A DNA stretch of 64,000 nucleotides, from IMG/VR virus record IMGVR_UViG_3300042892_003674. One strand, 5' to 3'. The stretch is from a virus. Taxonomy: Duplodnaviria; Heunggongvirae; Uroviricota; Caudoviricetes. Below the pieces are notes generated by a model. The model saw only the letters and a program-made list of their open reading frames with translations, made no database searches and was not told where the DNA came from. The translations under genes were made by a program, and so were the position numbers. Shown here one piece after another: positions 1 through 64,000 of this stretch (within the stretch, counting starts at the first letter, position 1; every line of letters starts with the position of its first letter).

Positions 1-144
1 TATGTACCTAACTTAATAGTAAAAGATGGTGGTTATGTAAAGGGAACAAGTGGAGATGGTCAATTAATATTTAATGGTAGTAATGAAGCTTATATATCAT
101 CAGGTACAAATATTATTGGTATACTAGGTGCAAATAGTGCAGTT

Positions 145-3100
145 ATGGCTGCTTATAATGGTATTTTTATTACAGATAATACAGATACTATTACTACAAC
201 ATCAACAAGTGCAAATGCTATTATATTATCTTCAAATACGGTAGTGAATGATAGTTTAACTAATACCGTTGTTATTGGCGGACAGTTTTTAACGGTAGAT
301 AGTTCTGATACCGTTTATCTAGGTGGTACAGTAGATATAAATAATCAATATAAATTACCTTTATCAGATGGTATATCAGGACAAGTTATAAAAACAGATG
401 GTGCTGGAAATCTTAGTTGGTCTTCCGGAGTTGGAACACCAGTTATTACAGTAACTGCTGCCGCATTTACAGCACTTTCATCATTTTCATCATCTAGTAC
501 TTATAGAATAACAGGTGTTGATATAGATTTATATGGAGGAACAGAAATATACCTAACTACAAACTCACAAGGAGTATTAAATGAGGTTGGAGAAGGTAAA
601 TTCTATAATCCTAGGTATGATCAAACAGTTCATGGATATAAAATATGGGAGGGTACTTCATCATCTTATGCAACGGGTTCCACTGTTTATTGGGGTGGTA
701 GGGCATGGTCTAATAATAGTGGAACTAATACTTCACCTGCATTGACTATATTCTTCTTAAATCCAACAGAATGGACAGTTATTCCTTATACAAATGGTCT
801 TTATTATGATATTAGTTATGATAAAATTATGTATGATAGAGTTACTGATAAAATCATTTATAGAAATGAAAAAGGTACAAATATAGTAAGTACTAATAGT
901 GAGAATATTAGATATTGGGTAGATGATATTGGATTATATAATCCGATAAAAGTATTTCAATGGGGTAATTTATATAATCCACTTAATGCTAAGGGAATTG
1001 CTAGTCAAAATATAGTAAATTCTTATAATGAAAATATCAATTTTAGAGGTGTTTTACAAACCAATATAACAATGAATAACCTATCATCTCAATTTAATAT
1101 GAATACTGGTACAAGTTCAGTACAAGATAATTTAATATTGAATAATTATTCTTATGATAGACAATCAACATTATTAGGAACTGAGTATAATATGTCTTTT
1201 CAAAGTGGTGATACTATTACTATTGATGGTAATTTAGTGGTTCAAGGTACAACAACAACAATAAATAGTGAGAATTTGATAGTTAAAGATCCTATTATAG
1301 TATTAGCTGCAAGTCAATCAGGAACACCAACACTAGATTCAGGTTTATTTGTAGATAGAGGTATTGGTGCAACTCAAGCTTTTATTTGGGATGAGTCAAT
1401 GGATGAGTTCAAGTTTATTTCAACAACAAGTGGTGCAACAGTATCAGGTAATGTTAGTATAACAGATTATTCTAATGTGAGAACAGGAGTTTTAAAAGTT
1501 GGTACTGGTGATTTTGATTCGAATGATAGATTTGTAGTTTCTTCATATGGTGGAACAGTTTCTTTAATAGTTGATGAGTCTGGTAGTGTTTATAATAGAG
1601 GTAGAGCTGGAATTGTAACTAATACAGTATTTGGTTTAAGTGCATTAAGTTCTAATACAAGTGGCTATCAAAATACGGCAATTGGTGCAAGTGCATTACT
1701 TTCAAATACACTAGGATTTGAAAATACTTCAGTTGGTGCAAGTACATTACTTCTAAACACAACAGGTAGTAGAAATACTGCAGTTGGTGATTCGTCATTA
1801 AGATCAAATACAACTGGATTTTCCAATACAGCAATTGGTGTCGATTCATTATATTCTAATACAACAGGAGTTTCCAATACAGCACTTGGTGTATATTCAT
1901 TAGTTAATAACAAAACAGGAGGTTCTAATACAGCACTTGGATCAGATTCATTACGTTTTAATACAGGAGGTTCTTTTAACACGGCAGTTGGTTATAATTC
2001 ATTATATAATAATACAACTGGTGTTACTTTAGATGAATTTTCTTTTTCACCAGGTGCTGGATATATTGATGGATATTATAGTGGTGTTACATTGATATAC
2101 TCAACTGGTAGTAATAATTTTATGAATTCTCCAATAGTTAGTATAGAAATATTTAGTGGTGAAATAGTATCTGTTTCTACAGAATATATAGGTAGTGGAT
2201 TTTCTGATACTACAACAGTTTTTACAATTAATTCATATGGTATATATGCAACAGGTTCTGGGTTTGAGATAGGTATACTATCATTGTTAAGTGGTCTTAA
2301 TAATACTGCAGTTGGTTATACTTCATTATATTCAAATACAACGGGCTTAGCCAATGTGGCAGTTGGTTATAATTCATTATATTCAAATATATCTGGTAGT
2401 TTTAATAGTACACTTGGTTCAGGTGCATTATTTTCTAATACATTTGGTTCTAATAATACTGCACTTGGTAATTCATCATTATATTCAAATACAACTGGTT
2501 TTTCCAATACTGCACTTGGTGTCGTTGCATTACGTTTTAATACATCTGGTTCTTATAATACTGCACTCGGTTATCAATCATTATATTCAAATACAGGTGG
2601 TTTTTCCAATAATGCAATAGGTAATAGTGCATTATATTCAAATACAACTGGTATTTCCAATAATGCAATAGGTAATAGTGCATTATATTCAAATACAACT
2701 GGTTCTAGAAATATCGCATTTGGTGAAAGTTCATTACGTTCTAATACAACTGGTTCTTGGAATATTGCACTTGGTATGCAATCATTATATAATAATACAA
2801 CAGGTTATGAAAATACCGCACTTGGTTTTAATTCATTATTTTCAAATACAACTGGATGGGGTAATATTGCACTTGGTGTTGCATCATTATATTCAAATAC
2901 AACTGGAGATAGAAATACTGCACTTGGATATGTAGCAATGAGATATTATAGGGGATCATGGAGTGTTGGACTTGGAGGTTCCGCATTGTCAGTTGCCTCA
3001 ACTGGAATAAAAACACTATCTGCTACATTCTCATCAGGTACTGGTTATATACCGGGTACATACTCAAATGTTAGATTAGTATGGTCTGGTGATGGTACTT

Positions 3101-4068
3101 TTTGGCCAGCACCTAGTAATTCAACAAATGATTATCCTACTGCAGAAATAGTTGTTGGTGTAGGTGGTACAGTTAGTTCAGTAACATTAAAAAATAGAGG
3201 TGTTTTAATTCCAGATACTACAACTAGATTCACTGTACAAACAGGTACTCAGAGTTATCAATTAGGAACTGCATCAGGTAGTGGATTTTCAATAGGTATT
3301 GGTACTATTGCTACTGCAGATATGAATACTGCACTTGGATATGGGGCAATGTACAGACTTGGTGTAGGCTCTGATAATATTGGAATAGGTATGTGGGCAG
3401 GTACTTCATATGGAATGCCTGGAGGTTTCAACAATAATGCCTTAACAGGATCAGATCAATCTATATTCATAGGTAGATTTACATCTGCACTTAATAATGA
3501 TAGTGTGAATGAAATTGTTATTGGAAATGAAGCAGTGGGTAATGGTAATAATACAGTTACTTTAGGTAATGATAGTGTAACTAAAACAATTCTTAAAGGA
3601 AATGTAGCAGTAGGATTTACCGGTTCAGTTTCTCCAAATTGTGATTTAGAAATAAAAGGTAATCAAACATTTACTGTTCCTGATACTAATAGTAGAACCG
3701 CTGGTGATGTTGTTTATTTTGGTTCTGGTACAGGTTTAACACCAGGAGTAATATATTATTATAATGGAACAGCTTGGCAATTGGCAGATGCTTCAGTAGA
3801 AGCAAGTTCATCTGGATTATTAGCAATCGCTTTAGGAACAAATGTTTCTGATGGTATGTTATTAAGAGGATTTTCTAAATTTAGTGATGCTATATATACT
3901 GCAATGACCGCAGGTTCTGTACAATTTTTATCAGTAACAAGTGGTCAATTTGGAGAATCACAACCGGTTTCAAGTGGTGAGGTTGTTAGAGTAATTGGTT
4001 ATTGTGTTGATGATACAAATAACGTATTATATTTCTGTCCTGATACTACTTGGATAGAATTACTATAA
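145..4068 (+). CDS. Giant tail-fibre/adhesin-like structural protein with tandem 17-aa NTAxG repeats. The reading frame is open from position 1, so the gene may start before the window.
   Basis: 1307-aa ORF with no in-frame stop between nt 1 and 144. Residues ~495-935 are ~25 degenerate repeats of the form SL(Y/R)SNTTGxxNTA(L/I)Gxx, resembling YadA-head/Hep_Hag-type adhesin repeats. It is Gly/Thr/Asn-rich with no clear enzymatic motifs. Confidence 0.85.
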   Translation: MAAYNGIFITDNTDTITTTSTSANAIILSSNTVVNDSLTNTVVIGGQFLTVDSSDTVYLGGTVDINNQYKLPLSDGISGQVIKTDGAGNLSWSSGVGTPVITVTAAAFTALSSFSSSSTYRITGVDIDLYGGTEIYLTTNSQGVLNEVGEGKFYNPRYDQTVHGYKIWEGTSSSYATGSTVYWGGRAWSNNSGTNTSPALTIFFLNPTEWTVIPYTNGLYYDISYDKIMYDRVTDKIIYRNEKGTNIVSTNSENIRYWVDDIGLYNPIKVFQWGNLYNPLNAKGIASQNIVNSYNENINFRGVLQTNITMNNLSSQFNMNTGTSSVQDNLILNNYSYDRQSTLLGTEYNMSFQSGDTITIDGNLVVQGTTTTINSENLIVKDPIIVLAASQSGTPTLDSGLFVDRGIGATQAFIWDESMDEFKFISTTSGATVSGNVSITDYSNVRTGVLKVGTGDFDSNDRFVVSSYGGTVSLIVDESGSVYNRGRAGIVTNTVFGLSALSSNTSGYQNTAIGASALLSNTLGFENTSVGASTLLLNTTGSRNTAVGDSSLRSNTTGFSNTAIGVDSLYSNTTGVSNTALGVYSLVNNKTGGSNTALGSDSLRFNTGGSFNTAVGYNSLYNNTTGVTLDEFSFSPGAGYIDGYYSGVTLIYSTGSNNFMNSPIVSIEIFSGEIVSVSTEYIGSGFSDTTTVFTINSYGIYATGSGFEIGILSLLSGLNNTAVGYTSLYSNTTGLANVAVGYNSLYSNISGSFNSTLGSGALFSNTFGSNNTALGNSSLYSNTTGFSNTALGVVALRFNTSGSYNTALGYQSLYSNTGGFSNNAIGNSALYSNTTGISNNAIGNSALYSNTTGSRNIAFGESSLRSNTTGSWNIALGMQSLYNNTTGYENTALGFNSLFSNTTGWGNIALGVASLYSNTTGDRNTALGYVAMRYYRGSWSVGLGGSALSVASTGIKTLSATFSSGTGYIPGTYSNVRLVWSGDGTFWPAPSNSTNDYPTAEIVVGVGGTVSSVTLKNRGVLIPDTTTRFTVQTGTQSYQLGTASGSGFSIGIGTIATADMNTALGYGAMYRLGVGSDNIGIGMWAGTSYGMPGGFNNNALTGSDQSIFIGRFTSALNNDSVNEIVIGNEAVGNGNNTVTLGNDSVTKTILKGNVAVGFTGSVSPNCDLEIKGNQTFTVPDTNSRTAGDVVYFGSGTGLTPGVIYYYNGTAWQLADASVEASSSGLLAIALGTNVSDGMLLRGFSKFSDAIYTAMTAGSVQFLSVTSGQFGESQPVSSGEVVRVIGYCVDDTNNVLYFCPDTTWIELL
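1627..2950 (+). repeat. Tandem ~51-nt (17-codon) repeat array inside the first CDS, interrupted at ~2040-2290.
   Basis: Recurring nucleotide blocks such as ttatattcaaatacaactgg...aatactgcacttggt. The array causes spurious antisense ORFs at 1652..1982 and 2354..3016. Confidence 0.8.
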
Positions 4069-4070
4069 CA

Positions 4071-4106
4071 GAAAAGACTTTGAGAAATCAAAGTCTTTTC
4101 TTTATT
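4071..4106. terminator. Bidirectional intrinsic terminator between convergent genes.
   Basis: Stem aaaagacttt / aaagtctttt with loop gagaaatc, flanked by an A-run and a T-run. Confidence 0.6.
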
Positions 4107-4897
4107 ATATAATCATATACTGTTTCAATTACCAGCTCATTCTCTTTAGTTTTTTTACTATCTGATAAAAAGTGTGTATATCCTAATATACTTGCTGCAT
4201 CATCAATATTATTTATTGATGAGAAATCAGTAATCAACTTAACATTGTAGTTAAAATAATTACATAAATTAGTAATATAAAATTGTTCAAAAATTAAAGA
4301 TGTTATCTCATATTCCATATTGTAATTATCAATATATTCAATGTATTTTAATGCTTCACTCCACCAAATATCTAATATATCTAATCTATTAAATCCAATT
4401 ATACCACAATTATAAGACTCTTTAAAATTCCAATTTATATATTTTGAATCAAGTCTAAAGTTATTTATAAGATTAATGTAGGGACGTATATGACCTAATC
4501 CTACATCTTTCATAATTTCACTTTGCTGAAAACAAGCATCACTGTTTAGTAAATCTATTGGTGGTTTCTTTGACCAAATTACGTCATTATCTATATGAAT
4601 AAATGGTTCCTTCTGTATCTTACAGGCATATATTTTACCAATGGCCCAATGTTTAGAATCAATATTACTAAGAGCAGTTTCTAATTCAATAGATACTGAT
4701 GTAAATGGTAGTTTATACTTATCAATTAAAAGCTCTTTTCCCTTAATATCTGTTACCAATTCAACCTTAGAAAAATAATTTTTACTCATTTCTAATGAAA
4801 TTGATAAACATTTTATGAATATTTCCTCTCTATTAAATCCAAGTAAAAAGTCATCCATTGGTTTTGTCCAAAGTGAATATATTGCCTTATCTATCAT
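4088..4897 (-). CDS. Hypothetical protein.
   Basis: 269-aa ORF whose TAA lies inside the terminator hairpin. Contains a HIDNDV (DxD-like) motif, but no firm family assignment is possible. Confidence 0.7.
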   Translation of the reverse strand: MIDKAIYSLWTKPMDDFLLGFNREEIFIKCLSISLEMSKNYFSKVELVTDIKGKELLIDKYKLPFTSVSIELETALSNIDSKHWAIGKIYACKIQKEPFIHIDNDVIWSKKPPIDLLNSDACFQQSEIMKDVGLGHIRPYINLINNFRLDSKYINWNFKESYNCGIIGFNRLDILDIWWSEALKYIEYIDNYNMEYEITSLIFEQFYITNLCNYFNYNVKLITDFSSINNIDDAASILGYTHFLSDSKKTKENELVIETVYDYIIKKRL

Positions 4898-4928
4898 TTA
4901 ATTTATATTAAATAACTTAAATAAGTTG

Positions 4929-5014
4929 AAGAGAGCAAGGGAATCGAACCCTACCCAGTTTCCCGGGCGTCTCGCTTAGCAGGCGGACCCTATCACCATC
5001 AAGGTTTACTCTCC
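4929..5014 (-). tRNA. tRNA-Ser(GCU), class II with a long variable arm. The anticodon stem has one mismatch.
   Basis: Acceptor GGAGAGU/GCUCUCU, T-arm GGGTTCGATTCCC, variable stem CCCGG-GAAA-CTGGG, anticodon loop CTGCTAA, length 86 nt. Confidence 0.6.
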
Positions 5015-5020
5015 ATATTG

Positions 5021-5106
5021 CAGTGAACAAGGGAATCGAACCCTATGCGATTCAACGCACGTGCTGCTTTCCAGGCAGACCCAATCACCATCAAGGTTTA
5101 CTCACT
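5021..5106 (-). tRNA. tRNA-Ser(GGA), class II.
   Basis: Anticodon stem CTGC/GCAG with loop CTGGAAA, T-arm GGGTTCGATTCCC, D-arm identical to the previous tRNA, 86 nt. Confidence 0.7.
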
Positions 5107-5112
5107 ATGTTG

Positions 5113-5199
5113 CGGAGAAAACAGGGCTCGAACCTGCACACCAGTTTCCCGATACCGGTTTTCAAGACCGGGGCGATACCAATTACGCTTTACTTCTCC
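5113..5199 (-). tRNA. tRNA-Ser(UGA), class II.
   Basis: Acceptor GGAGAAG/TTTCTCC, anticodon stem CCGGT/ACCGG with loop CTTGAAA, T-arm CAGGTTCGAGCCCTG, 87 nt. Confidence 0.75.
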
Positions 5200-5210
5200 A
5201 AGTAATTTAG

Positions 5211-5294
5211 AAGAGAGTGTGGGACTCGAACCCACAAAGGTACTACCCTTTACTAGTTTTCAAAACTAGGCCTTCATCCAGCCAGTTACTCTCC
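5211..5294 (-). tRNA. tRNA-Ser(UGA), second copy, class II.
   Basis: Acceptor GGAGAGT/ACTCTCT, anticodon stem CTAGT/ACTAG with loop TTTGAAA, variable stem AAAGG-GTAGTA-CCTTT, T-arm TGGGTTCGAGTCCCA, 84 nt. Confidence 0.75.
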
Positions 5295-5303
5295 ATATAT
5301 TTG

Positions 5304-5375
5304 TGATTCCAGAGGGAATCGAACCCCCACCTGATCGTTCGTAGCGACCTATCCTATCCGTTAAACGATGGAACC
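5304..5375 (-). tRNA. tRNA-Arg(ACG).
   Basis: Acceptor GGTTCCA/TGGAATC, anticodon stem GGTCG/CGATC with loop CTACGAA, T-arm GGGGGTTCGATTCCCTC, 72 nt. Confidence 0.8.
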
Positions 5376-5379
5376 AATT

Positions 5380-5416
5380 AAAAACAAAAAACCCACAAAC
5401 TTTGAGGTTTGTGGGT
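5380..5416 (-). terminator. Intrinsic terminator, candidate attenuator hairpin, directly upstream of tRNA-Arg.
   Basis: On the minus strand: ACCCACAAAC-CUCAAAG-UUUGUGGGU followed by UUUUUUGUUUUU. It sits 19 nt after the stop of leader ORF A and ends 2-3 nt before the 5' end of the tRNA. Confidence 0.6.
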
Positions 5417-5436
5417 ATACTAATTTTTTATATCAA

Positions 5437-5514
5437 TTATGAATACAACAGAACCTCCCTCAAATTACTTGAGCGACTAGACGAACTTGACGATGTTGTG
5501 ATAATTGTTTTCAT
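5437..5514 (-). CDS. Candidate Ser-rich leader peptide A, 25 aa: MKTIITTSSSSSSRSSNLREVLLYS.
   Basis: ATG lies 6 nt after the TTTTAATATATAAATAAT motif. Nine Ser codons (TCG, TCA, AGT, TCT) plus CGC, matching the anticodons of the five tRNAs immediately downstream: Ser GCU/GGA/UGA x2 and Arg ACG. The ORF is below the 60-aa cutoff of the ORF track. Confidence 0.45.
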   Translation of the reverse strand: MKTIITTSSSSSSRSSNLREVLLYS

Positions 5515-5535
5515 ATTATTTATATATTAAAATTT
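5515..5535 (-). promoter_or_regulatory. Conserved TTTTAATATATA upstream motif, candidate phage promoter for leader A and tRNA block 1.
   Basis: Minus strand reads GAATAAAATTTTAATATATAAATAATATG. The same motif recurs upstream of more than 12 start codons in this window. Confidence 0.45.
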
Positions 5536-5558
5536 TATTCTTTGTTTTTATTTATTTG

Positions 5559-5689
5559 ATAGAAAGGTGGGACTCGAACCCACAACCACGGCTTTAACAG
5601 AGCGAAGTAACTTATTTCATTGCTACTAATTTCTTAGAGAAAGACTGACTAAGTATGATTACGTGCTCTACCAATTGAGCTACTTTCTA
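5559..5689 (-). tRNA. tRNA-like gene with a ~57-nt structured insertion between the D-arm and the anticodon stem. It may be an intron-containing tRNA-Asn(GUU) or a tRNA pseudogene.
   Basis: Perfect acceptor UAGAAAG/CUUUCUA, canonical D-arm GCTC-AATTGGTA-GAGC, T-arm GTGGGTTCGAGTCCCAC, anticodon-like loop CTGTTAA (GUU) with a 4/5-bp stem. Total length is 131 nt against an expected ~75. The inserted segment can fold as GUAA...UUAC enclosing CTTAG...CTAAG. Confidence 0.45.
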
Positions 5690-5693
5690 TTTG

Positions 5694-5764
5694 CACGTCG
5701 ACTAGGACTCGAACCTAGAACATTGGTTTTGGAGACCAAGATGATGCCATTTCACTATCGACGT
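5694..5764 (-). tRNA. tRNA-Trp(CCA).
   Basis: Acceptor ACGTCGA/TCGACGT, D-arm GTGA-AATGGCA-TCAT, anticodon stem TTGGT/ACCAA with loop CTCCAAA, T-arm CTAGGTTCGAGTCCTAG, 71 nt. Confidence 0.8.
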
Positions 5765-5771
5765 GTTTTGG

Positions 5772-5844
5772 GTTGACAGACGGGACTTGAACCCGCAATC
5801 CCTTGGTTCACAACCAAGTGCTTTAACCATTAAGCTACCATCAA
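5772..5844 (-). tRNA. tRNA-His(GUG), with no encoded G-1.
   Basis: D-arm GCTT-AATGGTTA-AAGC, anticodon stem CTTGG/CCAAG with loop TTGTGAA, T-arm GCGGGTTCAAGTCCCGT, 73 nt. Confidence 0.7.
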
Positions 5845-5846
5845 AG

Positions 5847-5921
5847 TGACCCCGGTGGGGATCGAACCCACGACCCCTCGATTAAAAGTCGAGTGCTCTA
5901 AACCAGCTGAGCTACGAAGTC
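5847..5921 (-). tRNA. tRNA-Lys(UUU).
   Basis: D-arm GCTC-AGCTGGTTTA-GAGC, anticodon stem CTCGA/TCGAG with loop CTTTTAA, T-arm GTGGGTTCGATCCCCAC, 75 nt. Confidence 0.85.
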
Positions 5922-5930
5922 ATTATTTTG

Positions 5931-6002
5931 TGCGGACTGACGGAATCGAACCGACCTCTTAGGGACTTCACTCCTACGCTAAACCGTCTCAGCTAAATCC
6001 GC
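5931..6002 (-). tRNA. tRNA, probably Phe(GAA). The structure is irregular: A-C at positions 31-39, G32/G37, and a U-U in the T-stem.
   Basis: Acceptor GCGGATT/AGTCCGC, anticodon arm TAGG-A-GTGAAGT-C-CCTA, T-arm GTCGGTTCGATTCCGTC, 72 nt. Confidence 0.5.
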
Positions 6003-6008
6003 AATTTG

Positions 6009-6081
6009 GGTGAAAGACGGGGATCGAACCCGCGACAACTTGAACCACAATCAAGCACTCTACCACTGAGCTACAATCACC
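6009..6081 (-). tRNA. tRNA-His(GUG) with an encoded G-1 pairing C73.
   Basis: Extra 5' G before acceptor GTGATTG/CTTTCAC (two U-U pairs), D-arm GCTC-AGTGGTA-GAGT, anticodon stem CTTGA/TCAAG with loop TTGTGGT, T-arm GCGGGTTCGATCCCCGT. Confidence 0.7.
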
Positions 6082-6088
6082 ATGTTTG

Positions 6089-6161
6089 TGGACCCTCAGG
6101 GAATCGAGCCCTGTCCTTTGGATTTTCAGTCCAACGTACGCACCAGCTATACGAAAGGTCC
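6089..6161 (-). tRNA. tRNA-Phe(GAA).
   Basis: Acceptor GGACCTT/AGGGTCC, anticodon stem TTGGA/TCCAA with loop CTGAAAA, T-arm CAGGGCTCGATTCCCTG, 73 nt. Confidence 0.75.
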
Positions 6162-6171
6162 ATTATATTTG

Positions 6172-6245
6172 CACAAGCCAAGGGAGTCGAACCCTTTCCA
6201 TCCGAGGTTTTGGAGACCTGGTGCATACCATTATGCTGACCTGTA
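6172..6245 (-). tRNA. tRNA with a CCA anticodon (Trp-like, second copy). The D-arm and the 26-27 junction are irregular.
   Basis: Acceptor ACAGGTC/GGCTTGT, D-stem GCAT/ATGC, anticodon stem (C)AGGT/ACCT(C) with loop CTCCAAA, T-arm AAGGGTTCGACTCCCTT. Confidence 0.5.
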
Positions 6246-6250
6246 TTTTG

Positions 6251-6323
6251 TGATCCCGGTGGGACTCGAACCCACAACCTTCTGATTAAAAGTCAGAAGC
6301 TCCACCAATTGAGCTACGAAATC
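6251..6323 (-). tRNA. tRNA-Lys(UUU), second copy.
   Basis: Acceptor GATTTCG/CGGGATC, D-arm GCTC-AATTGGTG-GAGC, anticodon stem TCTGA/TCAGA with loop CTTTTAA, T-arm GTGGGTTCGAGTCCCAC, 73 nt. Confidence 0.85.
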
Positions 6324-6329
6324 ATTTTG

Positions 6330-6402
6330 TTCCCCCGCCGGGAGTCGAACCCGGCCCCATAAGTTAAAAGCCTATTGCCTACCGCCAGTTTGCTACGAGG
6401 GA
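6330..6402 (-). tRNA. tRNA with a UUU-type anticodon loop (third Lys-like). The D-arm is poor.
   Basis: Acceptor TCCCTCG/CGGGGGA, anticodon stem ATAGG/CTTAT with loop CTTTTAA, T-arm CCGGGTTCGACTCCCGG, 73 nt. Confidence 0.55.
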
Positions 6403-6404
6403 TT

Positions 6405-6445
6405 ATAAAATAAAAAAACCCAAACTTAATTTTAAGTTCGGGTTT
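6405..6445 (-). terminator. Intrinsic terminator, candidate attenuator hairpin, immediately upstream of tRNA block 2.
   Basis: On the minus strand: CCCGAACUU-AAAAUU-AAGUUUGGG, perfect only as RNA thanks to a G-U pair, followed by UUUUUUUAUUUUAU that ends 3 nt before the 5' end of the tRNA at 6402. Confidence 0.6.
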
Positions 6446-6474
6446 ACGTTTATGCTTTATTCTCTTTTATGACA

Positions 6475-6585
6475 TTATCCTACAATAACATCTTCTTTTG
6501 AGAACGACATACTCATACATCCGAACTTGTGGCTAAACCACTTGAACGACTTACTAAAGCTTGTATGTTTGAAATTTGTTCTCAT
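6475..6585 (-). CDS. Candidate F/K/H/W-rich leader peptide B, 36 aa: MRTNFKHTSFSKSFKWFSHKFGCMSMSFSKEDVIVG.
   Basis: ATG lies 6 nt after TTTTAATATATATAAC. Composition is 6 Phe, 5 Lys, 2 His, 1 Trp and 7 Ser in 36 codons, matching the Lys/Phe/His/Trp tRNAs downstream. Codons AAG-UUC-GG are complementary to the 5' arm of the terminator. Confidence 0.5.
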   Translation of the reverse strand: MRTNFKHTSFSKSFKWFSHKFGCMSMSFSKEDVIVG

Positions 6586-6606
6586 TGTTATATATATTAA
6601 AAGTTT
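6586..6606 (-). promoter_or_regulatory. Conserved TTTTAATATATA upstream motif, candidate promoter for leader B and tRNA block 2.
   Basis: Minus strand reads AATAAACTTTTAATATATATAACAATG. Paralogous to the 5515..5535 copy. Confidence 0.45.
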
Positions 6607-6675
6607 ATTCTCTCTTTTTGTTTTTTTGTTATTTTTATAGTACAAAAGTAATAAAAGTTTACTTATCTACCTAAT

Positions 6676-6912
6676 TTATTTTAATTTATTTTTAATTTTA
6701 GTTGTAATCTTCTCTAAACTTGATTTAGAATTTGTTTTTTGTTTTGGAAATCTGCCATGATTTCCCATACTATCATAGTCAGCACATTCATATGCTGAAG
6801 GTGATGGTAGTCCACTATAGTGACAAAATTCATCCTCACTAAGTATTTCCTCTTTTTTATCTTCTTGTTTCATATTTAAAACTTCTTCTTTATTTATATT
6901 ACAAAGATACAA
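6676..6912 (-). CDS. Hypothetical small protein.
   Basis: 78-aa ORF in a co-oriented gene block. Confidence 0.5.
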   Translation of the reverse strand: MYLCNINKEEVLNMKQEDKKEEILSEDEFCHYSGLPSPSAYECADYDSMGNHGRFPKQKTNSKSSLEKITTKIKNKLK

Positions 6913-6920
6913 CTATATTT

Positions 6921-7199
6921 TTATAAACCAAGAATTTCTTCAAGTTTTCTATCTCTATACTCTTCTAAAGTTATAAAATCCCTAGCATAATACTGACCAA
7001 GTTTGTTTTTTCTTTCATCATAAACATCATATATAGGACAAATACCATAGTCACCTAAAAGTTTGACTTCGGTATATACACCATAATAAGTTTCATTCAC
7101 AACTAATTCTTTGTTTCTTGTATAGGAAATGTCTGGCTCTGCTATACAAAATATTTTTAAAATCATATTAAAGTCTTTTAATGTCAGGTAAAGTTTCAC
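6921..7199 (-). CDS. Hypothetical small protein.
   Basis: 92-aa ORF. Confidence 0.5.
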   Translation of the reverse strand: MKLYLTLKDFNMILKIFCIAEPDISYTRNKELVVNETYYGVYTEVKLLGDYGICPIYDVYDERKNKLGQYYARDFITLEEYRDRKLEEILGL

Positions 7200-7434
7200 T
7201 TGAATTAAGCATGTTACGAATAACTACTTTTTTTAACGGTGTTAGTTTTTTGTTTTTTAAAGCCTCTTCCACAATAAGGTGGTATGATAAACCCGATATA
7301 CTGTGACTTTTAAAGTTAGTTGACTCTTTTTTAACGAGTTCATCATAATTTGCACTTGGCATAGATTCTTTAAATAATTGACGATGTATATCGAGAATTA
7401 TCTTTTCCTCTTTACTAATTTTGGTCATTTCCAT
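7168..7434 (-). CDS. Hypothetical small protein.
   Basis: 88-aa ORF; its 3' end overlaps the next ORF by 32 nt. Confidence 0.45.
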   Translation of the reverse strand: MEMTKISKEEKIILDIHRQLFKESMPSANYDELVKKESTNFKSHSISGLSYHLIVEEALKNKKLTPLKKVVIRNMLNSSETLPDIKRL

Positions 7435-7481
7435 AATTGTATTTTGTGTTTTTTATATATAAAAGAAAAAAACTGTTAAAA

Positions 7482-7685
7482 ATGCCCGCCCGCTCAAAAC
7501 AGCAATTAAAGTACATTTTTGCGATGCGTCGTAAATATAAAAACAAAAAAAGTGCTCCTAAACATATGAAGTGGGTATTTAACAAAGATTGGACCCACGA
7601 TGTCAATGTAAGTGGGTTACCAACCAAAGTTAAAAGCTTTCAAACTTATGTAAGTGAGAACTACGATGCTACTACTAAAAAGTAG
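7482..7685 (+). CDS. Candidate small Lys/Arg-rich basic protein, possibly nucleic-acid binding.
   Basis: 67 aa from ATG 7482: MPARSKQQLKYIFAMRRKYKNKKSAPKHMKW... It begins with an unusually GC-rich stretch, gcccgcccgc. It sits in an otherwise non-coding gap. The competing antisense ORF 7415..7627 is hydrophobic junk. Confidence 0.3.
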   Translation: MPARSKQQLKYIFAMRRKYKNKKSAPKHMKWVFNKDWTHDVNVSGLPTKVKSFQTYVSENYDATTKK

Positions 7686-8914
7686 TTTTTCTTACCTCTC
7701 TGAACTATAATAAATTTGTTATTTATTAAATCACCATCAGTTACGATGTATATTTCTTCTCTTTTTATTTTATTTACTGCAACAGAGTTTTCTTTTAAAG
7801 CTCGTCTTGCTTCATTATTAGATTTTAAGAAGCCAGTTTTAAATAGAATGTCGGTCATTGATATACCATTCACAATCTCTTCCATTGGAACATTTGCCAT
7901 TGGTAATCCACTAAATATATCTAAAATAGTTTCATTATCAAGTGAATTTAAGTTACCATTGTTAAATAGAATGTTTGAAGCTTCTACTGCTTTGTTAAAC
8001 TCTTCTTCACCATGTACCATTATAGTCAATTCTTTGGCTAATGTTTTTTGTAATAAAAACAAATGTCTAGCTTTATTGTGTTCTTCTATTAAACCATCAA
8101 TAGTTTCTTTATCTAAAAATGTAAAGATTTTAATAAATCTTTCTGCATCTGCATCATCTGTGTTTAACCAAAATTGGAAAAACTTGTAAACAGATGTTTT
8201 ATCTTTATCTAACCATATATTCCCACCTTCTGACTTACCAAATTTTGTACCATCTGCTTTTGTTAAAAGTGGACAAGTCATAGCAAATGCTTCTCTACCT
8301 GGGAACATCTTGTGTATCAATTCTGTACCTGTTGTTATGTTACCCCATTGATCAGAACCACCCATTTGTAATAAACAGTTATGTTCTTTATTAAGGTGTA
8401 AGAAATCGTATCCTTGAATCAACTGGTATGTAAATTCAGTGAAAGACATACCTTCACCTTCGATACGGTTTTTTACAGATTGTTTTGATAACATGTAATT
8501 TACGGTAATTCTTTTACCGATGTCTCTTACAAAGTCTATGAAACTAAACTTTGACATCCAATCGTAGTTGTTTAGAACTGGTGTATCACCTAAAAATCTT
8601 GTTAAAGTATTTCTGATACCTTCGACGTTTTTATTAAGTGTTTCTTCATCTAAAAGATTTCTTTCAGATGATTTCCCAGATGGGTCACCGATCATACCAG
8701 TAGCACCACCGACAACTGCGATTGGATTATGTCCAAAGTTCTTCATATGTTTTAAAAGAATGATTGGAACTAAACTACCAATATGTAGAGAATCTGACGT
8801 TGGATCAAATCCAATATAAGCGGTGGTGGCTTCTTTTAAAAGTTGAGCCTCCGTTCCGGGTATAATATCATGTACTAACCCACGCCATTTTAATTCTTCT
8901 ACTATATTTTTCAT
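7661..8914 (-). CDS. tyrS: Tyrosyl-tRNA synthetase, bacterial type.
   Basis: GFDPTSDSLHIGSLVPI (HIGH-type motif), KFGKS (KMSKS), C-terminal S4-like domain, 417 aa. Confidence 0.9.
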   Translation of the reverse strand: MKNIVEELKWRGLVHDIIPGTEAQLLKEATTAYIGFDPTSDSLHIGSLVPIILLKHMKNFGHNPIAVVGGATGMIGDPSGKSSERNLLDEETLNKNVEGIRNTLTRFLGDTPVLNNYDWMSKFSFIDFVRDIGKRITVNYMLSKQSVKNRIEGEGMSFTEFTYQLIQGYDFLHLNKEHNCLLQMGGSDQWGNITTGTELIHKMFPGREAFAMTCPLLTKADGTKFGKSEGGNIWLDKDKTSVYKFFQFWLNTDDADAERFIKIFTFLDKETIDGLIEEHNKARHLFLLQKTLAKELTIMVHGEEEFNKAVEASNILFNNGNLNSLDNETILDIFSGLPMANVPMEEIVNGISMTDILFKTGFLKSNNEARRALKENSVAVNKIKREEIYIVTDGDLINNKFIIVQRGKKNYFLVVAS

Positions 8915-9318
8915 TATGCTAATACTTCTTTAATAACTTCTGATACAACTTTTCTGTCCACTTGTAAAGTAGCAAACTCTTTCATAATTCCACCAACATT
9001 GGTAATCCCTGATGCTACAAGTGCACTAACTTTTACAACAACATCTTCTCTTGTCATAGCAGCTGGAAGTAAAGCTTCAACCATTTCTAATTGAGTTTTA
9101 GATTCCGTGTCACCAGAAGTTGCAATAACTTCTTTAAGAGATTTCGCAGTTTTATTAAGAATTTTAATTACTTCTGCATCAGAAAGACAATCTACTCCTG
9201 TATTTTTTTCAATAGTTTGGATCTCTCCTTTCACTACAGAAAGTAAGTTTTTTGCTACGACATTTTTCTCTTTGAAAGCAGTCATGTAGTCTTTGCTAAT
9301 TTGTTCTTTTAAATTCAT
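8914..9318 (-). CDS. GatB/YqeY domain protein.
   Basis: 134 aa with a typical YqeY architecture. Its stop overlaps the tyrS start by 1 nt. Confidence 0.75.
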   Translation of the reverse strand: MNLKEQISKDYMTAFKEKNVVAKNLLSVVKGEIQTIEKNTGVDCLSDAEVIKILNKTAKSLKEVIATSGDTESKTQLEMVEALLPAAMTREDVVVKVSALVASGITNVGGIMKEFATLQVDRKVVSEVIKEVLA

Positions 9319-9557
9319 AATATTTTGTTTTTAATAATTTCTAAAAAAATACACTTTTATTTTCATATTTTATATTTAATATCGAGGTAGTTCACTGTTT
9401 TTATTAAAAGTGTATAAGAAAACGTATTTCACAGCTAATTACTACCATAAACACTAACTATAACTATGTGACCAAAACTTATTCTCTAACAGGTCAGTTG
9501 TAGTAGCTCATTATTTATTGTACAAATATACGGTAAAGTTTCAATTTAAAAAAATAT

Positions 9558-9574
9558 ATTTTAATATATAGTTT
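9558..9574 (+). promoter_or_regulatory. Upstream motif TTTTAATATATAGTTTATG, an exact 17-mer shared with the sequence upstream of 38240(-) and 46641(+).
   Basis: Ends at the ATG of ORF 9575. Confidence 0.5.
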
Positions 9575-11248
9575 ATGAAATACTTAAAATTATATGAAGG
9601 GTTTGAATCTGATAGAGTTAGTGCAATACTTTCATTTCTAAATAAAAAGATAAAGAATGAGTATAACACTCAAGATTTTTTAAAAATATTAAAAAAACTT
9701 GCAGATAAATTTGATTTCCCTCTAAGTACTTTAAGTGATAAAGAAATACAATACTTACCAGTAAATAAAGCGTTGTCTGTTGGTAAAGGTGAAGAAGCAA
9801 TGAATCCATCTGGTACTTACTGTATTAAGTATTGGTTTTCATTGGAAAAAGGATATTTATGTAGTACTGGAACTGGAAATAAGACTATGGATTATAATAA
9901 GTATAATTCTTATGGTTCTTATAGAATGTCAAATGAAGAAGGATTAGATCAATCTCACTTAGCTTACTTAGCTAGAGAATATAAAATAGGTGGTATTATT
10001 ACTCCAGCTAGATTAGGAGATTTAACAACTGGTGATAAAGTAGTAATGGTTTGTGGTGATGATTTTAATGGAGATCCTGCTTATTTAACTTTTGGAGAAA
10101 TATATGGTGATAATAGAAGAAATGGTGATGATGTTGAATATTACTTTTATCAAAATGATCATGAGGGTACTGATCCTGGTTCAACTAGAAATAATATCGT
10201 ATTACCAGATAGATATAATCTTTATGCGGGTAATGCTGCTTATCAATATTCTTGGTCATTAGGAAGTGCAGAAGATCCATCAGATGATCATTGTATGATG
10301 CATAAAGTAATACTAGATGATAAACCTCTAAGGTTTAGAGACGAAGATTTAGATAAGATGAATAAGACAGAAGAATCTGTTTGGGATTTTAATTTACCAT
10401 TAGATGGAACAACTTTGGAAGAATGGAATGGTAGAAAGACTCAAATTTTTAATAGAGTGAGTAAGGAAGCAAATTTTGCAATTGTTCTTTTTCTTGATGA
10501 TATAATAATTAAAAATGTTGATGATACTAAATCTGATATTATGAAAAGAAGAAAGTCACTTAAAAAGGGTGCATTGGCTTTAAAGAAACCAGAAGATATT
10601 AGAAAAGAAAATGTTGAGAGGTATCTAACTACTTTATTTACAAAATTAGGAATAGAAAAAGATAAACAAGAATTTAAAAATCTCAACTCGGTTGTTCTAT
10701 CATCAATTATTGGAGATTATTTTATAATTGCTCTTTATAATAGTAGTGCTTATATTGATAGATTATCAGACTTTATTACATTTTTGTATAGACTAATGTC
10801 AGAAAGTGATAACTCATATAATTTTGAAAAAACTTATGATTTATTTAAAACTATTAAGAAAAGACGTTTAAAACAAACTACTGCTTACTTTAATGGTATT
10901 AAAACTATTAAAGATACTGATAATCAAAATGCAGAAAGGATGTCTGATATAATTGACAGAATAACTAATATAGGTCAAATTTTATCAAATTCAATTAAAA
11001 ATAGAGATATAGAAACTATTGAAGATCTTAAATCAGTACAAGTTAGATTAGCATCATTATATGAATTAGTACAAGATGATATTTTTATACTTTCTAGAAA
11101 TACTAAAAATATTCTTATAAACTTAGATGGTGATACTTCAGCATTAAAACTAATTATGAGTAGATTAAGATATAGTGAAGAAGAGTATAATAGTGATGTT
11201 AAAAGATTAGATAAACTTGAAAAAGTATTTAAAGATCTTTTAAGATAG
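9575..11248 (+). CDS. Hypothetical protein; member of the N-terminal MKYLK..F.E signature family.
   Basis: 557 aa; N-terminus MKYLKLYEGFESDR. Confidence 0.8.
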   Translation: MKYLKLYEGFESDRVSAILSFLNKKIKNEYNTQDFLKILKKLADKFDFPLSTLSDKEIQYLPVNKALSVGKGEEAMNPSGTYCIKYWFSLEKGYLCSTGTGNKTMDYNKYNSYGSYRMSNEEGLDQSHLAYLAREYKIGGIITPARLGDLTTGDKVVMVCGDDFNGDPAYLTFGEIYGDNRRNGDDVEYYFYQNDHEGTDPGSTRNNIVLPDRYNLYAGNAAYQYSWSLGSAEDPSDDHCMMHKVILDDKPLRFRDEDLDKMNKTEESVWDFNLPLDGTTLEEWNGRKTQIFNRVSKEANFAIVLFLDDIIIKNVDDTKSDIMKRRKSLKKGALALKKPEDIRKENVERYLTTLFTKLGIEKDKQEFKNLNSVVLSSIIGDYFIIALYNSSAYIDRLSDFITFLYRLMSESDNSYNFEKTYDLFKTIKKRRLKQTTAYFNGIKTIKDTDNQNAERMSDIIDRITNIGQILSNSIKNRDIETIEDLKSVQVRLASLYELVQDDIFILSRNTKNILINLDGDTSALKLIMSRLRYSEEEYNSDVKRLDKLEKVFKDLLR

Positions 11249-11593
11249 TAAATATAGATCATGTTGTCTTGCTTCTAACTCTGTCAAAAGATAAACACAT
11301 TCTCTTCTTAGATCCTTTAATTTTAAAAAGTCTGCGGTATTTTTAGTTTTATTTAATTGTGAATTAAGATTATCAATTTCAATTGTTATTAAATTCTTCA
11401 TTAAATTCATTTCCTTACTAACCTCTTCTTTTAAATCAAGTGCTAATGATTTAAAATATGGATTTGCCATGATAACACCTTTATAATTATTAGAACTAAA
11501 GTTCTTCATAAGTCTTTTGAGTGTATCAATGGCTTGTTCCTCTGTTGTTGATAGATGTAGCTTATCGAGATATTCTAATAAGGTCAATTTCAT
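11240..11593 (-). CDS. Hypothetical coiled-coil protein.
   Basis: 117 aa. Confidence 0.6.
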   Translation of the reverse strand: MKLTLLEYLDKLHLSTTEEQAIDTLKRLMKNFSSNNYKGVIMANPYFKSLALDLKEEVSKEMNLMKNLITIEIDNLNSQLNKTKNTADFLKLKDLRRECVYLLTELEARQHDLYLLS

Positions 11594-11596
11594 ACA

Positions 11597-12028
11597 TTAT
11601 ATATTTCTTTGCATCTCTCTGGTAAGGTCTCTTTCTTTGATAGTTTCACGCTTATCCCAAGTTTTCTTACCTTTAGCAACTGCTATTTTAATTTTAATTC
11701 TATTATTCTTAACAAACATACCAAGTGGAATTGCGGTTATACCTTTGTCTTCCAATTTTCGTTTAATTCGAGTAATTTCTTTTTTATTTAAAAGAAGTTT
11801 TTTATCACGATTTTCTTCGTGTTTATCTAAAGTATGTGCAGACTTATATGCAGCAACTTTTAGATTTTTTATCCAAACTTCATTATCTTTTATATAAATG
11901 AAGGCATCAACCATGGTAACATTACCCATTCTAACGGACTTTACCTCACTTCCAACCAGTATAATACCACAGTCAAATTCTTCTATAAAAGTATATTCGT
12001 AACGGGCTCTTCTATTTAATGCTATCAT
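11597..12028 (-). CDS. smpB: SsrA-binding protein SmpB.
   Basis: Strong SmpB signature, including RRARYEYTFIEEFDCGIILVGSEVKS and IAVAKGKKTWDKRETIKERD. Confidence 0.9.
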   Translation of the reverse strand: MIALNRRARYEYTFIEEFDCGIILVGSEVKSVRMGNVTMVDAFIYIKDNEVWIKNLKVAAYKSAHTLDKHEENRDKKLLLNKKEITRIKRKLEDKGITAIPLGMFVKNNRIKIKIAVAKGKKTWDKRETIKERDLTREMQRNI

Positions 12029-12587
12029 ATTTTATAGTTTTGTGAGAAGATGATTCTCTGTTCTTAATAACTTGTATTACTTTATTATCACTTTGTTGAC
12101 TTATAACCACTACCAAATCTGAATAATATAAAGGTGTCGAACCACCCATAAAAGCATCAATCATATTATTATCTCTATTTAGGCCATTAGATTGTAGTGG
12201 ACAAGTAAGTATCAGTTTAATATCATTTATATCCTTACCATTTCTACTATCTCTTAAACAATCTCTTATATCGTAGATAGTATTTTTTATTATACCTGCT
12301 CGGTTTATATCTTCATTAGTAAATTTTCTTTGTTCAATATAAGAATTTCTTATATCATTTATATCTAATAATAGGTAATCGATTTTCTCTTCTTCATTTA
12401 AAACTTGATCAATTTTCATATCTCTAAGAATTGACTTCACAGAAAAAGATGAACTTAGATCTATTTTCTTGGTTCCCCCAAGATTAGAAATAATTTCATC
12501 TTTAATTCTTTCATCTGAAAATCGATAACCAATTAAGGTTGTCTCTGTTTTACTTATTAGATCATATAAATAATCTATATTTTCCAT
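12012..12587 (-). CDS. Hypothetical protein.
   Basis: 191 aa. Confidence 0.65.
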   Translation of the reverse strand: MENIDYLYDLISKTETTLIGYRFSDERIKDEIISNLGGTKKIDLSSSFSVKSILRDMKIDQVLNEEEKIDYLLLDINDIRNSYIEQRKFTNEDINRAGIIKNTIYDIRDCLRDSRNGKDINDIKLILTCPLQSNGLNRDNNMIDAFMGGSTPLYYSDLVVVISQQSDNKVIQVIKNRESSSHKTIKYDSIK

Positions 12588-12907
12588 TAGTTTAAGTATT
12601 GCTCAACAAGTTCAGACAATTTTTCTTTAGTTGTCATACCAACACTTCTATCTACAATTTCTCCGTCTTTATAAACCAAGATTGTAGGAATGTTTCTGAT
12701 ACCTAACTCAGCAACTTTTTCACCATTTGGTGTTGCATCTAATTTACCAACTGATACTCTTCCTTGGAAATCAACTGAAAATTGATCTACAATTGGTGCA
12801 ATTTGACGACATGGTCCACACCAAGTTGCCCATATATCAACTAAAACAACTCCTTCTTGTGTAAACTCATTATAGTTACTTTCTGATAATTCTGTTATAA
12901 ATCCCAT
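12587..12907 (-). CDS. trxA: Thioredoxin.
   Basis: WCGPC active site, 106 aa. Confidence 0.9.
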   Translation of the reverse strand: MGFITELSESNYNEFTQEGVVLVDIWATWCGPCRQIAPIVDQFSVDFQGRVSVGKLDATPNGEKVAELGIRNIPTILVYKDGEIVDRSVGMTTKEKLSELVEQYLN

Positions 12908-12961
12908 AATTTTTATTTAGTTTTTATTTATATTATATTTTACTGAAAAGTTTTAAATTGG

Positions 12962-14182
12962 TTAGTGTTCACTGTCCTTTATTTTAGATAATACCGCTTG
13001 AACCCTTGTATTATGTACCTCATCAACAATTTCTTTTCTTACTGAAAGTTCATAAAGTAAAGCGGTTGTATCATCAATCTCTTGTCCTGGTTCAATAGTA
13101 TGTTTTTCTAATACTGAAAAAGCAATTGTTGGATCTTCTTTATATAGTTCCAATAATGATTTTAATATTGTAACTTGTTCAGTTAGTTTATAACCTCTTA
13201 GATTAAGAATTGTCTTTGGTAAAAACTTAATTGTTTTTGAAAGTAATTTCATATCTTCTAAATCAACACCACCATCTACATAATCTTCATTTATAAATAA
13301 AGGTCTCAATTGATTCCATATATCCACCAATTCCGGTTTCATATAAATGTTTCTTAGATAAAATAAGAAATCGTCACCTTTATGAATTGCAAGTAGATTA
13401 TTATCTAATAATACCTCTTTTTTAGTTTTTAAAGTCCATAGATTTACATCTTTGTCATATGTCGTTTTGACGTGTGTCATACAATCTAAATCTTGTTCTA
13501 TTGTAAAATAGTTTTCAAGTATCTTATGATTGTTAAACATATTAAAATATCTATCTTGAAATCTAACTTTATAAACATCTTGAAGTTGACGAGATAAGAC
13601 CCCTTGAATAATCTCTAATTCAAATAAGTCTAAATCAACTTTTAGTTCTTCTGATTTCTTTACAATTCTAATTGCCGTATGACACGGTGTTTTCAAATTA
13701 GTTATCTGTAATTTACCTTTATTTAAGAACTTCTCAAATTCTGGTGTCCAATAAAACTTATCTTCTTCAATTGAATAACCAATTGCGGTACAATTTATAT
13801 CAAATGATTTGATAATGATTTCTGGATTATGAGTATTTGATTTATAACTAACGTAGTTGAATATACCTTCTGTAGTTGATTCACAAATAGAATAATAGTT
13901 TTTGGCTCTATCAATAAATCTTAGTCCAGAATAATCATCATACCAGACATTTTCTTCATCTTCTTTAAATGAATAAAGGTATTCTCTTCTATCTTCGTTA
14001 TAGTTTTCTAAGAGTCCATCAAACAAAAAAACATCAATATCATTGATGATTGCTTTTGTTCCAGAAACCTCTTCCCAGATAAGATTTGAAATAGAACCTC
14101 CTGCAATAAATCCTCTTTTAGGTAATCCCCATTGTGATTTTATTTTATCAAGAGCTCTTTTTGCTAACTGTTCAACGTTCAT
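12962..14182 (-). CDS. Putative Pol-beta-superfamily nucleotidyltransferase. Possibilities include a CCA-adding or tRNA-repair enzyme or a cGAS/CD-NTase-like enzyme; this is unresolved.
   Basis: 406 aa; N-terminal GGS...(22 aa)...DIDVF (GS-DxD-like) motif. Confidence 0.7.
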   Translation of the reverse strand: MNVEQLAKRALDKIKSQWGLPKRGFIAGGSISNLIWEEVSGTKAIINDIDVFLFDGLLENYNEDRREYLYSFKEDEENVWYDDYSGLRFIDRAKNYYSICESTTEGIFNYVSYKSNTHNPEIIIKSFDINCTAIGYSIEEDKFYWTPEFEKFLNKGKLQITNLKTPCHTAIRIVKKSEELKVDLDLFELEIIQGVLSRQLQDVYKVRFQDRYFNMFNNHKILENYFTIEQDLDCMTHVKTTYDKDVNLWTLKTKKEVLLDNNLLAIHKGDDFLFYLRNIYMKPELVDIWNQLRPLFINEDYVDGGVDLEDMKLLSKTIKFLPKTILNLRGYKLTEQVTILKSLLELYKEDPTIAFSVLEKHTIEPGQEIDDTTALLYELSVRKEIVDEVHNTRVQAVLSKIKDSEH

Positions 14183-14322
14183 TACTTTTGTTTTTTAATA
14201 TTTAAAACTTTTGCTACGTGGTCATTTATTACTCTAACAGTAGTATCAGAAGAAGTCGGATTTACATCATTCACTTCTTCTGATTGTTCTTCTGTTGTTT
14301 TTATTTCTTTGTCTTTATTCAT
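14182..14322 (-). CDS. Micro-ORF, 46 aa and acidic, with TAATG stop/start coupling. Possible anti-sigma or regulator.
   Basis: MNKDKEIKTTEEQSEEVNDVNPTSSDTTVRVINDHVAKVLNIKKQK. Its ATG immediately follows the sigma gene stop, and its TAA overlaps the ATG of the next gene. Confidence 0.35.
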   Translation of the reverse strand: MNKDKEIKTTEEQSEEVNDVNPTSSDTTVRVINDHVAKVLNIKKQK

Positions 14323-14925
14323 TTAGTCTAAATACATTTCATCTATTTGTTCAAACTCTTTCCTAGATTGTTCCATCAAAATCTGACGACCATTTCTAAT
14401 TTGAGATTTTATTGTAGATAGATTCTTTCCTAAAGTATCTGCAATGTCTTTGTATTGCATTCTTTCTATCTCTCTCATTATAATAACTGTCTTATACGGC
14501 TCTTTTAACTCGTCGATATGTTTTTTCATTACATCTGCTTTTTGTGTGAAAACATCATAGATAGCTTCATTACTTTCAGTTTCTTGTATGAAATCTTTTA
14601 AAGTAGTTCCTTCATCATCAAACTCAATGTCTAATGATATGTTTCTATTTTCTAGTTTTTTATCTTGTAAAGATAAGTTTTTTGCGATTGTGAATAACCA
14701 CGTTGAGAATTGTGATTTTTCTTTTTGATACATTTCTATTTTTTCCAGAGCTATCATAAATGAGTCTGTCGAAATATCTTCTGCTTTTTGTACATCATTA
14801 CAAATTCTTGATGTAAAGTAGATTAGTTTTGGGTAATACTTTTGGTAAAGTGTTGCGAAGTCTTTACCTGTTCTTTCTTTAAAAATTTTCTCTTGTTCAG
14901 AGAATGGGGTTTTGCTTAATTCCAT
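14323..14925 (-). CDS. Sigma-70 family (ECF-like) RNA polymerase sigma factor.
   Basis: Region 2 (STWLFTIAKNLSLQDKK) and region 4 HTH (YKDIADTLGKNLSTIKSQIRNGRQIL), 200 aa. Confidence 0.85.
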   Translation of the reverse strand: MELSKTPFSEQEKIFKERTGKDFATLYQKYYPKLIYFTSRICNDVQKAEDISTDSFMIALEKIEMYQKEKSQFSTWLFTIAKNLSLQDKKLENRNISLDIEFDDEGTTLKDFIQETESNEAIYDVFTQKADVMKKHIDELKEPYKTVIIMREIERMQYKDIADTLGKNLSTIKSQIRNGRQILMEQSRKEFEQIDEMYLD

Positions 14926-14927
14926 AG

Positions 14928-14994
14928 ATTGCTTTTGATTTTTCTTTTTGACATGCTGTCAATTGCTTTTGATTGATTTCTTTTGATTGATTTT
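14928..14994 (-). promoter_or_regulatory. Regulatory region upstream of the sigma gene: palindrome TTGACAtgcTGTCAA flanked by nested direct repeats.
   Basis: ATTGCTTTTGATT appears twice (14928-14940 and 14962-14974), CTTTTGATTGATTTT appears twice (14966-14980 and 14980-14994), and the palindrome lies at 14948-14962. Confidence 0.45.
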
Positions 14995-15035
14995 GTGCTT
15001 GTAATTATTCTAATTGCCGTAATATTATTATATGA

Positions 15036-15053
15036 TATATATATTAAAAGTTG
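15036..15053 (-). promoter_or_regulatory. Conserved TTTTAATATATATA motif ~110 nt upstream of the sigma factor gene.
   Basis: Minus strand reads CTTTTAATATATATATCAT. Confidence 0.4.
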
Positions 15054-15457
15054 TCGGGTTCCTTGAGAATCTCTTTTATTTTTATATCTCTAATATACGA
15101 TTTACTTTCAAATAATTTTTCAATACGTTCATTCAATTCATTAGAATTAAATATAAGTTTACTAAACCTTTCTGCAGTAAATCCTTTACTTACAAGGTAT
15201 TCAAAACACATAGGTGCTAGTTCTTCTTCTGGTAGTAAATAGGATCTACCACCATGTAAGTCTAACTCATTCTCAAAAGTTCCAAACACAAGATAATAAA
15301 AATCTTCATCTTTATTGAAATCTTCCCAAAATGATACTATTTCACTATATAATGTATCTCCACAATGACCGTCGTCGTCATAATAATCACTGCCATCAAA
15401 TTCATCTAATGGTCCTAACCGACTGAGCATAAACCCTCTAATTTCTTTTAATGTCAT
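15044..15457 (-). CDS. Hypothetical acidic protein.
   Basis: 137 aa. Confidence 0.6.
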   Translation of the reverse strand: MTLKEIRGFMLSRLGPLDEFDGSDYYDDDGHCGDTLYSEIVSFWEDFNKDEDFYYLVFGTFENELDLHGGRSYLLPEEELAPMCFEYLVSKGFTAERFSKLIFNSNELNERIEKLFESKSYIRDIKIKEILKEPDNF

Positions 15458-15459
15458 AT

Positions 15460-15828
15460 TTATTTAAGTATTTGCTCGATTTTATCATTTCTTTTAGTTG
15501 CTAAATCATCTTCAATCCATTCAATATTACCCGATAACATCCAAGTATTATCAACCATATCCGAAATCTTCTTTCTAATATTATCATCATTGAATTTAGA
15601 TTGACTTGCAACCATTGATATAACTTTTACTTTTGATCTTAGTGAAGTTTTTTCTAACTCACCTAATTCAAATTGAACATCAAATGACTTACCATCACAA
15701 GTATAATGGTTTGACCAAATACCTCTTTTAATAAATTTTATTTTTTTACTTTGATCTTTACCTATGAAGTAAAGACAAGTAGAACCCATACCTAGTATGA
15801 GTCCTATAAATATCCCTAACCAAATCAT
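15460..15828 (-). CDS. Hypothetical membrane protein with an N-terminal transmembrane helix.
   Basis: MIWLGIFIGLILGMGSTCLYFIG; 122 aa. Confidence 0.6.
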   Translation of the reverse strand: MIWLGIFIGLILGMGSTCLYFIGKDQSKKIKFIKRGIWSNHYTCDGKSFDVQFELGELEKTSLRSKVKVISMVASQSKFNDDNIRKKISDMVDNTWMLSGNIEWIEDDLATKRNDKIEQILK

Positions 15829-15829
15829 A

Positions 15830-16423
15830 TTATTTTGTTTTACGTTTTCTTCTTAATGCAATCTTGGCTTCTTTAAAAACTGAAAGTAATTCATCACTAA
15901 CTGGATTAGTCACATATTTTCTTTGAGAATAATCATAGTATCTATGAGAACTACAATCTCTAAAATTATGAATAGTTAAAATTGCTTTCATCCACTCTAA
16001 ATCAGTAGATAAATTTAAAAGATATCCTTTGTGATCAATAATGTATTTTTTGAAATTATCAATCTCAAATTTTACATTATTTAATCCGTGTAAAGTATTT
16101 GCTCTTCTTTTCACATCTTTCTCTAATGTAGGATACATACTTACTATTGTTAGTACTGCATTATCCATTGGGTCTAATTGATCTAATAAAGATTTTAATT
16201 GAAGATCTCTCTCATTACTAACTTTAGTTTGATCTACTCTTGCTTTATAATCAACAAGTGTACCAGACTCACTAACTTCAAAAATTTGATAAGTCATTCT
16301 TGCAGCATAACTGTTTTCAAAATCTTGTCTTGAAATTATTCTTTTTATATTATTTAAAAAGGTTGTTTCGGATCTATAGACAGAATCACCTAATACAAAT
16401 ATTTTATTTCTCTTCTTCGCCAT
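15830..16423 (-). CDS. Hypothetical protein.
   Basis: 197 aa. Confidence 0.65.
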   Translation of the reverse strand: MAKKRNKIFVLGDSVYRSETTFLNNIKRIISRQDFENSYAARMTYQIFEVSESGTLVDYKARVDQTKVSNERDLQLKSLLDQLDPMDNAVLTIVSMYPTLEKDVKRRANTLHGLNNVKFEIDNFKKYIIDHKGYLLNLSTDLEWMKAILTIHNFRDCSSHRYYDYSQRKYVTNPVSDELLSVFKEAKIALRRKRKTK

Positions 16424-16712
16424 TTAATATATTTTTTAATCTATTTTCTCTTAATTCTTTAACAATAAAACTTTTATCCTTATTAAACTCGTAGTAGTAA
16501 CGAAATTTATAAGCATTTAAAATAGTATGTAGTTGGTCTTTATTTGCCTTATGAAGGTTCTTAATAATACCCTCTTCGACATTTTTGAAAGTAGCTGCTT
16601 CTATATTAGAAGAAAAATTCTTGGCTCTAATTGCAAAGTCTTGTAAATCTAATATGTCTTTTTGAAGATTCTCTAATCTTTCAATAATTACTTCTGATAT
16701 ATCTCCTTTCAT
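16404..16712 (-). CDS. Hypothetical protein.
   Basis: 102 aa. Confidence 0.55.
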   Translation of the reverse strand: MKGDISEVIIERLENLQKDILDLQDFAIRAKNFSSNIEAATFKNVEEGIIKNLHKANKDQLHTILNAYKFRYYYEFNKDKSFIVKELRENRLKNILNGEEEK

Positions 16713-18547
16713 TATGATAATAAGTTTTCTAATTCTTCTACTGTTAAGATTACAACTCCAAGAGAGATAGCTTTCGTTTCTTTACTTGAGCCCGAACCTT
16801 TTGATTTCATTACTAAGTATGTTGTAGTTTTGGATACAGAACCAGCAACTTTACCACCACGTGATTCAATTACTTCTTCTAAATCTTTTCTACGAACACC
16901 AGTAAATACAAATGATTTACCTTCTAAATCTGTGCCAACTTTTACTGTTTCTACTTTCTCTACAATTTTTACAGGAAGATTTCCTACAAATGTAAAGAAA
17001 TTATCGTAATTATCCACAAAAACTTTTGCAGAAATTTCAGCAAATCCTTCAATCTCCATAACTTGGTCAACTGTAGGTTTAGTTGTAAAGTGTTCTAATA
17101 AAGCTAACTTCTTACTACCTAATCCTTTGAACAAGCCTGTGGCGTGTTGAAGTTTAGATAGTTGAACATCAGTAACCGATTTTTGAATTGAGTTATAAAC
17201 AATCTGAGCTTTTCTTTTACCAAATCTGTCAATCTTCTCTAATTGATCTGTAGTAACATTTAAAATGTCTTCGATAGTTTTATAACCAGCATCCCATAAT
17301 TGAGTGATGATACCTTCTGACACATTGTCTGCTTCTAAGATTTCAAAGAACGCAATATTTTGTCTTATCTTTTGATCGTCAGTCTCAGTCAAAGTAACTA
17401 ACTCAATACCATTTTCATTCCATTCGATTTCAGTACCGTCAACAACTGGCATAACAAAGTCAACAGTTTCTAATACTTCAACAATCAATGGAATAACCAT
17501 ACCACTTCTCTTAACTACAACTTTCGCACCAATTCCTAAACCCATATCTTTTACGAATTTAGCATTGTTACCAGTTACGTTAGAAACAGTAACACCGTCT
17601 AATTTAATTGGAGTAATATGTAAAACAGGTTTTAAGAGTCCGTGTTTAGAGATATTCCAAGAAATACCTAATACTGTCGCCTCTGCTTTTTGTTCAAAGG
17701 AGTCGTGTTTAAATGCTCTTGCGTAACAAGGATTGTTAGAAGAAGTCTCACGACCTAGACTATTTTGTAAGTTAAGATCATTTACTTCAAGAATTATACC
17801 ATCGATTTCATAATCAGTAGACCATCTTTTGAATAACTCTACTAAAAAGTCTTCTGTAATATCTTTGGCGATAAATAAATGATAGTTTACTTTAACTTCT
17901 TGACCAGTGTTTAATATATCCAATATGTCTGACTTAGTTCTAAAGTTAAATCCTTCATTTGGTATAGCACCATATTTAATAAATTGTAAATCTTTTAGGG
18001 GTTCAGTTACCTCTTTTGAGTTAAGTAAGCCAGCAACTAAGTTTCTTGGATTGGCAAACTCTGTTGAATATTTATCAATAAAAACTTGTTTAGGCATGAT
18101 AACCTCACCGTAAGTATATGTGAATGGATCACTTTTTAAAGATAAGTGATTTTTTATTAGTTTGTAGTGTTCATCTGACTTCTGGCCGAACTCACCATCG
18201 CCTCTAGTCCAGGTATTTGTATTGATTTCGTCATGACATAAAGAAAGTCCATCATATTTTGGAGTACATACAATTTCGGTATTCGGATTGATACCTTTTA
18301 ATCTTAACCATGTGTGTATGTCTTCAATGGTTTTAATTTTATTCATAGAAGCCATATCGATAGGTAATCTTGACTTTCTTGTTTCATCAAGAACTTCAAT
18401 TCCTACTTTTGAAAAAATTTCATTTTCTGGATCATATGAATATAATAATTCAAGTAATGAATCATACTCTTTATCAGACATAATTTCATTACCAGTTCTA
18501 TAAGCGATATTTGCTTCTTCTAATTTTGTTACTATTCTATCTATCAT
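16712..18547 (-). CDS. ligA: NAD-dependent DNA ligase (LigA).
   Basis: KYDG adenylation motif without the Arg seen in ATP ligases, OB and HhH regions, and a C-terminal BRCT (KSFVFTGVRRKDLEEVIESRGGKV); 611 aa. Confidence 0.85.
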   Translation of the reverse strand: MIDRIVTKLEEANIAYRTGNEIMSDKEYDSLLELLYSYDPENEIFSKVGIEVLDETRKSRLPIDMASMNKIKTIEDIHTWLRLKGINPNTEIVCTPKYDGLSLCHDEINTNTWTRGDGEFGQKSDEHYKLIKNHLSLKSDPFTYTYGEVIMPKQVFIDKYSTEFANPRNLVAGLLNSKEVTEPLKDLQFIKYGAIPNEGFNFRTKSDILDILNTGQEVKVNYHLFIAKDITEDFLVELFKRWSTDYEIDGIILEVNDLNLQNSLGRETSSNNPCYARAFKHDSFEQKAEATVLGISWNISKHGLLKPVLHITPIKLDGVTVSNVTGNNAKFVKDMGLGIGAKVVVKRSGMVIPLIVEVLETVDFVMPVVDGTEIEWNENGIELVTLTETDDQKIRQNIAFFEILEADNVSEGIITQLWDAGYKTIEDILNVTTDQLEKIDRFGKRKAQIVYNSIQKSVTDVQLSKLQHATGLFKGLGSKKLALLEHFTTKPTVDQVMEIEGFAEISAKVFVDNYDNFFTFVGNLPVKIVEKVETVKVGTDLEGKSFVFTGVRRKDLEEVIESRGGKVAGSVSKTTTYLVMKSKGSGSSKETKAISLGVVILTVEELENLLS

Positions 18548-18616
18548 AATTATTATATTTTTACAAATATACGAATTTTATTTTAAATAACAAATAAACC
18601 ATTAAAGAAAACTGAC

Positions 18617-18632
18617 AATTTAATATATACTA
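18617..18632 (+). promoter_or_regulatory. Upstream motif CAATTTAATATATACT.
   Basis: 20 nt before the ATG at 18652. Confidence 0.4.
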
Positions 18633-18651
18633 AAAAATCAAAAATCATAAA

Positions 18652-21600
18652 ATGGTTCAAAGTTCATTTCCAAAAGTAGCGGATCAAATAATAACGTATA
18701 ATAAAAATATTGTTGAAATTTTATCTAAGATCAATTCTTTAACGACAACAACAGATTCTTCTGTTACTCTTCAAGTATATGATGAGAATGGTGTATTGAG
18801 AAATTTTACATTACCTTCTTTTACATCATTAAAAGCAGATATTGATAGATTAAATAATAATATTAATTCGCTTTATAGTATTGATGCAGCAGGTGCTTTA
18901 ATTCAAACCTCAACACAAAATAAATACAAAAAGATTATTACAGTTGATTTGAATAGAGATCCTACTCCAATTGGAAGTTTGGGTACTTTAAGTACTTTTA
19001 AATCTTCTGCCAATTGGTTTTTCGATTCACTTATGGATCCTATGGTTTCTGTAGAACTTGACTTATCGGGTAAAATAGAAGATAATGTTAGAAAGTGTTT
19101 AATTAGACGATATATTGTAGATTTTGCAAAAAACGCTGATGGTTCTTTTACTACATTAGGACAATCTGCACTTAATAGTTATAATCAATTATTTAGATCG
19201 AATGCAAATATTATTATATCGGAATTTGAAAACTGGTATACTACTACTACTGGATTATTAAATCCAACTAATCCTAAGTATGATGAACAAATGTTTGATT
19301 TAGAACCTAACAACTTACTATATGATGGTCAATTTAGTGTTTTAAGAATACAAGAAGATAGATTGAATAGAAAACTTTGGTATGTTCTAGACACTTTAGA
19401 TTATTTAGTAGTTGATACAAATTCAACTAGAAAGCTATCTATTGGAGATGAGGTTATTATAAATTCAGAAAAAACATCAACAAGATATAAAATATTAGAA
19501 GTTTCTACTGCAGAATCTAATCCAAGAATTAGAGTGGAAAGAGTTGAGGGTATCGAACCAATTCCGGTTGGAATTGGAACTTTGAAGATCTATTCATCTG
19601 TTATCTATACTAAGAGGGTTAGAGTAAGTGTTGGTTATAATGAAAGAAATGTTCTTTTTGTTAAACCAGTAAATGCTGATAATAATCTAGTTGCAAAAAA
19701 ATGGAGTTTAGGTACTGGTTATTATACAAATGATTTGAGACTTACTTCTGATTCTAGTGCAAATGGATTATCAATGGAACAATTCTATATTGATTACGTT
19801 TATGATTATGGTGTTGTTCTACAAGATTTAGTTGCAAAGAAAACACCAAACTCATTGGCAGGGACACCTGGATCACCAGTACTTGCATTGGATAACTTTA
19901 AAGTAGTTCAAATAAATAAACACCTTACAGATACACCAGACTCTAACTTAGTTAAACAAAAACATAATTATCAATTGTCTTTGAAGTCAGAGATACAACA
20001 ATTACAAGAAGCTATTTTATCAAGAAATAAAGCAGCAAAATTTACTAAGTTTAAATCAGACTCTGCAAAAAAACAAGCGGATTTAGAAGTTGAAGAACTA
20101 ACAAATAAGAAAGATAGTAAAAGTAAATTACTTGCTTCTGTTACTCAAGAAGTTATTGACTTGTCTAAGGATCCAAAAAATAAAGTTGCACCTAAATTTA
20201 GTGTAAGAGGTTTCTGGACAATTCCAAGTGCAGTAGTTACTACTGGTACTAAACCTCAAGAAATTGTACAATTTAGAATACAATATAGATATACTAGTAA
20301 AGATGGTAGAGAAGCACCTGTAGATACATTTACAATTACAGATTCTCAAAGTAAGGCTTCTTTTTCTAACTGGACAGAATTTAAAACTGATGCAAGAAAG
20401 AGAGAGTATAACACTTCAACAGGTGAATATACTTGGGCTATTGAGGATGTTACTAGTGCAGATACTCCAAATATTAATCAAATAGATATTCCGATACAAT
20501 CTAATGAAAGAGTTGATATTAGAATTAAATCTATATCAGAAGTAGGATGGCCCGAGTCTGCGGTTGAATCGGACTGGTCTGAGATTATTACAATTGATTT
20601 CCCAGATGATCTAAATACGATTGCAAATGAAAATGATTTTATTTTAACAACTGCAACTAAAGAGGATTTAAAAATAAGTATGAATTCTGAGTTGTCTGCA
20701 AAAGGTTTAGATAATCACTTAGCAGATACAGTAACCGTAAATAATGTTACGTTCCATCATGATGCGAAAAAGATTTTATCTGGTTTCCAAGATGAGAATG
20801 GTGTTTCATTAGATTTGTATGTGTATATACAAAAGTTATCTGATAGAATTACATCATTAGAAGAGAAAATTACAAGAGCTAAAGGTGAACTACAAATTAT
20901 TATTCTTAGAAATAATCAAGAGTTTATAGTAAATAATGGTTCTGAGACAACATTTAATGTTGAATGTGAAGACTATTGTACTTTATTTAATGGTCAAGGT
21001 GCACCAACTGGTAGAGTTTATGAAAATAATATTTATGTTATTAAAGATTTTGTTATGAAAATTAAAAATAATGCAAAGGAATCATTACTAGGTTTACTAT
21101 CTAATAGAACTTATTTACAAAGTAGTTCTGTGTATAATACACAAGCACCTCAAAGTTTTTGGGTAAATAATCAAGACGAGTTATTGACAAATGATGTTAT
21201 TGAAACTAGTCAAACAAGAACACACTTAGATAATCAATTTGTTTGGCAAATGAATTATGATTCTATTACACAGAATACTGTGGCAAAATTATCTGAAAAT
21301 ATAGGTAATACATTTGATAATCCGACAGTAAATTCAAACTCTATAACAAATATACTTTCAACAAGTGATTATAATGTTGGTTATAATGAATCAAGTATTC
21401 TAAAATTTATTGGTAATAATAAATCCTTATTAGACCCTGCAAAATGGAATGATGTAACTGTATCAATTGCATCAACAACCAAATTCTTAACAACTATACA
21501 TCCAGTGGTTAAAAGTTTAGAGAATATACAAGAGAATAATAGTGATAAGGTTAAAACAGTAAATGTTGGTGATAAAAATTCTATTATAATTCCATTAAAT

Positions 21601-21858
21601 ATTTATTTTAAACTTAATTCATTAGATAATAGTCAAACTGGATTAAACTATCAATATATTGATCTTAATAATTCAACAAAAACGGTAAAACATGTTAAGA
21701 AAATTAAATTCTTCTTAGAAAATGAGGCAGAAAATAGACCATTTATATTTACATTAAAATTTAACTTAAATAGAAATAAAGTTATTGTAAGAAAATTCAA
21801 CTCAACTGGTGGTAGTCCAGCATATATAGATGATTGGTCAACATCAAGTAAAAAATAA
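18652..21858 (+). CDS. Large hypothetical virion-structural candidate.
   Basis: 1068 aa, Asn/Thr/Ser-rich, no enzymatic motifs. Confidence 0.85.
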   Translation: MVQSSFPKVADQIITYNKNIVEILSKINSLTTTTDSSVTLQVYDENGVLRNFTLPSFTSLKADIDRLNNNINSLYSIDAAGALIQTSTQNKYKKIITVDLNRDPTPIGSLGTLSTFKSSANWFFDSLMDPMVSVELDLSGKIEDNVRKCLIRRYIVDFAKNADGSFTTLGQSALNSYNQLFRSNANIIISEFENWYTTTTGLLNPTNPKYDEQMFDLEPNNLLYDGQFSVLRIQEDRLNRKLWYVLDTLDYLVVDTNSTRKLSIGDEVIINSEKTSTRYKILEVSTAESNPRIRVERVEGIEPIPVGIGTLKIYSSVIYTKRVRVSVGYNERNVLFVKPVNADNNLVAKKWSLGTGYYTNDLRLTSDSSANGLSMEQFYIDYVYDYGVVLQDLVAKKTPNSLAGTPGSPVLALDNFKVVQINKHLTDTPDSNLVKQKHNYQLSLKSEIQQLQEAILSRNKAAKFTKFKSDSAKKQADLEVEELTNKKDSKSKLLASVTQEVIDLSKDPKNKVAPKFSVRGFWTIPSAVVTTGTKPQEIVQFRIQYRYTSKDGREAPVDTFTITDSQSKASFSNWTEFKTDARKREYNTSTGEYTWAIEDVTSADTPNINQIDIPIQSNERVDIRIKSISEVGWPESAVESDWSEIITIDFPDDLNTIANENDFILTTATKEDLKISMNSELSAKGLDNHLADTVTVNNVTFHHDAKKILSGFQDENGVSLDLYVYIQKLSDRITSLEEKITRAKGELQIIILRNNQEFIVNNGSETTFNVECEDYCTLFNGQGAPTGRVYENNIYVIKDFVMKIKNNAKESLLGLLSNRTYLQSSSVYNTQAPQSFWVNNQDELLTNDVIETSQTRTHLDNQFVWQMNYDSITQNTVAKLSENIGNTFDNPTVNSNSITNILSTSDYNVGYNESSILKFIGNNKSLLDPAKWNDVTVSIASTTKFLTTIHPVVKSLENIQENNSDKVKTVNVGDKNSIIIPLNIYFKLNSLDNSQTGLNYQYIDLNNSTKTVKHVKKIKFFLENEAENRPFIFTLKFNLNRNKVIVRKFNSTGGSPAYIDDWSTSSKK

Positions 21859-21867
21859 TAGTTTAAA

Positions 21868-24800
21868 TTGAAAAGTTTTGGTTTATTAAGAACAAATGTT
21901 GGATTGACAACAAATATTAAGGTTATGGTTGATACTAGTTATAAACTAAGTTTAGATAGTATTGAATCTGATCCTAACTTATCTTTTGATAAATTTAAGA
22001 AGGTTAGTTTTACTAAAGATAACTACTATGATGAGTTGATACCATACTTTTACAAAACTTTACCGGCAGATACTGCATTTTCAATTAAGTATGAAAATGA
22101 TGTTGATACAATGTCAAATGATTTTAAAAATCAATATGATGAATTGTATAGTTATGGAGCTCGTAATATAGTTAATAATAAAAACTATACTGAAGAGTAT
22201 GAATATTTTGCACCTTTATACATTACTAAAAATCATTTACCTAAAAACTTTATTATTTTTAGAGTTGATGGTTCTGGTATAGGGACTACAGATAGAAATA
22301 ACTTTAATACGGAAATAATTAAAAAATTAAAGACAGTTAAATTATTTGATTTAAGTAAGCAAAGTGTATTGGGTGAGTGGTTAGGAAAGAATTTTATAGA
22401 TAATAAATATTTCCCAGATTCTCCATTGGATATAGATTTTAGAAATTTGGAATTTTGTAGATGGAATGGTATAGATTATCAGAATGGTGGATATACATAT
22501 AAATCTTTATTTATTGATGATATATTAGACGAGGAAAAAGAAATATTTGAACTTGAGAAGTTTATATTTGACTCTTATAAAAATAACAAAGTTGTTTTTC
22601 CTAATATATTAAACTTCTCGTTTTTATTCGATGATAAACCATCAACACCCGAAATTAAAAGAAAATGGTCTATAAATAGATATTATGGATTTTACTTAAA
22701 TGATTTAGAATTGATTAAAACGGTTTCACCTTATTTATCAGTACCTTTACGTAGTGATATTATTGTTACTCAAAATAGTAGTAATACTGGAATATCAAAT
22801 ATAATTTACTCACCAAGTAATGACAATCCATTTCTTCAAGAATGGTCAAGTAAAAAACCATTTTATGTAGAATATAATGGAAATTATTATAAAGTAGAAC
22901 AATTTACTGAAACTATTTCAAATCAATTAGTTAAAATTAATAATCCATTAAGTAATACCGAAAGTAGAATGTCAAAAGATTTGGGATTTAGTTCATCAAA
23001 ATATAATCCAAATGCGAGTGTTATAAAAAAATCAGTTACGACAAATACTAAATCCGCAGTAGAGGATTTTACAGATGTTATTGTTACAAAATATAAAATA
23101 ATAACTGACTTAAATTTAACTGGCTTAACTGCATCTAGTTTTAACCAAAATTATGCAGAGATTGATACTACTAATAAACTAATTACTAGTGATGGTAGTA
23201 CAATAAAAGACCTTCAAATAAATGGTTTTGATGATGCCGATGTTTGGATAATTGAAATCGATGGTATATATCATAACTTAGTTAAGATAGATAATTATAT
23301 AATGCTTAGTACAGATTATTCTTTTATTTTTAACCAAAATGACTTCATATATAAAGTTGGAGGTGAATCTACAAAAGTTAGTACGGTAGTTGATTTCAAT
23401 AATGAACCTAAGAAGTTTTCAATTTATAAATTAAATTTCTCTGATATAAAAGATTTTGATACAAGAATTGTTGATACTGATTATTCAAAATATGAATATG
23501 AGGAGTCTACAAATATTACTTCTACTGATGAGACAAAAATGTATTTAGAAGATATAAGAAGTTTAACTGACCCTATAAATTTAGATGATTTTAGTTATCA
23601 AAATAGAATAGTTAATATACCAACATCTTCCGAATATACTGCTAATTATGAGACATTTAAAATAGATGGTAATGATTTATCTGAAATATGGAGAAAAAAT
23701 CCGGTTTATTGTAAATGGGGATTTCATAAATCACTTTCTGCAAATGATTTACCATACTCATTAAATAACTCTTTAATTTTTGAGGACTTTAATAGAACGG
23801 CCAATATTTATGAACCATTTCCAATAAGATCTGAAAGAAATTTAGATTATTTTTATACAATAAACTCGGCATCATCTTCTTATGTTTATCATAGTTTACA
23901 TGTGCAAAATTTAGATAGTAATAATAATATAGATACTACATTTAAGTTTGAATTAAATAAGTATTTAAACTTTACATATTCTTATTTTGATAGTGTTACT
24001 TCAACAACACAGTCAACAACATCATATCCATATGACTATTTTACATATCTATTTAGTAAATCTAGTAAATTATTTAATGGTAAAATTAAAGAGAATTCTA
24101 ATAAATATTCGTATTTTAATGTAGGTGATGAGTCAGTACCAAATCATACTTTATTTAGAGGTATAAAATTTGATATTTATGAAGTTGATAGTATCAAGAT
24201 CAATACAAATAATCAAATTGATAAAATCAATATAAAATCATCTAATTTATTTGATGATTATAAATTTTCGGTTTTACTATCTGACAATAACTCTACACCA
24301 ATATTTGATACTAGTGATACTAGTAAAGTAATTGGTCTTACCGCTTCAGATAGTAAACTTATTTGGAATGTTATTGATGAATGGAAAATGGATAAACAAT
24401 ATGTATATGGTGGAACAGGTTGGGCAAATGCAATAAAAGTTTTACATGATGATATTCTATACTTTAGAAATTCTTCAAGTACTACTAATAATCCAATATT
24501 TGCAACATATGGTATTACAATACCGTCTGCGCCTTACACACAAAGATGGAGTTATAACAATGATAGAAATAGTGTTTTTTGGTCACCATTAGTAATGGGA
24601 TATAGTTCTGCAATAAGTGGTGCAAGTCCATCAGTTGTATATAATTCGGGAGAATATTATTATTGTGCATCGGAATCCAATACTATTGATTTTTGGAACC
24701 CAGCAAAATCTATTACAACCGGTTATACAACTGCATCAATAGTTATCTATAAAAATAATTATTATACATCATTAGTTGATAATAATTACTTCAAACCAAC

Positions 24801-26067
24801 TATGAATACTTGGACTATGTCTTCGGGTACTCCATCAAAATGGGAATTAGTAGAGTCTTGGAATTCAACTAAACAATACTATTATGATGGTACATTTTCT
24901 GGTAATGTTGTTTATAATAATAATATTTATAAATTATCTTGGGTATCTGCAAGTGCTAGTATTTTTGTATTACCTGGTATCAATCCAATACAATCAAACT
25001 ATTGGGTAGAAAGAAGGGATAGATCATTTAATTCAGTTGCGGGTACAAATTCAATAATTAGATTAAATAATAGATATAATATTTTAGTTGGTGGTGGACA
25101 ATCTACTCCTTCTAATCTTAATAATGGTATTGTTATTTACATCAATAAGAAGTGGAAGAATGTATTAGTAAATATAAACATAAGTGATGGTACAACACCA
25201 AATATATCTAATTCAAATAGAGATAGTTTATATAATGATATAAATCAAAAGCTAACTGCTGCAAATTTTACAAATGCAATAAATGATATTACTAATAAAT
25301 ATGGATTTAGTAACTATCTATCATATATTATTATTGATGAAAATAATAATATTAAAAGATACAGTTATTCACCGATTGATGGTGGTAGTATAAAAGATTT
25401 ACCATATATACTAAAGTGTGAAGAGCCAGATAAATTAGATGTTAAAGTGAATTCATTATTTAAAAGAGCGGTTGAACTTCCAAATACACTAAATCCAATT
25501 AAAAAATTGGATGCGGGAAGAATAGTGGATATAACAGAATTAAATTATTATAATAATATTCCAGTTGCTGCTAATATTATTGAAAATCAATATCCACCTA
25601 AAGTTTTTGAGAACTATCATGGTAATAAAAATATTATCTCAAACGAAATACATAGATTTAGTGGTTATTATAGTCCTGTCTTTTATGATATTCAATTATT
25701 TGAAAGAGATTCTAATGGAATACCATCGGGTGGTAATTATAAATTTGATACTTTATTAAATAATTTTGGTTTAATGAGAGAAAGAAAGATCAGAAAAATC
25801 AACAGAAAAGGAAACATATTAAGATTGGGTAACATAAATGATGAAAAGTCAATATATCCAATGTTAGATGAGTTTGGATATTCTATTTATGACTTTTTTA
25901 TATTCTCATCAACTTGGGATTTAAAGTATTATTTAGAAACCGTTTCTAATAGTAAAAATAAAGATTATTTACAAAAATATACTGCGGATGAAAATGTAAT
26001 AAATACATTTGATATTACGACACCAATTGTAATACCATCTTTTATAGGAAAAACACAAGATAATTAA
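21868..26067 (+). CDS. Large hypothetical virion-structural candidate.
   Basis: 1399 aa; Asn/Tyr/Ser-rich. Confidence 0.85.
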   Translation: MKSFGLLRTNVGLTTNIKVMVDTSYKLSLDSIESDPNLSFDKFKKVSFTKDNYYDELIPYFYKTLPADTAFSIKYENDVDTMSNDFKNQYDELYSYGARNIVNNKNYTEEYEYFAPLYITKNHLPKNFIIFRVDGSGIGTTDRNNFNTEIIKKLKTVKLFDLSKQSVLGEWLGKNFIDNKYFPDSPLDIDFRNLEFCRWNGIDYQNGGYTYKSLFIDDILDEEKEIFELEKFIFDSYKNNKVVFPNILNFSFLFDDKPSTPEIKRKWSINRYYGFYLNDLELIKTVSPYLSVPLRSDIIVTQNSSNTGISNIIYSPSNDNPFLQEWSSKKPFYVEYNGNYYKVEQFTETISNQLVKINNPLSNTESRMSKDLGFSSSKYNPNASVIKKSVTTNTKSAVEDFTDVIVTKYKIITDLNLTGLTASSFNQNYAEIDTTNKLITSDGSTIKDLQINGFDDADVWIIEIDGIYHNLVKIDNYIMLSTDYSFIFNQNDFIYKVGGESTKVSTVVDFNNEPKKFSIYKLNFSDIKDFDTRIVDTDYSKYEYEESTNITSTDETKMYLEDIRSLTDPINLDDFSYQNRIVNIPTSSEYTANYETFKIDGNDLSEIWRKNPVYCKWGFHKSLSANDLPYSLNNSLIFEDFNRTANIYEPFPIRSERNLDYFYTINSASSSYVYHSLHVQNLDSNNNIDTTFKFELNKYLNFTYSYFDSVTSTTQSTTSYPYDYFTYLFSKSSKLFNGKIKENSNKYSYFNVGDESVPNHTLFRGIKFDIYEVDSIKINTNNQIDKINIKSSNLFDDYKFSVLLSDNNSTPIFDTSDTSKVIGLTASDSKLIWNVIDEWKMDKQYVYGGTGWANAIKVLHDDILYFRNSSSTTNNPIFATYGITIPSAPYTQRWSYNNDRNSVFWSPLVMGYSSAISGASPSVVYNSGEYYYCASESNTIDFWNPAKSITTGYTTASIVIYKNNYYTSLVDNNYFKPTMNTWTMSSGTPSKWELVESWNSTKQYYYDGTFSGNVVYNNNIYKLSWVSASASIFVLPGINPIQSNYWVERRDRSFNSVAGTNSIIRLNNRYNILVGGGQSTPSNLNNGIVIYINKKWKNVLVNINISDGTTPNISNSNRDSLYNDINQKLTAANFTNAINDITNKYGFSNYLSYIIIDENNNIKRYSYSPIDGGSIKDLPYILKCEEPDKLDVKVNSLFKRAVELPNTLNPIKKLDAGRIVDITELNYYNNIPVAANIIENQYPPKVFENYHGNKNIISNEIHRFSGYYSPVFYDIQLFERDSNGIPSGGNYKFDTLLNNFGLMRERKIRKINRKGNILRLGNINDEKSIYPMLDEFGYSIYDFFIFSSTWDLKYYLETVSNSKNKDYLQKYTADENVINTFDITTPIVIPSFIGKTQDN

Positions 26068-26069
26068 AA

Positions 26070-26768
26070 ATGAGAAGAAGTTATATATCACCTGAATATC
26101 AGAATAGGGCAGTTTATGGAACATTAAATATGGTTGAGGAGAGTACTTTCTTTGGTGCTAAAATGCTTGAGGTAGAAGACTCTATAATAATAGATAATCA
26201 AGATATTATATATTATCAAAGAACTAATGGAGAGCAGTTAGATGTTTCTGTTGAAACATCATTAGACTCGTATGTTTATTCACCAGGTGGTAATAATGGA
26301 GATAAGTTTAAAAATCATACCTTAGTCATTGATACTACACAACCAAAATTTCAACTAGATAATAATACTAGATGGATACTAACTATTGATCTAAAAACAA
26401 TACTTACTAATTATTTATTTGCAACACTTAAAAAGTATAGAACTTTTGAAGGTGTTAAGAATGATATGACAATGTTTAATGATGTGAACGTTGCAGTGAC
26501 TAGTTATGTACGTTCAAATGTTTTAGATAGATATAAGTATAAAAGTGTGGAACTTTATGTAAGATACCAAGATTTAAGAAATCAGAACTTACTTAGATAT
26601 AATAATACGTGGTCAACTAATATAATAGATCCTACTTATAAACTAATTAAGATACAAACTGAAACAGAGTTTGATCAATCTTCAATTAAAATAATGTTTA
26701 ATCAAGAAAAACCAAGTTCTTCTTATAAATTTGACTATTACTTTAACATTTTATTTGAAAAAATATAA
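26070..26768 (+). CDS. Hypothetical protein.
   Basis: 232 aa, tightly packed after the previous CDS. Confidence 0.7.
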   Translation: MRRSYISPEYQNRAVYGTLNMVEESTFFGAKMLEVEDSIIIDNQDIIYYQRTNGEQLDVSVETSLDSYVYSPGGNNGDKFKNHTLVIDTTQPKFQLDNNTRWILTIDLKTILTNYLFATLKKYRTFEGVKNDMTMFNDVNVAVTSYVRSNVLDRYKYKSVELYVRYQDLRNQNLLRYNNTWSTNIIDPTYKLIKIQTETEFDQSSIKIMFNQEKPSSSYKFDYYFNILFEKI

Positions 26769-26784
26769 ACCTTATCATTTAATT

Positions 26785-26800
26785 ACTTATAATATATAGT
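26785..26800 (+). promoter_or_regulatory. Upstream motif ACTTATAATATATAGT.
   Basis: Ends at the ATG at 26801. Confidence 0.4.
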
Positions 26801-27166
26801 ATGAATAACGAAGAATTAAATGAAATTTTGGCAAACTTTTTAAAGATGTTTAAGAATAGACCTTATCATCTAGCAAAATATCTAATTGAAAATTCTGCTC
26901 TAAATAAACCATTCTTAAATAAAATAATAAAAAGTGCGAAGTTAAATAATCCTAAAACCCAGGATGTTTATTTAACTAGTATTTCTGAAATGGATGATTT
27001 TTATAGTTCCATTTTAGATCCGGTAAAAATAGGTAATAAAACTTTAGAAGAAGTTACTAAAGAGATAAATGATAAAATGGATGAGCTTATCAAAAACGAA
27101 AAGTTTGAAGAAGCTGCAAAGCTAAGAGATTATATGTTAAAAAAATCTATAAAAAGAATTAAATAA
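26801..27166 (+). CDS. Hypothetical protein with a UVR-like motif.
   Basis: 121 aa; the C-terminal EEAAKLRDYMLKK resembles the UvrB/UvrC UVR domain. Confidence 0.6.
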   Translation: MNNEELNEILANFLKMFKNRPYHLAKYLIENSALNKPFLNKIIKSAKLNNPKTQDVYLTSISEMDDFYSSILDPVKIGNKTLEEVTKEINDKMDELIKNEKFEEAAKLRDYMLKKSIKRIK

Positions 27167-27217
27167 TTTAAAACTTTTTAATAATTCACACTAAAACTTA
27201 AACACTAAAAAAATTAT

Positions 27218-28306
27218 ATGACAAACGAAATTTTAAACCCAGAAGTAGGAAACCCAAACTTTGAACTTTTATTTGAAGAAAAAAGTTACAGAAAGGGTAA
27301 GAATATGAGTGATAAAGACTTAGATGCTCTTTATAGCTCTATTAAATTAGAAATACCACAAGTAGGTAATGTGGTTAGATCTAGTTACCAAGGTATTATG
27401 GCAAATCAGTTTGTATTTAGCGTTGACGGATTCAAAGATGATGTTAGAGTTGAAGACAAACCAAATGAGGCAAAGTACCTTAAAAATTGCAACACTGGAG
27501 ATGAGGTTGATGTTTTAATTACCGAGATAAATCACGGTCAATATTTCATCAAAGGAAGTATAGCTTCTTTATATGAGTCAAGAGCTCACGAAAACCTTAA
27601 ATCTTTAGAGGAAGGAGAATCAGTAACTGCTTATGTAAGATCACTTAACCCAGCAGGTTACGATGTTGAAATCACAAATGGAGGAGTAACTCTTCCAGGA
27701 TTTATGCCAAATACCTTAGCTGGTATCAACAAACTTTACGACCCAACTTCAATCGTTGGTGATACGTTTCAAGTAATGATTGAGTCTTTCTCAGAACATG
27801 AAGGAACTTATATCGTAAGTCGTAGAAAGTATCTACAAACATTGATTCCAGAAGAAATTGGTAATCTTGAGTTTAACACCTTATATGGTGGTAGAGTAAC
27901 TGGAACAACACCGTTTGGTATCTTTGTTGAGTTCAACGAGTGCTTAACTGGTATGATTCACAAAGCTAACGTGACTGAGGAGTGGCAAAACAGAATCTCC
28001 GAAATTAAACCAGGACAAGAGATTGAGTTCTATATTAAAGAAATCATCAAGGAGAAAATTATCCTTACTCAAGTCTTGAGAGAAACACTTTGGGATAACA
28101 TCAAAAACGGTCAAGTTATTGATGGTAGAGTGAAAGATGTTAAACAATTTGGAACTTTAGTAATCTTAGATGATGAAACAGTTGGACTAATACACACTTC
28201 AGAAATGGAGAAATTAGGCAAAAAGTTTGTATCTGGACAAGACATCAAAGTAAAAGTTCTTTCTGTAGATCGTCAAAGTCGTAAGATTTTCTTAACGATT
28301 GGATAA
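27218..28306 (+). CDS. Ribosomal protein S1-like multi-S1-domain RNA-binding protein.
   Basis: 362 aa with about 4-5 consecutive S1/OB-like modules, for example GDEVDVLITEI...G, GESVTAYVRSLNPAGYDVEI, GRVTGTTPFGIFVEF and GQVIDGRVKDVKQFGTLVIL...GQDIKVKVLSVDRQSRKIFLT. Confidence 0.7.
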   Translation: MTNEILNPEVGNPNFELLFEEKSYRKGKNMSDKDLDALYSSIKLEIPQVGNVVRSSYQGIMANQFVFSVDGFKDDVRVEDKPNEAKYLKNCNTGDEVDVLITEINHGQYFIKGSIASLYESRAHENLKSLEEGESVTAYVRSLNPAGYDVEITNGGVTLPGFMPNTLAGINKLYDPTSIVGDTFQVMIESFSEHEGTYIVSRRKYLQTLIPEEIGNLEFNTLYGGRVTGTTPFGIFVEFNECLTGMIHKANVTEEWQNRISEIKPGQEIEFYIKEIIKEKIILTQVLRETLWDNIKNGQVIDGRVKDVKQFGTLVILDDETVGLIHTSEMEKLGKKFVSGQDIKVKVLSVDRQSRKIFLTIG

Positions 28307-28345
28307 TTTAAAAACGACCCATTTTTAAATGAAAGAACAAAATGA

Positions 28346-28372
28346 ACCCTAGAGAAATCTAGGGTTTTTTTA
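28346..28372 (+). terminator. Intrinsic terminator.
   Basis: aaCCCTAGAgaaaTCTAGGGttttttt. Confidence 0.7.
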
Positions 28373-28386
28373 TTTAATATATAATC
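28371..28386 (+). promoter_or_regulatory. Upstream motif TATTTAATATATAATC directly after the terminator.
   Basis: 22 nt before the ATG at 28409. Confidence 0.45.
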
Positions 28387-28408
28387 TATTAAAAAATAAC
28401 TTATTAAG

Positions 28409-28819
28409 ATGATAATTAAAAAATTTGAAAACTTTAGAGGTGGTTTTAGACCAAGAGTAACAGATTTAGGTCCAATTCAAAAAAGAGTTGAAATTAGAAT
28501 TGATCTTGAAAAGGTAGAACATGCGGCTATTCAACAATATAGACATGGTTTTAATAAAGAAAGTGGTAAGATTGATGATGATGATATTAGAGGATTGGTA
28601 GAGTCTGCAATTGAGGAAATAACAATCGCTCTAATGCAAGATCAATTTGATATTATGGATGAATATGGTAATCCAAATAGATTTGTTATTAGAGATAAGA
28701 TAACAAAACTAAATATAGTTTGTGTACTAACACCTGGTGCAAATGAGTTTACACTAACTGTAATAACAGTAATGACAAAGGATGATTTTAAAACTGACAC
28801 ATGGGTTGTAGAAGTATAA
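28409..28819 (+). CDS. Hypothetical protein; N-terminal signature family.
   Basis: 136 aa; MIIKKFENFRG. Confidence 0.7.
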   Translation: MIIKKFENFRGGFRPRVTDLGPIQKRVEIRIDLEKVEHAAIQQYRHGFNKESGKIDDDDIRGLVESAIEEITIALMQDQFDIMDEYGNPNRFVIRDKITKLNIVCVLTPGANEFTLTVITVMTKDDFKTDTWVVEV

Positions 28820-28825
28820 AAATAA

Positions 28826-28852
28826 AAAAAAGCTATCAAATGATAGCTTTTT
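28826..28852. terminator. Bidirectional intrinsic terminator between convergent genes.
   Basis: aaaaAGCTATcaaatgATAGCTtttt with a flanking A-run and T-run. Confidence 0.6.
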
Positions 28853-29041
28853 CTTTTTAGTATATATTCCAATTTTTTATATGTATAACTCCATTTGAAT
28901 CTATTGTAGAACCTTTATCCTCAATCTCTTCTTCAAAGAAATCGGGTTTAAGAACATCATCAATTGTTTTATCTGATAACTCTATGTCTGCTACAAATGC
29001 TTCAAAAAGTTTTAAATACTTCACTTATTATATATTATTTT

Positions 29042-30226
29042 TTAATCCCAATCATCATCTTGCCACTCTTCATCATCATCATTTTCACTCCATATTATAC
29101 CCCTTGATCCAGGAAAACTTCTATTACTAATTTTACCAGTTGTTGGATCCCAATTATTCATATTATCAACTGATGGATATTGATCAAATTCACCAGGATT
29201 TATATGTGCAATAAATGTATCACTATAATTCATTTGTAAGTATCCTTTTGCATTACCATACTCAATAAATACATTTCTATCAGAATCTTTACTAGTATAA
29301 ATGGTGTCCATTACTTGTCTACCATCATCTAATGTCCAAAGAAGTGCTCTACCAATAATTTTATTATCAAAGTTTTCTGATTTTAACATAAGTAATTTAA
29401 CGGTTTGTGGATTTTTAATATAAATTTCTAACCAATTAAGATTCCCAACTGCTTGACAAGATCCACCTAATGTACCTTGATGTGGAAACTCATAGTTTCT
29501 TCTATGATACCAGAATCCTAAATCATCACCTTCAACTATCTCAAATCGAGAGAATACATCGTTCATAATTGATAAGACTGCTCTAAACTCATTTACAAAT
29601 GTTTCTATCGCTGCAGCGGTTGGATTGAAGTTATAAGCAGTCAATAGAAGTCTAACTGCTCTACCAATTCTTATTTCTTGCCTACTTTTAGTAAATACTA
29701 TCTTTTGTTTATCATCAACAATAGTTCTTAGTTTTTCTCTATTGTAAACACCTTCACCTGTTGGAAACTTAACATAACACCAAGTTTTACCAGTTTTTTC
29801 TGAAGTTACCTCACTAATTACTTCGCCAATAAGATTATTATTTGGATGAAATACTTCTTCTGTTGTAGGAGTAAACCCAAGTCTTGCAAAGATAGCACCA
29901 TTAGTTTTAACATTATTAGTCAACCAACCACCTCTACGACCAATGTAATTTACATATTCTCTTGTATCTTCAAGTATTTGCTGTGCAACTCTATCAGGAG
30001 TAAATGTCAATATGTTATCATTATCAATTTTTATATCAAAGAAATTAGAAACAACATCTAAGTCTTGATTTTCTATCTCTAATAATTTTTGGGCAATTTC
30101 ATTCTCGGGTATTTTTGTAAGTGCCTTTTTAAACTTATTAGAGTAAATAACATTAGACTCTAATAAAAGTTGTTCTAATATAAGTTTCTCTACAATAAAA
30201 TCTCCATACTTAGTTAAATTTCTCAT
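29042..30226 (-). CDS. Hypothetical protein with a strongly acidic C-terminal tail.
   Basis: 394 aa, ending ENDDDEEWQDDDWD; N-terminus MRNLTKYGDFIVEKL. Confidence 0.8.
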   Translation of the reverse strand: MRNLTKYGDFIVEKLILEQLLLESNVIYSNKFKKALTKIPENEIAQKLLEIENQDLDVVSNFFDIKIDNDNILTFTPDRVAQQILEDTREYVNYIGRRGGWLTNNVKTNGAIFARLGFTPTTEEVFHPNNNLIGEVISEVTSEKTGKTWCYVKFPTGEGVYNREKLRTIVDDKQKIVFTKSRQEIRIGRAVRLLLTAYNFNPTAAAIETFVNEFRAVLSIMNDVFSRFEIVEGDDLGFWYHRRNYEFPHQGTLGGSCQAVGNLNWLEIYIKNPQTVKLLMLKSENFDNKIIGRALLWTLDDGRQVMDTIYTSKDSDRNVFIEYGNAKGYLQMNYSDTFIAHINPGEFDQYPSVDNMNNWDPTTGKISNRSFPGSRGIIWSENDDDEEWQDDDWD

Positions 30227-30973
30227 TTAATATGTTAATATTTTTAAAACAACATCTTCAACAAATTCTTTCATATCTGTTGGATCAATTGTTGCAATCG
30301 TGTCTTTTGATGAATGACAATTAAATAACATTGAGTAATCTAAATATGTATCATCGTCCCATTTGACATTTGTTTTACCTTCTAAAACAGGAGGTAATGG
30401 ATTTATTACTACTGAATCAATTCCATTTCTTCTAAATGTTACTGAATCATTGAAAGGTGTTCTAACTATTGGGCAATCAAAAAGTGTTTTAATATGATTT
30501 GTTAAAGGTCCGGGATAATCTCCAATAAAAAAGTGTTTACCACCTTTACCACTTAATTCTAAGTTAAGTACCCACTCTATATCACCAAACTTACCTTCGT
30601 TTATTAGTTCTGATGCTCTATTAGAGCCTACACCACCAACTTCTTCACCATCTAATAGAATTACATTCATTGTTGGTAAGAGCTTCTTAATCATTATCGC
30701 ATTTATTACTGAAGCACTATTATCATTAGCATTATCTATATTAGGATTATTTACATCATGATGTGCAACAACCATTCTATTTGATGTTCCTTGTAGAATA
30801 AGATTATATCCTGTTACTTCAGCAGTATAGAATTTATCTAATTCATATTTAATACCTTCTGAATCTAAAAGTTCCATTAGAAATTGAACTCTTGGAGGTG
30901 GTGTCTGTGAATTATTATCATAGATAGTTCCTTCATTTCTTACTTTACAGAAGTCGTATATTTTGTTGTACAT
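30227..30973 (-). CDS. Putative M20/M28-like zinc peptidase-fold protein.
   Basis: 248 aa; AHHD...DNAS...DGEE metal-ligand-like pattern, weak. Confidence 0.6.
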   Translation of the reverse strand: MYNKIYDFCKVRNEGTIYDNNSQTPPPRVQFLMELLDSEGIKYELDKFYTAEVTGYNLILQGTSNRMVVAHHDVNNPNIDNANDNSASVINAIMIKKLLPTMNVILLDGEEVGGVGSNRASELINEGKFGDIEWVLNLELSGKGGKHFFIGDYPGPLTNHIKTLFDCPIVRTPFNDSVTFRRNGIDSVVINPLPPVLEGKTNVKWDDDTYLDYSMLFNCHSSKDTIATIDPTDMKEFVEDVVLKILTY

Positions 30974-30976
30974 GAT

Positions 30977-30993
30977 TGTATATATTAAAATTT
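30977..30993 (-). promoter_or_regulatory. Upstream motif TTTTAATATATACAATC immediately before the ATG at 30973.
   Basis: Minus strand reads AAATTTTAATATATACAATCATG. Confidence 0.45.
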
Positions 30994-31000
30994 ATAAATA

Positions 31001-31029
31001 AAAACACCCCTATTATAAATAGAGGTGTA
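31001..31029 (-). terminator. Intrinsic terminator downstream of the flotillin gene, on the minus strand.
   Basis: Minus strand reads ACACCTCTAtttataaTAGGGGTGT (8/9 bp) followed by TTTTTATTTAT. Confidence 0.5.
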
Positions 31030-31049
31030 ATTTTCTTAAAAAGGTTTTA

Positions 31050-32945
31050 TTATTTTTTTCCTTTTTTGTCTTCTGTTACTACTTCGGTAGGAATTTCAAT
31101 AGTTTCGTTTTCAAGATTTTTAAAGCCTTTACCCATCATATTCATGATTTGAACTCCAAGTAATCCATCTAATGAACCATTTCCACCTTGACCTCCACCA
31201 TTGATAAGTAAGTCTGGCATAATTTTGACATTACCTTTACCGATTTCTTCTGTTACTTTATAGGTAGTGAAGTTATCTTGACCCATTGCATCAACAGCCA
31301 ATCTATAAGATTCTGCAGTTGATTTACCCACTGCTAAGATAGCATTAGCATCTGCGTCTCCAATAAGAGTTTTACTTGTAGCTTGTGCTTTAGCATTTAA
31401 TGTTGTGGCTTCTGCGTTAGCTTCTGCGGCAATTTTTACTGAACGAGCTTTACCAGTTGCATCTTTAACTGCGGAGTCTGCTAATCTCTCAGAGATTTGA
31501 ACACCTTGGTCTGCTTTTACTAACTCACCTTGCATATCTGCAATAGCAGTTTCTTTTTCAAGAGTTTGTCTTTGAACTTGAGCTTTTTTCTGTGTCTCGT
31601 AAGTCACTTGTTGCTCTTCTGCAATCTTACGATCAGTAAGAGTTTTCATCAAAGACTCTGGTGGAGTAATATCTCCAATCAATGTATCTACTGCGTGAAC
31701 GTTATATTCTTCAAGTACTGCAGAGATCGCTTGTTTAGCAGCATCTTGTCTTGATTGACGAGTCGATAAGAAAGCAATAACATCTGAATCTTGTGCAGAG
31801 TTACGGAAGTAGTTACCAATTGTTGGCTCTAATACTTGTGATACAAGTGCTTGTGTAGAACCGAAACGTGCAATTACTTTTGGTGCTTCAGCCATTGGAA
31901 TGTGAATGATTTGAGAAACATCTAAGTTAAATGGGAAACCATCTTTAGAACGTACCGTAATCGTGCTCAATCCTTTGTCTAAGTTGTGAGACTCTGTTCT
32001 AGCATTTGCCCAGTTAAGAACTAAGTTAGTAGTTGGAACAATCTCAATACGATTAGTATATTTATTTATAGCATACTTACCAGGTCCATAAGGCTCTGCC
32101 CAAACACCCTTTTGTCCTTTGCTAACTAAGTTACCGTGTTTAAATCCGGCACCAGTTACGTCAACACCTTCAGCACCAACATAAGATATAACAACACCAC
32201 AATTACCAATTGGAATTTCAGTCATTTGAACTTCTTCAACTTGAACTGCCCATGGGTTTAAGTTATAAGAACCTGCTTGGATAACTTGAGTTTGTAAACC
32301 TCTATTACCACCTGCTAATAAGAATGCATCAAAGTCTTGGAAGTTATTATGTCCTGTTACTTGTTCACCTGCAATTTGACCAGCACTAAGTGGCTCACCG
32401 TCTAATGTAGTAACAATACCTACCATGTTTTCTTGTACACTTACTTGTTTAACTGCAGATACTTCAAATAAGAATGTATTGATTTTATAGCTACCGTTAG
32501 TAATATAAGCGGACTGACGACCTTTTTGACCACCATTTTGAAGGAACGCTGTAGCATCTTGATAGTTATCACAATCAACTCTACGTCCTAAGATACGTCC
32601 TGTTTGTGGAACTTTACCATCTTTAGAAGAAACTAATCCAATATGACCCTCTGGAATAACTATAAATCCTTGCATATCAACAGAGTACTGCCAAGGCCAC
32701 ATCCACCAGTGTAAACCAGTTTCTAACATTTTTGCTTGTAAACCTGCTTCTCCGTTTACTGCGATGATTCTATCACCACTTAATTGTTTATTATCTCCGA
32801 AAAGAACGAATTTTTTCGTTACTAAACCAATCTTGTTCTCAGGAACAATAACTAGTCCAAAAAATACTCTAAAGATAAATTTGTACATAAGTACTGCTAC
32901 TACTAAGAGCATCCAAGGCCAATAGGCCAAAATTTGTGTTACCAT
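31050..32945 (-). CDS. Flotillin / SPFH (band-7) domain membrane protein.
   Basis: 631 aa; N-terminal transmembrane helix, SPFH core, Ala/Glu/Lys-rich coiled-coil tail. Confidence 0.8.
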   Translation of the reverse strand: MVTQILAYWPWMLLVVAVLMYKFIFRVFFGLVIVPENKIGLVTKKFVLFGDNKQLSGDRIIAVNGEAGLQAKMLETGLHWWMWPWQYSVDMQGFIVIPEGHIGLVSSKDGKVPQTGRILGRRVDCDNYQDATAFLQNGGQKGRQSAYITNGSYKINTFLFEVSAVKQVSVQENMVGIVTTLDGEPLSAGQIAGEQVTGHNNFQDFDAFLLAGGNRGLQTQVIQAGSYNLNPWAVQVEEVQMTEIPIGNCGVVISYVGAEGVDVTGAGFKHGNLVSKGQKGVWAEPYGPGKYAINKYTNRIEIVPTTNLVLNWANARTESHNLDKGLSTITVRSKDGFPFNLDVSQIIHIPMAEAPKVIARFGSTQALVSQVLEPTIGNYFRNSAQDSDVIAFLSTRQSRQDAAKQAISAVLEEYNVHAVDTLIGDITPPESLMKTLTDRKIAEEQQVTYETQKKAQVQRQTLEKETAIADMQGELVKADQGVQISERLADSAVKDATGKARSVKIAAEANAEATTLNAKAQATSKTLIGDADANAILAVGKSTAESYRLAVDAMGQDNFTTYKVTEEIGKGNVKIMPDLLINGGGQGGNGSLDGLLGVQIMNMMGKGFKNLENETIEIPTEVVTEDKKGKK

Positions 32946-32987
32946 AATTTAATTGTTTTTAATTGTTTTTAATTCTATTGCTAATTT

Positions 32988-33716
32988 CTAATTTGTTTCG
33001 ATTAAATCTAATATATCTTTTAAAGACATATTTAAAAGATCTTCATAATCATCTGTCTTTACTTCTGTTTTTTTAGATACTTGTTGAATACCCCAGTCTA
33101 AGATCTTCAACCCATGTCTATTAGGATCTAAAATGGATTTTGACACAATTCTCAATAGTTCCAAGTTTTTATCTTTAACTAAATCAATCTTTCTTGTTTC
33201 ATTAGTTGTTATTAAACCTGTTTCTTCATCAAATAGTAATTGGTTTAAAGCTAATTCTCTCGCTTCAGCAGTTGTTAGTTTTCTAAAACACCAACCATTG
33301 AGTTTTAGTTTTCTTTTTACTCCTTGAAACTTAATAACGTAGTCTATATAAGGTGTCAATATAACACCACTATAAGAAGTCCTAGGTGTTACTTTACGAG
33401 TAATCTCTTCAACACGATACATACCATCTTTTACTAAAGTCTTATACCTATCTTGTATACAAACAATTATATCACCTTTTGAAACATCTTCACCTTTTAA
33501 TAGTTCAAATCTATTATAGAAGTTTGTTGGTAATGGTATATCAATCTCTGGAAGAGGTTTACCATCCGTTGTAGTAAAGTTTTTTACAGAGTAACCGCCG
33601 AAATCTTTAAGTCGAACACTTTTATAAGTAGAACCTGGACTATTATTCATAGAAACTACTTCATATGAATGACCCTTTACTAGTTTTGTACTACCTTTTT
33701 TACATATTACTATCAT
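32988..33716 (-). CDS. Hypothetical protein.
   Basis: 242 aa. Confidence 0.7.
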   Translation of the reverse strand: MIVICKKGSTKLVKGHSYEVVSMNNSPGSTYKSVRLKDFGGYSVKNFTTTDGKPLPEIDIPLPTNFYNRFELLKGEDVSKGDIIVCIQDRYKTLVKDGMYRVEEITRKVTPRTSYSGVILTPYIDYVIKFQGVKRKLKLNGWCFRKLTTAEARELALNQLLFDEETGLITTNETRKIDLVKDKNLELLRIVSKSILDPNRHGLKILDWGIQQVSKKTEVKTDDYEDLLNMSLKDILDLIETN

Positions 33717-34132
33717 TAGTCTAAAATTGTATTAGTTGGATCAGACATTTTACCTGATTTATTTTTTTGTGTAATTTTTATTGCAGAAGATGGATTATCT
33801 TTTAATCCGTTTTGCATCCATTCTTTGAATTCTAAATTCTCAAGGTAGTCTTGTGCGGTTGGAATGAATCTCATTCCAAAATCTTCTAATATATGTTGTT
33901 CACATATATCTTTTACAGATACAATTTTATCATCTGAGTTTGTAATTGTGTATCCGAATATAGGTATCATAACCTCATGTATCCAAAAGCCATGGTGTGT
34001 TAAAGCTCTATGTCTATTATCGGATAAATAAGCTTTAGAACAATCCATTTTTATATGTATTGTTAAGTAGTCTTCTGGTTGTCCACCAAATCTACGTGCC
34101 GAAGATACTGAATGTATGTGTGCGTTTGCCAT
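33716..34132 (-). CDS. Hypothetical protein.
   Basis: 138 aa. Confidence 0.65.
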   Translation of the reverse strand: MANAHIHSVSSARRFGGQPEDYLTIHIKMDCSKAYLSDNRHRALTHHGFWIHEVMIPIFGYTITNSDDKIVSVKDICEQHILEDFGMRFIPTAQDYLENLEFKEWMQNGLKDNPSSAIKITQKNKSGKMSDPTNTILD

Positions 34133-34579
34133 TTAATATTCTATTTTTTCTAATGTTTCGTGTAATTGTTCATCTGATAACTTATTAAGTACAAAAGTAA
34201 GTAATTGTTCTGAGTTACCAAAATTTGTTTGAATAGATTGTTTAATAAAATCTAAATAATCTTCTCTTGTACCTATTCCTAACTTTAACATATTGGCCTC
34301 TCTTTGCCATTGTGTACCACCATTGATTTCAAAGTCAGTGATATAATCTCCAGAAAATGATAAATTATATTTTATTTTATCATGTACTTCCTTAGTTGAT
34401 ATACCTGTTGGTATATCAAACTCAACAGGTACATAAGGCCTTTGACAAATTCTATCAACTATATCTTTAGAATCTCTTAAACCTAGGTCACAAAGTTCTT
34501 TTATGTTTTTAACAAATTGTAACTTATTATTACAATCATTTACTAACTTTATTTTTATTACATTCTTCATTATACACAA
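34133..34579 (-). CDS. Protein with a ribosomal L7/L12 C-terminal-domain-like N-terminus.
   Basis: 148 aa. KLQFVKNIKELCDLGLRDSKDIVD resembles [23 protein letters not shown] of the L7/L12 CTD. Confidence 0.55.
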   Translation of the reverse strand: MCIMKNVIKIKLVNDCNNKLQFVKNIKELCDLGLRDSKDIVDRICQRPYVPVEFDIPTGISTKEVHDKIKYNLSFSGDYITDFEINGGTQWQREANMLKLGIGTREDYLDFIKQSIQTNFGNSEQLLTFVLNKLSDEQLHETLEKIEY

Positions 34580-35217
34580 AGTATTAAACTTTCTTTATAT
34601 AAATATTCATCAATGACTTTTTGATCAATTTGATTTACTTGTTTTACCAAACTTGGTAATTTTGTAGGTTGTAAACCAATGTTTCCTACTACTTCACCAT
34701 TATTATAATTATTTATAATATAGTCGGCCATTTGATTTTTCTGAAGAGGATCCATTTCAGTTTTCATTCTATCTCTAATGTTTAGTAGACCTTCATTAGT
34801 TTGATAACGAGCTCTTTTTAATCTATCTCCCTCTGGTGAGAATACGGTAATACTTAAATCAACTTTTCTATCCCACTCTCTTTCAAATAAAAGTGATGAA
34901 TGGAATATTGTATAGATTGCACCTTTTTGTTCATATCTATCACAGAACTTGTTATAAGCATTAAAAAGATCATCTTCAACAATATCGAGAACTTTATCAA
35001 AAGTGGATTTCTTTAATCTACGAAGATCTAATTGATGATTTACAAATAGGTCTGAACCTATTTCTTTTCTCACTTCACTTAATAGTTCATGATTATGATT
35101 TAATATAAACTTTAAAATAAGGTCTCCATCAAAAACAGGTATGCCTATTCTCTTGAATACCTCAACAGTTGTTTTTTTTCCTGAGTATCTACTACCTGAT
35201 AATCCTAATCTAATCAT
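34570..35217 (-). CDS. P-loop kinase, dephospho-CoA kinase (CoaE)-like.
   Basis: 215 aa; N-terminal IGLSGSRYSGKKT Walker A followed by the DGD of CoaE-type kinases. Confidence 0.6.
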   Translation of the reverse strand: MIRLGLSGSRYSGKKTTVEVFKRIGIPVFDGDLILKFILNHNHELLSEVRKEIGSDLFVNHQLDLRRLKKSTFDKVLDIVEDDLFNAYNKFCDRYEQKGAIYTIFHSSLLFEREWDRKVDLSITVFSPEGDRLKRARYQTNEGLLNIRDRMKTEMDPLQKNQMADYIINNYNNGEVVGNIGLQPTKLPSLVKQVNQIDQKVIDEYLYKESLILCV

Positions 35218-35321
35218 ATTTCGTTTTTATATTTTGAAATACAAATATACAACTATTTTTTAGCAAAACAAAACTAAACTAATAAATTTTTATCAATATA
35301 AATAACTAAAACAATTAAGAT

Positions 35322-36431
35322 ATGATAATAAATTTAAAGAGTCAAACAGACCTTTCTGGGTTTTATGTAGTTTATGAAGGTTCAACAAACCTAGAAAAAC
35401 CAGGATGGTATGGAATAACACACTTGATGGAACATTTGGTTTGTAAATCATTTGACCATTTACAAGAAGACTTTGATAGAGATGGTATTGATTGGAATGC
35501 TTATACCTCATCAAATGAAATTGTATTCTATTTAACTGGACTAGACGAAAAAGTAAATAAATATAAAAATCAATTTGTTGATTTACTAACTTCTTTTAAA
35601 GTTACTAAAGAAGAGTTTGAGAATGAAAGAAAAATTGTTCTTGAAGAGTATATGGACTGTTTCAATGACCAATCACAATCACATATGTTAAATCTTTCTA
35701 GAAAGCTATTTAATGATTATGATCCAATTGGATTGAAAAAGGATTTAGAGAACCTGAAATTTATGGATTGTCTTAACTTCTTTGAGTTACAATATGCAAA
35801 ACCAACTAAAATTATCAATGTATCTAAAAACAAAGATTATAAAAATAAAGCTGTTGAGTTTCAAGAAAGAAAAATTGTAACTAATTTGAGTTTTGGTAAT
35901 CACGATACAGATTTAGAATTAAACAATGATTTTAAAGATAAAACCTCTATAGTAATCCTTTCACCAGTAATTGAAGAAGATTTTGCTTATGTACACTTTA
36001 TCAATGCGATGTTGTCGTTAGGATTAAAATCTCCACTATATCAAGAAATTAGAGAGAAAAAAGGATTAGTTTATTTTGTTCATTGTTATCAGTCAAGAGT
36101 AAACGATAAAGGATTAAATTCTATCTCAACATTGACTTCAAATAAGAATTTTAATGAGGTTGTAGAAGCAGTTAAAAAAGTAATTACGAATCCGGATAAG
36201 TTTCTAACTAAAGAAAGATTTAACCTTATTAAAGATTATTATGGTGTTAGAAAACAAAAAGATGAAATCAATAGATATGCGTCAGTAAATCAATGGATTA
36301 ACCCAGAAGGTTGGTCAGTGTATGATATATTAGAAGATGTTACTTTGAAAAAGATTAAAGAAGTTTATACTAAGTATTATGACTTTGATAAGTTCTACAT
36401 TTCTTCTGATAAGAAAGAATTTAAGAAATAA
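35322..36431 (+). CDS. M16 (insulinase/pitrilysin)-family peptidase-like protein.
   Basis: 369 aa; inverted zinc motif HLMEHL (HxxEH) near the N-terminus. Confidence 0.7.
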   Translation: MIINLKSQTDLSGFYVVYEGSTNLEKPGWYGITHLMEHLVCKSFDHLQEDFDRDGIDWNAYTSSNEIVFYLTGLDEKVNKYKNQFVDLLTSFKVTKEEFENERKIVLEEYMDCFNDQSQSHMLNLSRKLFNDYDPIGLKKDLENLKFMDCLNFFELQYAKPTKIINVSKNKDYKNKAVEFQERKIVTNLSFGNHDTDLELNNDFKDKTSIVILSPVIEEDFAYVHFINAMLSLGLKSPLYQEIREKKGLVYFVHCYQSRVNDKGLNSISTLTSNKNFNEVVEAVKKVITNPDKFLTKERFNLIKDYYGVRKQKDEINRYASVNQWINPEGWSVYDILEDVTLKKIKEVYTKYYDFDKFYISSDKKEFKK

Positions 36432-36435
36432 TTTT

Positions 36436-36466
36436 AAACCCACTTAAAAAAGTGGGTTTTTTGTTA
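36436..36466 (+). terminator. Intrinsic terminator.
   Basis: aaaCCCACTTaaaaAAGTGGGttttttg. Confidence 0.75.
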
Positions 36467-36470
36467 TTTA

Positions 36471-36490
36471 TTTTTAATATATAATAAAAA
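36471..36490 (+). promoter_or_regulatory. Upstream motif TTTTTAATATATAATAAAAA directly after the terminator.
   Basis: 14 nt before the ATG at 36504. Confidence 0.45.
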
Positions 36491-36503
36491 ATTATTATTT
36501 GTA

Positions 36504-37241
36504 ATGAGATACATTAAAAAATTCAATGAGAGCTTCTTAGACAGATTAGAAGCTGCTGTTAAAGGTAAATCTGATAAGGGTAAACTTATTGGAGAAATGT
36601 TAAAAAAACAAAATATTACAGAACAGGGATTTGCTTATACATTCAGATATATGGGTGGGGATCTTACTGATGAAACAAAAAGTCATCCAATTTCATACTT
36701 GGTAAATTATAAACCAAATGAAGGTAAATTAAAAGTTGAAGGTGGTAAAGTTTTACTAACTGATGAAATGTTTAATGATAAAAAAGTTGTAAATGTTATT
36801 CCAATGTTGGATAAAGAAATTGCGGCAGAAGGAAAGACAGAATTAGAAGAACATGGTCGTATTTGGTCAAGTGCGGTAATTAAATTTGATTATAAGTTTG
36901 ACTTAGCTGCAGAGAATCCAACTCTAACATTCTCAAACGCTTTACTTTTTGATATAGAAAAAGGAACTTGGGTAAAAAATGAAGATATAAAAATAGATAC
37001 GGTTGAAATACTTGATGGTGAAGTAAATCCAGAAACTGAAAAAGCACTTGCTGACTCATTAGCAGGTACTGTTTGGAATCAAGAATTGGTTACTACTTAT
37101 AAAACATTTATTGATGAATGTAATAAAAGAAAAGATATTGTAGATATTATTTCAAAACATCATTCGGGTGTTGAAAAACCAGAGACAACACAAGAACCAG
37201 CAGTTGCAGAAAGTGTCATTACAAAATTTAATAGATTTTAA
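36504..37241 (+). CDS. Hypothetical protein; N-terminal signature family.
   Basis: 245 aa; MRYIKKFNESFLDRLE. Confidence 0.8.
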   Translation: MRYIKKFNESFLDRLEAAVKGKSDKGKLIGEMLKKQNITEQGFAYTFRYMGGDLTDETKSHPISYLVNYKPNEGKLKVEGGKVLLTDEMFNDKKVVNVIPMLDKEIAAEGKTELEEHGRIWSSAVIKFDYKFDLAAENPTLTFSNALLFDIEKGTWVKNEDIKIDTVEILDGEVNPETEKALADSLAGTVWNQELVTTYKTFIDECNKRKDIVDIISKHHSGVEKPETTQEPAVAESVITKFNRF

Positions 37242-37242
37242 T

Positions 37243-37272
37243 AAAAAAACCACTCATTTGAGTGGTTTTTCT
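37243..37272. terminator. Bidirectional intrinsic terminator between convergent genes.
   Basis: aaaaaaACCACTCatttGAGTGGTttttc. Confidence 0.7.
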
Positions 37273-37273
37273 T

Positions 37274-37831
37274 TTAGTAATTTTCTTTTACCCAGTCAAC
37301 TAATTTTAGTAAGTTTTCTGTATTGTTTGGATATCTGTCTAACATAGACTCTAAGAATTTTAATCTTCCATCTTTATAAGCATCACCATATGCTTTATAC
37401 TCATTAAAAATTCCATTTTCCCATTCTAATAATTGGTCGAAATCTCTTTCAACAATATTCATATCATAGTGATTAAATGATTCTGAAAGGTTTGTAGTAG
37501 CTTCATGATTTTTAGTATCTAAAATCATTTGTCTAATTTCTTTATTATCTTTACTATCTTTATCTTGACAACATTCTATAAAGAAGTCTGCAGATCTTTC
37601 TTCATTATCAGTTTTCATTGGATCATAAATACAATCATGAAAAAGTGCAGTAATTAGTAATTTTTCATATTCTTTTTGAGAGTATTTAGATTTTCCCTCA
37701 TTGATTTGTTCAATTAAATCATTTAAGTGATTTAATGTGTGATAAGAACGATGTGACTCATTCCACATAGCTAGTAGTGTAGTAACATCACATTTAATAT
37801 TCCATTCGTTTAATAGTTCTTGTAAATCCAT
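37274..37831 (-). CDS. HD-domain phosphohydrolase.
   Basis: 185 aa; H...HD motif (YHTLNHLND ... ALFHDCIYDP). Confidence 0.7.
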   Translation of the reverse strand: MDLQELLNEWNIKCDVTTLLAMWNESHRSYHTLNHLNDLIEQINEGKSKYSQKEYEKLLITALFHDCIYDPMKTDNEERSADFFIECCQDKDSKDNKEIRQMILDTKNHEATTNLSESFNHYDMNIVERDFDQLLEWENGIFNEYKAYGDAYKDGRLKFLESMLDRYPNNTENLLKLVDWVKENY

Positions 37832-37835
37832 TTAT

Positions 37836-38240
37836 TTAATTATTTTTATAAAAATCGACTTTATATCGATTTGCAATTTCTTCAGCTTTATTTAAGAAAG
37901 GTTCCGTTACATAAAATACCCATTTAAAACCAGGATACTGTTGATTTATGTCAATTACTGACATATAACTACCAAATATTTCCTTACCATCTACATCTTC
38001 TTTTTTACCAATTAAATCACCATTAGTGTCAACAAACTTTGGAATACTTGCAAATCCTTGTTTGTACATTAGATCATCCATTTCTTTACGAATTTTATCT
38101 CTTGTTTGCCAACTAGTTTTTATGAAATCAACTACTACACTTGGATAGATAGTTTTTTCTTCACCTCTACTATTATTAAATGTTATTGGTGATACAATGA
38201 AATCATCATCTAAACTCTCATTAAATTTTCTTATACGCAT
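37836..38240 (-). CDS. Hypothetical protein; N-terminal signature family.
   Basis: 134 aa; MRIRKFNESLDDDF. Confidence 0.7.
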   Translation of the reverse strand: MRIRKFNESLDDDFIVSPITFNNSRGEEKTIYPSVVVDFIKTSWQTRDKIRKEMDDLMYKQGFASIPKFVDTNGDLIGKKEDVDGKEIFGSYMSVIDINQQYPGFKWVFYVTEPFLNKAEEIANRYKVDFYKNN

Positions 38241-38258
38241 AAACTATATATTAAATAT
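38241..38258 (-). promoter_or_regulatory. Upstream motif TTTAATATATAGTTTATG, the exact 17-mer.
   Basis: Minus strand reads ATATTTAATATATAGTTT followed by the ATG at 38240. Confidence 0.5.
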
Positions 38259-38479
38259 TCTTTTTATACTTTCTTTACGAGAATATTTTATTCCTAATTT
38301 CTTATATGAATTCATCATATTAGTCATATGAGTATAAACATTTATACTACCCGTTCTTCTTGGTTTTAATAAGTACACTTTTTATTATCTTTTTTCTTTT
38401 AGCTGGTCTCATTAAAAAATTTATAGTTGACTGAAAGTTTTTCATAACATCATTATAAGTAGTTGCCCCTCTATCCATA

Positions 38480-38734
38480 CTATTTTTTTAAAATTTCATC
38501 AATTTTAGCTTCCCTTTTGGCCGCTTTTTCTCTTAATAAACGAGCATCTCTTTCTTGTTCGGTTTCTTCTCTTTTTTCAGACTTATCTGCTTTATAGGAT
38601 AAAAGATCACTAAACAGACTATTATAGTACGTGTTACCATATTTATCTACTTTCATATAACTACCTAAATCGTAGTATTTATCTTTTACACTATATGATT
38701 TTCTAAAATCATCAAAATAATTTTTATCGTTCAT
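38480..38734 (-). CDS. Hypothetical small protein.
   Basis: 84 aa; Lys/Glu-rich C-terminus. Confidence 0.5.
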   Translation of the reverse strand: MNDKNYFDDFRKSYSVKDKYYDLGSYMKVDKYGNTYYNSLFSDLLSYKADKSEKREETEQERDARLLREKAAKREAKIDEILKK

Positions 38735-38751
38735 TATATTTATTTATTTAT

Positions 38752-39471
38752 TTATTTGTTTATTTGATTAAAAATATATTGCATTCCTTTTGTGGCAACT
38801 TTTTTCACGTGATGGAAATAAGGTAATTTGTAGTCTGGTATATCATACATAATCATATCTATATTAGATGGTTCAATATAATATACAGGTACTTTCACAT
38901 CTGTTAGAAATGGAATTTCATTTGCAGGTGAAACTTGTAATGAAGTTCCCACTATTATACAATAGTCACATTGTTCTGCTGCTTTTATTGCAGAGTTTAT
39001 ATAGTCTTGATTTAACATTTCTCCAAACCAAACGATATGAGGTCTTAATTGAGAGCCTTTATCACATTTATCTCCGATATTTACATCTTCTGTCCAATCA
39101 TAGATCAATCTTGGATCTAATGTTGAACGTACTTTAGTTAGTTCACCGTGTAAGTGTATTATGTTGGTAGATCCTGCTCTTTCGTGTAAGTCGTCGACAT
39201 TCTGTGTAACTACGGTTACATCAAATTCATTTTCTAATTCTGCAATAAGTCTATGTGCTAAGTTTGGTTTTACTTCTTTTAATTGAGCTCTACGCTCATT
39301 ATAGAATTTTAATACTAATTCTTTATCTTTTCGCCATGCATCAATAGTGGCAACATCTTCAATCTTGAAGTTATTCCACAAACTTTCCTTAGAATCTCTA
39401 AATGTCTCAATTCCACTTTCTTTAGAAACACCTGCACCAGAGAATACTAATATTTTTCTTTTATTATTCAT
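38752..39471 (-). CDS. Sir2-family NAD-dependent protein deacylase (CobB-like sirtuin).
   Basis: 239 aa; GAGVSKESGIETFRD, HLHGEL, PHIVWFGE, VGTSLQVSPA. Confidence 0.85.
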   Translation of the reverse strand: MNNKRKILVFSGAGVSKESGIETFRDSKESLWNNFKIEDVATIDAWRKDKELVLKFYNERRAQLKEVKPNLAHRLIAELENEFDVTVVTQNVDDLHERAGSTNIIHLHGELTKVRSTLDPRLIYDWTEDVNIGDKCDKGSQLRPHIVWFGEMLNQDYINSAIKAAEQCDYCIIVGTSLQVSPANEIPFLTDVKVPVYYIEPSNIDMIMYDIPDYKLPYFHHVKKVATKGMQYIFNQINK

Positions 39472-39517
39472 ATTTAATTATACTTAAAAGGATAAAATTA
39501 GTTTAGATACTATTAAT

Positions 39518-39533
39518 AAATTTATATATAGAT
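39518..39533 (+). promoter_or_regulatory. Upstream motif AAATTTATATATAGAT.
   Basis: 18 nt before the ATG at 39551. Confidence 0.35.
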
Positions 39534-39550
39534 AAAAACTAAACCGTTTA

Positions 39551-42500
39551 ATGAGTTCAACAAATTTAGTGAAAAAAAATCTATTCACCAAACCTTATTT
39601 AATAACCTTAGATGAATTAAATCAAATTGGTCAAGATATTAATTTAGTAGGATATGATCCACAATTAAATCTAACAAGTGATGATACCAATGTTGTTTTA
39701 AGATATGGTATACCTTGTAGTCCTAAACTTTTAAATTGGGTTGAACCTTATCAAATTGCAGGTATTGATTATACCTTATTTTATACAGAGGTTAATTCTG
39801 GATTTAGTATAGGAGATAGAGTATTTATAATAAATGGTACTTATGATAGTAATTTACTAATAACAAGTGATAAGTATAAAAAAGGTCATGACGGTTATAA
39901 AGTATTATTTGTAGATAAATGTCAGGTTGTATTAGACATAGAGTTTAATGGTATTTTGCCTAGTAATGAGACAACAGAACCTAGTGATGATTTAGATAAT
40001 TTAATTAAGGTTTACTATGTTAAAGATCAGAATGATTTTATTCATGTAAATAGACAGATTACAACTCGTGGAGATAACTTTGACTATAGATTTAATAGGA
40101 ATCAAAATAATATAATATTTTCTGAAAAACAAAGTTATGATCCAACTGGACCTTGGGGTGAGTCTTTAGGTTTATTAAATGGACCTGGATTTTTTATTAA
40201 AAATGGAACAGCAAGTTGGATAAATATAAGCAATGACTTTATGGTCGGTTCATATTCTATTGCGACTGCAAGTGATGCAAGTAATAAAATAGTTATATTA
40301 AATAATAGTTTTGAATTTCAAGGTTATGCATTTCAGGAAAATTTAGTTTATAGTTATGAAACAATTGGTACATTTTCTGGTTGGCAGGTAAATGTAAAAC
40401 ATGAAAATAAAAATGTTCCTCTAATATCTAAATCTAACTTTAGAAATGGTACTTTTAATGGAAATTGGAATGGTGGTATTTATGGTAGTAATGATAAAAG
40501 AATTACTTGGGGTTCTACCTCATCTATTTGGAACTCAGGTACTTTATTAAATACTATTTGGGAAAAGGGTATAATGGAGTCTAAACAAAGTCAACCACAA
40601 AGTTTTATTGCAGAATTTGATAGTATTGTAGGTACTTTTGGATCACCATACCAAAGATCAACTAATCCAGATAATGATGGATATGGTTATAACTTTGTTA
40701 TAAATTCAGAGATAAGAAATGCAATTATCAATAATGCAAATGTTAGTAATTCAGTATTAGGTACATCATCTATAACATATTCAATTGTAGAAGAACATCT
40801 AAGAGGAACACTGACATCACAATTTATTCAGGATAATTTTAGTGATACACTTATAAATAAGGCTTACTTTGAAAGTTGTGGTATTCAAAATGCTAATATA
40901 CAAAACTCAGTTGTAAAAAATTCAAGAGTTGAGAATAGTAGGTTTTATAATGTTAAGTCTATAAATACACAATATAAAAAGTCTTTATTTAAAAACTCTA
41001 ATTATATTAGTGATAATAAAATAAAAATATTACATTTTGAGGAAACAGATTTTAGTCAAAATGGTACAATACCAACACATAGAATTTATAAGTTCTATGT
41101 GAATAAAAGAAGTTATGAGAAATTTAAGTTTAAAGATTCCTTTTATATAAATGGATTAAAAATAAATAATGGTAGTAATTCATTACTTAACTTCTTTGAT
41201 AAAAAGTTTAAAATTGGTCCATATATTGATTATGTTGATCAATTTGATACTGCTAATCAAAAATGGTATAAAAGAGGATTTGAATATAATTGTTCAATTT
41301 CAACATCTAAGGAAAATGAATATCTATCTGATGTTGATATTGCTTTTACAAATTCAAATATTACAACTAACGAAGATCCATTTGGTTATTCAATTGATAT
41401 TTTTGTTTCTATAAATGATATTCAAGGTATTGCACAAACAGTTTATTCATATTCTGATATTATTGATTATTCAGAGGCATATATTTTAAATTCTGATTTT
41501 GAAAGTGGTGTTTTTGAGAATTCTAATTGGAATAGTGGTAATCACTTCAATTTTAGTAGTGATGTAAATATAACGTATAGTAAATCTAATAACCCTTTTT
41601 GGTATCTTGGTAATAGTGGAGATATTTCAAATAATGGTGGTTATTATGATATGTCATTAATTAGTGGAACATCATCTTTAAATGTTACTACACTTTACTC
41701 ATATAATCCTAATACTGGTAATAAATATCCTGAATTAGAAGAAGATTACTTGGCAATAAATGAAGTAGTATTTTTAAATGCAGTAGACTATGATACTAGA
41801 GGAAAGGTAGTAAGTATTACATTCTCTGGTACTGGTTCAAACTATTTAGGTGCTAGTAATTTATCTACTGTATATACTGGTTCTGGAACAGGACTAACTG
41901 TTGATATTACGGCAAGTCTTATTGGTTCAGTAACAGGCTTCAGTATAATATATGAAGGCTCTGGATTCCCAGATCCAAATTTGAACACTTATAGTACCTC
42001 TACTAACTCTACAGGAACTGGACTACAATTCAATATGGTTGGTGGTAATACCGCTTCTATATCTATTGAAAGTGCTGGATTAGGTTATACGGTAGGTGCA
42101 ACAGTATCTATGTTAAGAGGTGGTTTTGGTTATGATAATGATATTATTATGATTACTTCTGTAAATAATGGTGCTGTTTTATCAGTAAACGTTAATTATC
42201 CAGGTTTAGGTTATTCAGAAGGTGATATATTGACAATTCTTCAACCATTATCAAATAACAATGCAACTTTTTCGGTAACTGGAATAACTGGTTCACTGAC
42301 TAGATTACCAGATCAGTATAAAATAGTTAAAGATCTACCACAGGGTAATTATCAACTACAAGAAATTATTGCAACTGGTTCAACTAGTGTTTTACCTAAT
42401 TTATTACCAAATGGTAAATTTAGTTCATATGATGCAAATAATAGATATGGATATCTACATAAGACTAAATTCTATAGATCAAAAATAGTATCAGGTATAT

Positions 42501-44929
42501 TCAAAAAAGCTTATTTTAATACATCTTTAATTAAAAATGAATTATATGATGTTAGTGATAGAGATTTTAATAATATTGAAAAGATAAAAAATTTACTTAT
42601 AGTAGACTCGATATTTTCAGGTAATTCAAATATACTATCTAAGGCAACTTATATGAATTCATTTTTTGTTAATAACTCTGATATATGGGAAAATGGTATT
42701 TTATATAACTCTATCTGGAATGGTATGACATTTACTAATGGGTTAGTTAAATCATCAACTTGGTTAGACGGTATATTTAGTAACGGTCTATTCTATACTT
42801 CAAATAGTTTTGATGATGCTGATCAAAAAGCTTATAATCAAAATAATATAAATTCATTTTATAAGAGTGGTATCACTAAAAATGGTCTATTTAATAATAG
42901 ATTATCTTGGCAAAAAGGTACTTTCTTAAATGGTGAGTTCTATAAAAGTGATTGGGAAGATGGTCAGTTTAATGGAGGTAAATTTTATTACTCAAAATTC
43001 TATGGTGGTTTTATAAATGGTGGTATAATAGGAGATAAATCAATAGCTACTACTTATACTAAAGTTTATAGTGGTACTATAAATTATACAACTGTTGAGA
43101 ATGCCGAAGTTAGTGCTCAACCTACTAATAATATTACTAATGCAAGTACTAGTATTCAATGGAATAATGGTATATTTAATGGTGGTATTTTTAGTACATT
43201 TGATAGTTCTAATATCGCTACTTGGTCTGGTGGTATATTTAATGGTGGTGATTTCACAGGAACTGCAAAATGGTTAAATGGTATATTTAATGGTGGTAAA
43301 TTTACATCGATATATAACTCAAATATACTTAATTTATATGATGTAACAGATATTAGAAGCAACTATTCTTGGGAGTATGGTGTTTTTAACGGTGGTGAGT
43401 TTGGAACAGGAACTATAACAAATTCTAGTTGGTTTGATGGAGAGTTTAATGGAGGTTATTTTAAAGGTAAAGTTTGGAATAATGGAGTATTTACATTTGG
43501 TGAGTTTTCTGGAAGTGGTAAAACACAATCTGGTTATTATGCAACGGGCGGTACTGAATCAGGTAGTGCACAACAATTTGTATCATCTTTTGGTACTGTT
43601 ATAAATCCTAACACATATGGTATTTGGAAAGATGGTTTTGTAACAGATACCAAGGATAGATATATCAATAGAAGAATGTTTAGTGATTTAAAAAGAGTTA
43701 GTGATACGGATAAAATTATAAAATCTGCTTTAATAAGAGATGTGATTTGGATGAATGGAACATTCAGTCATCCAAGTGGAACTATACAAAACTCTGTTTG
43801 GTTAGATGGTACATTTGAAAATGGTACATTTAAGTCAAGTTCATTTAATCCATATGTAACTAGAAATATATTTTCACAACCTTTGGCTGCTAAAACTTTT
43901 AGTATTAGTGATACTTGTATTTGGAAAAATGGTAATCTTGTAGATAGTGATTTTTATATATCAAATTGGGAGAATGGTAACTTTATATCAGGAAATGGAT
44001 ATGGTATGATTTGGAAAAATGGTATCGTAAGTTATATGAATGCTTATAATATTTTCTGGGAGAATGGTCTTTGGAGAAATGGTAACTGGTATGGATCTAA
44101 CTTCAATCTAAATACAGATGGTAGTATAACTAATGATTTTGCAAGACAGATTCTATTTAGAGGTATGAATTGGGGAGGTACATCATCTTCTCATGTTTGG
44201 AATGTTTTCTATAATGAATTATTATCAGATGTCAATAGTAGTATAGAGTCACCTGCAAATAATGTGGCTTGGTCACCTGATCCTAATGCAGTTATTGATA
44301 ACACACCACCAGTTTGGTTAGGTAGTTCTACATTTGGTACACCACTGGCACCAACAAATCCAATAACTATAGTATATTTTGATACTGGTTTAAATACTGA
44401 TAGAGTAGATACCGATATTTCAATAAAAACTTTATTGACAAGTAATATAAGTAATTTAACTGCTCTTGCAGAATGGCAAATTAGTACAGATAATATAAAT
44501 TGGAGTTTTTATTCTTTAGTAACTACAACTGATAATTTATATACGTTTACTCCTCCTGGTGATAGTTATTTTAGAATTAAGGATGGTTTGTTAAATTCTA
44601 ATGTTTTAAAACATACACAAGTATCTGCAACATATGTATTAAATATGTCTAATCAACCAGCAGAACCTAATAATCCTTATGTTGTGGGTAGTGTAATAGT
44701 TAATGTAGCACCAGTAACACTAATCTTAGATGTATTTGGTGGTGTTTCTAGTGGTAATACTAGTAAAGGTGAAATTCAAATAAACTCGGTATCTATTCAT
44801 ACTACAGCAACAGCACCACAATATCAACATATATACTATTCAGTAGTAATAAATACAACCGGTACACATATGATAACTCTTATTGGTACATTTGCTGGTA
44901 ATTCAGGTAACTACGTTAGAATAGACTAA
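39551..44929 (+). CDS. Giant structural (tail-fibre-like) protein with W/F-NGG repeats.
   Basis: 1792 aa with many repeats of the form (W)xNG(I/V/L)FNGGxF(T/S), for example GIFNGGIFSTF, GGIFNGGDFTG, NGIFNGGKFTS, YGVFNGGEFGT, DGEFNGGYFKG. Confidence 0.9.
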   Translation: MSSTNLVKKNLFTKPYLITLDELNQIGQDINLVGYDPQLNLTSDDTNVVLRYGIPCSPKLLNWVEPYQIAGIDYTLFYTEVNSGFSIGDRVFIINGTYDSNLLITSDKYKKGHDGYKVLFVDKCQVVLDIEFNGILPSNETTEPSDDLDNLIKVYYVKDQNDFIHVNRQITTRGDNFDYRFNRNQNNIIFSEKQSYDPTGPWGESLGLLNGPGFFIKNGTASWINISNDFMVGSYSIATASDASNKIVILNNSFEFQGYAFQENLVYSYETIGTFSGWQVNVKHENKNVPLISKSNFRNGTFNGNWNGGIYGSNDKRITWGSTSSIWNSGTLLNTIWEKGIMESKQSQPQSFIAEFDSIVGTFGSPYQRSTNPDNDGYGYNFVINSEIRNAIINNANVSNSVLGTSSITYSIVEEHLRGTLTSQFIQDNFSDTLINKAYFESCGIQNANIQNSVVKNSRVENSRFYNVKSINTQYKKSLFKNSNYISDNKIKILHFEETDFSQNGTIPTHRIYKFYVNKRSYEKFKFKDSFYINGLKINNGSNSLLNFFDKKFKIGPYIDYVDQFDTANQKWYKRGFEYNCSISTSKENEYLSDVDIAFTNSNITTNEDPFGYSIDIFVSINDIQGIAQTVYSYSDIIDYSEAYILNSDFESGVFENSNWNSGNHFNFSSDVNITYSKSNNPFWYLGNSGDISNNGGYYDMSLISGTSSLNVTTLYSYNPNTGNKYPELEEDYLAINEVVFLNAVDYDTRGKVVSITFSGTGSNYLGASNLSTVYTGSGTGLTVDITASLIGSVTGFSIIYEGSGFPDPNLNTYSTSTNSTGTGLQFNMVGGNTASISIESAGLGYTVGATVSMLRGGFGYDNDIIMITSVNNGAVLSVNVNYPGLGYSEGDILTILQPLSNNNATFSVTGITGSLTRLPDQYKIVKDLPQGNYQLQEIIATGSTSVLPNLLPNGKFSSYDANNRYGYLHKTKFYRSKIVSGIFKKAYFNTSLIKNELYDVSDRDFNNIEKIKNLLIVDSIFSGNSNILSKATYMNSFFVNNSDIWENGILYNSIWNGMTFTNGLVKSSTWLDGIFSNGLFYTSNSFDDADQKAYNQNNINSFYKSGITKNGLFNNRLSWQKGTFLNGEFYKSDWEDGQFNGGKFYYSKFYGGFINGGIIGDKSIATTYTKVYSGTINYTTVENAEVSAQPTNNITNASTSIQWNNGIFNGGIFSTFDSSNIATWSGGIFNGGDFTGTAKWLNGIFNGGKFTSIYNSNILNLYDVTDIRSNYSWEYGVFNGGEFGTGTITNSSWFDGEFNGGYFKGKVWNNGVFTFGEFSGSGKTQSGYYATGGTESGSAQQFVSSFGTVINPNTYGIWKDGFVTDTKDRYINRRMFSDLKRVSDTDKIIKSALIRDVIWMNGTFSHPSGTIQNSVWLDGTFENGTFKSSSFNPYVTRNIFSQPLAAKTFSISDTCIWKNGNLVDSDFYISNWENGNFISGNGYGMIWKNGIVSYMNAYNIFWENGLWRNGNWYGSNFNLNTDGSITNDFARQILFRGMNWGGTSSSHVWNVFYNELLSDVNSSIESPANNVAWSPDPNAVIDNTPPVWLGSSTFGTPLAPTNPITIVYFDTGLNTDRVDTDISIKTLLTSNISNLTALAEWQISTDNINWSFYSLVTTTDNLYTFTPPGDSYFRIKDGLLNSNVLKHTQVSATYVLNMSNQPAEPNNPYVVGSVIVNVAPVTLILDVFGGVSSGNTSKGEIQINSVSIHTTATAPQYQHIYYSVVINTTGTHMITLIGTFAGNSGNYVRID

Positions 44930-44951
44930 AAAATATAATAAATAATATAAT

Positions 44952-46601
44952 ATGACACCAATAATATTAGAATGGTCAAACGCATTTGACGTAGATAATA
45001 ATATAACCGGATATGAGTTATCGTATAAAACAACTGGATCTTGGATATCCTTACCATTTATAACATCCTCACAAACAAGTGGGAGTTATAGTTTCACACC
45101 AACACAACAAGTTACTCATTCATTTAGAATAAGAGTTCGTGATTCATTTTCTGCTGTTAGTTCATATAAATATTTTAATTATGTAATTAGTGCAGAATAT
45201 CAAATATCAAGTGTTTATTATAATAATACTTTCGATGAAAATAATGACGTACGTGATACATGTCAGATTGTATCAGATCCAACAAATACTTACACAGATA
45301 TTTATCTTAGTAGTGCACCACCTGCTGTTGGAGTTATTGTTTATACAGATCAACAACAAACAAACGATTATTTTGGACATAATGAATATTGGATAATTAA
45401 ATCACCATCTGGATTACACTATTCATGTTGGATAGATGATTTTGGCGTTATCCAGGCGGTATATTTATGTGGTGCAAATAGTGCACAGATTTCGGCAAAT
45501 GCACCAAACTGGTTAGGTCGTTTGGCTGCATCACAAACCTGTGGATTAGCACTTACTGGTACTGTATATTGGGATTCACAGTATTCTTTTGCGGTTGGTA
45601 CAATATTATATACAGATCCATTATTCACGACACCATTAAACGGTCAATCAAGATTCTTTCGTATGGAATATACTAATTCACTTGGGTTGACTTTAACAAA
45701 GATTGTAAAAGTTGGTAATCTAACAAACCCATCGGTTATAGTTTCTATGGATAATGTATCTACTGTGTGTTCTGCACTTTTTATGGCATATAGAACTACA
45801 GGAACGAATTTCAATACTAGTTTGGGTAACTCAATCGATGGAACTTCTTTATGTCAATTATCCCCAAATACAAAATGTTATATAAGGGTAGCAGATCCAA
45901 GTATTATTAGTACTGGTGATATAGTATACACTGTTAGTGGAACGAACGCGGGACCAACCTTTAGTGGAGGTAACCAATATTATAATATGTATATAGCTTT
46001 TGCTGCTAATGGACCAAATACTAATGCAATTTGTCAGGTTGATGATTATGGTGTAATAACAGTGCAAGGATACTGTAGTGGTAGTTCTGCTGGTTGTTGT
46101 TTATTACCCGGTACAAATATAACCTTATTTGATGGTTCTACTATTAGTATAGAAGATATAATTGGTGGTGAATCATTACTAACTTATAATATTGAAGAAT
46201 CAACTTTTGAAGAAGGCTTAGTTACCAATATATTTACTCCAATACATAATGATATTGTAAAACTTGTAATCGGAGATAATACAATAGATTGTACATCAAC
46301 ACATCCTTTCTGGTCAGTAAATAAGAAAGAATGGGTTTCTTTAAATCCTAAAGAAACTATGCTTACTATGAATATAAATATCGAACATTTAGAAATTGGT
46401 GATATTTTATTAAATGAGAGAAATGAAGAAGTTATATTAGATGATATTATACAAATAGATAGTGAAGATATAGTAACTTATGATATTTCAGTAGAACCAA
46501 ATCACACATATTATGCTAATAGTATATTAGTTCATAATAAAACTGATGAAAATGGGAATGACATAATATTTAACCCTATTAATAATTTTACTAACCCTTA
46601 A
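44952..46601 (+). CDS. FN3-like structural protein with a C-terminal Hint (intein-like/BIL) domain.
   Basis: 549 aa. N-terminal fibronectin-III-like fold (ILEWSNAFDVDNNITGYELSYKTTGSW). C-terminal Hint domain, described in the next feature. Confidence 0.9.
   Translation: MTPIILEWSNAFDVDNNITGYELSYKTTGSWISLPFITSSQTSGSYSFTPTQQVTHSFRIRVRDSFSAVSSYKYFNYVISAEYQISSVYYNNTFDENNDVRDTCQIVSDPTNTYTDIYLSSAPPAVGVIVYTDQQQTNDYFGHNEYWIIKSPSGLHYSCWIDDFGVIQAVYLCGANSAQISANAPNWLGRLAASQTCGLALTGTVYWDSQYSFAVGTILYTDPLFTTPLNGQSRFFRMEYTNSLGLTLTKIVKVGNLTNPSVIVSMDNVSTVCSALFMAYRTTGTNFNTSLGNSIDGTSLCQLSPNTKCYIRVADPSIISTGDIVYTVSGTNAGPTFSGGNQYYNMYIAFAANGPNTNAICQVDDYGVITVQGYCSGSSAGCCLLPGTNITLFDGSTISIEDIIGGESLLTYNIEESTFEEGLVTNIFTPIHNDIVKLVIGDNTIDCTSTHPFWSVNKKEWVSLNPKETMLTMNINIEHLEIGDILLNERNEEVILDDIIQIDSEDIVTYDISVEPNHTYYANSILVHNKTDENGNDIIFNPINNFTNP
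46098..46538 (+). other. Hint domain (mini-intein / bacterial intein-like, no endonuclease).
   Basis: Block A CLLPGTNITLFDGSTISIEDI, block B TSTHPFW (TxxH), C-terminal blocks VTYDISVEPNHTYYANSILVHN. The residue after HN is Lys, so canonical splicing is unlikely and only cleavage is expected. Confidence 0.75.
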
Positions 46602-46624
46602 TAACGTGGTTAGACAGTATGAAA

Positions 46625-46640
46625 ATTTAATATATAGTTT
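46625..46640 (+). promoter_or_regulatory. Upstream motif AATTTAATATATAGTTTATG, the exact 17-mer.
   Basis: Ends at the ATG at 46641. Confidence 0.5.
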
Positions 46641-49600
46641 ATGCCATTTATAGATACAAACTTAAATCAAACCTGGGTTGTTGTACAAACACCAAGTACA
46701 GGTATAACTAGAAACTCTACTGTAGGATTATACTATATAAATAGTGTAACAAATAATCAATCTGTACTAAATCAACCGGATTATACAACGGGATATACAT
46801 ATAGTCAGGGAAAAAACTATCAGATAATTACAGAAGCATCTCCAGTATCTTCAACAATAGATAGTTTGTATGTTAGATTTAGTGCACCGTTTAAAGATTC
46901 GGTTGCATCAGTTACTAGAACTTTAGCTACCTCTTCAAGTGTTGGTTTTTATACTTATGCAAGTCCTTTATCTACACTAAAGTCGAAATCAATAGTTAAA
47001 TATGGTGCCAATGAAACTTTTGCACAATCAATAATTACAAATTCTACATTAAATGAAATTGACTTTCTAATAAATGGTTATAGAGAGTTTAGTTATCTAG
47101 ATATACCAATTGATGATAGTACTCAACCAAATGGTTGGTATTTTAATTCTGGTTCATATAACTGGTCTTATAACACTAATAATATAGCACCAACATATTC
47201 AGTATTTGGATCTGGATTAGATGATATTATTACTAAAAACTTTATTGCAAAACCTATCGAGTACGATACATTTAGTTTAGAGTTAAAATATACATCTTCT
47301 GCATTTACTAATACAAGTGATGGAATGAGTATTTATATAGTTAGGACTGATTTATTAAAATCACCAGGTTCTTGGGGTCCTTCTATTGTAAGTCTTACAA
47401 ATTCAACAACATTTGCAACTAGTAGTTTGGTAGGTACAAATACAAATGGTTCTAAAAATTATTTAGTTATTACTGCATCTCAGAGTGCTAATTATATGGC
47501 GAATTTATCTAATATTTATATTGTTGGTGCTTATCATCCGGATAATAATAGATTGCAACTAACTAGTGATGGTAGTAATAGTTATTCTGGTACTACACCA
47601 ATAATGGTTGATCTACCTAGTGCAACATATTCACACACATTATTACAAAATGGAATACCTTATATACTATCATCTAGAATTGGTAATGGTTTATTTAGGG
47701 TTGGTATTTGGGAAAATGGTGTTTGGAATAGTGGTTGGAGAGATGATGAAGAATCTAGAGATTTTGATGATGTTGCATTTTCGGTTTTAACTGAGTCTGA
47801 TATCTCATGGAAGATTGAAATTAGAGGTTCTACATATTCAATTGGAAACTTTGCAACTGGGTCAGCAGTATCAATTGGTAATATTGTTGCGATAGATATA
47901 AATGATAATAGAAAACTTTTAAAAGATTTTTATAAAATAGAGAATTTAGGTATTGGTTATAATTACTCACCAACTGGAGAGACGCAATCTGCATATGGAT
48001 GGTTAAGAGTAAATCTAGATACTACTTTCCCTTACAGAAGAATTGAAAAAGATTCACAAAATCACAAGATAAAAGTAACTAAAAATATTTGGTTATCGGG
48101 TGGATTCTTCAATGGGTATTTCTCAGGTGTTTGGAATAATGGACTATTCAAAGGATTTCCACTTATTACAGAGATGTTCAATACACATTGGATTGATGGA
48201 TTCTTTAATGGAGGTCGCTTTAATTCTATCTATTCAGATGTTTATACATTTAGTGGATTAGAGCCTCGTCAAGCATGTAGCAATGGTTATATAAATCTTA
48301 CATTTTTGGATCAGTATACATCATTCTTACCGGGAGATTATATATTGATTACACTATCTAGTGGAGTTAGTAGTAGTTTTGGTGGAATTGCACAAGTTAT
48401 TGCAGTAGATCATCAGATTGATGCAAATGGTGATATAAGAGATGTTATTACGATTGATAAGATATTTAGTGGTAATATATTATACTCTTCTACAGGAACT
48501 ATTTTAGGATCTGTAATAAGATATACTGCAACTGGTCTAATACAAAACTTTAAATTCTATGATAATAATAGATCTAAAATAAAATCAATTGATAATCCAT
48601 TATCAACTGCGGTATTTAGCTTTAATTCTTGGATTGATGTAAATTATGATGATACAAGATCGGTTACTTTAGGTAGAGATTTTAGAATGTATGAACCGCT
48701 TACAAAAAAATCTATAAATAGAAATAACTTATATGGTTATCCAACTTATGACGTTTTGGGATCTTTATCACGTTTTAGAGATAGTAATACTTTAGATTAT
48801 AAGTTATATAAATTAGGTACTAAATATAAGGTATTTACAGACCTTGTTGGAAATGGTTCTGGATTTAACGAACCATTTAATGAGTTAGACTTTAGTAATT
48901 TTACAAATGCTGGTTGGACATATTCATATAGTAATGTAAATAATTTTACTTTAAAAAGAACAGAGAATATAATATCATTAAATAATACAACATCTACAGA
49001 TTTCTTAAACTCTGGGGTGACTGGTGATGAGTTATATATAACTGCAAGTAATACTGGATTGATATTAAATAATAGTAATGTAAATATTCTAAAATCTAGA
49101 TATTCAGTTATAGAATTTGATGTTATAACGTATAGTGTTACAAACTATAACTTTACATATAAAAATCCTGATATTTATTTAGGAAAAGGTATTGATAGTA
49201 CTGGTTTAACATTTAGTGAGTCAATTTTTGCGGGCCCACTTTCATCACTAAGTAATACTATAACAAGTAGTTATATACTATCAGGTCCTTCTGGTATAGA
49301 AGTAGATGATATTGTAGTTATGGTTGATTTATATGGTGATGTACCTGGTACAACAATTAATTTAAGAGCACCTAATGGTAGTATAATAAATCTTAAAAAG
49401 AATGGAAGTGGTTTGGGTGGAAGACTGGCAAAAACTAAATTTAGTTTAAGAGATGTTTATACTAAATTCAGTCTAATTACAACACCATACAGTTTAAATA
49501 ATACAACTATTTCTTATACTGATACGTATTTAATGGATAGAGAAATAAGTCAAGGTGATGCACCATATTTATCTGATGTTAATACATTATCAGCATTGAC

Positions 49601-51233
49601 AAGTTTAAATACATCCATTTATGGCACATGGACATTATACATTAAATATAATCCACTTGGTGTAGTTCCTTGTGATTTAACAAATTGGTCAATAACTATT
49701 CAATATAAAGACTTGGTTAGTATAGATACAGAACCAATTTCAACATTACCAATATTAAACTTTTCTAATCTTAATTATGATATTACTACACAATTATCTG
49801 GTTATGACAATGTACAAATTTACAAGAAAATGAATTATCTCCCAATACGAGAAAATGTCAACCATCTAAGAGTTAATAATACATTTAGATTGGACTCTAT
49901 TGAAGAATCTAGACCTACTAAGTGGGGTGGATTTGGAAAAAATCAACCAACTAAAAAGTACGAGTATTTCTATAATAAAACTGATATGATGTTAAGTATC
50001 AACGGTAATGGTGCAACAGGTGCAAGTACATCAATGGTTGTATTAGATAATCTTAACGTGTATGAAGTAGATATGATTCCATTCTTTAAATATTTTGATG
50101 AGTCAAATATTTATAAAGGAATACAAATTCCATATATTGGAGAAGCACCTAATATTGATTATCTAAATTCAGACTTTGTATTCATTGATAATATTACTGT
50201 TGGTGTTGATGCAATTGATGCAAATGGAAATAACTCACTCGGAGTAAATTGTCAGGTTGGTGTGGTGATTACTAATAGTGACACATTTACTGTTGTTCCA
50301 AACCCATCTATACTGGCAAGAAATAATACTGATGATGTTACATTAAATGCAACTACAACTGGAACATTAGCACTTGATCCTACGACAGTTAGTTGGTCAC
50401 TTGTATCTGGAAATCCAATAACAATTATTGCAAGTAATACTTTAACACCTACCATAACAGGGTTATCATCTGGTACTTATCAGCTTAGAGTTGCAGCAAC
50501 ATCTGTTTTACCAGGTTCGATATCACCTTCTGCACCATCACCTTCTGCACCATCATCAGGACCTCAAATACCAGTAACTTCGGAGGCATTTGTTACTATT
50601 GTTGTTGGTGTACCTGCGGTTAGTGGTCCTTCGATAACAATTACGAATCCTAATAAGAGTAAAGGTATTACATATAGTTTGGATGATCTAAACCTACAAT
50701 TCCCTGGTAAGAATTTAACTTATACTGAACTTATTTCCGGATATAGTAGTTCGGTGGGTATGGCGGCTAGTATTAAAATTACTTCACTAACAAATATTGG
50801 TAATTTAATTATTGATAATGGTTCATATACTAATTTAACAGTAAATAGTATTATTACAGTGGGTGATTTAATTTCAGGAAGAATGGCTTATTTTCCTTTT
50901 AGTAATCCAACATATACAACAGGAACGACAATACCAGAAACTACTGCAATTGGATCACATTATTCAACATCATTCTCATATGTAATTATTGATAGTGCTG
51001 GTAATATAAGTCCACAAACTGTTACATTTACATTATACTGTACTAAAGTTAATGCTTTGTCTGGACCTAGTCCAAGTCCTAGTTCATCTCCTAGTCCTAG
51101 CTCATCTCCACCTTCTTCTGGTGAACCATCAAATGCATCGGGAGATCAAGATGAAATACCATCACCAGCATCTGATGGTGGTCCTAGTGATGATGGAGGT
51201 GATGGATATGATTATGATCCTTATGGTGGTTAA
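46641..51233 (+). CDS. Giant structural protein with FNGG-type repeats and a Pro/Ser-rich C-terminal linker.
   Basis: 1530 aa; WLSGGFFNGYFSGVWNNGLFKGF, HWIDGFFNGGRFNS. The C-terminus contains SPSAPSPSAPSSGPQ and PSPSPSSSPSPSSSPPSSGEPS. Confidence 0.9.
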   Translation: MPFIDTNLNQTWVVVQTPSTGITRNSTVGLYYINSVTNNQSVLNQPDYTTGYTYSQGKNYQIITEASPVSSTIDSLYVRFSAPFKDSVASVTRTLATSSSVGFYTYASPLSTLKSKSIVKYGANETFAQSIITNSTLNEIDFLINGYREFSYLDIPIDDSTQPNGWYFNSGSYNWSYNTNNIAPTYSVFGSGLDDIITKNFIAKPIEYDTFSLELKYTSSAFTNTSDGMSIYIVRTDLLKSPGSWGPSIVSLTNSTTFATSSLVGTNTNGSKNYLVITASQSANYMANLSNIYIVGAYHPDNNRLQLTSDGSNSYSGTTPIMVDLPSATYSHTLLQNGIPYILSSRIGNGLFRVGIWENGVWNSGWRDDEESRDFDDVAFSVLTESDISWKIEIRGSTYSIGNFATGSAVSIGNIVAIDINDNRKLLKDFYKIENLGIGYNYSPTGETQSAYGWLRVNLDTTFPYRRIEKDSQNHKIKVTKNIWLSGGFFNGYFSGVWNNGLFKGFPLITEMFNTHWIDGFFNGGRFNSIYSDVYTFSGLEPRQACSNGYINLTFLDQYTSFLPGDYILITLSSGVSSSFGGIAQVIAVDHQIDANGDIRDVITIDKIFSGNILYSSTGTILGSVIRYTATGLIQNFKFYDNNRSKIKSIDNPLSTAVFSFNSWIDVNYDDTRSVTLGRDFRMYEPLTKKSINRNNLYGYPTYDVLGSLSRFRDSNTLDYKLYKLGTKYKVFTDLVGNGSGFNEPFNELDFSNFTNAGWTYSYSNVNNFTLKRTENIISLNNTTSTDFLNSGVTGDELYITASNTGLILNNSNVNILKSRYSVIEFDVITYSVTNYNFTYKNPDIYLGKGIDSTGLTFSESIFAGPLSSLSNTITSSYILSGPSGIEVDDIVVMVDLYGDVPGTTINLRAPNGSIINLKKNGSGLGGRLAKTKFSLRDVYTKFSLITTPYSLNNTTISYTDTYLMDREISQGDAPYLSDVNTLSALTSLNTSIYGTWTLYIKYNPLGVVPCDLTNWSITIQYKDLVSIDTEPISTLPILNFSNLNYDITTQLSGYDNVQIYKKMNYLPIRENVNHLRVNNTFRLDSIEESRPTKWGGFGKNQPTKKYEYFYNKTDMMLSINGNGATGASTSMVVLDNLNVYEVDMIPFFKYFDESNIYKGIQIPYIGEAPNIDYLNSDFVFIDNITVGVDAIDANGNNSLGVNCQVGVVITNSDTFTVVPNPSILARNNTDDVTLNATTTGTLALDPTTVSWSLVSGNPITIIASNTLTPTITGLSSGTYQLRVAATSVLPGSISPSAPSPSAPSSGPQIPVTSEAFVTIVVGVPAVSGPSITITNPNKSKGITYSLDDLNLQFPGKNLTYTELISGYSSSVGMAASIKITSLTNIGNLIIDNGSYTNLTVNSIITVGDLISGRMAYFPFSNPTYTTGTTIPETTAIGSHYSTSFSYVIIDSAGNISPQTVTFTLYCTKVNALSGPSPSPSSSPSPSSSPPSSGEPSNASGDQDEIPSPASDGGPSDDGGDGYDYDPYGG
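50523..50552 (+). repeat. Perfect 15-nt tandem duplication encoding SPSAP x2.
   Basis: tcaccttctgcacca x2. Confidence 0.8.
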
Positions 51234-51247
51234 AACTAAAATATAAT

Positions 51248-51772
51248 ATGAATTTAAAATACGGAAAAATAGATGTAGATGTAAAGTGGAAATCACCAAG
51301 TGTAGAGTCATTTTTTTCTTGGCGTGATGATTTTTTCAAAATACCCAATGCAGAAAAATTTGATGTTTACTTATTAGGAAGTTTTGCAAATAAATTAGTA
51401 GATAATACTGGTACACCCAGTGATATTGATATTATTTTAACAGGTCATCACAATATTTATGATATTGAAAATGTAATATATCAGGGTACAAAACTAGGAA
51501 TAGAAAAGTATAGTATATTTTTTGATATTCAGTGGCATAGTGAGATAGTATTTTATAATAATATGGAAGATATTCAAAAGAAGAAATCAAATCAAGTATA
51601 TATGCATGGTAATAAATGGATAGTAAATGATGAGGTAAAAAAAGATTATAAAAATTCCGTAAAAGTATGTGAAAGTTTATATAAACTTAATTGTTATTGG
51701 CCTAGTGTTAAACAAACAGAGAGAATTAAAAATGGATATGTTTATAAAGATCCATTTTTAATTAACTACTAG
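51248..51772 (+). CDS. Minimal nucleotidyltransferase-fold protein.
   Basis: 174 aa; GSFANKLVDNTGTPSDIDIIL (GS...DxD motif of the Pol-beta NTase superfamily). Confidence 0.65.
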   Translation: MNLKYGKIDVDVKWKSPSVESFFSWRDDFFKIPNAEKFDVYLLGSFANKLVDNTGTPSDIDIILTGHHNIYDIENVIYQGTKLGIEKYSIFFDIQWHSEIVFYNNMEDIQKKKSNQVYMHGNKWIVNDEVKKDYKNSVKVCESLYKLNCYWPSVKQTERIKNGYVYKDPFLINY

Positions 51773-52469
51773 TAATTAGTAAGTAACCTACTTTACCAGG
51801 TTCATTTTTAGAACAGTGACCCATTGCATCAATACGAGTCTCTTCACCAGTTAGTTTTATTTTAGAAAGTTTTTGTTTGCCTAAAATACGTTTTTCACCA
51901 TTACAAGTTTTACAAGGTGTTAAACCTACTTTACCTTTACCAAAACAAAAAGAACATTCTTGACCCATATATTGTCCAGTTCCCTCACAGAAGTCACATC
52001 CATCATCAGAGTCAAATATCTTTAAGATATTACCATCATTATCTTTAATGATGATTTTAGATGAAAGATCTTTACCAGTACCATCACAAGGTTTACAACG
52101 AACCCATCGTTCATATTCTAAAGTACCATCAAAAGTATGATCAACTTTAATATGAATGTTAAAAACCTCATTCTTTTTAAAATTTTCTAATTTATCTTTT
52201 GTATCATCATGTGAATAATCAAAATTTGTTTCAAATAATTCAAAGTATTCATTATAACAGTTTCCAAACTTACTTTTTTTATCATAGTCTTCTCTTTCCT
52301 CACCACACAAGACATCATAAGCTTCGGTCATCTCACCAAAGATAATAGCATCACCTCCTTTGTCAGGATGGTTCTCAAATGAGAGTTTATAATACGCTTT
52401 CTTAATTTCTTTTTCAGTTGATGTATTTGCTACACCAAGTAAAGAATAATAATTTTTATTTAAGTTCAT
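51762..52469 (-). CDS. DnaJ-like protein: J-domain plus CxxCxGxG zinc finger.
   Basis: 235 aa; N-terminal J-domain with HPD (YYKLSFENHPDKGGD); CKPCDGTG, CDFCEGTG, CSFCFGKG, CKTCNGE. Confidence 0.8.
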   Translation of the reverse strand: MNLNKNYYSLLGVANTSTEKEIKKAYYKLSFENHPDKGGDAIIFGEMTEAYDVLCGEEREDYDKKSKFGNCYNEYFELFETNFDYSHDDTKDKLENFKKNEVFNIHIKVDHTFDGTLEYERWVRCKPCDGTGKDLSSKIIIKDNDGNILKIFDSDDGCDFCEGTGQYMGQECSFCFGKGKVGLTPCKTCNGEKRILGKQKLSKIKLTGEETRIDAMGHCSKNEPGKVGYLLITSS

Positions 52470-52671
52470 GTGCTATTATTAGTTCTGATATTTTTTCTTC
52501 TATAATCAAATATTCATAGTTTAAGACAATATCAGAAACATCTTCTGAAAACTCATCTTCAATTATTAAACAATCTGTGTTCTCGATAAAAGAAATCAAT
52601 TTCTTCAATCCTTGGCTTTGATAAACCGTTAAAATCTTTTCCTTACTTAAATAGCGCTTGTTAAATCCCAT
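52456..52671 (-). CDS. Hypothetical small acidic protein.
   Basis: 71 aa. Confidence 0.45.
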   Translation of the reverse strand: MGFNKRYLSKEKILTVYQSQGLKKLISFIENTDCLIIEDEFSEDVSDIVLNYEYLIIEEKISELIIAHELK

Positions 52672-52801
52672 ATTTTTATTAATTTATTTATTTTTATTAC
52701 TCTTAAAAACTTTCTATATTCTATCCAATTCATTCCTGTAGGACCAGGTTGACCTTGTGGTCCTTGTGCACCAAATGTTATATTATTATTCATATATTAG
52801 T

Positions 52802-54499
52802 TTAGTTATCATATTCTACTTCTTCAATAGAAGAAAAAACTTCCTTATTTATCTTAATAATTCTATCAAACATTTCTTGGTTCAAAATTGCGTGATGAAC
52901 CACAAATATATTGATGTTATAATCATTTGCAAACGATTTAAGAAGCAATAATATAGAATCTATACCTTCGATGTCAATTGATGAAAAAACCTCGTCTAAG
53001 AACAATATGTTGATGTGTTTCTTAGTTCTGATTAGTTTCAAATAAGCAATTAAGATCGCTATATTTACTTTTTTAGACTCTCCAGTACTTAATGAATCAT
53101 GTTCAACAACAGAACCTAATGTTTTAATTTCAGAACTAAATGTCTCATCTAATTTTACATCAAATGGTAATCCCATTTTCTTAATATTTTCTGCAATAAA
53201 ATGATTTATTGGTTTAATAATACCTGCTATAATTGATTTCTTAGCACCATCTTCACTAAATACTCTAGTTAGTTCTTTATAGAATAATTCCTTCTCTTTA
53301 CAGATAGTTATATGTTCTTGACTAACATTTTTTTTAGAATCTAATTCACCAATAGTATTTTGAAATTCTTGTACATTTACTGATTCACCAGTTTCTTTTG
53401 ATTTCTTTGTATTAAGAGAATCAATTTGAGCCTTATAATTTCTAAGAAGGTAGTTTAAATCATTAAATGAATTTGTTGTACTATCTGCAATAGTTTTTAA
53501 CTTTATTTGTTTTGATTTAATTGATGTTATATTGTCATTTATTTCTGATAATACTGATTCAAAACTTTCTTTCTTTTCAACTAATGTTGTTCTAAGACTA
53601 ATAAAGTGATCTGAATTAAAATCTGTACTACAAGTAGGACATTTACCAGAATCATAAAGACTTATTTCTTTTTGAACATTTCTTACTTCATTTTGAGTTG
53701 TACTCAATTGTCTTTTTTCAACATCTAATTCATCAGTAAGTATTTTATCTTTTTCTTTAATCTTATCTACTTTTTCTTTAAGAAGTTTATAATCTTCTTT
53801 TTTAGAATTCATTTCCTCAGTAAGAGTTTCGATTTCTTGTTGTATATTCTCTTTAGCTTTTTCGATTGCTTTTTCGATTGATTTTTGAATTGATCCAATA
53901 GAATCCTCTAATGTTCTAATTTCAGAATCTAAAGAAGCCATTCTAAGTTTATTATTCTTATTTATATCTTTAAGAATACCATTTAAAATATTGATAACTT
54001 CAAGATTAAATAATTTATCTAAAAGTAATTGTTTCTCTTCATTTGTTAAAGATATAAAGTTTTTAAAGTCATTGATTGACATTGAGATAAATGATTTGAA
54101 TGTTTCTATATCTAAACCGATATACTTTTCAATTTTATCATCAATATTCGCTTTACCTGCTCTTTCATTTGGAATTCCATTTTCAACTAATTCTAATACT
54201 GATGGAGAAATACCTCTTTTGATTTCTACATCAGTTCCATTTGAAATAAATTTTATACGATTTAATAGTTCACCGTTTATACGGTTTGGCAACGAAGATA
54301 GTTTGTGCCATTTTTTTGCTTTCCCGGATTTTACTTTTCCGTAAATAGCATATTCAAAAGATTCAAGTAATGAAGATTTACCATTACCATTATTTCCTAC
54401 AAGAAGAACTAATTCTCCTTTTTCTGTGTTTAATTTTAATACTTGTTCATTATTTCCAAAGGATTTGTAGCCTCTGATTCCTATTTCACTAATTAGCAT
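52802..54499 (-). CDS. SbcC/Rad50-like SMC-family ATPase with a zinc hook.
   Basis: 565 aa; Walker A GNNGNGKSS, long coiled coil with a CPTC hook, C-terminal signature/Walker B region (SLSTGESKK ... ILFLDEVFSSID). Confidence 0.8.
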   Translation of the reverse strand: MLISEIGIRGYKSFGNNEQVLKLNTEKGELVLLVGNNGNGKSSLLESFEYAIYGKVKSGKAKKWHKLSSLPNRINGELLNRIKFISNGTDVEIKRGISPSVLELVENGIPNERAGKANIDDKIEKYIGLDIETFKSFISMSINDFKNFISLTNEEKQLLLDKLFNLEVINILNGILKDINKNNKLRMASLDSEIRTLEDSIGSIQKSIEKAIEKAKENIQQEIETLTEEMNSKKEDYKLLKEKVDKIKEKDKILTDELDVEKRQLSTTQNEVRNVQKEISLYDSGKCPTCSTDFNSDHFISLRTTLVEKKESFESVLSEINDNITSIKSKQIKLKTIADSTTNSFNDLNYLLRNYKAQIDSLNTKKSKETGESVNVQEFQNTIGELDSKKNVSQEHITICKEKELFYKELTRVFSEDGAKKSIIAGIIKPINHFIAENIKKMGLPFDVKLDETFSSEIKTLGSVVEHDSLSTGESKKVNIAILIAYLKLIRTKKHINILFLDEVFSSIDIEGIDSILLLLKSFANDYNINIFVVHHAILNQEMFDRIIKINKEVFSSIEEVEYDN

Positions 54500-54546
54500 T
54501 TAATATAATAATTTCTTATTTATATAGTAAATGTTATATAAGTTGA

Positions 54547-54831
54547 TTATTCTTCGTCAAAGAAACCAGAAAAATCCAGTTCGTCTAGTCTTCCTAAAAT
54601 TTCATCACAAGGAATAACTTTTTTCATTATATCTAAGACTAAGTTGTTATAACCTGACCATAATTCTACCTGACCTATAATTTGTTCTAAATCATCATCT
54701 ATTGTAAGTGTTACAAAATTATCTTTATAATAAAAAGTGGTGTCATAGTAGTTATCATCATAATTTAATGAAATAAGTACTAAAACACCATCTTCAAATT
54801 TTCCTAAATATTCAATTATATCAAAGGTCAT
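54547..54831 (-). CDS. Hypothetical small acidic protein.
   Basis: 94 aa. Confidence 0.5.
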   Translation of the reverse strand: MTFDIIEYLGKFEDGVLVLISLNYDDNYYDTTFYYKDNFVTLTIDDDLEQIIGQVELWSGYNNLVLDIMKKVIPCDEILGRLDELDFSGFFDEE

Positions 54832-55109
54832 TATCCTAATATAGTTTCAATTTTTTCTTCTCTTTCTTCTTGAGTTATATTTTTCAAGTAACCACCTTTA
54901 ATTAAAGTATTCATCATACTTTTTGCTCTACCTGGCATATTGTCTGTGACTGCATACATAATATCTTTATAGTAGTTATGTATATGTTGTCTTTCTTCTT
55001 CTGAGTTTAGAGTTGATACTTTATCAAGATCTAAATAGTAATCTTCTATATTCATAGTTTTATTATAATTTTTGACCAACAATAAATTCAATCTTTTTAA
55101 ATTTATCAT
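54831..55109 (-). CDS. Hypothetical small protein. The start is more likely the internal ATG near 55055, which removes the overlap with the next ORF.
   Basis: 92 aa as drawn. Confidence 0.45.
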   Translation of the reverse strand: MINLKRLNLLLVKNYNKTMNIEDYYLDLDKVSTLNSEEERQHIHNYYKDIMYAVTDNMPGRAKSMMNTLIKGGYLKNITQEEREEKIETILG

Positions 55110-55335
55110 CAGTATCGGTGAAAACGATTTGTATTTTATCTACATCAACAAATTCCTTTGCTTCTCCAGAAAACTCATTTACCATTACGTCTTTTTTATA
55201 GATAACATCAATTCCAGGTTCTTCACCTAAAAATCTACGCATATCCTCTTTAATTTGTGATATTTTCCAATCATCATTTACAAAGTCAATTTTTGAAATA
55301 TATTCTCTAATTGAAAATTCTTTAAGTGAACTCAT
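55063..55335 (-). CDS. Hypothetical small protein.
   Basis: 90 aa. Confidence 0.5.
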   Translation of the reverse strand: MSSLKEFSIREYISKIDFVNDDWKISQIKEDMRRFLGEEPGIDVIYKKDVMVNEFSGEAKEFVDVDKIQIVFTDTDDKFKKIEFIVGQKL

Positions 55336-55368
55336 ACTTATATTTTATTTTTTATATCTTATTTATTA

Positions 55369-55701
55369 CTAAAAGTTGGGTTTATCTAAGTAGTATGTAT
55401 TATGTTCAGTAATAAACTCAAAGTTGTCGTGTAAAGTTTGACAATATCCGTTAAATGAGTGAACGTCTTCTTGTGTTAGGTTGAACCATTCACCTCTAAC
55501 TCTTTTACTTCTAAATATTCTATGAAGACTAGATTCTATTTTAGTTCCCCATTTTGATGTAAATGAGTCAACCAGATAAAGATCGGCTGCATTTCCAGTC
55601 TTAAACTCTTTAAGACGTTTTTCAATCTTTCTTTTAGTGAAACCTATCTTATGTAGTTTTTCACCTTCTATATCCGCACAAATTAAATAAATGTTTGTCA
55701 T
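55369..55701 (-). CDS. T5orf172 (GIY-YIG-like) domain protein.
   Basis: 110 aa; IYLI...KIGFTKRKIEKRLKEF...RGEWF, matching the T5orf172/MUG113 pattern that ends in GEWF. Confidence 0.7.
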   Translation of the reverse strand: MTNIYLICADIEGEKLHKIGFTKRKIEKRLKEFKTGNAADLYLVDSFTSKWGTKIESSLHRIFRSKRVRGEWFNLTQEDVHSFNGYCQTLHDNFEFITEHNTYYLDKPNF

Positions 55702-55712
55702 AGAAGTATATA

Positions 55713-56117
55713 TTACTTCTTAACAACTCTCTTTTTTACTTTTTTTGGAGATTTAACTACAGGCTTTTTATAGATCTCAACTAAGGTATCACCATAATTT
55801 ATCTTTTCATAGTAATACTTAACAGATACAAAATTATGTCTTCTATCTATTTCTAACCGACCAGTTACTTTAATATTTCTTATATTTACTATATAAGGAC
55901 CATTTTTAAGTTTTTTATAGTTTTTTAGAATAGTATCACACACCTCTCTTCTTATAAGAGGTCTTGATTTATAATTGGAATAAACAACCATTGAGTCTGA
56001 TCCTCTAACCCTACTTATTGCTTCCATACCATCATAACCATAGTTATAGTATTCTACTCTTTGTTGTGAATAAACAAAAGTGGTTATAAATAGTAATAGT
56101 ATTTTAATTATTTTCAT
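55713..56117 (-). CDS. Secreted protein with a bacterial-type signal peptide and a basic C-terminal tail.
   Basis: 134 aa; MKIIKILLLFITTFVYSQQ signal peptide; C-terminus KKPVVKSPKKVKKRVVKK. Confidence 0.65.
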   Translation of the reverse strand: MKIIKILLLFITTFVYSQQRVEYYNYGYDGMEAISRVRGSDSMVVYSNYKSRPLIRREVCDTILKNYKKLKNGPYIVNIRNIKVTGRLEIDRRHNFVSVKYYYEKINYGDTLVEIYKKPVVKSPKKVKKRVVKK

Positions 56118-56296
56118 ATTAGACTAAAGTCATGCTCTTGTACATAAACTCCAGGACTAATATACATATTCTTTTCTGTAAGACCTAATAATCTTCTTAA
56201 TTTTTTTAAACGATTATGATGTCGAACACTCTTTTTTAATCTTTCATCATAGTTCAGATTTGTATATGGATCATTATGTGGTATATATCTACTCAT
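56114..56296 (-). CDS. Hypothetical small basic protein.
   Basis: 60 aa. Confidence 0.4.
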   Translation of the reverse strand: MSRYIPHNDPYTNLNYDERLKKSVRHHNRLKKLRRLLGLTEKNMYISPGVYVQEHDFSLI

Positions 56297-56618
56297 TTAC
56301 TTTAAATATATTATTGATTTTTCTTTTTCTTGTTTTGTGTTTTGTATCACCATATTGATAATCCATATAATGTAAAGTGCCTAATGGTGCAGACATTGGT
56401 TGAACTGATACTAAATCTAATCCTACAGTTCGTGCGGCTACTTTCATTGCGATTGGTAACATATTAGTAAAACTTGACGAAGTGCTTGTTGTAGTTTGTG
56501 ATTGAAGACCAGCGTATTGTGACATCCAGGTTGCTTTAGATCCAGTTAGGCCCATATTTCCAATAAGATTGTCCCATTTATCTTGAGTATCTTTTCTGGT
56601 ATTTTTTAAATTTTTCAT
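56289..56618 (-). CDS. Hypothetical protein.
   Basis: 109 aa. Confidence 0.55.
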   Translation of the reverse strand: MKNLKNTRKDTQDKWDNLIGNMGLTGSKATWMSQYAGLQSQTTTSTSSSFTNMLPIAMKVAARTVGLDLVSVQPMSAPLGTLHYMDYQYGDTKHKTRKRKINNIFKVNE

Positions 56619-56654
56619 AATAAAAATTTGTTTATTATAGAAAGATTTATTATT

Positions 56655-56942
56655 TTAGTTTAGAGTTTTGTATTCTTCTTTAAGAGCATCTTCTAAATGT
56701 GCTTCTTGTTCTTCATCTAATTGTTTATTAAACTCTTTTTTATACCAAGAGATTAGTTTATGTACAATGATTTCTTCTGCCTCACCATTACTGATTGCTT
56801 TATAATCACCTTCTTCAATCCATTCTTTTACCTCATCAGCAAGCATTTCAGAAACAGTCTCTTCTGTGAATTGTTCTTTAATCTTCACAACTGCATGATG
56901 TTTATCAAAAGTATTCTCGTTATATTTTTTTAAATATCTCAT
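56655..56942 (-). CDS. Hypothetical protein; N-terminal signature family.
   Basis: 95 aa; MRYLKKYNENTFDKHH. Confidence 0.6.
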   Translation of the reverse strand: MRYLKKYNENTFDKHHAVVKIKEQFTEETVSEMLADEVKEWIEEGDYKAISNGEAEEIIVHKLISWYKKEFNKQLDEEQEAHLEDALKEEYKTLN

Positions 56943-57367
56943 ATCTCATTATTATATTTTACATAAATGCTTATTCCCGAAATCTCTTCTATAGTATGTG
57001 ATTTTAATTCCTCTATTGTAAATGGAGTACTTTCATAATTAAGATCCCATACTAATATAATTTGTTCATCATCCAATCTATCTTCTAGATTATAAGGTCC
57101 AAAAGCAGGAACTAATTTATATTTTTTATTTAAAATCTCTATAAATGGAATTAAATGATCTTTAACATCAATCCATCTAATATTTTGATGATTATCTGTA
57201 TGAATCTCTATTGCTACACAACTATCCTCGTAAGTATATACAGAAAGTTTAATATTATCATCATCTAATAAGTAAGCTAAATACATTTCACTAACTTCTT
57301 TTAGTTCATTTATAAAGTCTTCAATATAAAGATTCTCAAATAATTTATAAAACTTCAAATATTTCAT
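56939..57367 (-). CDS. Hypothetical protein; N-terminal signature family.
   Basis: 142 aa; MKYLKFYKLFENLYIEDF. Confidence 0.65.
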   Translation of the reverse strand: MKYLKFYKLFENLYIEDFINELKEVSEMYLAYLLDDDNIKLSVYTYEDSCVAIEIHTDNHQNIRWIDVKDHLIPFIEILNKKYKLVPAFGPYNLEDRLDDEQIILVWDLNYESTPFTIEELKSHTIEEISGISIYVKYNNEI

Positions 57368-58320
57368 TACTTTAACTTAATATGTACATATAACCAAAAT
57401 GAGTGTGGTTTAACACTAATCAAAACTTTTTGACCCCATTTTTTAGTCATAACCCAAGAAGTGAAATTGTTTTTAATATTCAAAAGTTCACCTTCATCTA
57501 ATTTACCATTATCCCATTTACCAATACCATAGTATCCAAATGAAATTACTTTATCAGAAATTGTTGGTTTTGATTCTTTTTCAAAATATCCAGGTTTAAA
57601 ATCTTTCATATCAGTTTTAATCTTACCAAGAAGTAACATATCGGTATGTGATATATTTACAATTTCTTTTTTCAAAGAAGCTGCTGATTTAGATTCAATA
57701 GTTACTAACCATCTTACAACTGAAGGAGTTAGTTTGAATTGTCCAATTGGATTCAATTTATCATAAGTAACACCATATTCAAATGTTCCATCACATTTAA
57801 TACCAAAGTAAAGACCACATTCATTTTTACCATAATCAATCATATCTAAATATCTTGTCAATGATTTGAATCTACTAAAGACAGATTTAACATCTGTTGA
57901 AGATAACTCTGGATAATAATAAAATAATAAGAAGTGAGAAGGACATTTTTCAATATTTGAAGTTTTGTCTTTTTGACCTAATGCAGTCAATGATTTTAGA
58001 AATGAATTAAAGATTGATTTACCTGCAATTGTAATTTCTGCAGACTCATTAATTTCAGTTGAGACTAAAACCTCTGGATCTTTCTCCTCGATTCCATTTT
58101 GTAGATAAGTATCAATTTGTGATTTAATATCATCTTGTTCAGATTGTTCTAACATATTTATAGCATTAGACAGTCTTATAGTAGAAGGGATATCCCCTAA
58201 AAATCGATTTACTATGTTTTTAACATATTCATCATCATACAAAGACTCAACCCACTCTCCAAGTGAATTGAAGTCTTGTAATTCAGATTCTTTAATAAAC
58301 TCTAAATACTTTTTTATCAT
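57367..58320 (-). CDS. Hypothetical protein; N-terminal signature family.
   Basis: 317 aa; MIKKYLEFIKESELQDF. Confidence 0.75.
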   Translation of the reverse strand: MIKKYLEFIKESELQDFNSLGEWVESLYDDEYVKNIVNRFLGDIPSTIRLSNAINMLEQSEQDDIKSQIDTYLQNGIEEKDPEVLVSTEINESAEITIAGKSIFNSFLKSLTALGQKDKTSNIEKCPSHFLLFYYYPELSSTDVKSVFSRFKSLTRYLDMIDYGKNECGLYFGIKCDGTFEYGVTYDKLNPIGQFKLTPSVVRWLVTIESKSAASLKKEIVNISHTDMLLLGKIKTDMKDFKPGYFEKESKPTISDKVISFGYYGIGKWDNGKLDEGELLNIKNNFTSWVMTKKWGQKVLISVKPHSFWLYVHIKLK

Positions 58321-58323
58321 AGA

Positions 58324-58340
58324 GTATATATTAAAATTAT
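58324..58340 (-). promoter_or_regulatory. Upstream motif TTTTAATATATACTCT before the ATG at 58320.
   Basis: Minus strand reads ATAATTTTAATATATACTCTATG. Confidence 0.45.
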
Positions 58341-58348
58341 ATTTTACT

Positions 58349-61300
58349 TTATTTAATTTTTCTATTTACTAGTATACCTAAACCATGAGATTCTTTATAG
58401 TTATAAAATTCTAAATCATAGTTGTGTGATAATTCTTGACAAGCTCTTTTTACTTCAGGAAAAGATTCGGTATCATGAAAAATTGTAACTCTTGAATGTT
58501 GTACTGACCAGGCACCACATTCATATGTATGTTCAAAGTCATGAATTATATCAATATGTACTAATCCATAATTATCTGAGTTATCTTTAATAAAATCCTT
58601 ATAATCAGACTTTACTAATTCAATATTTTTATATGATTCTAAATAACTTTTAGTTTGTTCTAAATGAACATCTTTTATATTACTATGGATATCCCCAGTG
58701 AATGTATCCACTCCTATTACATTAGTAAAGTAGTTAGATATTGCAGAAGTTGAATATCCATATTCTACACCAAATTCTAAGGCATTAGTTGTATCAATAT
58801 CAAATCTTTCAATAATGTCTTTTAAAATAGTTGGTATATTACCCCAAGCAGAAGGACGTGGTTGTTCTGCCAATCTTGGAAAGTCTCTATTTTCGGGAAA
58901 AAACTCTATTTCATTATTACTTCTATATTGTGGAGTTTTACCAGATTCTATTATAGATATTACTTGTTTAGATGTAATTGATTTACTACACTCAAACTGT
59001 TTATCAGTTCCTTTATTTACTGGACACCAATTCCAGTCACCTGCATCTAGCCTATAAGTATTGAAACATCCATTACAGACGGATTCATTAAATATTCTAA
59101 TAACATTATCATCTAATGGTTCAGTAACAGGTTTACTAAACCCTGATATAATTACGGTCTTTTTATTTAAAGCCCAAGATAACCAACTAATACCGGAACT
59201 TATACCAATAAACATTTCACAGTTATATAAATATGTCATTAAAGTATCCATAGAATTATCTTTCATATAAAGTACTCCTTTTGGATTTACATTACCCATA
59301 TATCCACTTTCTTCAGAACTTACAATCACAACTTCATAACCTTTTAATTTATAGTGATCTACAATTTCTTGCCAACCGTTTGGATTATTCCAATACTTTG
59401 CTTGTGCAGTTGAATGTATTGCAATACAAATATATTTGGTATCCAATGGTGATTCTCTATTTATCACTTTAAGAAATGGTTTTATTGAACTTTCTTTCAA
59501 TCCTAAAATATCGGATGTTGTTGCTTGTAAAGGTATATTTTTAAAGTCCCTTGGATTTTTATAAATATTTATTTTATTATTATCATAAAACCATCCTATC
59601 ATATAATTACAATAAGTATTCTCATAATTTGCACCAGGATTTACAAAGTGTAACCTAGGATATTTTTCAGTCTCAAATAAAAAGTTCTTAAATGTACTAA
59701 GAATTACAACACAGTTATTTTTTTCTGCAAACTCATTTACATGTGGCATCCACGCTAATGTATCCCCTAAAGATGATGAATCTAAACTAACTCTAACAAT
59801 TTTATTATCTAAATCAAATTTGTTAATAGTTATCTCATTTGTTGATAAATTTTGAATTTCTATTCTCCAATTTACAAAATATTTTATAGAGCATCTAGTC
59901 CATTGATTTGGTGATATGGTACATTCATATAGCAAATTATCACTATTAGAATCTATAAACTTAATAAGGTATTTATAATCTGAATCACCAAGTACTTCTA
60001 CAAATGGTCCATCTAAATAATTTACTATTATTTTATCTTCTTTCTTATTGATAAAATCTATATTATCTAATATACCAGGTGTTTTAATATTTATAGATCC
60101 TGTCGCATCATCAATATTAAATATGTCTGAATCTACAGAAATACCTTTTTCTAAATCACTTCTATTAATTTTTATTAGTTTACATTTTTCATTTGCAGTA
60201 ATTACATATTTTTTACTATCTATTGATAGATTATAATTTTGCCCATTATTTTGCATAAAAACAATATAATAATTATTATCATTTTTTGCTATCATGCAAC
60301 CAGAACTGGAAATCCAACGAGTGTTTACTGCTATAGCATTTACTATATTATTTTGTCTTATTGTATCAATATCAATTAAATGATATTTAATATTATTCTC
60401 AATTATTGTGGATCCAATAACATTTTCTAATGTTACTGAACCAGGATATTTGAAATAGTTTCTTTTTGAATTTAGATCTTTTACAATAGTATTAAATAAA
60501 GAAATATTTACCGAAAAGAATCCTGTATTTACTGCTAATTTTTCATTATATGTATTCCATTTATAACTAACAAGATCGTTACTATCTAGTAGTAGTGAGT
60601 TATTCTCTAATGTATCATCATTTATTACATAATCATAATTTACAAAGTGAACCTTCTCAAATCCATTCAGTTCTGCTAATATACCGGCATTTTTTATTAG
60701 TTTAAGTGCTGCATAACTGTGATTAAAATCAAATGGTTTTGTAACATCAAAATCATTAAAACTCCAAAATGTAAATATTGTATCACTTGTATATTCTTTT
60801 GACTCTTTAAAAGTTATTGTTGGATTATCTCTATCAATTATAACATAGTCTGATAAACTACTTATATGTTGTGGTATATCTATATGAGAAGATATAATCG
60901 TGGTATATCCATTTCTTTTATTTGCAAGTACACATTTTTCTAATAAATCTAATTTTTCATCATCATCTGCGTGTGACATAACAATAACCACATCATCTTT
61001 GGTTATTTCAAATTTTGTATTCATATCTACTATTTCCTTTAGTGTATTGAATCCATCTTTACCAATTTTACTCCAATTAAAATTACTTTTAATTATTTCG
61101 GCATCTTTTAAGGCAGATTCTTTTTTGGTTTGATAGTTTTCATAACAATCAATTAAAACTCTCTGTAAATCATTATAATCAGGTTCTGCGTATAATCCAG
61201 GTGTATCACCAGCAAATCCCAAATCTTTACCTATATTCGCAGATAATTCTGTTCTTATAGCAACTGGATTTCCTAATCCTTGTGCAAATTCTAATTGAGC

Positions 61301-62176
61301 ACCCCAATTTGAGTATGTTGTAGGTGTTCCTGCGGCCATAGCTTCAATTAAAGGAATATTCCATCCTTCACTGCGTGCACAGGTAATTAAAACATTACCG
61401 GTTTTAATATAATTTACATACTCTTCATATTTTGGAAAGTGAAGAACCTTTATTCTATCATCATTAAAATTATAATGTTTTAATCTTTCTTCTGTTGATT
61501 CAAATCCATCCACCGAATAAGGATTATCTGCGCTTAATATAAGTTCGACATTATCATTATTAGGAAATGATTTTAAAAAGGTATCAATTATTTCAGGAAC
61601 TGCTTTTCTATAGTCCCATCTACCAAAAAACATAAATTTGAACTTATCATTATCACTTTCAATATGATCGAAGAATATAGAATTTACTCCTTCATTTACA
61701 ATAAAAACTTTATCTACAGGATAACCTTGTTTGATTATCATATCTTTGTGCCATTGTGTAACAACCCAAAGGTAGTCAAACTTTAGAAGCTGATTAAAAA
61801 ACCCTTGTTCTAGTTCTGTACTTTCCCAAACGGTGTAGGCTATTTTTATTTTTGCATCATAGTCTTCATAGAAATATCTATGGTGCATATCCATAAGTAC
61901 AATATCAACATCTTGTTTAAAATCTTGTTTATGTATCCAAGGTAGATTTGGAAATGAATATGATATAGGATAATCAGATTGTGTATTATCTGAATTGCTT
62001 AATGTGATCTTATCTAAAATTGAATAGTCAATTTCGTCTAATTTAGGATTAGAATCCCAAGTATAGTTTCTAACTCTTAGATCAACGTGTTTTGATAATT
62101 CTCTAAAAAAATTTCTTGCGTGTGAGGCAAAGCCAGTGTGTCCTAAATAGCAAGTATGTGCTCTAACTTTAATCAT
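58349..62176 (-). CDS. Giant multidomain glycosyltransferase / methyltransferase.
   Basis: 1275 aa. N-terminal GT4-like (GT-B) domain with EGWNIPLIEAMAAGTP (E-x7-E); a central GT-like region; a C-terminal class-I SAM-methyltransferase motif (ALEFGVEYGYST ... VIGVD). Confidence 0.8.
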   Translation of the reverse strand: MIKVRAHTCYLGHTGFASHARNFFRELSKHVDLRVRNYTWDSNPKLDEIDYSILDKITLSNSDNTQSDYPISYSFPNLPWIHKQDFKQDVDIVLMDMHHRYFYEDYDAKIKIAYTVWESTELEQGFFNQLLKFDYLWVVTQWHKDMIIKQGYPVDKVFIVNEGVNSIFFDHIESDNDKFKFMFFGRWDYRKAVPEIIDTFLKSFPNNDNVELILSADNPYSVDGFESTEERLKHYNFNDDRIKVLHFPKYEEYVNYIKTGNVLITCARSEGWNIPLIEAMAAGTPTTYSNWGAQLEFAQGLGNPVAIRTELSANIGKDLGFAGDTPGLYAEPDYNDLQRVLIDCYENYQTKKESALKDAEIIKSNFNWSKIGKDGFNTLKEIVDMNTKFEITKDDVVIVMSHADDDEKLDLLEKCVLANKRNGYTTIISSHIDIPQHISSLSDYVIIDRDNPTITFKESKEYTSDTIFTFWSFNDFDVTKPFDFNHSYAALKLIKNAGILAELNGFEKVHFVNYDYVINDDTLENNSLLLDSNDLVSYKWNTYNEKLAVNTGFFSVNISLFNTIVKDLNSKRNYFKYPGSVTLENVIGSTIIENNIKYHLIDIDTIRQNNIVNAIAVNTRWISSSGCMIAKNDNNYYIVFMQNNGQNYNLSIDSKKYVITANEKCKLIKINRSDLEKGISVDSDIFNIDDATGSINIKTPGILDNIDFINKKEDKIIVNYLDGPFVEVLGDSDYKYLIKFIDSNSDNLLYECTISPNQWTRCSIKYFVNWRIEIQNLSTNEITINKFDLDNKIVRVSLDSSSLGDTLAWMPHVNEFAEKNNCVVILSTFKNFLFETEKYPRLHFVNPGANYENTYCNYMIGWFYDNNKINIYKNPRDFKNIPLQATTSDILGLKESSIKPFLKVINRESPLDTKYICIAIHSTAQAKYWNNPNGWQEIVDHYKLKGYEVVIVSSEESGYMGNVNPKGVLYMKDNSMDTLMTYLYNCEMFIGISSGISWLSWALNKKTVIISGFSKPVTEPLDDNVIRIFNESVCNGCFNTYRLDAGDWNWCPVNKGTDKQFECSKSITSKQVISIIESGKTPQYRSNNEIEFFPENRDFPRLAEQPRPSAWGNIPTILKDIIERFDIDTTNALEFGVEYGYSTSAISNYFTNVIGVDTFTGDIHSNIKDVHLEQTKSYLESYKNIELVKSDYKDFIKDNSDNYGLVHIDIIHDFEHTYECGAWSVQHSRVTIFHDTESFPEVKRACQELSHNYDLEFYNYKESHGLGILVNRKIK

Positions 62177-62220
62177 TAAATTATTTTATTCTTTATATGT
62201 GAATATAATAGTTTGTTTAG

Positions 62221-62394
62221 TTAAATTATCTCTTTTGGGAAATATCCTGGACGTATTTCTTCGGTCGTACCATAATATTCTTCTATTAGATAAAGTTGAT
62301 TATAATTATCATAATATGTGATTTTTCTTCTATCTTGTATAATACCCTGAATTTCTACTTGATAGTCTTCGATTTCATAAGTTCCTTGTTTCAT
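62221..62394 (-). CDS. Hypothetical small protein. The internal ATG at 62394, placed directly after the upstream stop, is more plausible than the ORF-track start at 62469.
   Basis: MKQGTYEIEDYQVEIQGIIQDRRKITYYDNYNQLYLIEEYYGTTEEIRPGYFPKEII. Confidence 0.4.
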   Translation of the reverse strand: MKQGTYEIEDYQVEIQGIIQDRRKITYYDNYNQLYLIEEYYGTTEEIRPGYFPKEII

Positions 62395-62396
62395 AT

Positions 62397-64000
62397 TTAA
62401 TATCTTATTTTTACGTGAGCTAATATCCTCACTGATGTTGGTGCAGTTACCCAAACTGGTGTTACCCAAGTTATTTGTAAAAAGTCTCCGGTAGTAACTG
62501 CAAGAGGTGTACTTAAAACATAGTTATCTATTAAACCACTACCACTATTGGTTGTTACTGTATTTGAAATTACTCGTGATGTACCTTGTGTAACATTAAT
62601 CATGTTAAATGTACTAAATTCACCAGTACCTGCTAAACCTGATGGATATCTTAGAATTGACACCTCTGTTATAGATCCGGTGAATTGACTTATAGATTGT
62701 CTAAATACAAAATTGGTAACTGTTGCAGAAAGATCTGTTAAAGTTCCTATATAATAAATAACACCACCACTATTAGCAGGTGAAATTGGACCACTACCAA
62801 AACGATATATTACATCACCACTTGTACCTGATGTACCTGATGTACCTGAAGATCCTCCTGGGCCAACAGGACCAACGGGACCTTCAATTAAAGCATTTAT
62901 TGACCTAATATTAAAGTTTATACTTGCGAATGTAATAGTATTTGTTCCTATACCACCACCTCCAGACTGTCTTACCATCATTCTTACTGTATGAGAACTA
63001 AGTGCAGAAAGTGAGAAGATACCAGTTACTGATAATTCTCTAGGTGTTGTAGTAAATGAGGGAGTAGATATAGTAGTTAACATACCAACAACCGGATCTA
63101 CACCATCTATTGATACACCTATTTCAATACCATTACCGGTAGCTTCACCTTTGAAACAAGCTAGAGTGATTACAAATTGATAATAAATATCACTATCTTT
63201 CGAATCAATAGTTAGAGTATCAAGACCATCATATGTAACATCACTCGAGACTTCCCCATCAATAAGGTTGAATCCATTACTTATGGCAACCCAAGGTTTG
63301 GCACCAGAACCAGTACCAAGTGTGTTTGAGAAAGAAGATGCTGCATAAAGTTCCGCATAAACTAGTTCTGAACCAACTGGTAAAGGTTTTCCACTATAAT
63401 TCCAAGAGATTGTATAATTTTTACCGGCAGTTATTGTTCCTGCTCCTGCTAAATAAGAAACTGTAAATGTTGTAAACCATCCACCAAGAATACTTGAGAT
63501 TATTGATGTAATATCATATAATCCAATAATATTATTAGAACCTACTTCAACTAATTGTATAATTGCACTATTGCCATTAGCAACTATAGTTTCTATAGAA
63601 GATAACCAAGCTATATAGTCATCAGATACTCCTGTTAAAGAAGTTGATGAGATTACTATTGTAGTAATTGATCCAACTGAACTTGAATTAGTATTAAATT
63701 TAGTAACATTTGGATTACCAGTAGAACTAGTACTATTCAATAACCATCTTCCAGAGTTTGAACTATCATTACCTGCGATACCACTAGTACCACTTGAACC
63801 ACTTGAACCAGATCCTACAGAACTCCAAGTTGCTAAACCATTTGCATCAGAAACAAGAACTTTACCTGCACCTTGTGATCCATCTTCTAATCTAAAAGCA
63901 GATGATGTTGAATAAATATGTAGATTTGTAGATGGACCGGTTAAACCAATACCAACATCTCCTTTAAGAATTGTTTTAGTCGCTAAATCATTACCTAAAG
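62397..64000 (-). CDS. Structural protein with Gly/Ser/Thr collagen-like stretches. It is 5'-partial: the reading frame stays open to the window edge, and the ORF-track start is a TTG.
   Basis: The frame remains open upstream of 63740 (…SGSSGTSGIAGNDSSNSGRWL-LNSTSS…). Contains GPVGPVGPGGSSGTSGTSGTSG. Confidence 0.8.
   Translation of the reverse strand, partial: LGNDLATKTILKGDVGIGLTGPSTNLHIYSTSSAFRLEDGSQGAGKVLVSDANGLATWSSVGSGSSGSSGTSGIAGNDSSNSGRWLLNSTSSTGNPNVTKFNTNSSSVGSITTIVISSTSLTGVSDDYIAWLSSIETIVANGNSAIIQLVEVGSNNIIGLYDITSIISSILGGWFTTFTVSYLAGAGTITAGKNYTISWNYSGKPLPVGSELVYAELYAASSFSNTLGTGSGAKPWVAISNGFNLIDGEVSSDVTYDGLDTLTIDSKDSDIYYQFVITLACFKGEATGNGIEIGVSIDGVDPVVGMLTTISTPSFTTTPRELSVTGIFSLSALSSHTVRMMVRQSGGGGIGTNTITFASINFNIRSINALIEGPVGPVGPGGSSGTSGTSGTSGDVIYRFGSGPISPANSGGVIYYIGTLTDLSATVTNFVFRQSISQFTGSITEVSILRYPSGLAGTGEFSTFNMINVTQGTSRVISNTVTTNSGSGLIDNYVLSTPLAVTTGDFLQITWVTPVWVTAPTSVRILAHVKIRY
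62824..62850 (-). repeat. 9-nt tandem repeat x3 (gtacctgat) encoding (SGT)n.
   Basis: gtacctgat gtacctgat gtacctgaa. Confidence 0.7.

Follow-up and report, generated by a model that had tools for sequence, protein, structure and literature searches.

Leader-peptide attenuation is a textbook mechanism. The trpL, hisL, pheL, thrL, leuL and ilvL attenuators of Enterobacteria, to which the Yanofsky model applies, have a short leader ORF rich in pathway-reporting codons, an intrinsic terminator just 3' of the ORF, and an ORF-embedded region 2 that pairs with the terminator 5' arm and has the regulatory codons just upstream. The phage units described here have the same three elements. The pheM leader attenuator of E. 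coli pheST senses the decoding of Phe codons and controls phenylalanyl-tRNA synthetase. Like the phage units, pheM acts on a component of the translation apparatus and not on biosynthesis; however, pheST is a bacterial protein-coding synthetase operon for which one amino acid is sensed, whereas the phage targets are the tRNA genes themselves. T-box riboswitches likewise respond to tRNA status, by forming either a terminator or an anti-terminator ahead of translation-related genes. No translation is involved in the T-box, which binds uncharged tRNA directly through its specifier codon and T-box sequence, whereas the phage units keep an ORF of the translated type. The tRNA clusters of T4, T5, jumbo and huge phages are, like those considered here, closely spaced arrays that are co-transcribed and processed. 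Huge phages encode up to 67 tRNAs (Al-Shayeb et al. 2020, PMC7162821). Leader ORFs or attenuators for phage tRNA clusters are not described in PMC7162821 or in the literature searched, in which the reported cases of leader-peptide attenuation are confined to amino-acid biosynthesis, antibiotic-resistance genes and a few synthetase or transporter genes. The author of the preliminary description of this locus was unaware of any earlier account, and the literature searched likewise yielded no prior description of leader-peptide attenuation for tRNA genes or in a virus.

The window, which is the whole stretch of DNA analyzed (64,000 nucleotides), is from a huge phage of Bacteroidota. The window has at least two leader-terminator-tRNA units. 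Genes neighboring the first, unit 1, are those for a TyrRS (BLAST matches) and for a YqeY-like protein and a DUF6734 protein (both Pfam).

The region of unit 1 is probably a transcription attenuator of the ribosome-mediated (leader-peptide) kind, with a block of phage tRNA genes under its control; there are no experimental data for this reading. The anatomy of the unit can be observed directly:

6643..6674, minus strand: candidate host-type promoter, with TTAG at -33 (6674-6671), a 20-nt spacer and TACTTTTG as the -7 box (6650-6643)
6586..6636, minus strand: A-rich 5' untranslated leader, including TTTTAATATATATAAC (6602-6587) directly 5' of the ATG
6475..6585, minus strand: leader ORF 1, MRTNFKHTSFSKSFKWFSHKFGCMSMSFSKEDVIVG, 36 codons plus stop (ATG 6585-6583, TAA 6477-6475)
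6523..6573, minus strand: regulatory codon block, codons 5-21, in which 12 of 17 codons are Lys, Phe, His or Trp
6521..6528, minus strand: region 2 (anti-terminator strand), AAGTTCGG, complementary to CCGAACTT in the terminator 5' arm
6407..6445, minus strand: intrinsic terminator (regions 3 and 4), with 5' arm 6445-6433, loop 6432-6429, 3' arm 6428-6416 and T-tract 6415-6407
5693..6402, minus strand: tRNA sub-array 1, Lys(UUU), Lys(UUU), Trp(CCA), Phe(GAA), His(GUG), Phe(GAA), Lys(UUU), His(GUG), Trp(CCA)
5558..5689, minus strand: tRNA-like gene with a CAT anticodon and a 51-nt insertion (ARAGORN with introns allowed; T-arm 5583-5567), identity uncertain

The 36-codon ORF that had been read on the minus strand from the ATG at 6585 is borne out, as is its composition of 6 Phe, 5 Lys, 2 His and 1 Trp, or 14 of 36 residues. 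The same four amino acids make up 14.2% of the long ORFs of the window. Relative to this background the excess in the whole of leader ORF 1 has a binomial P of 1.6e-4, consistent with the earlier impression that these residues stand above the level of the other proteins. Within codons 5-20, 11 of 16 are K, F, H or W (binomial P = 1e-6). Enrichment of leader codons is restricted to the cognate amino-acid set, and every regulatory codon of leader ORF 1 can be read by the downstream tRNAs. AGY Ser codons inside the type-1 motif are probably structural, since the tRNA-Ser(UGA) further downstream cannot read AGY.

The tRNA identities in sub-array 1 are agreed on by ARAGORN and Rfam (tRNA matches of 43-71 bits), and the Lys/Phe/His/Trp specificities therefore survive re-folding with a dedicated tool. 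Ten such tRNAs had been claimed. Nine are intact, but the tenth position (5689-5558) is occupied by the tRNA-like gene with the CAT anticodon. The first tRNA, a tRNA-Lys, begins 4 nt past the T-tract of the terminator, not 3 nt as first given, which seems to leave no room for a separate promoter before sub-array 1.

The promoter of unit 1 is more likely a Bacteroidetes-type -33/-7 pair than the AT-rich motif at 6602-6587. The preliminary description placed a motif 6 nt before the ATG and proposed a promoter close by; TTTTAATATATATAAC actually ends 1 nt before the ATG, and the likely promoter (6674-6643) is ~50 nt further upstream. The TTAATATATATAA motif was dropped as a general phage promoter because the window has no excess of it (3 matches versus 2.9 expected). 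A motif comparable to TTTTAATATATATAAC, TTTAATATATAA, is also found 5' of the ATG in several other leaders from different lineages. A simple sigma-70 scan upstream of unit 1 gave nothing convincing. The consensus of the -33/-7 motif of the unit 1 promoter is the sigma-ABfr consensus (PMC7366714). The sequence TAnnTTTGTA is over-represented in the window (25 sites versus 12.7 +/- 3.8 expected), and every type-1 unit keeps the promoter block, in which the -33 element is TTTG or TTAG and the -7 element is TAnnTTTG. The transcription start is inferred to lie near 6637, a prediction without a mapped 5' end.

The terminator hairpin (6445-6416) is formed by AAACCCGAACTTA and TAAGTTTGGGTTT, which pair over 13 bp, and is followed by TTTTATTTT. 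It is a canonical intrinsic terminator with A and T tracts on its flanks. One of the pairs is G-U and becomes a C-A mismatch if read on the other strand; the hairpin is indeed perfect only as minus-sense RNA. The 8-nt complementarity previously noted between the leader at 6528..6521 and the terminator 5' arm is exact (AAGTTCGG with CCGAACTT), and only 7 of 500 shuffled leaders reach a duplex this good. A point against attenuation is that the terminator, at about -15 kcal/mol, is far more stable than the 8-bp 2:3 pairing.

These elements suggest how the unit may work. Host RNA polymerase would start at the Bacteroidetes-type promoter near 6637 and transcribe the short leader, and a ribosome would translate the 36-codon ORF, in which Lys, Phe, His and Trp codons dominate positions 5-21. 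If usable Lys, Phe, His or Trp aminoacyl-tRNA were scarce, decoding would be slow and the ribosome would linger upstream of codons 20-22. This would leave AAGUUCGG (region 2) free to pair with CCGAACUU in the terminator 5' arm once the arm is made; the 2:3 pairing would preclude the terminator hairpin, and polymerase would read on into the nine tRNA genes. With fast decoding, the ribosome would cover or pass region 2 in time for the 13-bp hairpin and U-tract to form, and transcription would stop before the tRNAs. The predicted outcome is negative feedback, with phage tRNAs supplied on demand. Since ribosome speed reports aminoacyl-tRNA, what is sensed could be the supply of amino acids and not the abundance of tRNA. 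Translation of the ORF, stalling of the ribosome and termination at the hairpin are inferred, as are the direction of the regulation and its physiological purpose.

Conservation of unit 1 is demonstrated by 24 distinct versions in related huge-phage contigs, drawn from IMG/VR, JGI metagenomes and two GenBank megaphages, with freshwater samples (e.g. IMG 3300027749 and 3300027969) among the sources. In the IMG/VR search, a scan with the back-translated peptide gave one extra locus only and a degenerate DNA pattern was far more productive. The type-1 family consensus is HKHFSKSxKWFS. However, the invariance of F10-S11-K12 and K15-W16-F17-S18 among homologs found with the degenerate pattern is partly forced by the pattern itself. 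The micro-ORF, whose absence from related genomes would have told against the initial proposal, is open in all 24 versions and spans 28-39 codons. Among the changes within the ORF are synonymous ones (GGA>GGT, TCA>TCT, GAT>GAC, ATT>ATC) and an in-frame 6-nt indel. Downstream sequence is available for 23 versions, and in all of them Lys/Phe/His/Trp are the tRNAs that come next, with variable order and copy number and irrespective of which tRNA leads; Ser tRNAs are interspersed among them in the L062 lineage. A terminator with a dG of -12 to -17 kcal/mol and a T-tract is present in each of the 23 versions that have enough downstream sequence to be testable, and the stem sequences differ. Within the clade of the window, compensatory changes are seen in the stem (CTT/AAG to CTA/TAG; G-U to G-C).

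Co-variation between region 2 and the terminator is also demonstrated. ORF codons 20-25 co-vary by lineage and stay complementary to the terminator 5' arm, giving the lineage-specific region 2/arm pairs CAAGTTCGG/CCGAACTT, TCGATTCGA/TCGAATTGA, GAACTTGG/CCAAGTTC, AGTTCGGTACT/AGTCCGAACT, TGGTTCGTGCT/AGCTCGAACC and TCGGTTCTGAT/ATCTGAATCGA. The best leader/5'-arm duplex is located at ORF nt 57-76 in 22 of 23 versions. Across type-1 lineages the mean duplex energy is -12.3 kcal/mol for cognate combinations versus -6.5 for non-cognate ones, and the cognate assignment of leaders to arms is the best of 720 permutations. Taken lineage by lineage, the observed value is reached by 1-19 of 500 shuffles. 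The anti-terminator pairing originally proposed from one sequence is strengthened by this co-variation at the same ORF position.

Folding was also examined with a 30-nt ribosome mask and a transcript ending before the terminator 3' arm. All nine lineages are predicted to form the 2:3 pairing when the mask is placed at codon 9 or codon 12, and eight of the nine when it is placed at codon 16. The ribosome-free MFE fold is the 1:2 hairpin in four lineages (L001, L002, L026 and L027). In the family alignment, 82% of cells are paired in the proposed 1:2 structure versus 34-53% with the register slid. Co-variation in the 1:2 structure is modest, with three pairs showing double changes and observed values reached by 12-38 of 500 shuffles, and RNAalifold on ORF nt 19-90 did not recover the structure, returning only a weak hairpin without co-variation. 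The 1:2 hairpin is weak in the lineage of the window. In this lineage the ORF continues for 14 codons beyond region 2. As a result, region 2 is left unmasked in the equilibrium model once the ribosome has reached the stop codon. Restored termination here would depend on kinetics and is not explained by the simple model.

Further leaders of the same design support attenuation as a system rather than a single locus. The preliminary description had suggested a search for micro-ORFs whose composition tracks downstream anticodons, and six further leader types were found, one of them in the same window. The elements of this unit 2 are the following:

5437..5514, minus strand: leader ORF 2, MKTIITTSSSSSSRSSNLREVLLYS, with codons 8-16 TCG TCA AGT TCG TCT AGT CGC TCA AGT
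5447..5458, minus strand: region 2 of unit 2, GGAGGTTCTGTT, which can pair with the second terminator over its 5' arm and loop
5380..5416, minus strand: second intrinsic terminator, ACCCACAAAC-ctcaaa-GTTTGTGGGT followed by a T-tract
4928..5375, minus strand: tRNA sub-array 2, Arg(ACG), Ser(UGA), Ser(UGA), Ser(GGA), Ser(GCU), by ARAGORN

In codons 5-20 of leader ORF 2, Ser and Arg account for 10 of 16 (P = 2e-6), and the Ser/Arg leader is kept upstream of tRNA-Arg(ACG) in 11 relatives. The Ser(GGA) and Ser(GCU) genes were detected only at a relaxed ARAGORN threshold and also give weak Rfam tRNA-clan matches. In folding predictions, the 2:3 pairing of unit 2 forms with the ribosome mask on the Ser/Arg codons and is blocked with the mask on the stop codon. 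Unit 2 (5514-5380), with its Ser-run and Arg leader, may act on tRNA-Arg and four tRNA-Ser genes in the manner proposed for unit 1.

Two complete megaphage genomes, LR756502 and LR745206, have seven leader-terminator-tRNA units each; those of LR745206 were located by an automated finder, and all seven types recur there. The MTTSFQQQQQQQINRTD leader has seven consecutive Gln within its 17 codons and lies upstream of four tRNA-Gln genes. Upstream of Tyr, Glu, Ile(UAU), Gly and Ala tRNAs are IEAIGYAYEAG leaders, with ATA as the Ile codon of the regulatory run; arrays of Asn, Leu, Thr, Val and Ile tRNAs have N/L/T/V/I leaders, and Pro and Asp tRNAs have a D/Q/P leader. The match of leaders to tRNAs is demonstrated in LR756502, where the codon-by-anticodon match is 0.41 on the diagonal versus 0.12 off the diagonal and is the best of 5040 permutations (seven leaders by seven arrays). 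For individual leaders (codons 5-20), P ranges from 1e-6 to 7e-3. For the other leader types, 6 of 20000 randomized assignments attain the cognate region 2/arm total. In most units the T-tract and the first tRNA are only 4-30 nt apart, so that transcription of the tRNAs would have to come from read-through. The same degenerate pattern applied to GTDB genomes gave 75 matches, none a true leader, and thus no evidence for the unit in bacterial chromosomes. A search of IMG/VR for more Gln-run leaders gave only long poly-Q ORFs.

The micro-ORF could instead be an ordinary small-protein gene, encoding for example a cationic amphipathic peptide, with a promoter and terminator of its own and with the tRNAs transcribed by unregulated leakage. 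Such a gene seems unlikely. The promoter-like element and strong terminator of the unit would suit it, as would the Phe spacing of 3-5, as along one helix face, and the public annotation 'hypothetical protein' of a 39-aa variant, the sole match in an exact-sequence look-up. However, type-1 residues outside the regulatory codons vary freely, and the ORF co-varies with the terminator arm at the RNA level. A Pfam search with leader peptide 1 gave no match. In the L007/L008 version the terminator directly precedes a protein-coding gene and not a tRNA, as a small-protein gene would allow. This version was discarded as a counter-example, since the gene is a Cys-rich ORF that has been inserted, and the array of Lys/Phe/His/Trp tRNAs is still found 599 nt past the leader stop. 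Seven unrelated leader compositions match their own downstream tRNA sets in two genomes, and it was this tracking of the tRNA set across leader types that led to an amphipathic-helix micro-protein being dropped. The seven-Gln run before four tRNA-Gln genes is implausible as a functional protein.

The hairpin and U-tract could also be a constitutive terminator, an insulator, a 3'-end stabilizer or a landmark for tRNA-precursor processing, with the ORF and the 8-nt complement arising by chance. The canonical form of the hairpin, with its flanking tracts, fits this possibility, and it can be inferred that RNase P would cut 4 nt past the tract and leave a hairpin-protected leader RNA. Yet a strong constitutive stop 4 nt before nine apparently promoterless tRNA genes would silence them. 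Chance is also difficult to reconcile with an ORF conserved across diverged lineages, with complementarity that co-varies at a fixed ORF position, or with the composition matching of each leader and its rank among the 5040 permutations. A purely constitutive element is very improbable.

An Rfam cmscan of 4500-7800 at E <= 1 gave only tRNA-clan and chance-level matches, none of them in the leader at 6405-6672 (no T-box, leader or sRNA family). A translation-independent RNA sensor of the T-box kind, which would bind tRNA directly and so switch between terminator and anti-terminator, is hardly tenable: alternative terminator and anti-terminator folds exist and the T-box is a known route from tRNA status to translation-apparatus genes, but besides the absence of any such family at this threshold, the ATG-initiated frame is kept in every version with in-frame indels, there are many codons for up to five amino acids instead of a single specifier, and the leaders are only about 170-230 nt and very AT-rich.

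Leader-peptide attenuation, the preferred reading, is supported by the comparison with related phages, although experimental evidence is absent. The original proposal of an attenuator with codons mirroring the downstream anticodons passes every test named for it that can be run in silico; its function is inferred. Among the phage leaders, the run-type (QQQQQQQ, SSSSSSRSS) resemble hisL or pheL, and the mixed type (K/F/H/W, Y/E/I/G/A) resemble thrL or ilvL. The Rfam His, Trp, Thr, Leu and Phe leader families have no match at E <= 1 in 4500-7800, and the likeness to Rfam amino-acid leaders is one of design, not of sequence family. Several features are unlike those of the Enterobacteria attenuators. 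The phage units control tRNAs instead of biosynthetic enzymes, such that the loop closes on decoding capacity. They are encoded by a virus, with up to seven parallel units per genome that partition the tRNA set. They have a Bacteroidetes-type promoter and lack a Shine-Dalgarno sequence, and their 1:2 hairpin is poorly supported in the lineage of the window.

Finally, the balance of the evidence leans toward a broader interpretation, held with less assurance than that for unit 1, in which huge phages of the Mahaphage group split their tRNAs into sub-operons, each autoregulated by a leader peptide built from the codons its tRNAs decode, with at least seven such units per genome. This would be the first leader-peptide attenuation of tRNA genes, and would allow the phage to top up tRNAs that become limiting in the course of infection. 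If true, it would show how phages regulate large tRNA sets, so far an open question, and would explain the amino-acid grouping of these tRNA arrays. The units, at about 200 nt each and covering at least seven codon sets, would also provide compact parts with which tRNA availability could be sensed in Bacteroidota. Each would be a codon-resolved feedback circuit that reads the decoding capacity of the host, with the phage supplementing limiting tRNAs, for example, after host tRNA loss or cleavage by an anticodon nuclease.

The arrangement observed in unit 1, a leader ORF followed by a terminator and a Lys/Trp/Phe/His tRNA block, is real. The features of the unit in the window are:

6676, minus strand: end of the upstream gene, after which the AT-rich leader begins
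6674-6643, minus strand: putative promoter, with a predicted start near 6637
6585 (ATG) to 6477-6475 (stop), minus strand: leader ORF 1, 36 codons, MRTNFKHTSFSKSFKWFSHKFGCMSMSFSKEDVIVG
6445-6416, minus strand: terminator hairpin AAACCCGAACTTA-aaat-TAAGTTTGGGTTT, 13 bp, then TTTTATTTT
6402-5693, minus strand: tRNA-Lys(UUU), then Lys, Trp, Phe, His, Phe, Lys, His, Trp

The hairpin begins 32 nt downstream of the ORF 1 stop codon, and its single G-U pair is functional on the minus strand only; 4 nt separate the T-tract from tRNA-Lys(UUU). The segment AAGTTCGG (6528-6521) is exactly complementary to the terminator 5' arm, and just 7 of 500 shuffles of the leader matched the energy of this duplex. 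Lys, Phe, His and Trp account for 14 of 36 residues of ORF 1 against a background of 14.2% (P = 1.6e-4 for the whole ORF), and their enrichment in codons 5-20 is significant at P = 1e-6. The preliminary description was therefore correct as to the ORF, hairpin, tRNAs, complement and composition; some details had to be corrected. The Lys/Phe/His/Trp specificities assigned to the tRNA block at 6402-5693 were the same on re-analysis. Between the two sub-arrays (5558-5689, minus strand) lies a tRNA-like gene whose anticodon is CAT and which carries a 51-nt insertion after position 37; its identity as Met or Ile2 is uncertain, as is its splicing. Insertions also occur in several other tRNAs of relatives, and the first tRNA-Lys carries one in the D-loop in L004 and L016 and in the variable region in L011 (related sequences with such units).

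The same leader is present in two IMG/VR contigs whose tyrosyl-tRNA synthetase (TyrRS) is 89% identical. IMG/VR and JGI metagenomes were scanned with DNA patterns and then with a degenerate pattern, which brought the total to 24 distinct versions of unit 1, including those of the complete megaphage genomes LR756502 and LR745206. The proposed micro-ORF is conserved as an open frame: all 24 versions have an ATG 27 nt ahead of an FSK..KWFS motif and an open frame of 28-39 codons. Synonymous changes (GGA>GGT, TCA>TCT, GAT>GAC, ATT>ATC, TTC>TTT, AAG>AAA) distinguish the versions, as do an in-frame indel of 6 nt and two single-base indels that together restore the frame. Positions not occupied by Lys, Phe, His or Trp vary freely, for example at codons 2-6, 14 and 19, as expected for a leader peptide and not for a functional protein. 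Among degenerate-scan matches, F10-S11-K12 and K15-W16-F17-S18 are invariant because the search pattern imposed them; it placed no constraint on H7, K8, H9 or the downstream gene content. No copy of the leader unit was found in the GTDB bacterial genomes scanned. The public record holds just one of these ORFs, a 39-aa variant annotated as a 'hypothetical protein', and gene callers overlook them.

The 23 versions that extend downstream all continue with tRNAs for Lys(UUU/CUU), Phe(GAA), His(GUG) and Trp(CCA). These genes vary in order and copy number, and Lys, His or Phe may come first. Arg(ACG) and Ser(UGA) follow later in most lineages; in the related sequence L062, Ser tRNAs lie within the first block. 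The distance from T-tract to first tRNA is usually 4-30 nt, which leaves no room for a promoter, so the tRNAs would have to be reached by read-through. Four relatives (L007, L008, L012 and L013) were ruled out as exceptions: a small Cys-rich ORF is inserted 3' of the terminator, and the same tRNA array follows from 599 nt past the leader stop.

Such Cys-rich ORFs separate the leader terminator from the tRNA array, or sit 3' of the first tRNA, in L008 (approximately 2.1-2.7 kb, its minus strand), L016 and L022 (3270-3450). The ORF contains ...CDVRCANCHRIRT..., resembling an HNH motif, and an inverted repeat, GACTTTTAATATATA...AAAAGTC, lies directly 5' of its ATG. Judged by these sequence features, it looks like a mobile homing-endonuclease-type gene invading tRNA arrays. 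A 67-aa ORF (MEPELEELIIREE...) in the related sequence L074 (46.33-46.55 kb; LR756502 at approximately 401.3 kb), lodged past the terminator of an Asn/Leu/Thr/Val-type leader and ahead of the first tRNA-Asn, is another gene inserted within an attenuator-tRNA junction.

A canonical terminator (dG -12 to -17 kcal/mol) is present in 23 of 23 versions with enough downstream sequence. Its stem differs by lineage (CCCGAAC, CCCAAGT, CTCTCGAATT, GTCCGAAC, GCTCGAAC, ATCTGAATC), and compensatory changes occur within the window's own clade (CTT/AAG to CTA/TAG; G-U to G-C). When the best duplex with the terminator 5' arm and loop was sought across the whole leader of each version, it fell at ORF nt 57-76 (codons 20-25), directly past the regulatory codons, in 22 of 23. 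This segment changes in step with the terminator. Mean duplex energy is -12.3 kcal/mol for cognate pairs versus -6.5 kcal/mol (sd 2.8) for non-cognate pairs, the cognate assignment ranks best of 720 permutations, and the observed value was attained by 1-19 of 500 shuffled leaders, depending on lineage. The ORF segment co-varies with both the 5' and the 3' arm, and a three-way relation of this kind is classically the mark of an anti-terminator (2:3) competing with a terminator (3:4).

Transcripts stopping short of the 3' arm were folded with the regulatory codons covered by a 30-nt ribosome footprint. The 2:3 pairing was the minimum-energy fold in nine of nine lineages with codons 9 or 12 masked and in eight of nine with codon 16 masked; without a ribosome, L001, L002, L026 and L027 (relatives carrying the unit) instead fold into a 1:2 hairpin. 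In the family alignment, the 1:2 hairpin has 82% of cells paired versus 34-53% in slid registers. Double-sided changes affect only three pairs, and RNAalifold on the family did not recover the hairpin; support for a 1:2 hairpin across the family is only moderate. The results for the window's lineage are less clear-cut: 1:2 is weak, and 2:3 is present even without a ribosome. In this lineage a ribosome at codons 21-26 prevents 2:3, and 2:3 is able to re-form with the ribosome at the distant stop codon, so a simple equilibrium model only partly explains restored termination.

The window contains a second such unit (5380-5514), with a Ser/Arg leader:

5514-5437, minus strand: leader ORF 2, MKTIITTSSSSSSRSSNLREVLLYS
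5416-5391, minus strand: terminator hairpin, then a T-tract
from 5375, minus strand: tRNA-Arg(ACG), two Ser(UGA), Ser(GGA) and Ser(GCU), directly 3' of the terminator

Codons 8-16 of ORF 2 read TCG TCA AGT TCG TCT AGT CGC TCA AGT, and all Ser and Arg codons in this run are readable by these tRNAs combined. Ser(GGA) (5102-5020) and Ser(GCU) (5014-4928), both on the minus strand, are long-arm tRNAs missed by default ARAGORN; they were detected once the threshold was relaxed, and Rfam gave weak tRNA-clan matches for them. A footprint on the Ser/Arg run gives 2:3, and one on the stop codon abolishes it; in these models, the behavior is that of a textbook attenuator arrangement. Homologous Ser/Arg leaders lie upstream of tRNA-Arg(ACG) in 11 relatives, and their region 2 co-varies with the terminator (GTTCGA/TCGAAC, ATTCGA/TCGAAT, ATCCGA/TCGGAT).

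Upstream of most units stand TTTG or TTAG, a 20-nt spacer and TAnnTTTG, the motif found at 6674-6643. The proposal that TTTTAATATATATAAC is a promoter with a start near 6590 was not adopted, as that motif is not enriched in the window. A motif resembling TTTTAATATATATAAC is nevertheless kept directly 5' of leader ATGs in several lineages, and (C/A)TTTTAATATATA(T)AA directly precedes both leader ATGs of the window (6587-6602 and 5517-5538). This pre-ATG motif shows no enrichment elsewhere in the window. It may act in the initiation of translation, the predicted host type being one without Shine-Dalgarno sequences (PMC7366714); a second promoter or a recombination site are alternatives, and the matter is unresolved. 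The inserted Cys-rich ORFs of relatives are also preceded by a similar motif.

The window has a G+C content of approximately 29%, and its closest GenBank relatives are the uncultured phages LR756502 (642 kb) and LR745206 (635 kb). Both fit the size class of the Mahaphage clade, which takes in phage genomes of at least 634 kb and whose predicted replication hosts are Bacteroidetes (Al-Shayeb et al. 2020, PMC7162821). The -7 box of the Bacteroidetes primary sigma factor, TAnnTTTGTA (PMC7366714), occurs at 25 sites in the window versus 12.7 +/- 3.8 expected, a count attained in none of 100 shuffles, in agreement with these predicted hosts. A phage-type TyrRS (417 aa) and a YqeY-like gene lie upstream of the arrays (7661-9318, minus strand), and a DUF6734 protein is encoded downstream (4088-4897, minus strand). 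On the plus strand, an 82-aa basic ORF (7437-7685), its DNA kept in the relatives L003 and L004, lies between the TyrRS gene and the small genes preceding the leader, and a 1307-aa ORF (145-4068) with many tandem NTA(L/V)G..SL..NTTG copies may encode a fibre or other surface protein.

The units of the window share the design of the trp, his, phe, thr and ilv leader attenuators, and the pheM/pheST attenuator has the same target class. The unit 1 leader is not a sequence member of the Rfam leader families or the T-box family. Leader-peptide attenuation of tRNA genes was not described in the full-text literature searched, which excluded subscription-only articles, nor in the huge-phage paper (PMC7162821).

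In LR756502, each tRNA block is preceded by a leader ORF and a strong terminator, and leader composition matches the block:

MRTINKHKHFSKLNKWFS...: Phe, His, Trp, Lys
MKTTIKNTSSRSRSS...: Arg, Ser
...IETIGYTGYEGAYSE...: Glu, Tyr
...ISVGVIAIGAG... (all Ile codons ATA): Ile(UAU), Gly, Ala
...NLNMNLNTLTVVNNTL...: Asn, Leu, Val, Ile, Thr
...VVVDQDQPD...: Pro, Asp
MTTSFQQQQQQQINRTD: four tRNA-Gln

The score of leader codons against block anticodons is 0.41 on the diagonal versus 0.12 off it, the best of 5040 permutations. All seven leader types were recovered in LR745206 by an automated finder, with diverged sequence and the same composition as their counterparts. Other phages in which the Tyr/Glu and Ile/Gly/Ala blocks are fused have a fused leader too (IEAIGYAYEAG). 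Several independent lines of comparative evidence, namely the conserved ORF, the co-varying 2:3 pairing and the matching of leaders to tRNAs, support the interpretation of unit 1 as a leader-peptide attenuator of tRNA genes; its transcription start, translation and response to tRNA supply are inferred, without experimental data, and the uncertainty extends to the kinetics in the window's lineage. Unit 1 proves to belong to a putative multi-unit system.

Follow-up and report, generated by a model that had tools for sequence, protein, structure and literature searches.

The 64-kb window, i.e., the whole stretch of DNA that was analyzed, carries a tRNA array and, beyond it, a run of mostly minus-strand genes that extends to an NAD-dependent DNA ligase. 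The features discussed here are as follows.

5112-6402, minus: 12 tRNA genes (ARAGORN and Rfam tRNA matches)
6416-6445, minus: terminator-like hairpin and T-run immediately before the tRNA array (consensus scan)
6921-7434, minus: two small conserved ORFs (92 and 88 aa) in the interval between TyrRS and the tRNA array (ORF list)
7661-8914, minus: tyrosyl-tRNA synthetase (TyrRS), 417 aa (TIGR00234, PF00579, PF22421)
8914-9318, minus: YqeY/GatB-tail-like protein, 134 aa (PF09424, phrog_1460)
9342-9450, minus: 5' domain of a structured RNA upstream of YqeY (covariance model R1, pair counts)
9523-9530, minus: Bacteroidetes-type -7 promoter box TATATTTG, matching TAnnTTTG (motif position)
9575-11248, plus: 557-aa protein on the opposite strand (ORF list)
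11240-11593, minus: 117-aa conserved protein downstream of SmpB (ORF list)
11597-12028, minus: SmpB (SsrA-binding protein), 143 aa (NF003843, TIGR00086, and PF01668 above cut-off)
12012-12587, minus: 191-aa RecA/Rad51/DnaB-fold protein (fold call)
12587-12907, minus: thioredoxin, 106 aa, WCGPC active site (TIGR01068, PF00085)
12962-14182, minus: Gad2-family nucleotidyltransferase (NTase), 406 aa (Pfam PF26128)
14182-14322, minus: 46-aa acidic ORF between the sigma and NTase genes (gene call in five relatives, L007-L011)
14323-14925, minus: ECF-type sigma-70 family factor, 200 aa (PF04542, PF08281, TIGR02937)
16712-18547, minus: NAD-dependent DNA ligase (Pfam DNA_ligase_aden, OB, BRCT)

The six genes that an earlier note had grouped between 7661 and 14925 as a translation-associated set are all ORFs at these positions on the minus strand. 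HMM searches place TyrRS, YqeY, SmpB, thioredoxin, and the ECF-type sigma factor above curated cut-offs, and the sixth protein has the nucleotidyltransferase fold expected of it, its identity now being refined to the Gad2 family. The flanking tRNA array is also present and comprises Ser-tga (two), Arg-acg, Trp (two), His (two), Lys-ttt (three), and Phe (two). The two stop/start overlaps are likewise real: the YqeY stop overlaps the TyrRS start in a TAATG read directly in the sequence at 8914, and the ORF coordinates imply the other, of a single base, at 12587. The set is nevertheless neither complete nor single, since three more conserved ORFs (117, 191, and 46 aa) lie among the named genes and the 557-aa plus-strand gene splits them into two transcription units. 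This 557-aa protein has no match in Pfam, NCBIfam, or PHROG; its gene occupies the same place in relatives at 26-88% identity and is absent in L041. Outside the block, the multi-S1 protein proposed at 27218-28306 aligns to rpsA models over residues 30-361 with scores far under their cut-offs, and the L7/L12-CTD-like protein at 34133 shows weak similarity (Pfam 24.1 versus 25.9; PDB 1dd3, E 0.0035).

The window is collinear with two uncultured megaphages, LR745206.1 (635 kb) and LR756502.1 (642 kb), with block proteins at 30-76% amino acid identity; the former, an uncultured-phage record of 634,780 bp, is the closest complete genome. The order of sigma, NTase, thioredoxin, 191-aa protein, SmpB, 117-aa protein, YqeY, and tRNA array is seen in more than 20 metagenomic contigs. 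Two close IMG/VR relatives are collinear across the block at 82-98% amino acid identity, an identical SmpB occurs in five contigs that are all collinear there, and the block recurs in about 10 more IMG/VR contigs, a 623-kb contig, and a 51-kb contig; the genes are thus not scattered in close relatives, the outcome that would have spoken against a cluster. It is extremely improbable that the window is bacterial chromosome or plasmid bearing ordinary housekeeping copies. TyrRS, SmpB, thioredoxin, and sigma factors are standard bacterial genes, and mislabelled bacterial fragments are present in the phage collection; however, about 45 kb of the window runs in the same order as curated megaphage genomes, the relatives are IMG/VR viral contigs, most large ORFs of the window have no family match, and the SmpB and NTase families are found on 400-656 kb contigs with the gene order unchanged. 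Giant phages (~600 kb), probably with Flavobacteria-like hosts, share this block as a conserved module. Mahaphage-clade huge phages exceed 600 kb and have Bacteroidetes as predicted hosts (PMC7162821), and the phage sampled here is most likely a Mahaphage-type megaphage (relatives 620-650 kb) with a host in the Flavobacteriia, its full genome probably amounting to ~600 kb, of which the window represents 64 kb.

The genes from sigma to the 117-aa protein appear to continue an operon from the DNA ligase gene and do not form a translation island of their own. A sigma-70-type promoter scan was no better in the window than in shuffled sequence (60 versus 56 matches). TAnnTTTG is the -7 promoter consensus of Bacteroides and Flavobacterium, and a box of this type stands ahead of the ligase at 18564-18571; none is found in the 118-nt gap before the sigma gene, and the remaining intergenic gaps down to the 117-aa gene are at most 54 nt. 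A long minus-strand operon, with the DNA ligase as its first gene, probably extends through sigma to the 117-aa gene. The sigma factor, which would redirect the host RNA polymerase, contains regions 2 and 4 only (Sigma70_r2 and r4_2; TIGR02937 68.1, cut-off 42.9), has Sig70_bacteroi1 as its best subfamily at a score under the cut-off, and is conserved better than any other gene in the block (76% to L001, 66% to L002). The 46-aa ORF, flanked by TAAATG and TAATG junctions, is lineage-specific; in L001 it is absent and sigma abuts the NTase. Thioredoxin scores 98.6 with TIGR01068 (cut-off 96.8) and 88 bits with PF00085. The 191-aa gene overlaps both the thioredoxin stop and the SmpB start, and its RecA-fold product has no recognizable Walker A motif. 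The 117-aa protein, at 36-95% identity among relatives, has no significant family match.

The NTase consists of an N-terminal nucleotidyltransferase domain (GGS...DIDVF) followed by an all-helical C-terminal half that is not common to Gad2. Yirmiya et al. (bioRxiv 10.1101/2023.05.01.538930) describe Gad2 as a nucleotidyltransferase by which SPbeta-like phages counter Gabija defence; its mechanism is still unknown (PMC12904381). Like Gad2, the NTase of the window is a phage protein of ~400 aa whose nucleotidyltransferase domain is N-terminal and bears the motifs IAGG..., NDxDxxF, and FDF/FDI, and profile-profile comparison assigns it to this anti-Gabija family with a probability of 93.7%. Unlike in Gad2, the match covers residues 22-176 only, the C-terminal 230 residues being unrelated, and an anti-Gabija role is putative; against the experimentally tested Gad2 proteins, BLASTP was not significant and single-sequence hhalign gave a probability of 5%. 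An anti-defence protein is more likely than a translation factor, and a tRNA-directed activity may be considered since the closest solved structures to the NTase domain are tRNA CCA-adding enzymes. The translation theme is coherent for SmpB, YqeY, the position downstream of YqeY, which holds aminoacyl-tRNA synthetases or tRNA-repair enzymes, and the tRNA array; it does not extend to the NTase, nor to thioredoxin, sigma, and the 191-aa RecA-fold protein, which are not translation factors. A translation "take-over" by the block, as formerly proposed, might be conjectured from these components.

SmpB, as in bacterial tmRNA-SmpB trans-translation, is canonical from end to end, C-terminal tail included, and lies above equivalog cut-offs (NF003843 177.9, cut-off 130; PF01668 173.8); its alignment to Aquifex SmpB (1p6v) spans residues 9-149 of the 156-residue chain (E 3e-36). 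The best 120 homologues show 66-100% identity, some of them lying on contigs as long as 649 kb, Lak phage SmpB is 50% identical, and by these comparisons the gene is old within the phage clade. Unlike in the bacterial system, no tmRNA gene was found by ARAGORN or Rfam in the 64-kb window or across the complete 634,780 bp of LR745206.1, searches that a highly divergent tmRNA could escape alike. Because the window is a fraction of the probable genome, a tmRNA could lie elsewhere in the phage; SmpB would otherwise use host tmRNA or serve another role. Since SmpB is canonical and the closest complete genome yielded no tmRNA, the protein most likely acts by loading the tmRNA of the host, which would enable the rescue of ribosomes stalled on phage messages.

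On the other side of the plus-strand gene, the TAnnTTTG box at 9523-9530 lies in a block conserved in relatives (alignment A8) and is a candidate promoter preceding the RNA and YqeY. The RNA at 9342-9450 is a previously unannotated, covariation-supported pseudoknotted structure that matched no Rfam family. Its fold combines a hairpin, made of P1 and P2 and containing an AGUA/GAA internal loop, with a pseudoknot of 8 bp, P3; next comes a U7 run, which precedes the start codon of YqeY by ~23 nt. Its covariance model, R1, scores 87 bits (E 1.9e-16); 94.9% of cells are paired, compared with 31-49% in slid controls, compensatory changes occur in 10 of 18 pairs, and none of 500 shuffles was equally good. 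YqeY itself (PF09424, 40.6 bits, cut-off 27) is 51-98% identical over 16 IMG/VR loci. It shares its Pfam domain, an association with tRNA recognition, and translation-gene neighbours with bacterial rpsU-yqeY operons and the C-terminal domain of Deinococcus GlnRS, the one system tested, in which the domain raised tRNA affinity in cis only (PMC1865053). However, bacterial YqeY follows rpsU; the phage gene follows the structured RNA and directly precedes an aminoacyl-tRNA synthetase, RtcB, or the tRNA array.

TyrRS occupies the position after YqeY in the lineage of the window; in relatives it is held by a non-discriminating AspRS (NF003483 474 bits, cut-off 353), by RtcB (in L029), or by nothing, and in L039, among the more distant contigs, an Rnl1-type RNA ligase adjoins YqeY. 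This position is a cargo slot whose tRNA enzyme varies. TyrRS (TIGR00234 384.8 bits, cut-off 113.8) has HIGS and KFGKS motifs, which match those of Flavobacteriaceae TyrRS, and an S4-like C-terminal domain. It is 74-97% identical to phage-clade copies and 68-70% to the nearest bacterial enzymes, of Flavobacterium and Tenacibaculum, and is absent throughout the LR745206.1 genome; the view that the block is not host-derived therefore fails for TyrRS, which on sequence grounds is a lineage-specific, Flavobacteriaceae-derived gene. Enterobacteria jumbo phages, Yersinia phage fHe-Yen9-04 among them, also encode a TyrRS, but at 39-41% identity, far more distant than the Flavobacteriaceae enzymes, and theirs are separate acquisitions. 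Captured from a Flavobacteriaceae-like donor, TyrRS most likely keeps tRNA-Tyr charged in infection. The 92-aa and 88-aa ORFs beyond it, which fall in no assigned family (88-92% identity in two relatives, L005 and L006), are followed by a hairpin with a 13-bp stem and then TTTTTATTTT, a putative terminator; relatives carry a tRNA array of similar content after YqeY.

The slot bears on two further explanations. T4 Rnl1 counters the PrrC anticodon nuclease, and the RtcB and Rnl1-type enzymes beside YqeY are both tRNA-repair ligases, which, along with the Gad2 membership of the NTase, fits a block that is primarily counter-defensive: no take-over device, it would shield translation from host abortive-infection systems that cut tRNAs or stall ribosomes, with spare tRNAs, a swappable synthetase, RtcB, or Rnl1, SmpB, and the Gad2-like enzyme repairing or bypassing the damage. 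We regard this as rather unlikely, as the slot in the window's own lineage holds TyrRS and not a repair ligase, no host defence system is known, and thioredoxin, DNA ligase, and sigma fit no better than under a translation reading. The variability of the slot could also mean that the region lacks functional unity, being a permissive site by the tRNA array that gathers auxiliary or host-derived genes and mobile elements, with conservation reflecting shared ancestry only. Relatives do carry inserted homing endonucleases (LAGLIDADG, GIY-YIG), a DHODH gene, and a ClpP-like gene, and in L026-L029 YqeY is 88% identical between neighbours of only 30-67%, which suggests recombination. This seems improbable, however, since the core order from sigma to the tRNAs is retained even where protein identities fall to ~30-60%, with a reduced version in L038 at ~50%, stop and start codons overlap, and the structured RNA with its compensatory changes is held at a fixed position.

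We therefore favor, with a probability of roughly 60%, a conserved Mahaphage-type module of two minus-strand units and one plus-strand gene, mixed rather than purely translational in content. Unit A (~18570 to 11240) would be a mixed auxiliary operon of DNA ligase, small ORFs, ECF sigma factor, 46-aa ORF, Gad2-family NTase, thioredoxin, RecA-fold protein, SmpB, and 117-aa protein. Unit B (9530 to ~5100) would be centred on tRNA, comprising a host-type promoter box, the pseudoknotted leader RNA, YqeY translationally coupled to TyrRS, the small ORFs, and the tRNAs.

Huge-phage translation gene sets have been on record since Al-Shayeb et al. 2020 (PMC7162821), who describe large tRNA sets, host-related aminoacyl-tRNA synthetases, S1, L7/L12, SmpB, and sigma factors in the Mahaphage clade, to which Lak belongs. 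The lineage of the window resembles these repertoires in its tRNA set, synthetase, candidate S1-domain and L7/L12-like proteins, SmpB, and sigma factor, and the collinear record LR745206.1 is of the same size as the largest genomes in that work. That work sorts genes by category, and a term search of its main text returned no fixed gene order, no variable tRNA-enzyme slot after YqeY, no SmpB without tmRNA, no Gad2-family identity for an NTase, and no RNA upstream of YqeY. Translation genes in huge phages are thus already known, and the new element is the structured RNA that precedes YqeY.

The window is AT-rich (about 26-35% G+C), and its ORFs are arranged in long co-directional runs. The region between 5.1 and 15 kb, of which an earlier note had proposed 7661-14925 to be a translation take-over and quality-control island, comprises the following features, given in the order of transcription.

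14323-14925, minus strand: ECF-type sigma factor, first in transcription order
after the sigma factor and before the nucleotidyltransferase, minus strand: 46-aa ORF
12962-14182, minus strand: nucleotidyltransferase (NTase), 406 aa
12587-12907, minus strand: thioredoxin
between thioredoxin and SmpB, minus strand: 191-aa ORF, a RecA-fold protein
11597-12028, minus strand: SmpB
after SmpB, minus strand: 117-aa ORF
9575-11248, plus strand: 557-aa gene, mid-block and on the opposite strand
8914-9318, minus strand: YqeY
7661-8914, minus strand: TyrRS
between TyrRS and the tRNA array, minus strand: three small ORFs
5112-6402, minus strand: 12 tRNA genes, end of transcription order

TyrRS, YqeY, SmpB, thioredoxin and the sigma factor all exceed curated HMM cut-offs, in agreement with the names that the earlier note had given them from sequence alone. 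The stop/start overlaps on which it had based operon coupling are likewise present, namely a TAATG read directly in the sequence at 8914 and a one-base overlap at 12587 taken from the ORF coordinates; the 46-aa ORF is also bordered by TAAATG and TAATG junctions. All of the named genes do lie on one strand, as had been stated, namely the minus strand, but the plus-strand 557-aa gene splits the set midway, and conserved ORFs that had gone unmentioned (e.g., those of 117, 191 and 46 aa) stand among the named genes.

Since a megablast search with the 7.3-kb region as query gave no match among 50,697 phage records, relatives were reached through proteins. These led to two uncultured megaphages, LR745206.1 (634,780 bp) and LR756502.1 (642,428 bp), with the Lak phages as more distant relatives. 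By tblastn, about 9-58 kb of the window is collinear, in inverted orientation, with 290-336 kb of LR745206.1, and 39 of the 54 window proteins match that genome, mostly within this one stretch. Gene content and order thus place the window with the Mahaphage-clade megaphages, which is a different footing from the terminase/capsid phylogeny that defines the clade. The whole block, including TyrRS, is found in two IMG/VR contigs at 82-98% amino-acid identity; the same gene order is seen in five contigs whose SmpB is identical to that of the window, as well as in two others, one of 623,734 bp and one of 51 kb, with a TyrRS of 74-76% identity. A scan of IMG/VR with the YqeY alignment returned 16 loci, about eleven of which keep the core order NTase, thioredoxin, 191-aa protein, SmpB, 117-aa protein, 557-aa protein (reversed), YqeY and tRNA array, several with the sigma factor also in view, and even a distant locus of about 50% identity (L038) keeps the sigma factor, thioredoxin, SmpB and YqeY. 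The core genes are therefore neither scattered among the relatives nor absent from them, and they recur in the same order.

The blocks of relatives also carry cargo or mobile insertions (L026:2639-3508; L041:3767-4480 and 5336-6358; L002:16841-17407), namely a LAGLIDADG-like ORF that follows SmpB, a GIY-YIG/NUMOD endonuclease behind the NTase, a dihydroorotate dehydrogenase ahead of SmpB and a ClpP-like protease that follows the sigma factor. In four contigs (L026-L029), YqeY is 86-88% identical to the window copy and its neighbours are more diverged (SmpB 67%, thioredoxin 53-58%, NTase 47%, 557-aa protein 29-30%); this contrast suggests that the surroundings of YqeY and the tRNA array have recombined.

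YqeY, which resembles the GatB-tail tRNA-binding domain, scores 40.6 bits against PF09424 (gathering cut-off 27; profile positions 1-143) and matches phrog_1460 at E 5e-17; a phmmer search of the PDB gave TAL-effector repeat matches only, which were judged spurious. What follows YqeY differs among relatives. In LR745206.1, which lacks TyrRS throughout, the next gene encodes an aspartyl-tRNA synthetase of the non-discriminating type, which scores 474 bits with NF003483 (cut-off 353); the place is empty in LR756502.1 and several IMG/VR contigs, it is taken by RtcB in contig L029, and in more distant contigs the neighbour of YqeY is either an RNA ligase of the Rnl1 type or a SAM synthetase. These differing contents mark the place from YqeY to the tRNA array as a variable slot in which tRNA enzymes are found repeatedly, and the window TyrRS as a lineage-specific acquisition.

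The TyrRS itself scores 384.8 bits against the TIGR00234 equivalog model (cut-off 113.8) over residues 1-415 and carries the class I motifs DSLHIGSL (HIGH-type) and KFGKS (KMSKS-type). Its homologues split into two groups, the first at 74-97% identity with proteins of 412-425 aa on contigs of up to 624 kb, many of them short, and the second extending from 68-70% identity downward and including named Flavobacterium, Tenacibaculum and Flavobacteriaceae enzymes. The HIGS-type variant (84 of 85 bacterial-like TyrRS homologues) and KFGKS (83 of 85) are common to both groups. Judged by these comparisons, the enzyme was captured from a Flavobacteriaceae-like donor. The array at 5112-6402 near it contains no tRNA-Tyr and is made up in part of near-tandem duplicates (His x2, Phe x2, Trp x2, Lys-ttt x3, Ser-tga x2); the tRNA-Tyr genes of LR745206.1 sit about 22 kb further on. 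ARAGORN also reports two odd tRNA-like genes in LR745206.1 (407364-407437 and 419836-419923), of which one has an anticodon of four bases (gtag) and the other an anticodon of two; they may be frameshift-suppressor-type tRNAs or artefacts.

SmpB is canonical: it exceeds the cut-offs of NF003843 (177.9 against 130) and TIGR00086 (166.4 against 119.1) and aligns to residues 9-149 of the 156-residue Aquifex SmpB chain (1p6v), C-terminal tail included. Its best 120 matches are 66-100% identical, several lie on contigs of 400-649 kb, and none bears an organism name; together with the Lak phage copies, which are 50% identical to that of the window, this shows SmpB to be old in this phage group. Its RNA partner appears to be missing, as no tmRNA was found by ARAGORN or Rfam in the 64-kb window, or by ARAGORN or Rfam at the gathering threshold in the full 634,780 bp of LR745206.1, where ARAGORN reported 59 tRNAs and Rfam tRNAs, a GOLLD RNA and a DUF805b motif. 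With the tmRNA scans covering the window and LR745206.1, the most economical mechanism is that the phage SmpB would act on the tmRNA of the host. The GOLLD RNA (RF02032, 287 bits) is full-length and lies next to tRNAs at L020:24875-25280, that is, about 420.9-421.3 kb of LR745206.1; the window contains none.

Upstream of YqeY, alignment across relatives revealed non-coding conservation far above that of the flanking proteins, which corresponds to a structured RNA. Its 5' domain occupies 9342-9450 of the window on the minus strand (87 bits, E 1.9e-16 with a covariance model, R1) and consists of a hairpin in which an AGUA/GAA internal loop lies between two 5-bp helices; the hairpin loop forms an 8-bp pseudoknot with a downstream strand. 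Among 13 sequences, 94.9% of cells are paired, compared with 31-49% when the 3' partners are slid, two-sided changes occur at 10 of the 18 pairs, and the observed values were reached in none of 500 shuffles. Most relatives have in addition a 3' domain of about 190 nt with its own closing helix followed by a U-run, for which RNAalifold gives four helices with 23 pairs, 98.7% of cells paired and 7 pairs with compensatory changes; direct reading of the alignments adds further covarying helices. The 3' domain is lacking in the window and in contigs L025 and L030. No such domain can be seen in the L038 sequence either; there the 5' domain begins 3 nt past the stop codon of SmpB, with a canonical terminator behind it. 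LR745206.1 has a single copy of the element, and two of the copies in relatives are as follows.

22625-22965 of L001, a locus of LR745206.1: RNA copy
5668-6000 of L031, a contig of a relative: RNA copy

At the gathering threshold the element has no match among the families of Rfam 15, with tmRNA, T-box, RNase P, GOLLD and ROOL included, and the full-length L001 copy searched with permissive filters gave nothing relevant at E up to 10. A divergent tmRNA was rejected on the basis of the alignments, in which no T-arm, 3' CCA-type end or tag reading frame is visible, and of the negative ARAGORN and Rfam scans. The UGGU loop resembles a T-box leader, and the AAAGUC and ACAGAA motifs resemble RNase P RNA, but both identities were rejected because neither covariance model matches even at E 10; one IMG/VR match to the seed motif (L054) was dropped as chance. 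The position of the RNA is fixed, after a host-type promoter box and with a helix and U-run ending 25-35 nt before the YqeY start, which fits a regulatory leader or a small RNA. As a leader it could sense tRNA status, or be bound by YqeY, and thereby control the expression of YqeY, the aminoacyl-tRNA synthetase and perhaps the tRNAs. It could alternatively be the RNA partner of the tmRNA-less SmpB, which is less likely than the leader. That it is a new class of phage RNA, functionally part of the module, is a tentative suggestion to which we give rather less than even odds.

The consensus of the Bacteroidetes-type -7 promoter box is TAnnTTTG, and such boxes are present at five intergenic places.

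18564-18571, minus strand, intergenic: TAnnTTTG box before the NAD-dependent DNA ligase
9523-9530, minus strand, intergenic: TAnnTTTG box before YqeY
7625-7648, minus strand, intergenic: TAnnTTTG box
6643-6650, minus strand, intergenic: TAnnTTTG box
6421-6428, minus strand, intergenic: TAnnTTTG box

The 118-nt gap before the sigma factor holds no such box, and elsewhere between the ligase and the 117-aa gene no gap exceeds 54 nt; the genes from sigma to SmpB thus probably continue an operon beginning with the DNA ligase, which further weakens a purely translational reading of this half of the block. A scan for sigma-70-type promoters performed no better than on shuffled sequence.

The proteins of this half are functionally mixed. 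The sigma factor (200 aa) has regions 2 and 4 only (PF04542 and PF08281; TIGR02937 68.1 against 42.9), the domain content of an ECF (group 4) sigma-70 factor. The ORF of 46 aa downstream of it is acidic, is missing in LR745206.1 and has no cysteine, so that it cannot carry the zinc-binding anti-sigma motif HxxxCxxC. Thioredoxin, with the CxxC site WCGPC, scores 98.6 against the 96.8 cut-off of TIGR01068. The 557-, 117- and 46-aa proteins have no assignable family in Pfam, NCBIfam and PHROG searches, and PHROGs give no function for those of 557, 117, 191 and 406 aa.

The 406-aa NTase does not show the combination of head-domain fold, neck and body domains and sequence profile that marks a class II CCA-adding enzyme or poly(A) polymerase. 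In the precomputed annotation, this protein and its relatives on related contigs are assigned to PF26128, the Gad2 family. Gad2 itself, the second of the anti-defence proteins against Gabija, is a predicted nucleotidyltransferase of 400 aa from SPbeta-like phages, the knockout of which leaves the phage susceptible to Gabija (bioRxiv 10.1101/2023.05.01.538930); how it acts is not yet known (PMC12904381). Neither BLASTP (E 0.047 over 30 residues) nor single-sequence hhalign gave a significant match to the tested Gad2 proteins. The sole Gad2 comparison to give a clear answer was hhalign of the NTase alignment (A1) against a profile of nine published homologues (Supplementary Table 10 of bioRxiv 10.1101/2023.05.01.538930), with 93.7% probability and E 1.9e-7. 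This match spans residues 22-176 rather than the full length of the tested proteins of about 400 aa, and Gad2 has no counterpart to the helical C-terminal 230 residues. Together with PF26128, it makes the protein part of the Gad2 NTase-domain family, and the C-terminal half is a different one. An anti-defence role is the better-supported guess, and a tRNA-directed activity is possible. The placement of the NTase in an anti-defence family corrects a mis-annotation that is easily made.

Outside the block, the multi-S1-domain protein proposed at 27218 can be aligned with rpsA models along about four S1 repeats, yet its scores stay far below their cut-offs, and the L7/L12-CTD-like protein at 34133 shows only marginal resemblance. 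The latter ORF is flanked by a protease/membrane-associated run at 29042-36431 (M28 peptidase, a 631-aa SPFH/Band 7 protein and an M16 insulinase-like peptidase). At 18652-26067 lie two conserved proteins of very large size, 1068 aa (75% identity to LR745206.1) and 1399 aa (54%). Pfam and NCBIfam give no match for either, and the former matches only phrog_29329, of unknown function. A 549-aa protein with a C-terminal Hint/intein-type domain (Intein_splicing, PT-HINT) at 44952-46601 is flanked by giant ORFs of 1792 and 1530 aa without family match, and a 1275-aa multidomain protein at 58349-62176 has a methyltransferase domain in addition to two glycosyltransferase domains (GT1 and GT9/heptosyltransferase-like).

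Among the features that Al-Shayeb et al. (PMC7162821) describe for huge phages, including the Bacteroidetes-infecting Mahaphage clade, are tRNAs, host-related aminoacyl-tRNA synthetases, sigma factors, S1, L7/L12, SmpB and tmRNAs, and the interception of host translation has been proposed there. Translation genes in megaphages are thus already known, and the window is one more, well-resolved example. The present analysis adds that the module has a fixed order, with a variable slot for tRNA enzymes behind YqeY, that TyrRS is of Flavobacteriaceae origin, that the NTase falls in the Gad2 family, that the block includes a RecA-fold protein and a structured RNA, and that SmpB apparently has no tmRNA partner. 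The proposed translation island holds in part, as a conserved phage module with a real tRNA/ribosome component, but one that is functionally mixed and for which take-over is a hypothesis. Two questions are raised, namely the role of a canonical SmpB in a phage seemingly without tmRNA and the nature of the conserved structured RNA before YqeY, which is unmatched by described families. From the origin of TyrRS and the promoter boxes together, Flavobacteriia can be named as the predicted hosts of this uncultured lineage of megaphages, in which the translation genes, far from being scattered, sit in a stable module of set order where the tRNA enzyme at one position can be swapped.

Follow-up and report, generated by a model that had tools for sequence, protein, structure and literature searches.

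The window, that is, the whole stretch of 64,000 nucleotides that was analysed, belongs to a phage genome of about 29% GC (26–34%) and contains tRNA genes headed by short open reading frames, an ECF-type sigma-factor gene and a series of protein genes, many of them preceded by a short AT-rich motif (Table 1). The initial annotation had claimed that this motif recurs upstream of start codons on both strands, which is borne out by its enrichment, orientation and conservation. The string TTTAATATATA was found in 11 exact matches compared to 1.06 expected from dinucleotide shuffles (maximum 6; 0 of 100 reached 11), and all 11 copies in the 64-kb window are intergenic and sense, facing the downstream gene. 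As had also been described, the 17-mer TTAATATATAGTTTATG is present in three exact copies, before the ATGs at 9575, 38240(-) and 46641. The true core was found to be the nearly invariant 9-mer TAATATATA, with 14 intergenic copies in the window and often two or three T/A bases on its 5' side; one copy lies antisense within a gene, at 26207. With a null restricted to intergenic DNA, 12 fully intergenic core matches were counted with respect to 1.17 expected, around 10-fold (shuffle maximum 5, n=300), so that no shuffle reached the observed count under either null. In the 40 nt preceding starts, the core is sense in 10 cases and antisense in none in the window, and across three genomes the ratio is 44:4; in the 242 kb of these three genomes, 61 of 71 core copies fall in the approximately 8% of non-coding DNA. 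Thirteen sites had been listed originally: 11 are exact, whereas 26790–26798 holds the core only and 39522–39530 a variant. Their coordinates were 1–6 nt off, and the copies at 55707–55715(-) and 29029–29037(-) had been overlooked. The genes served are a functional mix (large structural-like proteins, a peptidase, tRNA arrays and the sigma factor itself), so a "late" class cannot be asserted.

Table 1. Motif copies, promoter boxes, leader ORFs, terminators and the sigma-factor gene in the window.
Feature	Position	Strand	Context
Variant TAATATAAA	4902..4910	-	4 nt to ATG 4897
Intrinsic terminator	5391..5416	-	Before tRNA-Arg 5375; 5' arm has an alternative partner in leader segment 5448-5457
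Leader ORF MKTIITTSSSSSSRSSNLREVLLYS, 25 codons	5437..5514	-	S+R = 11/24 residues, P=3e-5
Motif TTTAATATATA	5521..5531	-	6 nt to ATG of Ser/Arg-rich leader ORF heading tRNA-Arg, Ser, Ser
Intrinsic terminator	6416..6445	-	Between Lys/Phe/His/Trp leader ORF and tRNA-Lys 6402
Leader ORF MRTNFKHTSFSKSFKWFSHKFG..., 36 codons	6475..6585	-	K/F/H/W = 12 of first 21 residues, P=8e-6
Motif TTTAATATATA	6591..6601	-	5 nt to ATG of Lys/Phe/His/Trp-rich leader ORF, head of first tRNA array
Palindromic variant TTTTATATATAAAA	7453..7462	both	Serves 7482(+) and 7434(-), 19-20 nt to each ATG
Motif TTTAATATATA	9560..9570	+	4 nt to ATG 9575 (557-aa ORF, function unassigned); within exact 17-mer
ECF-type sigma factor, 200 aa, regions 2 and 4	14323..14925	-	Candidate recogniser of motif
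Motif TTTAATATATA	15038..15048	-	112 nt upstream of sigma-factor gene
Host-type -7 box TATATTTG	18564..18571	-	Before NAD-ligase operon, which continues into sigma gene
Motif TTTAATATATA	18619..18629	+	22 nt to ATG 18652 (1068-aa and 1399-aa ORFs); divergent intergenic region
Core TAATATATA	26790..26798	+	2 nt to ATG 26801; spacing outlier
Motif TTTAATATATA	28373..28383	+	25 nt to ATG 28409; right after terminator 28344-28367
Core TAATATATA	29029..29037	-	4 nt to GTG of 55-codon ORF (VKYLKLFEAF...)
Motif TTTAATATATA	30979..30989	-	5 nt to ATG 30973 (M28 peptidase-like ORF); right after terminator hairpin 31028-31004
Host-type -7 box TATATTTG	35242..35249	-	Before operon beginning 35217(-)
Motif TTTAATATATA	36473..36483	+	20 nt to ATG 36504; right after terminator 36436-36459
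Motif TTTAATATATA	38245..38255	-	4 nt to ATG 38240 (134-aa ORF, then 185-aa phosphohydrolase-like ORF); exact 17-mer
Variant TTATATATA	39522..39530	+	20 nt to ATG 39551 (1792-aa ORF); palindromic divergent region common with 39471(-)
Motif TTTAATATATA	46626..46636	+	4 nt to ATG 46641 (1530-aa protein, PKD-like stretch); exact 17-mer
Core TAATATATA	55707..55715	-	5 nt to ATG 55701 (110-aa ORF)
Motif TTTAATATATA	58325..58335	-	4 nt to ATG 58320 (317-aa ORF)

The same 9-mer was detected at orthologous gene starts in "Mahaphage" genomes of 634–735 kb and in dozens of IMG/VR contigs, being retained exactly where the flanks have diverged and the proteins are 28–80% identical. The motif at 9560 is kept before the ortholog in LR745206 and LR756504, the core at 46626 before that in LR756502, the core at 55707 in both relatives and the variant at 39522 in LR745206. 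Spacing is also preserved at 18619 (21–22 nt from the ATG in both orthologs), and at 30979 TAATATATA lies 4 nt from the orthologous ATG in both relatives. At 38245, the motif of the relatives directly precedes the ortholog of the 185-aa ORF. The 55-codon ORF behind the core at 29029 ends at a bidirectional terminator (28824–28855). TAATATATA also recurs in LR756504 and LR756501. Another 362 kb from related loci, made up of IMG/VR contigs and stretches of these two genomes, holds 111 distinct core copies; 94 of these are intergenic, again with bimodal spacing.

This bimodality consists of a distance to the ATG of mostly 4 nt, and otherwise of 17–25 nt. Of the 61 sites in the three genomes, 20 lie exactly 4 nt from the ATG, 29 lie 2–9 nt and 15 lie 17–25 nt away, and none has 10–16 nt, as expected if very short leaders are poorly translated. 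The fixed distance of around 4–7 nt proposed in the initial annotation therefore describes about half of the sites, but leaves out the second mode. No -35 partner was found at these three-genome sites, nor any sequence information upstream of -3. The first six bases of the core, TAATAT, match the TAnnnT pattern of sigma-70-family -10 hexamers and end 7 nt from the ATG at close-spaced sites, where the ATGs are the earliest possible starts of their ORFs. Moreover, intrinsic terminators immediately precede the motif at three sites, and the motif occupies divergent intergenic regions, where a promoter is required. An oriented, intergenic and conserved element with no -35 and with the spacing of a -10 box feeding leaderless mRNAs agrees with the -10-like element suggested originally. 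Thus, the most likely role of TAATATATA is that of a promoter of the phage itself, with messages beginning on the start codon or immediately ahead of it; from the sequence, we infer both the position of the transcription start and leaderless translation. The site at 26790, with a spacing of just 2 nt to the ATG, and the antisense copy at 26207 count against this explanation; the core at 26790 is not conserved in the relatives.

A second promoter class is present in the same genomes, the host-type Bacteroidota TTTG-N19-TAnnTTTG, mostly as TATATTTGTA, and for E. coli-type -35/-10 pairs no enrichment was seen (67 compared to 85 expected, and 88 to 84). The host-type box at 18564 is conserved in both relatives, there 4–6 nt from the ATG. 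As host-type promoters also show two spacing modes (3–7 and 15–31 nt to the ATG), the leaderless geometry is not specific to the phage motif. The leading TA and the ATG spacing match those of Bacteroidota sigma-A promoters (TTTG at -33, TAnnTTTG at -7), whereas ATATA replaces TTTG in the phage motif and the -33 TTTG is missing.

The sigma factor that the initial annotation had placed at 14323–14925 proved genuine and of ECF type, with the Pfam domains Sigma70_r2 and Sigma70_r4_2, a TIGR02937 score of 68 bits (cutoff 42.9) and a full-length alignment to SigW (5wuq, E 1.7e-15). In 15 of 15 genomes, its ortholog has the motif or a one-step variant 50–115 nt upstream, which fits autoregulation, and tblastn (E<1e-5) detected a single copy of the gene in each relative genome. 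This factor is most likely the one reading the motif, on circumstantial grounds, and we consider it probable that the whole is explained by a phage-specific class of single-element, -10-type promoters read by this sigma and producing leaderless or short-leader mRNAs. Against this assignment, ECF sigmas normally require a -35 (AAC-type) element together with a -10 element that contains GC, whereas no -35 is seen here although the protein retains region 4, an absence that is unusual for such a factor. It is conceivable, albeit unlikely, that the promoter has another reader, such as host sigma-A redirected by an appropriator from the phage, a further phage sigma-like factor (e.g. a gp55/gp33-type pair) or a phage polymerase encoded outside the window, which covers only about 10% of a genome of about 600 kb. 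The lack of a -35 despite region 4, an AT-only element unlike known ECF -10 boxes, and the TAnnnT that TAATAT has in common with the host -7 box TAnnTTTG at equal ATG spacing would suit such a reader; the absence of the TTTG of the host consensus, the single sigma copy per relative and the motif upstream of its gene in all 15 genomes, as for autoregulated ECF sigmas, would not, and neither would the precedent of phiEco32, in which a two-domain sigma uses a single element.

Several known systems resemble this arrangement. T4 late promoters (TATAAATA; gp55, gp33, gp45) also have a single, highly conserved and phage-specific AT-rich element in the -10 region and no -35. Their sequence is unlike the phage motif, and late T4 mRNAs are not generally leaderless. 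As gp55 lacks the region 4 kept by the candidate sigma, the comparison drawn in the initial annotation is an analogy only. In phiEco32, middle and late promoters carry a single AATGTA element read by the two-domain phage sigma gp36 (PMC12276001). As here, gp36 is phage-encoded and of about 200 aa, its element, (t)AATGTA(tA), is AT-rich with one core base different from TAATATATA, no -35 consensus exists and early genes use host-type promoters (PMC12276001). Unlike gp36, the sigma described here is a clear ECF-family member, with no detectable similarity to gp36 by BLASTP (E 0.98), and the host phylum is Bacteroidota. The phiEco32 element is centred at -11.5, an arrangement that would here place transcription initiation 2 nt within the ATG; to allow the 4-nt ATG spacing, the motif must therefore differ in geometry and lie nearer to the start by about 2 nt. 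The Thermus phage phiYS40 also has a -10 motif adjoining ORFs for leaderless mRNAs. In Deinococcus, experiments support TANNNT located 6–7 bp before the ORF as a promoter of leaderless mRNAs, sufficient without a -35, a position comparable to that of TAATAT, ending 7 nt from the ATG (PMC12340547). The Deinococcus-Thermus element is degenerate and read by the primary host sigma, whereas the 9-mer of the Bacteroidota phage hardly varies and differs from the host consensus.

An action in RNA, either as a Shine-Dalgarno substitute recruiting ribosomes or as an endonuclease site generating leaderless mRNAs from longer transcripts, seems improbable to us. The many sites with 4-nt spacing, the location of those at 46626, 58325 and 55707 within co-directional gene runs, an S1-domain protein encoded by the phage and the little use of Shine-Dalgarno pairing in Bacteroidota would be in line with it, but the 17–25 nt mode and the 112-nt distance to the ATG of the sigma gene are unlike a ribosome site, the motif is found directly after terminators and in divergent regions without an upstream transcript, palindromic copies serve both strands, and the same spacing modes occur at host-type promoters. 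Even less credible is a role as operator, bound by a phage DNA-binding regulator, instead of as core promoter: a near-invariant 9-mer is more usual for a regulator site than for a bacterial -10 box, yet no other conserved promoter-like element lies alongside, E. coli-type pairs included, and the ATG spacing is what a -10 box needs. Finally, chance in the AT-rich intergenic DNA of a genome with 26–34% GC was rejected with near certainty from the shuffle counts, the 10:0 orientation and the conservation at orthologous positions.

Two of the ORFs behind the motif encode leader peptides; in each case a terminator comes next, and beyond it lie tRNA genes for exactly the enriched residues. The motif lies 4–7 nt before the Lys/Phe/His/Trp leader ORF in 24 of 25 loci, and the 5' arm of the terminator at 6416–6445, CCGAACTT, is complementary to the leader segment 6521–6528. 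These motif-driven leaders appear to sense tRNA supply and to switch on the phage tRNA genes, and the leader-terminator units look like attenuators controlling tRNA arrays, of which we found no report in the literature. Like ribosome-mediated attenuators (trp, his, thr, pheST), these units combine a short ORF enriched in regulatory codons with an intrinsic terminator and with an antiterminator pairing as its alternative, and comparison with Rfam produced full-length matches to Thr_leader and His_leader, below Rfam thresholds. Known attenuators of this type control biosynthetic or synthetase genes, whereas those of the phage would control tRNA genes and their leader ORF is itself predicted to be leaderless behind the phage motif.

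In the mechanism that we propose, this huge phage and its Mahaphage-type relatives would share a phage-specific class of transcription whose core promoter is TAATATATA, a single -10-type element sufficing without a -35. The 14323–14925 sigma would direct the host core RNA polymerase to the motif, and transcription would start about 5 nt past the 9-mer, giving a leaderless mRNA or a 1–3 nt leader when the ATG is 4–7 nt downstream, and a leader of about 12–20 nt when it is at 17–25 nt. An operon with a host-type promoter would read into the sigma gene, the sigma would boost its own synthesis through the motif 112 nt upstream, and host-type Bacteroidota promoters would drive a separate gene set. 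Such a motif would be a further case of a kind of promoter already known from T4 late genes, from phiEco32 gp36 and from the leaderless genes of Deinococcus and Thermus.

A nine-nucleotide core, TAATATATA, was found 15 times in the window, with 14 copies in intergenic DNA, and the same preference was seen in the Mahaphage-type relative genomes LR745206 (28 of 33 copies intergenic) and LR756502 (19 of 23), in DNA that is ~92% coding. The initial annotation had reported a motif repeated before start codons, including an exact 17-mer present three times, and both claims were borne out: the longer 11-nt form, TTTAATATATA, occurs 11 times against 1.06 expected, and the three 17-mers compare with an expectation of zero. 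Enrichment over shuffled sequence was likewise upheld, with 12 fully intergenic copies against 1.17 expected in shuffled intergenic DNA of the window (shuffle maximum 5/300), and an unbiased 7-mer test of the 50-nt upstream regions placed ATATATA, TAATATA and AATATAT within the top five enriched words. Within 40 nt of starts, the window holds ten sense copies and no antisense copy; over three genomes (the window, LR745206 and LR756502) the ratio was 44 sense to 4 antisense, all four of the latter belonging to overlapping divergent pairs. One-mismatch variants were barely enriched except for TTATATATA, so the core is unusually invariant. The sole intragenic copy in the window, at 26207-26215(-), lies antisense to ORF 26070-26768 and could represent either a fortuitous match or a promoter of antisense transcription.

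The 9-mer is kept at orthologous gene starts (9575, 18652, 30973(-), 55701(-), 46641 and 39551) amid intergenic sequence that cannot otherwise be aligned. It is also present in two further relatives, LR756504 and LR756501, including ahead of the ortholog of the gene at 9575 (TAATATATAgttcATGaagtacttaaaa), and 94 of 111 distinct copies were intergenic in 362 kb of other related loci, made up of 36 IMG/VR contigs and stretches of LR756504 and LR756501. An IMG/VR-wide scan for TTTAATATATANNNNATG was uninformative, the matches listed being mostly single chance ones, giant-virus bins included, and no clear motif signal was found in Lak phage and crAss-like loci carrying distant sigma homologues. 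We regard the observation as confirmed, and its interpretation as a -10-like element, with a phage sigma factor as the candidate recognizer, as supported as far as sequence analysis can take it.

The element is composed of A and T only, and among 61 aligned intergenic sites the three positions before the core prefer T or A. Farther upstream there is essentially no information (at most 0.26 bits at each position upstream of -3), hence no -35 partner. A dedicated search for a -35 or BRE-like partner returned weak A/purine preferences at -17 and -12 and nothing else, and E. coli-type -35/-10 scans revealed no enrichment. The fixed spacing of about 4-7 nt to the ATG that had been proposed held for one group of sites, with 4 nt in 20 of the 61, but not for a second mode of 17-25 nt in 15 of the 61. 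The distance from the end of the core to the ATG is in fact bimodal (2-9 nt, n = 29; 10-16 nt, n = 0; 17-25 nt, n = 15), and this was repeated in an independent set (4-7 nt, n = 16; 15-24 nt, n = 29). The close-spaced ATGs are the earliest possible start codons of their ORFs, and ortholog alignments start at residue 1-2. The long-spacing class is A-rich at +3 to +7 past the core, which is compatible with a purine start there and does not fix its position. Three copies directly follow hairpin-plus-T-run terminators (see table), and further copies occupy divergent intergenic regions, some of them palindromic and serving both strands. Six motif-driven ORFs, starting at 9575, 58320(-), 38240(-), 36504, 28409 and 29024(-), have alike N-termini (MKYLKLYEGF, MIKKYLEFIKE, MRIRKFNESL, MRYIKKFNESF, MIIKKFENF and VKYLKLFEAF) and show no BLAST similarity beyond them; leaderless translation could impose such a start, or the N-termini could act as a common signal.

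The most economical model would be a single -10-type element with transcription starting ~5 nt past the 9-mer. The 9-mer could then be read as TAATAT plus ATA, a hexamer fitting TAnnnT, and the -10-like geometry next to the ORF that had been put forward is recovered: of the 61 sites, 20 have TAATAT ending 7 nt ahead of the ATG and 28 have it ending 5-10 nt ahead. In Deinococcus, experiments showed that TANNNT located 6-7 bp before an ORF suffices to promote the synthesis of leaderless mRNAs (PMC12340547). The arrangement described here is alike, with a TANNNT-type hexamer ~6-7 bp before the start codon and no space for a ribosome-binding site. Very short leaders translate poorly, and the empty 10-16 nt zone fits this property. 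An archaeal/eukaryotic TATA-box reading, prompted by the 17-25 nt class, in which the ATG is ~25 nt from the box centre, was rejected: such a box could not account for the 4-nt class, and the same two modes are seen in bacterial promoters of the host type. The motif would be a phage-specific single-element promoter, which is a known kind.

The same genomes hold textbook Bacteroidota promoters of the sigma-A class (TATATTTG), consisting of TTTG, ~19 nt and TAnnTTTG, nearly always TATATTTGTA, and these (TTTG-N19-TATATTTGTA) are conserved in the relatives. Their presence supports a Bacteroidota host. The motif lacks both the TAnnTTTG -7 box and the TTTG at -33, and from this comparison the TAATATATA class is distinct from the host consensus, with only the leading TA and the spacing in common. 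Host-type promoters, too, lie at two typical distances from the ATG (3-7 and 15-31 nt). As the distance is often 3-7 nt in the relatives, leaderless geometry extends to the host sigma and is a general trait of these phages.

Host-type promoters serve the ligase operon and the YqeY/TyrRS operon. The motif-driven units, for their part, include large unassigned proteins with fn3, PKD or pentapeptide traces, which look structural, alongside an M28 peptidase-like gene and a number of small ORFs; both tRNA arrays and the gene of the sigma itself also belong here. Most of the large motif-driven proteins could not be given a function by searches of PHROG, Pfam and PDB, so assignment to early or late expression failed. 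A strict 'late' label for the class is not justified.

Features of the window with their positions
Feature	Position	Strand	Remarks
Tyrosyl-tRNA synthetase	7661-8914	-	translation-related
YqeY-like protein	8914-9318	-	translation-related
SmpB	11597-12028	-	translation-related
Protein with C-terminal S1 domains	27218-28306	+	translation-related
Host-type promoter	6643-6650	-	paired in tandem with the phage motif that precedes the first tRNA array, and upstream of it
Host-type promoter	6902-6909	-	
Host-type promoter	9523-9530	-	before YqeY/TyrRS operon
Host-type promoter	18564-18571	-	before ligase operon
Host-type promoter	35242-35249	-	before operon at 35217(-)
Hairpin-plus-T-run terminators directly before motif copies	28344-28367, 36436-36459, 31028-31004		
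Leader ORF 1	5-6 nt after motif 6591-6601	-	MRTNFKHTSFSKSFKWFSHKFG...; Lys/Phe/His/Trp-rich
Leader ORF 2	5-6 nt after motif 5521-5531	-	MKTIITTSSSSSSRSSNLREVLLYS; Ser/Arg-rich

ORF 14323-14925(-), named initially as the phage sigma factor, proved to be a bona fide ECF type with regions 2 and 4 only (Pfam Sigma70_r2 and Sigma70_r4_2). It scored 68.1 bits on TIGR02937 (cutoff 42.9), with a Bacteroides expansion family as best subfamily, and aligned full-length with the SigW, SigH and SigE structures. The motif lies 112 nt upstream of the sigma gene in the window and 103 nt upstream in LR745206, while the LR756502 copy is degenerate. Together with 12 more IMG/VR sigma orthologs (48-98% identity) that carry TAATATATA, TTATATATA or TAGATATATA 50-115 nt upstream, the motif or a one-step variant precedes the sigma gene by 50-115 nt in 15 of 15 genomes. 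A cascade may be envisaged in which host sigma-A would transcribe an early operon including the sigma gene, whose product would in turn drive the motif class plus its own promoter. The motif upstream of the sigma gene, and the failure to find a convincing terminator between the host-type ligase promoter and that gene, make the cascade plausible. Two points speak against it. Promoters of ECF sigmas are as a rule bipartite, with an AAC-type -35, which the sigma normally requires, and a CGT-type -10 separated by a fixed spacer of 16-17 nt; and AT-only -10 boxes are not known for this sigma type. The candidate is like a group IV sigma in having regions 2 and 4 only, and the motif departs from a group IV regulon in lacking bipartite -35/-10 boxes. 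Such regulons are further marked by autoregulation of the sigma gene and by a neighbouring anti-sigma gene; here the neighbours of the sigma gene (12962-14182 and 15044-15457) matched no anti-sigma family, although anti-sigmas are often too diverse for detection. Conserved boxes, ACGGCAAT / AAAGCAAT, are repeated along the long leader of the sigma gene, 14926-15037(-), and in all relatives (LR745206, LR756502 and loci L215-L226), and one box directly adjoins the ATG. They suggest that the sigma is regulated through an operator or after transcription.

Among known phage systems, phiEco32 is the nearest precedent. Its sigma gp36 (214 aa, with domains resembling sigma2 and sigma4) recognizes middle and late promoters whose single element, AATGTA, is centred at -11.5 (PMC12276001). 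The corresponding AATATA is one base apart, and the 4-nt ATG spacing implies a centre nearer -9.5 if transcription starts at the A of the ATG, a shift of ~2 nt; the candidate sigma has no detectable similarity to gp36 (BLASTP E 0.98). The T4 late system relies on a gp55-type sigma without region 4, the gp33 co-activator and sliding-clamp activation. T4 late promoters also consist of a single -10-region element without a -35, but the candidate sigma, unlike gp55, has region 4. By analogy, the promoter class would work like those of phiEco32 and T4 late, but it belongs to neither system; the candidate sigma and gp36 are not detectably similar, and the geometry must differ from that of phiEco32 by ~2 nt.

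The GC content of the window is 26-34%. It contains 12 tRNA genes and, besides the translation-related genes in the table, encodes thioredoxin, NAD-dependent ligase, DnaJ, Sir2, an SbcC-like protein, a 1275-aa multi-glycosyltransferase and several proteins of 1000-1800 aa without assigned function; no tmRNA was found within it. A 549-aa ORF between two giant ORFs, 44952-46601(+), combines an fn3-like N-terminus with a Hint/intein-type C-terminal domain. Four unannotated 'uncultured phage' genomes come closest to the window: LR745206 (634 kb), LR756502 (642 kb), LR756504 (636 kb) and LR756501 (735 kb). They are the biggest of the Mahaphage clade and have Bacteroidetes as predicted hosts (PMC7162821). 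The window is colinear in gene order with LR745206 and LR756502, at protein identities of 27-80%.

Two motif copies precede short leader ORFs located ahead of the tRNA arrays. Leader 1 is followed by a strong terminator (6445-6416) and then by tRNAs Lys, Lys, Trp, Phe, His, Phe, Lys, His and Trp; leader 2, by a terminator (5416-5391) and tRNAs Arg, Ser and Ser. The leaders are significantly enriched for exactly the tRNA identities downstream, with K/F/H/W making up 12 of 21 residues in leader 1 (P=8e-6) and S/R 11 of 24 in leader 2 (P=3e-5). Leader 1 was found in 25 loci (e.g. L082, L166, L178, L192 and L200), with the motif 4-7 nt before its ATG in 24 of them. In the 23 loci with downstream sequence, the array directly after it consisted exclusively of Lys, Phe, His and Trp tRNAs, arranged in varying order; three Ser tRNAs within the array of locus L202 are the single exception. 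The Arg/Ser unit comes after this array wherever the 1.7 kb examined extends far enough. A scan for the Ser/Arg leader pattern yielded 37 loci, 6 of them true homologues and the rest mostly an unrelated conserved gene.

All distinct copies of leader 1 that were examined carry a terminator whose 5' arm is complementary to a segment at leader codons 20-22, a constant codon position. This pairing covaries between lineages (GTTCGG/CCGAAC, GAACTTGG/CCAAGTTC, ATTCGA/TCGAAT and GGTTCG/CGAACC), while antiterminator duplexes of single sequences were not significant against shuffles (P 0.03-0.3). In an alignment of eight sequences the Ser/Arg leader showed a terminator 97.7% paired with 3 compensatory pairs and a predicted antiterminator 86% paired with 2, in a set of leader sequences that are few and related; the latter pairing sits immediately ahead of the stop codon, an arrangement shared with the trp leader. 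Full-length Rfam matches to 5390-5531 stayed below the thresholds of those families (Thr_leader, 24.7 bits with gathering at 55; His_leader, 21.7 with 49). Leader ORFs rich in codons of the sensed amino acids or tRNAs and an intrinsic terminator before the regulated genes are shared with ribosome-mediated attenuators, and on these sequence features both units look like such attenuators of tRNA arrays, which would let the phage answer tRNA depletion. The pattern is not universal, as lone tRNA genes (Cys, Met, suppressor) in the relatives have no cognate-rich leader. Our literature search turned up no account of tRNA genes under the control of leader peptides.

A third attenuator-like unit, absent from the window, is present in LR745206 (~34970-35250) and LR756502 (~33920-34200). 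A host-type box and TAATATATA are followed there by a leader, MRALHTYKITIDLG / MKTLHTYKNVIDWM, and by a terminator, CCCAGTCAAT...ATTGACTGGG, whose 5' arm also pairs with the last leader codons. The unit is followed by a Lys/Arg-rich ORF (65-67 aa) and in LR745206 also by a gene judged by eye to resemble a class-II (HisRS-type) aminoacyl-tRNA synthetase. In the window, ARAGORN did not call two tRNA-like stretches. At 5560-5690(-), an insert of tens of nt splits a 5' half (agtagctcaattggtagagc...) from a T-arm/3' end (gtgggttcgagtcccac), so this stretch may be an interrupted tRNA; 5022-5106(-) is a long-variable-arm tRNA-like sequence scoring 32 bits on the tRNA-Sec model.

Taken jointly, the motif could represent the regulon of a megaphage ECF-like sigma working without a -35 and launching leaderless mRNAs, among them leaderless leader peptides that attenuate cognate tRNA arrays, so that the phage would sense a shortage of charged tRNA (for example by host tRNA depletion or anticodon-nuclease cleavage) and transcribe its own replacement tRNAs; we consider the case for this reading evenly balanced. 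Leaderless mRNAs are thought to be rare in this host phylum, and their heavy use in a Bacteroidota system is suggested here. The relatives, uncultivated and unannotated, are the largest known phage genomes (634-735 kb), and their original description reported no promoter motif (PMC7162821). Our literature searches found nothing relevant on the motif, on megaphage promoters, on leaderless or late promoters of Bacteroides phages or on leader peptides before tRNA clusters. Three features make the promoter class stand out: how little it varies, the leaderless geometry within a Bacteroidota system, and its occurrence throughout the largest known phages. The near-invariant 9-mer offers a handle for splitting these genomes into host- and phage-dependent transcription units, and helps in start-codon correction and in the design of in-vitro sigma tests. 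The tRNA attenuators are the more novel lead: if confirmed, the coupling of tRNA-gene transcription to the supply of matching charged tRNA would put a classical mechanism to a new use, and would bear on the question of why tRNA arrays are carried by phages.
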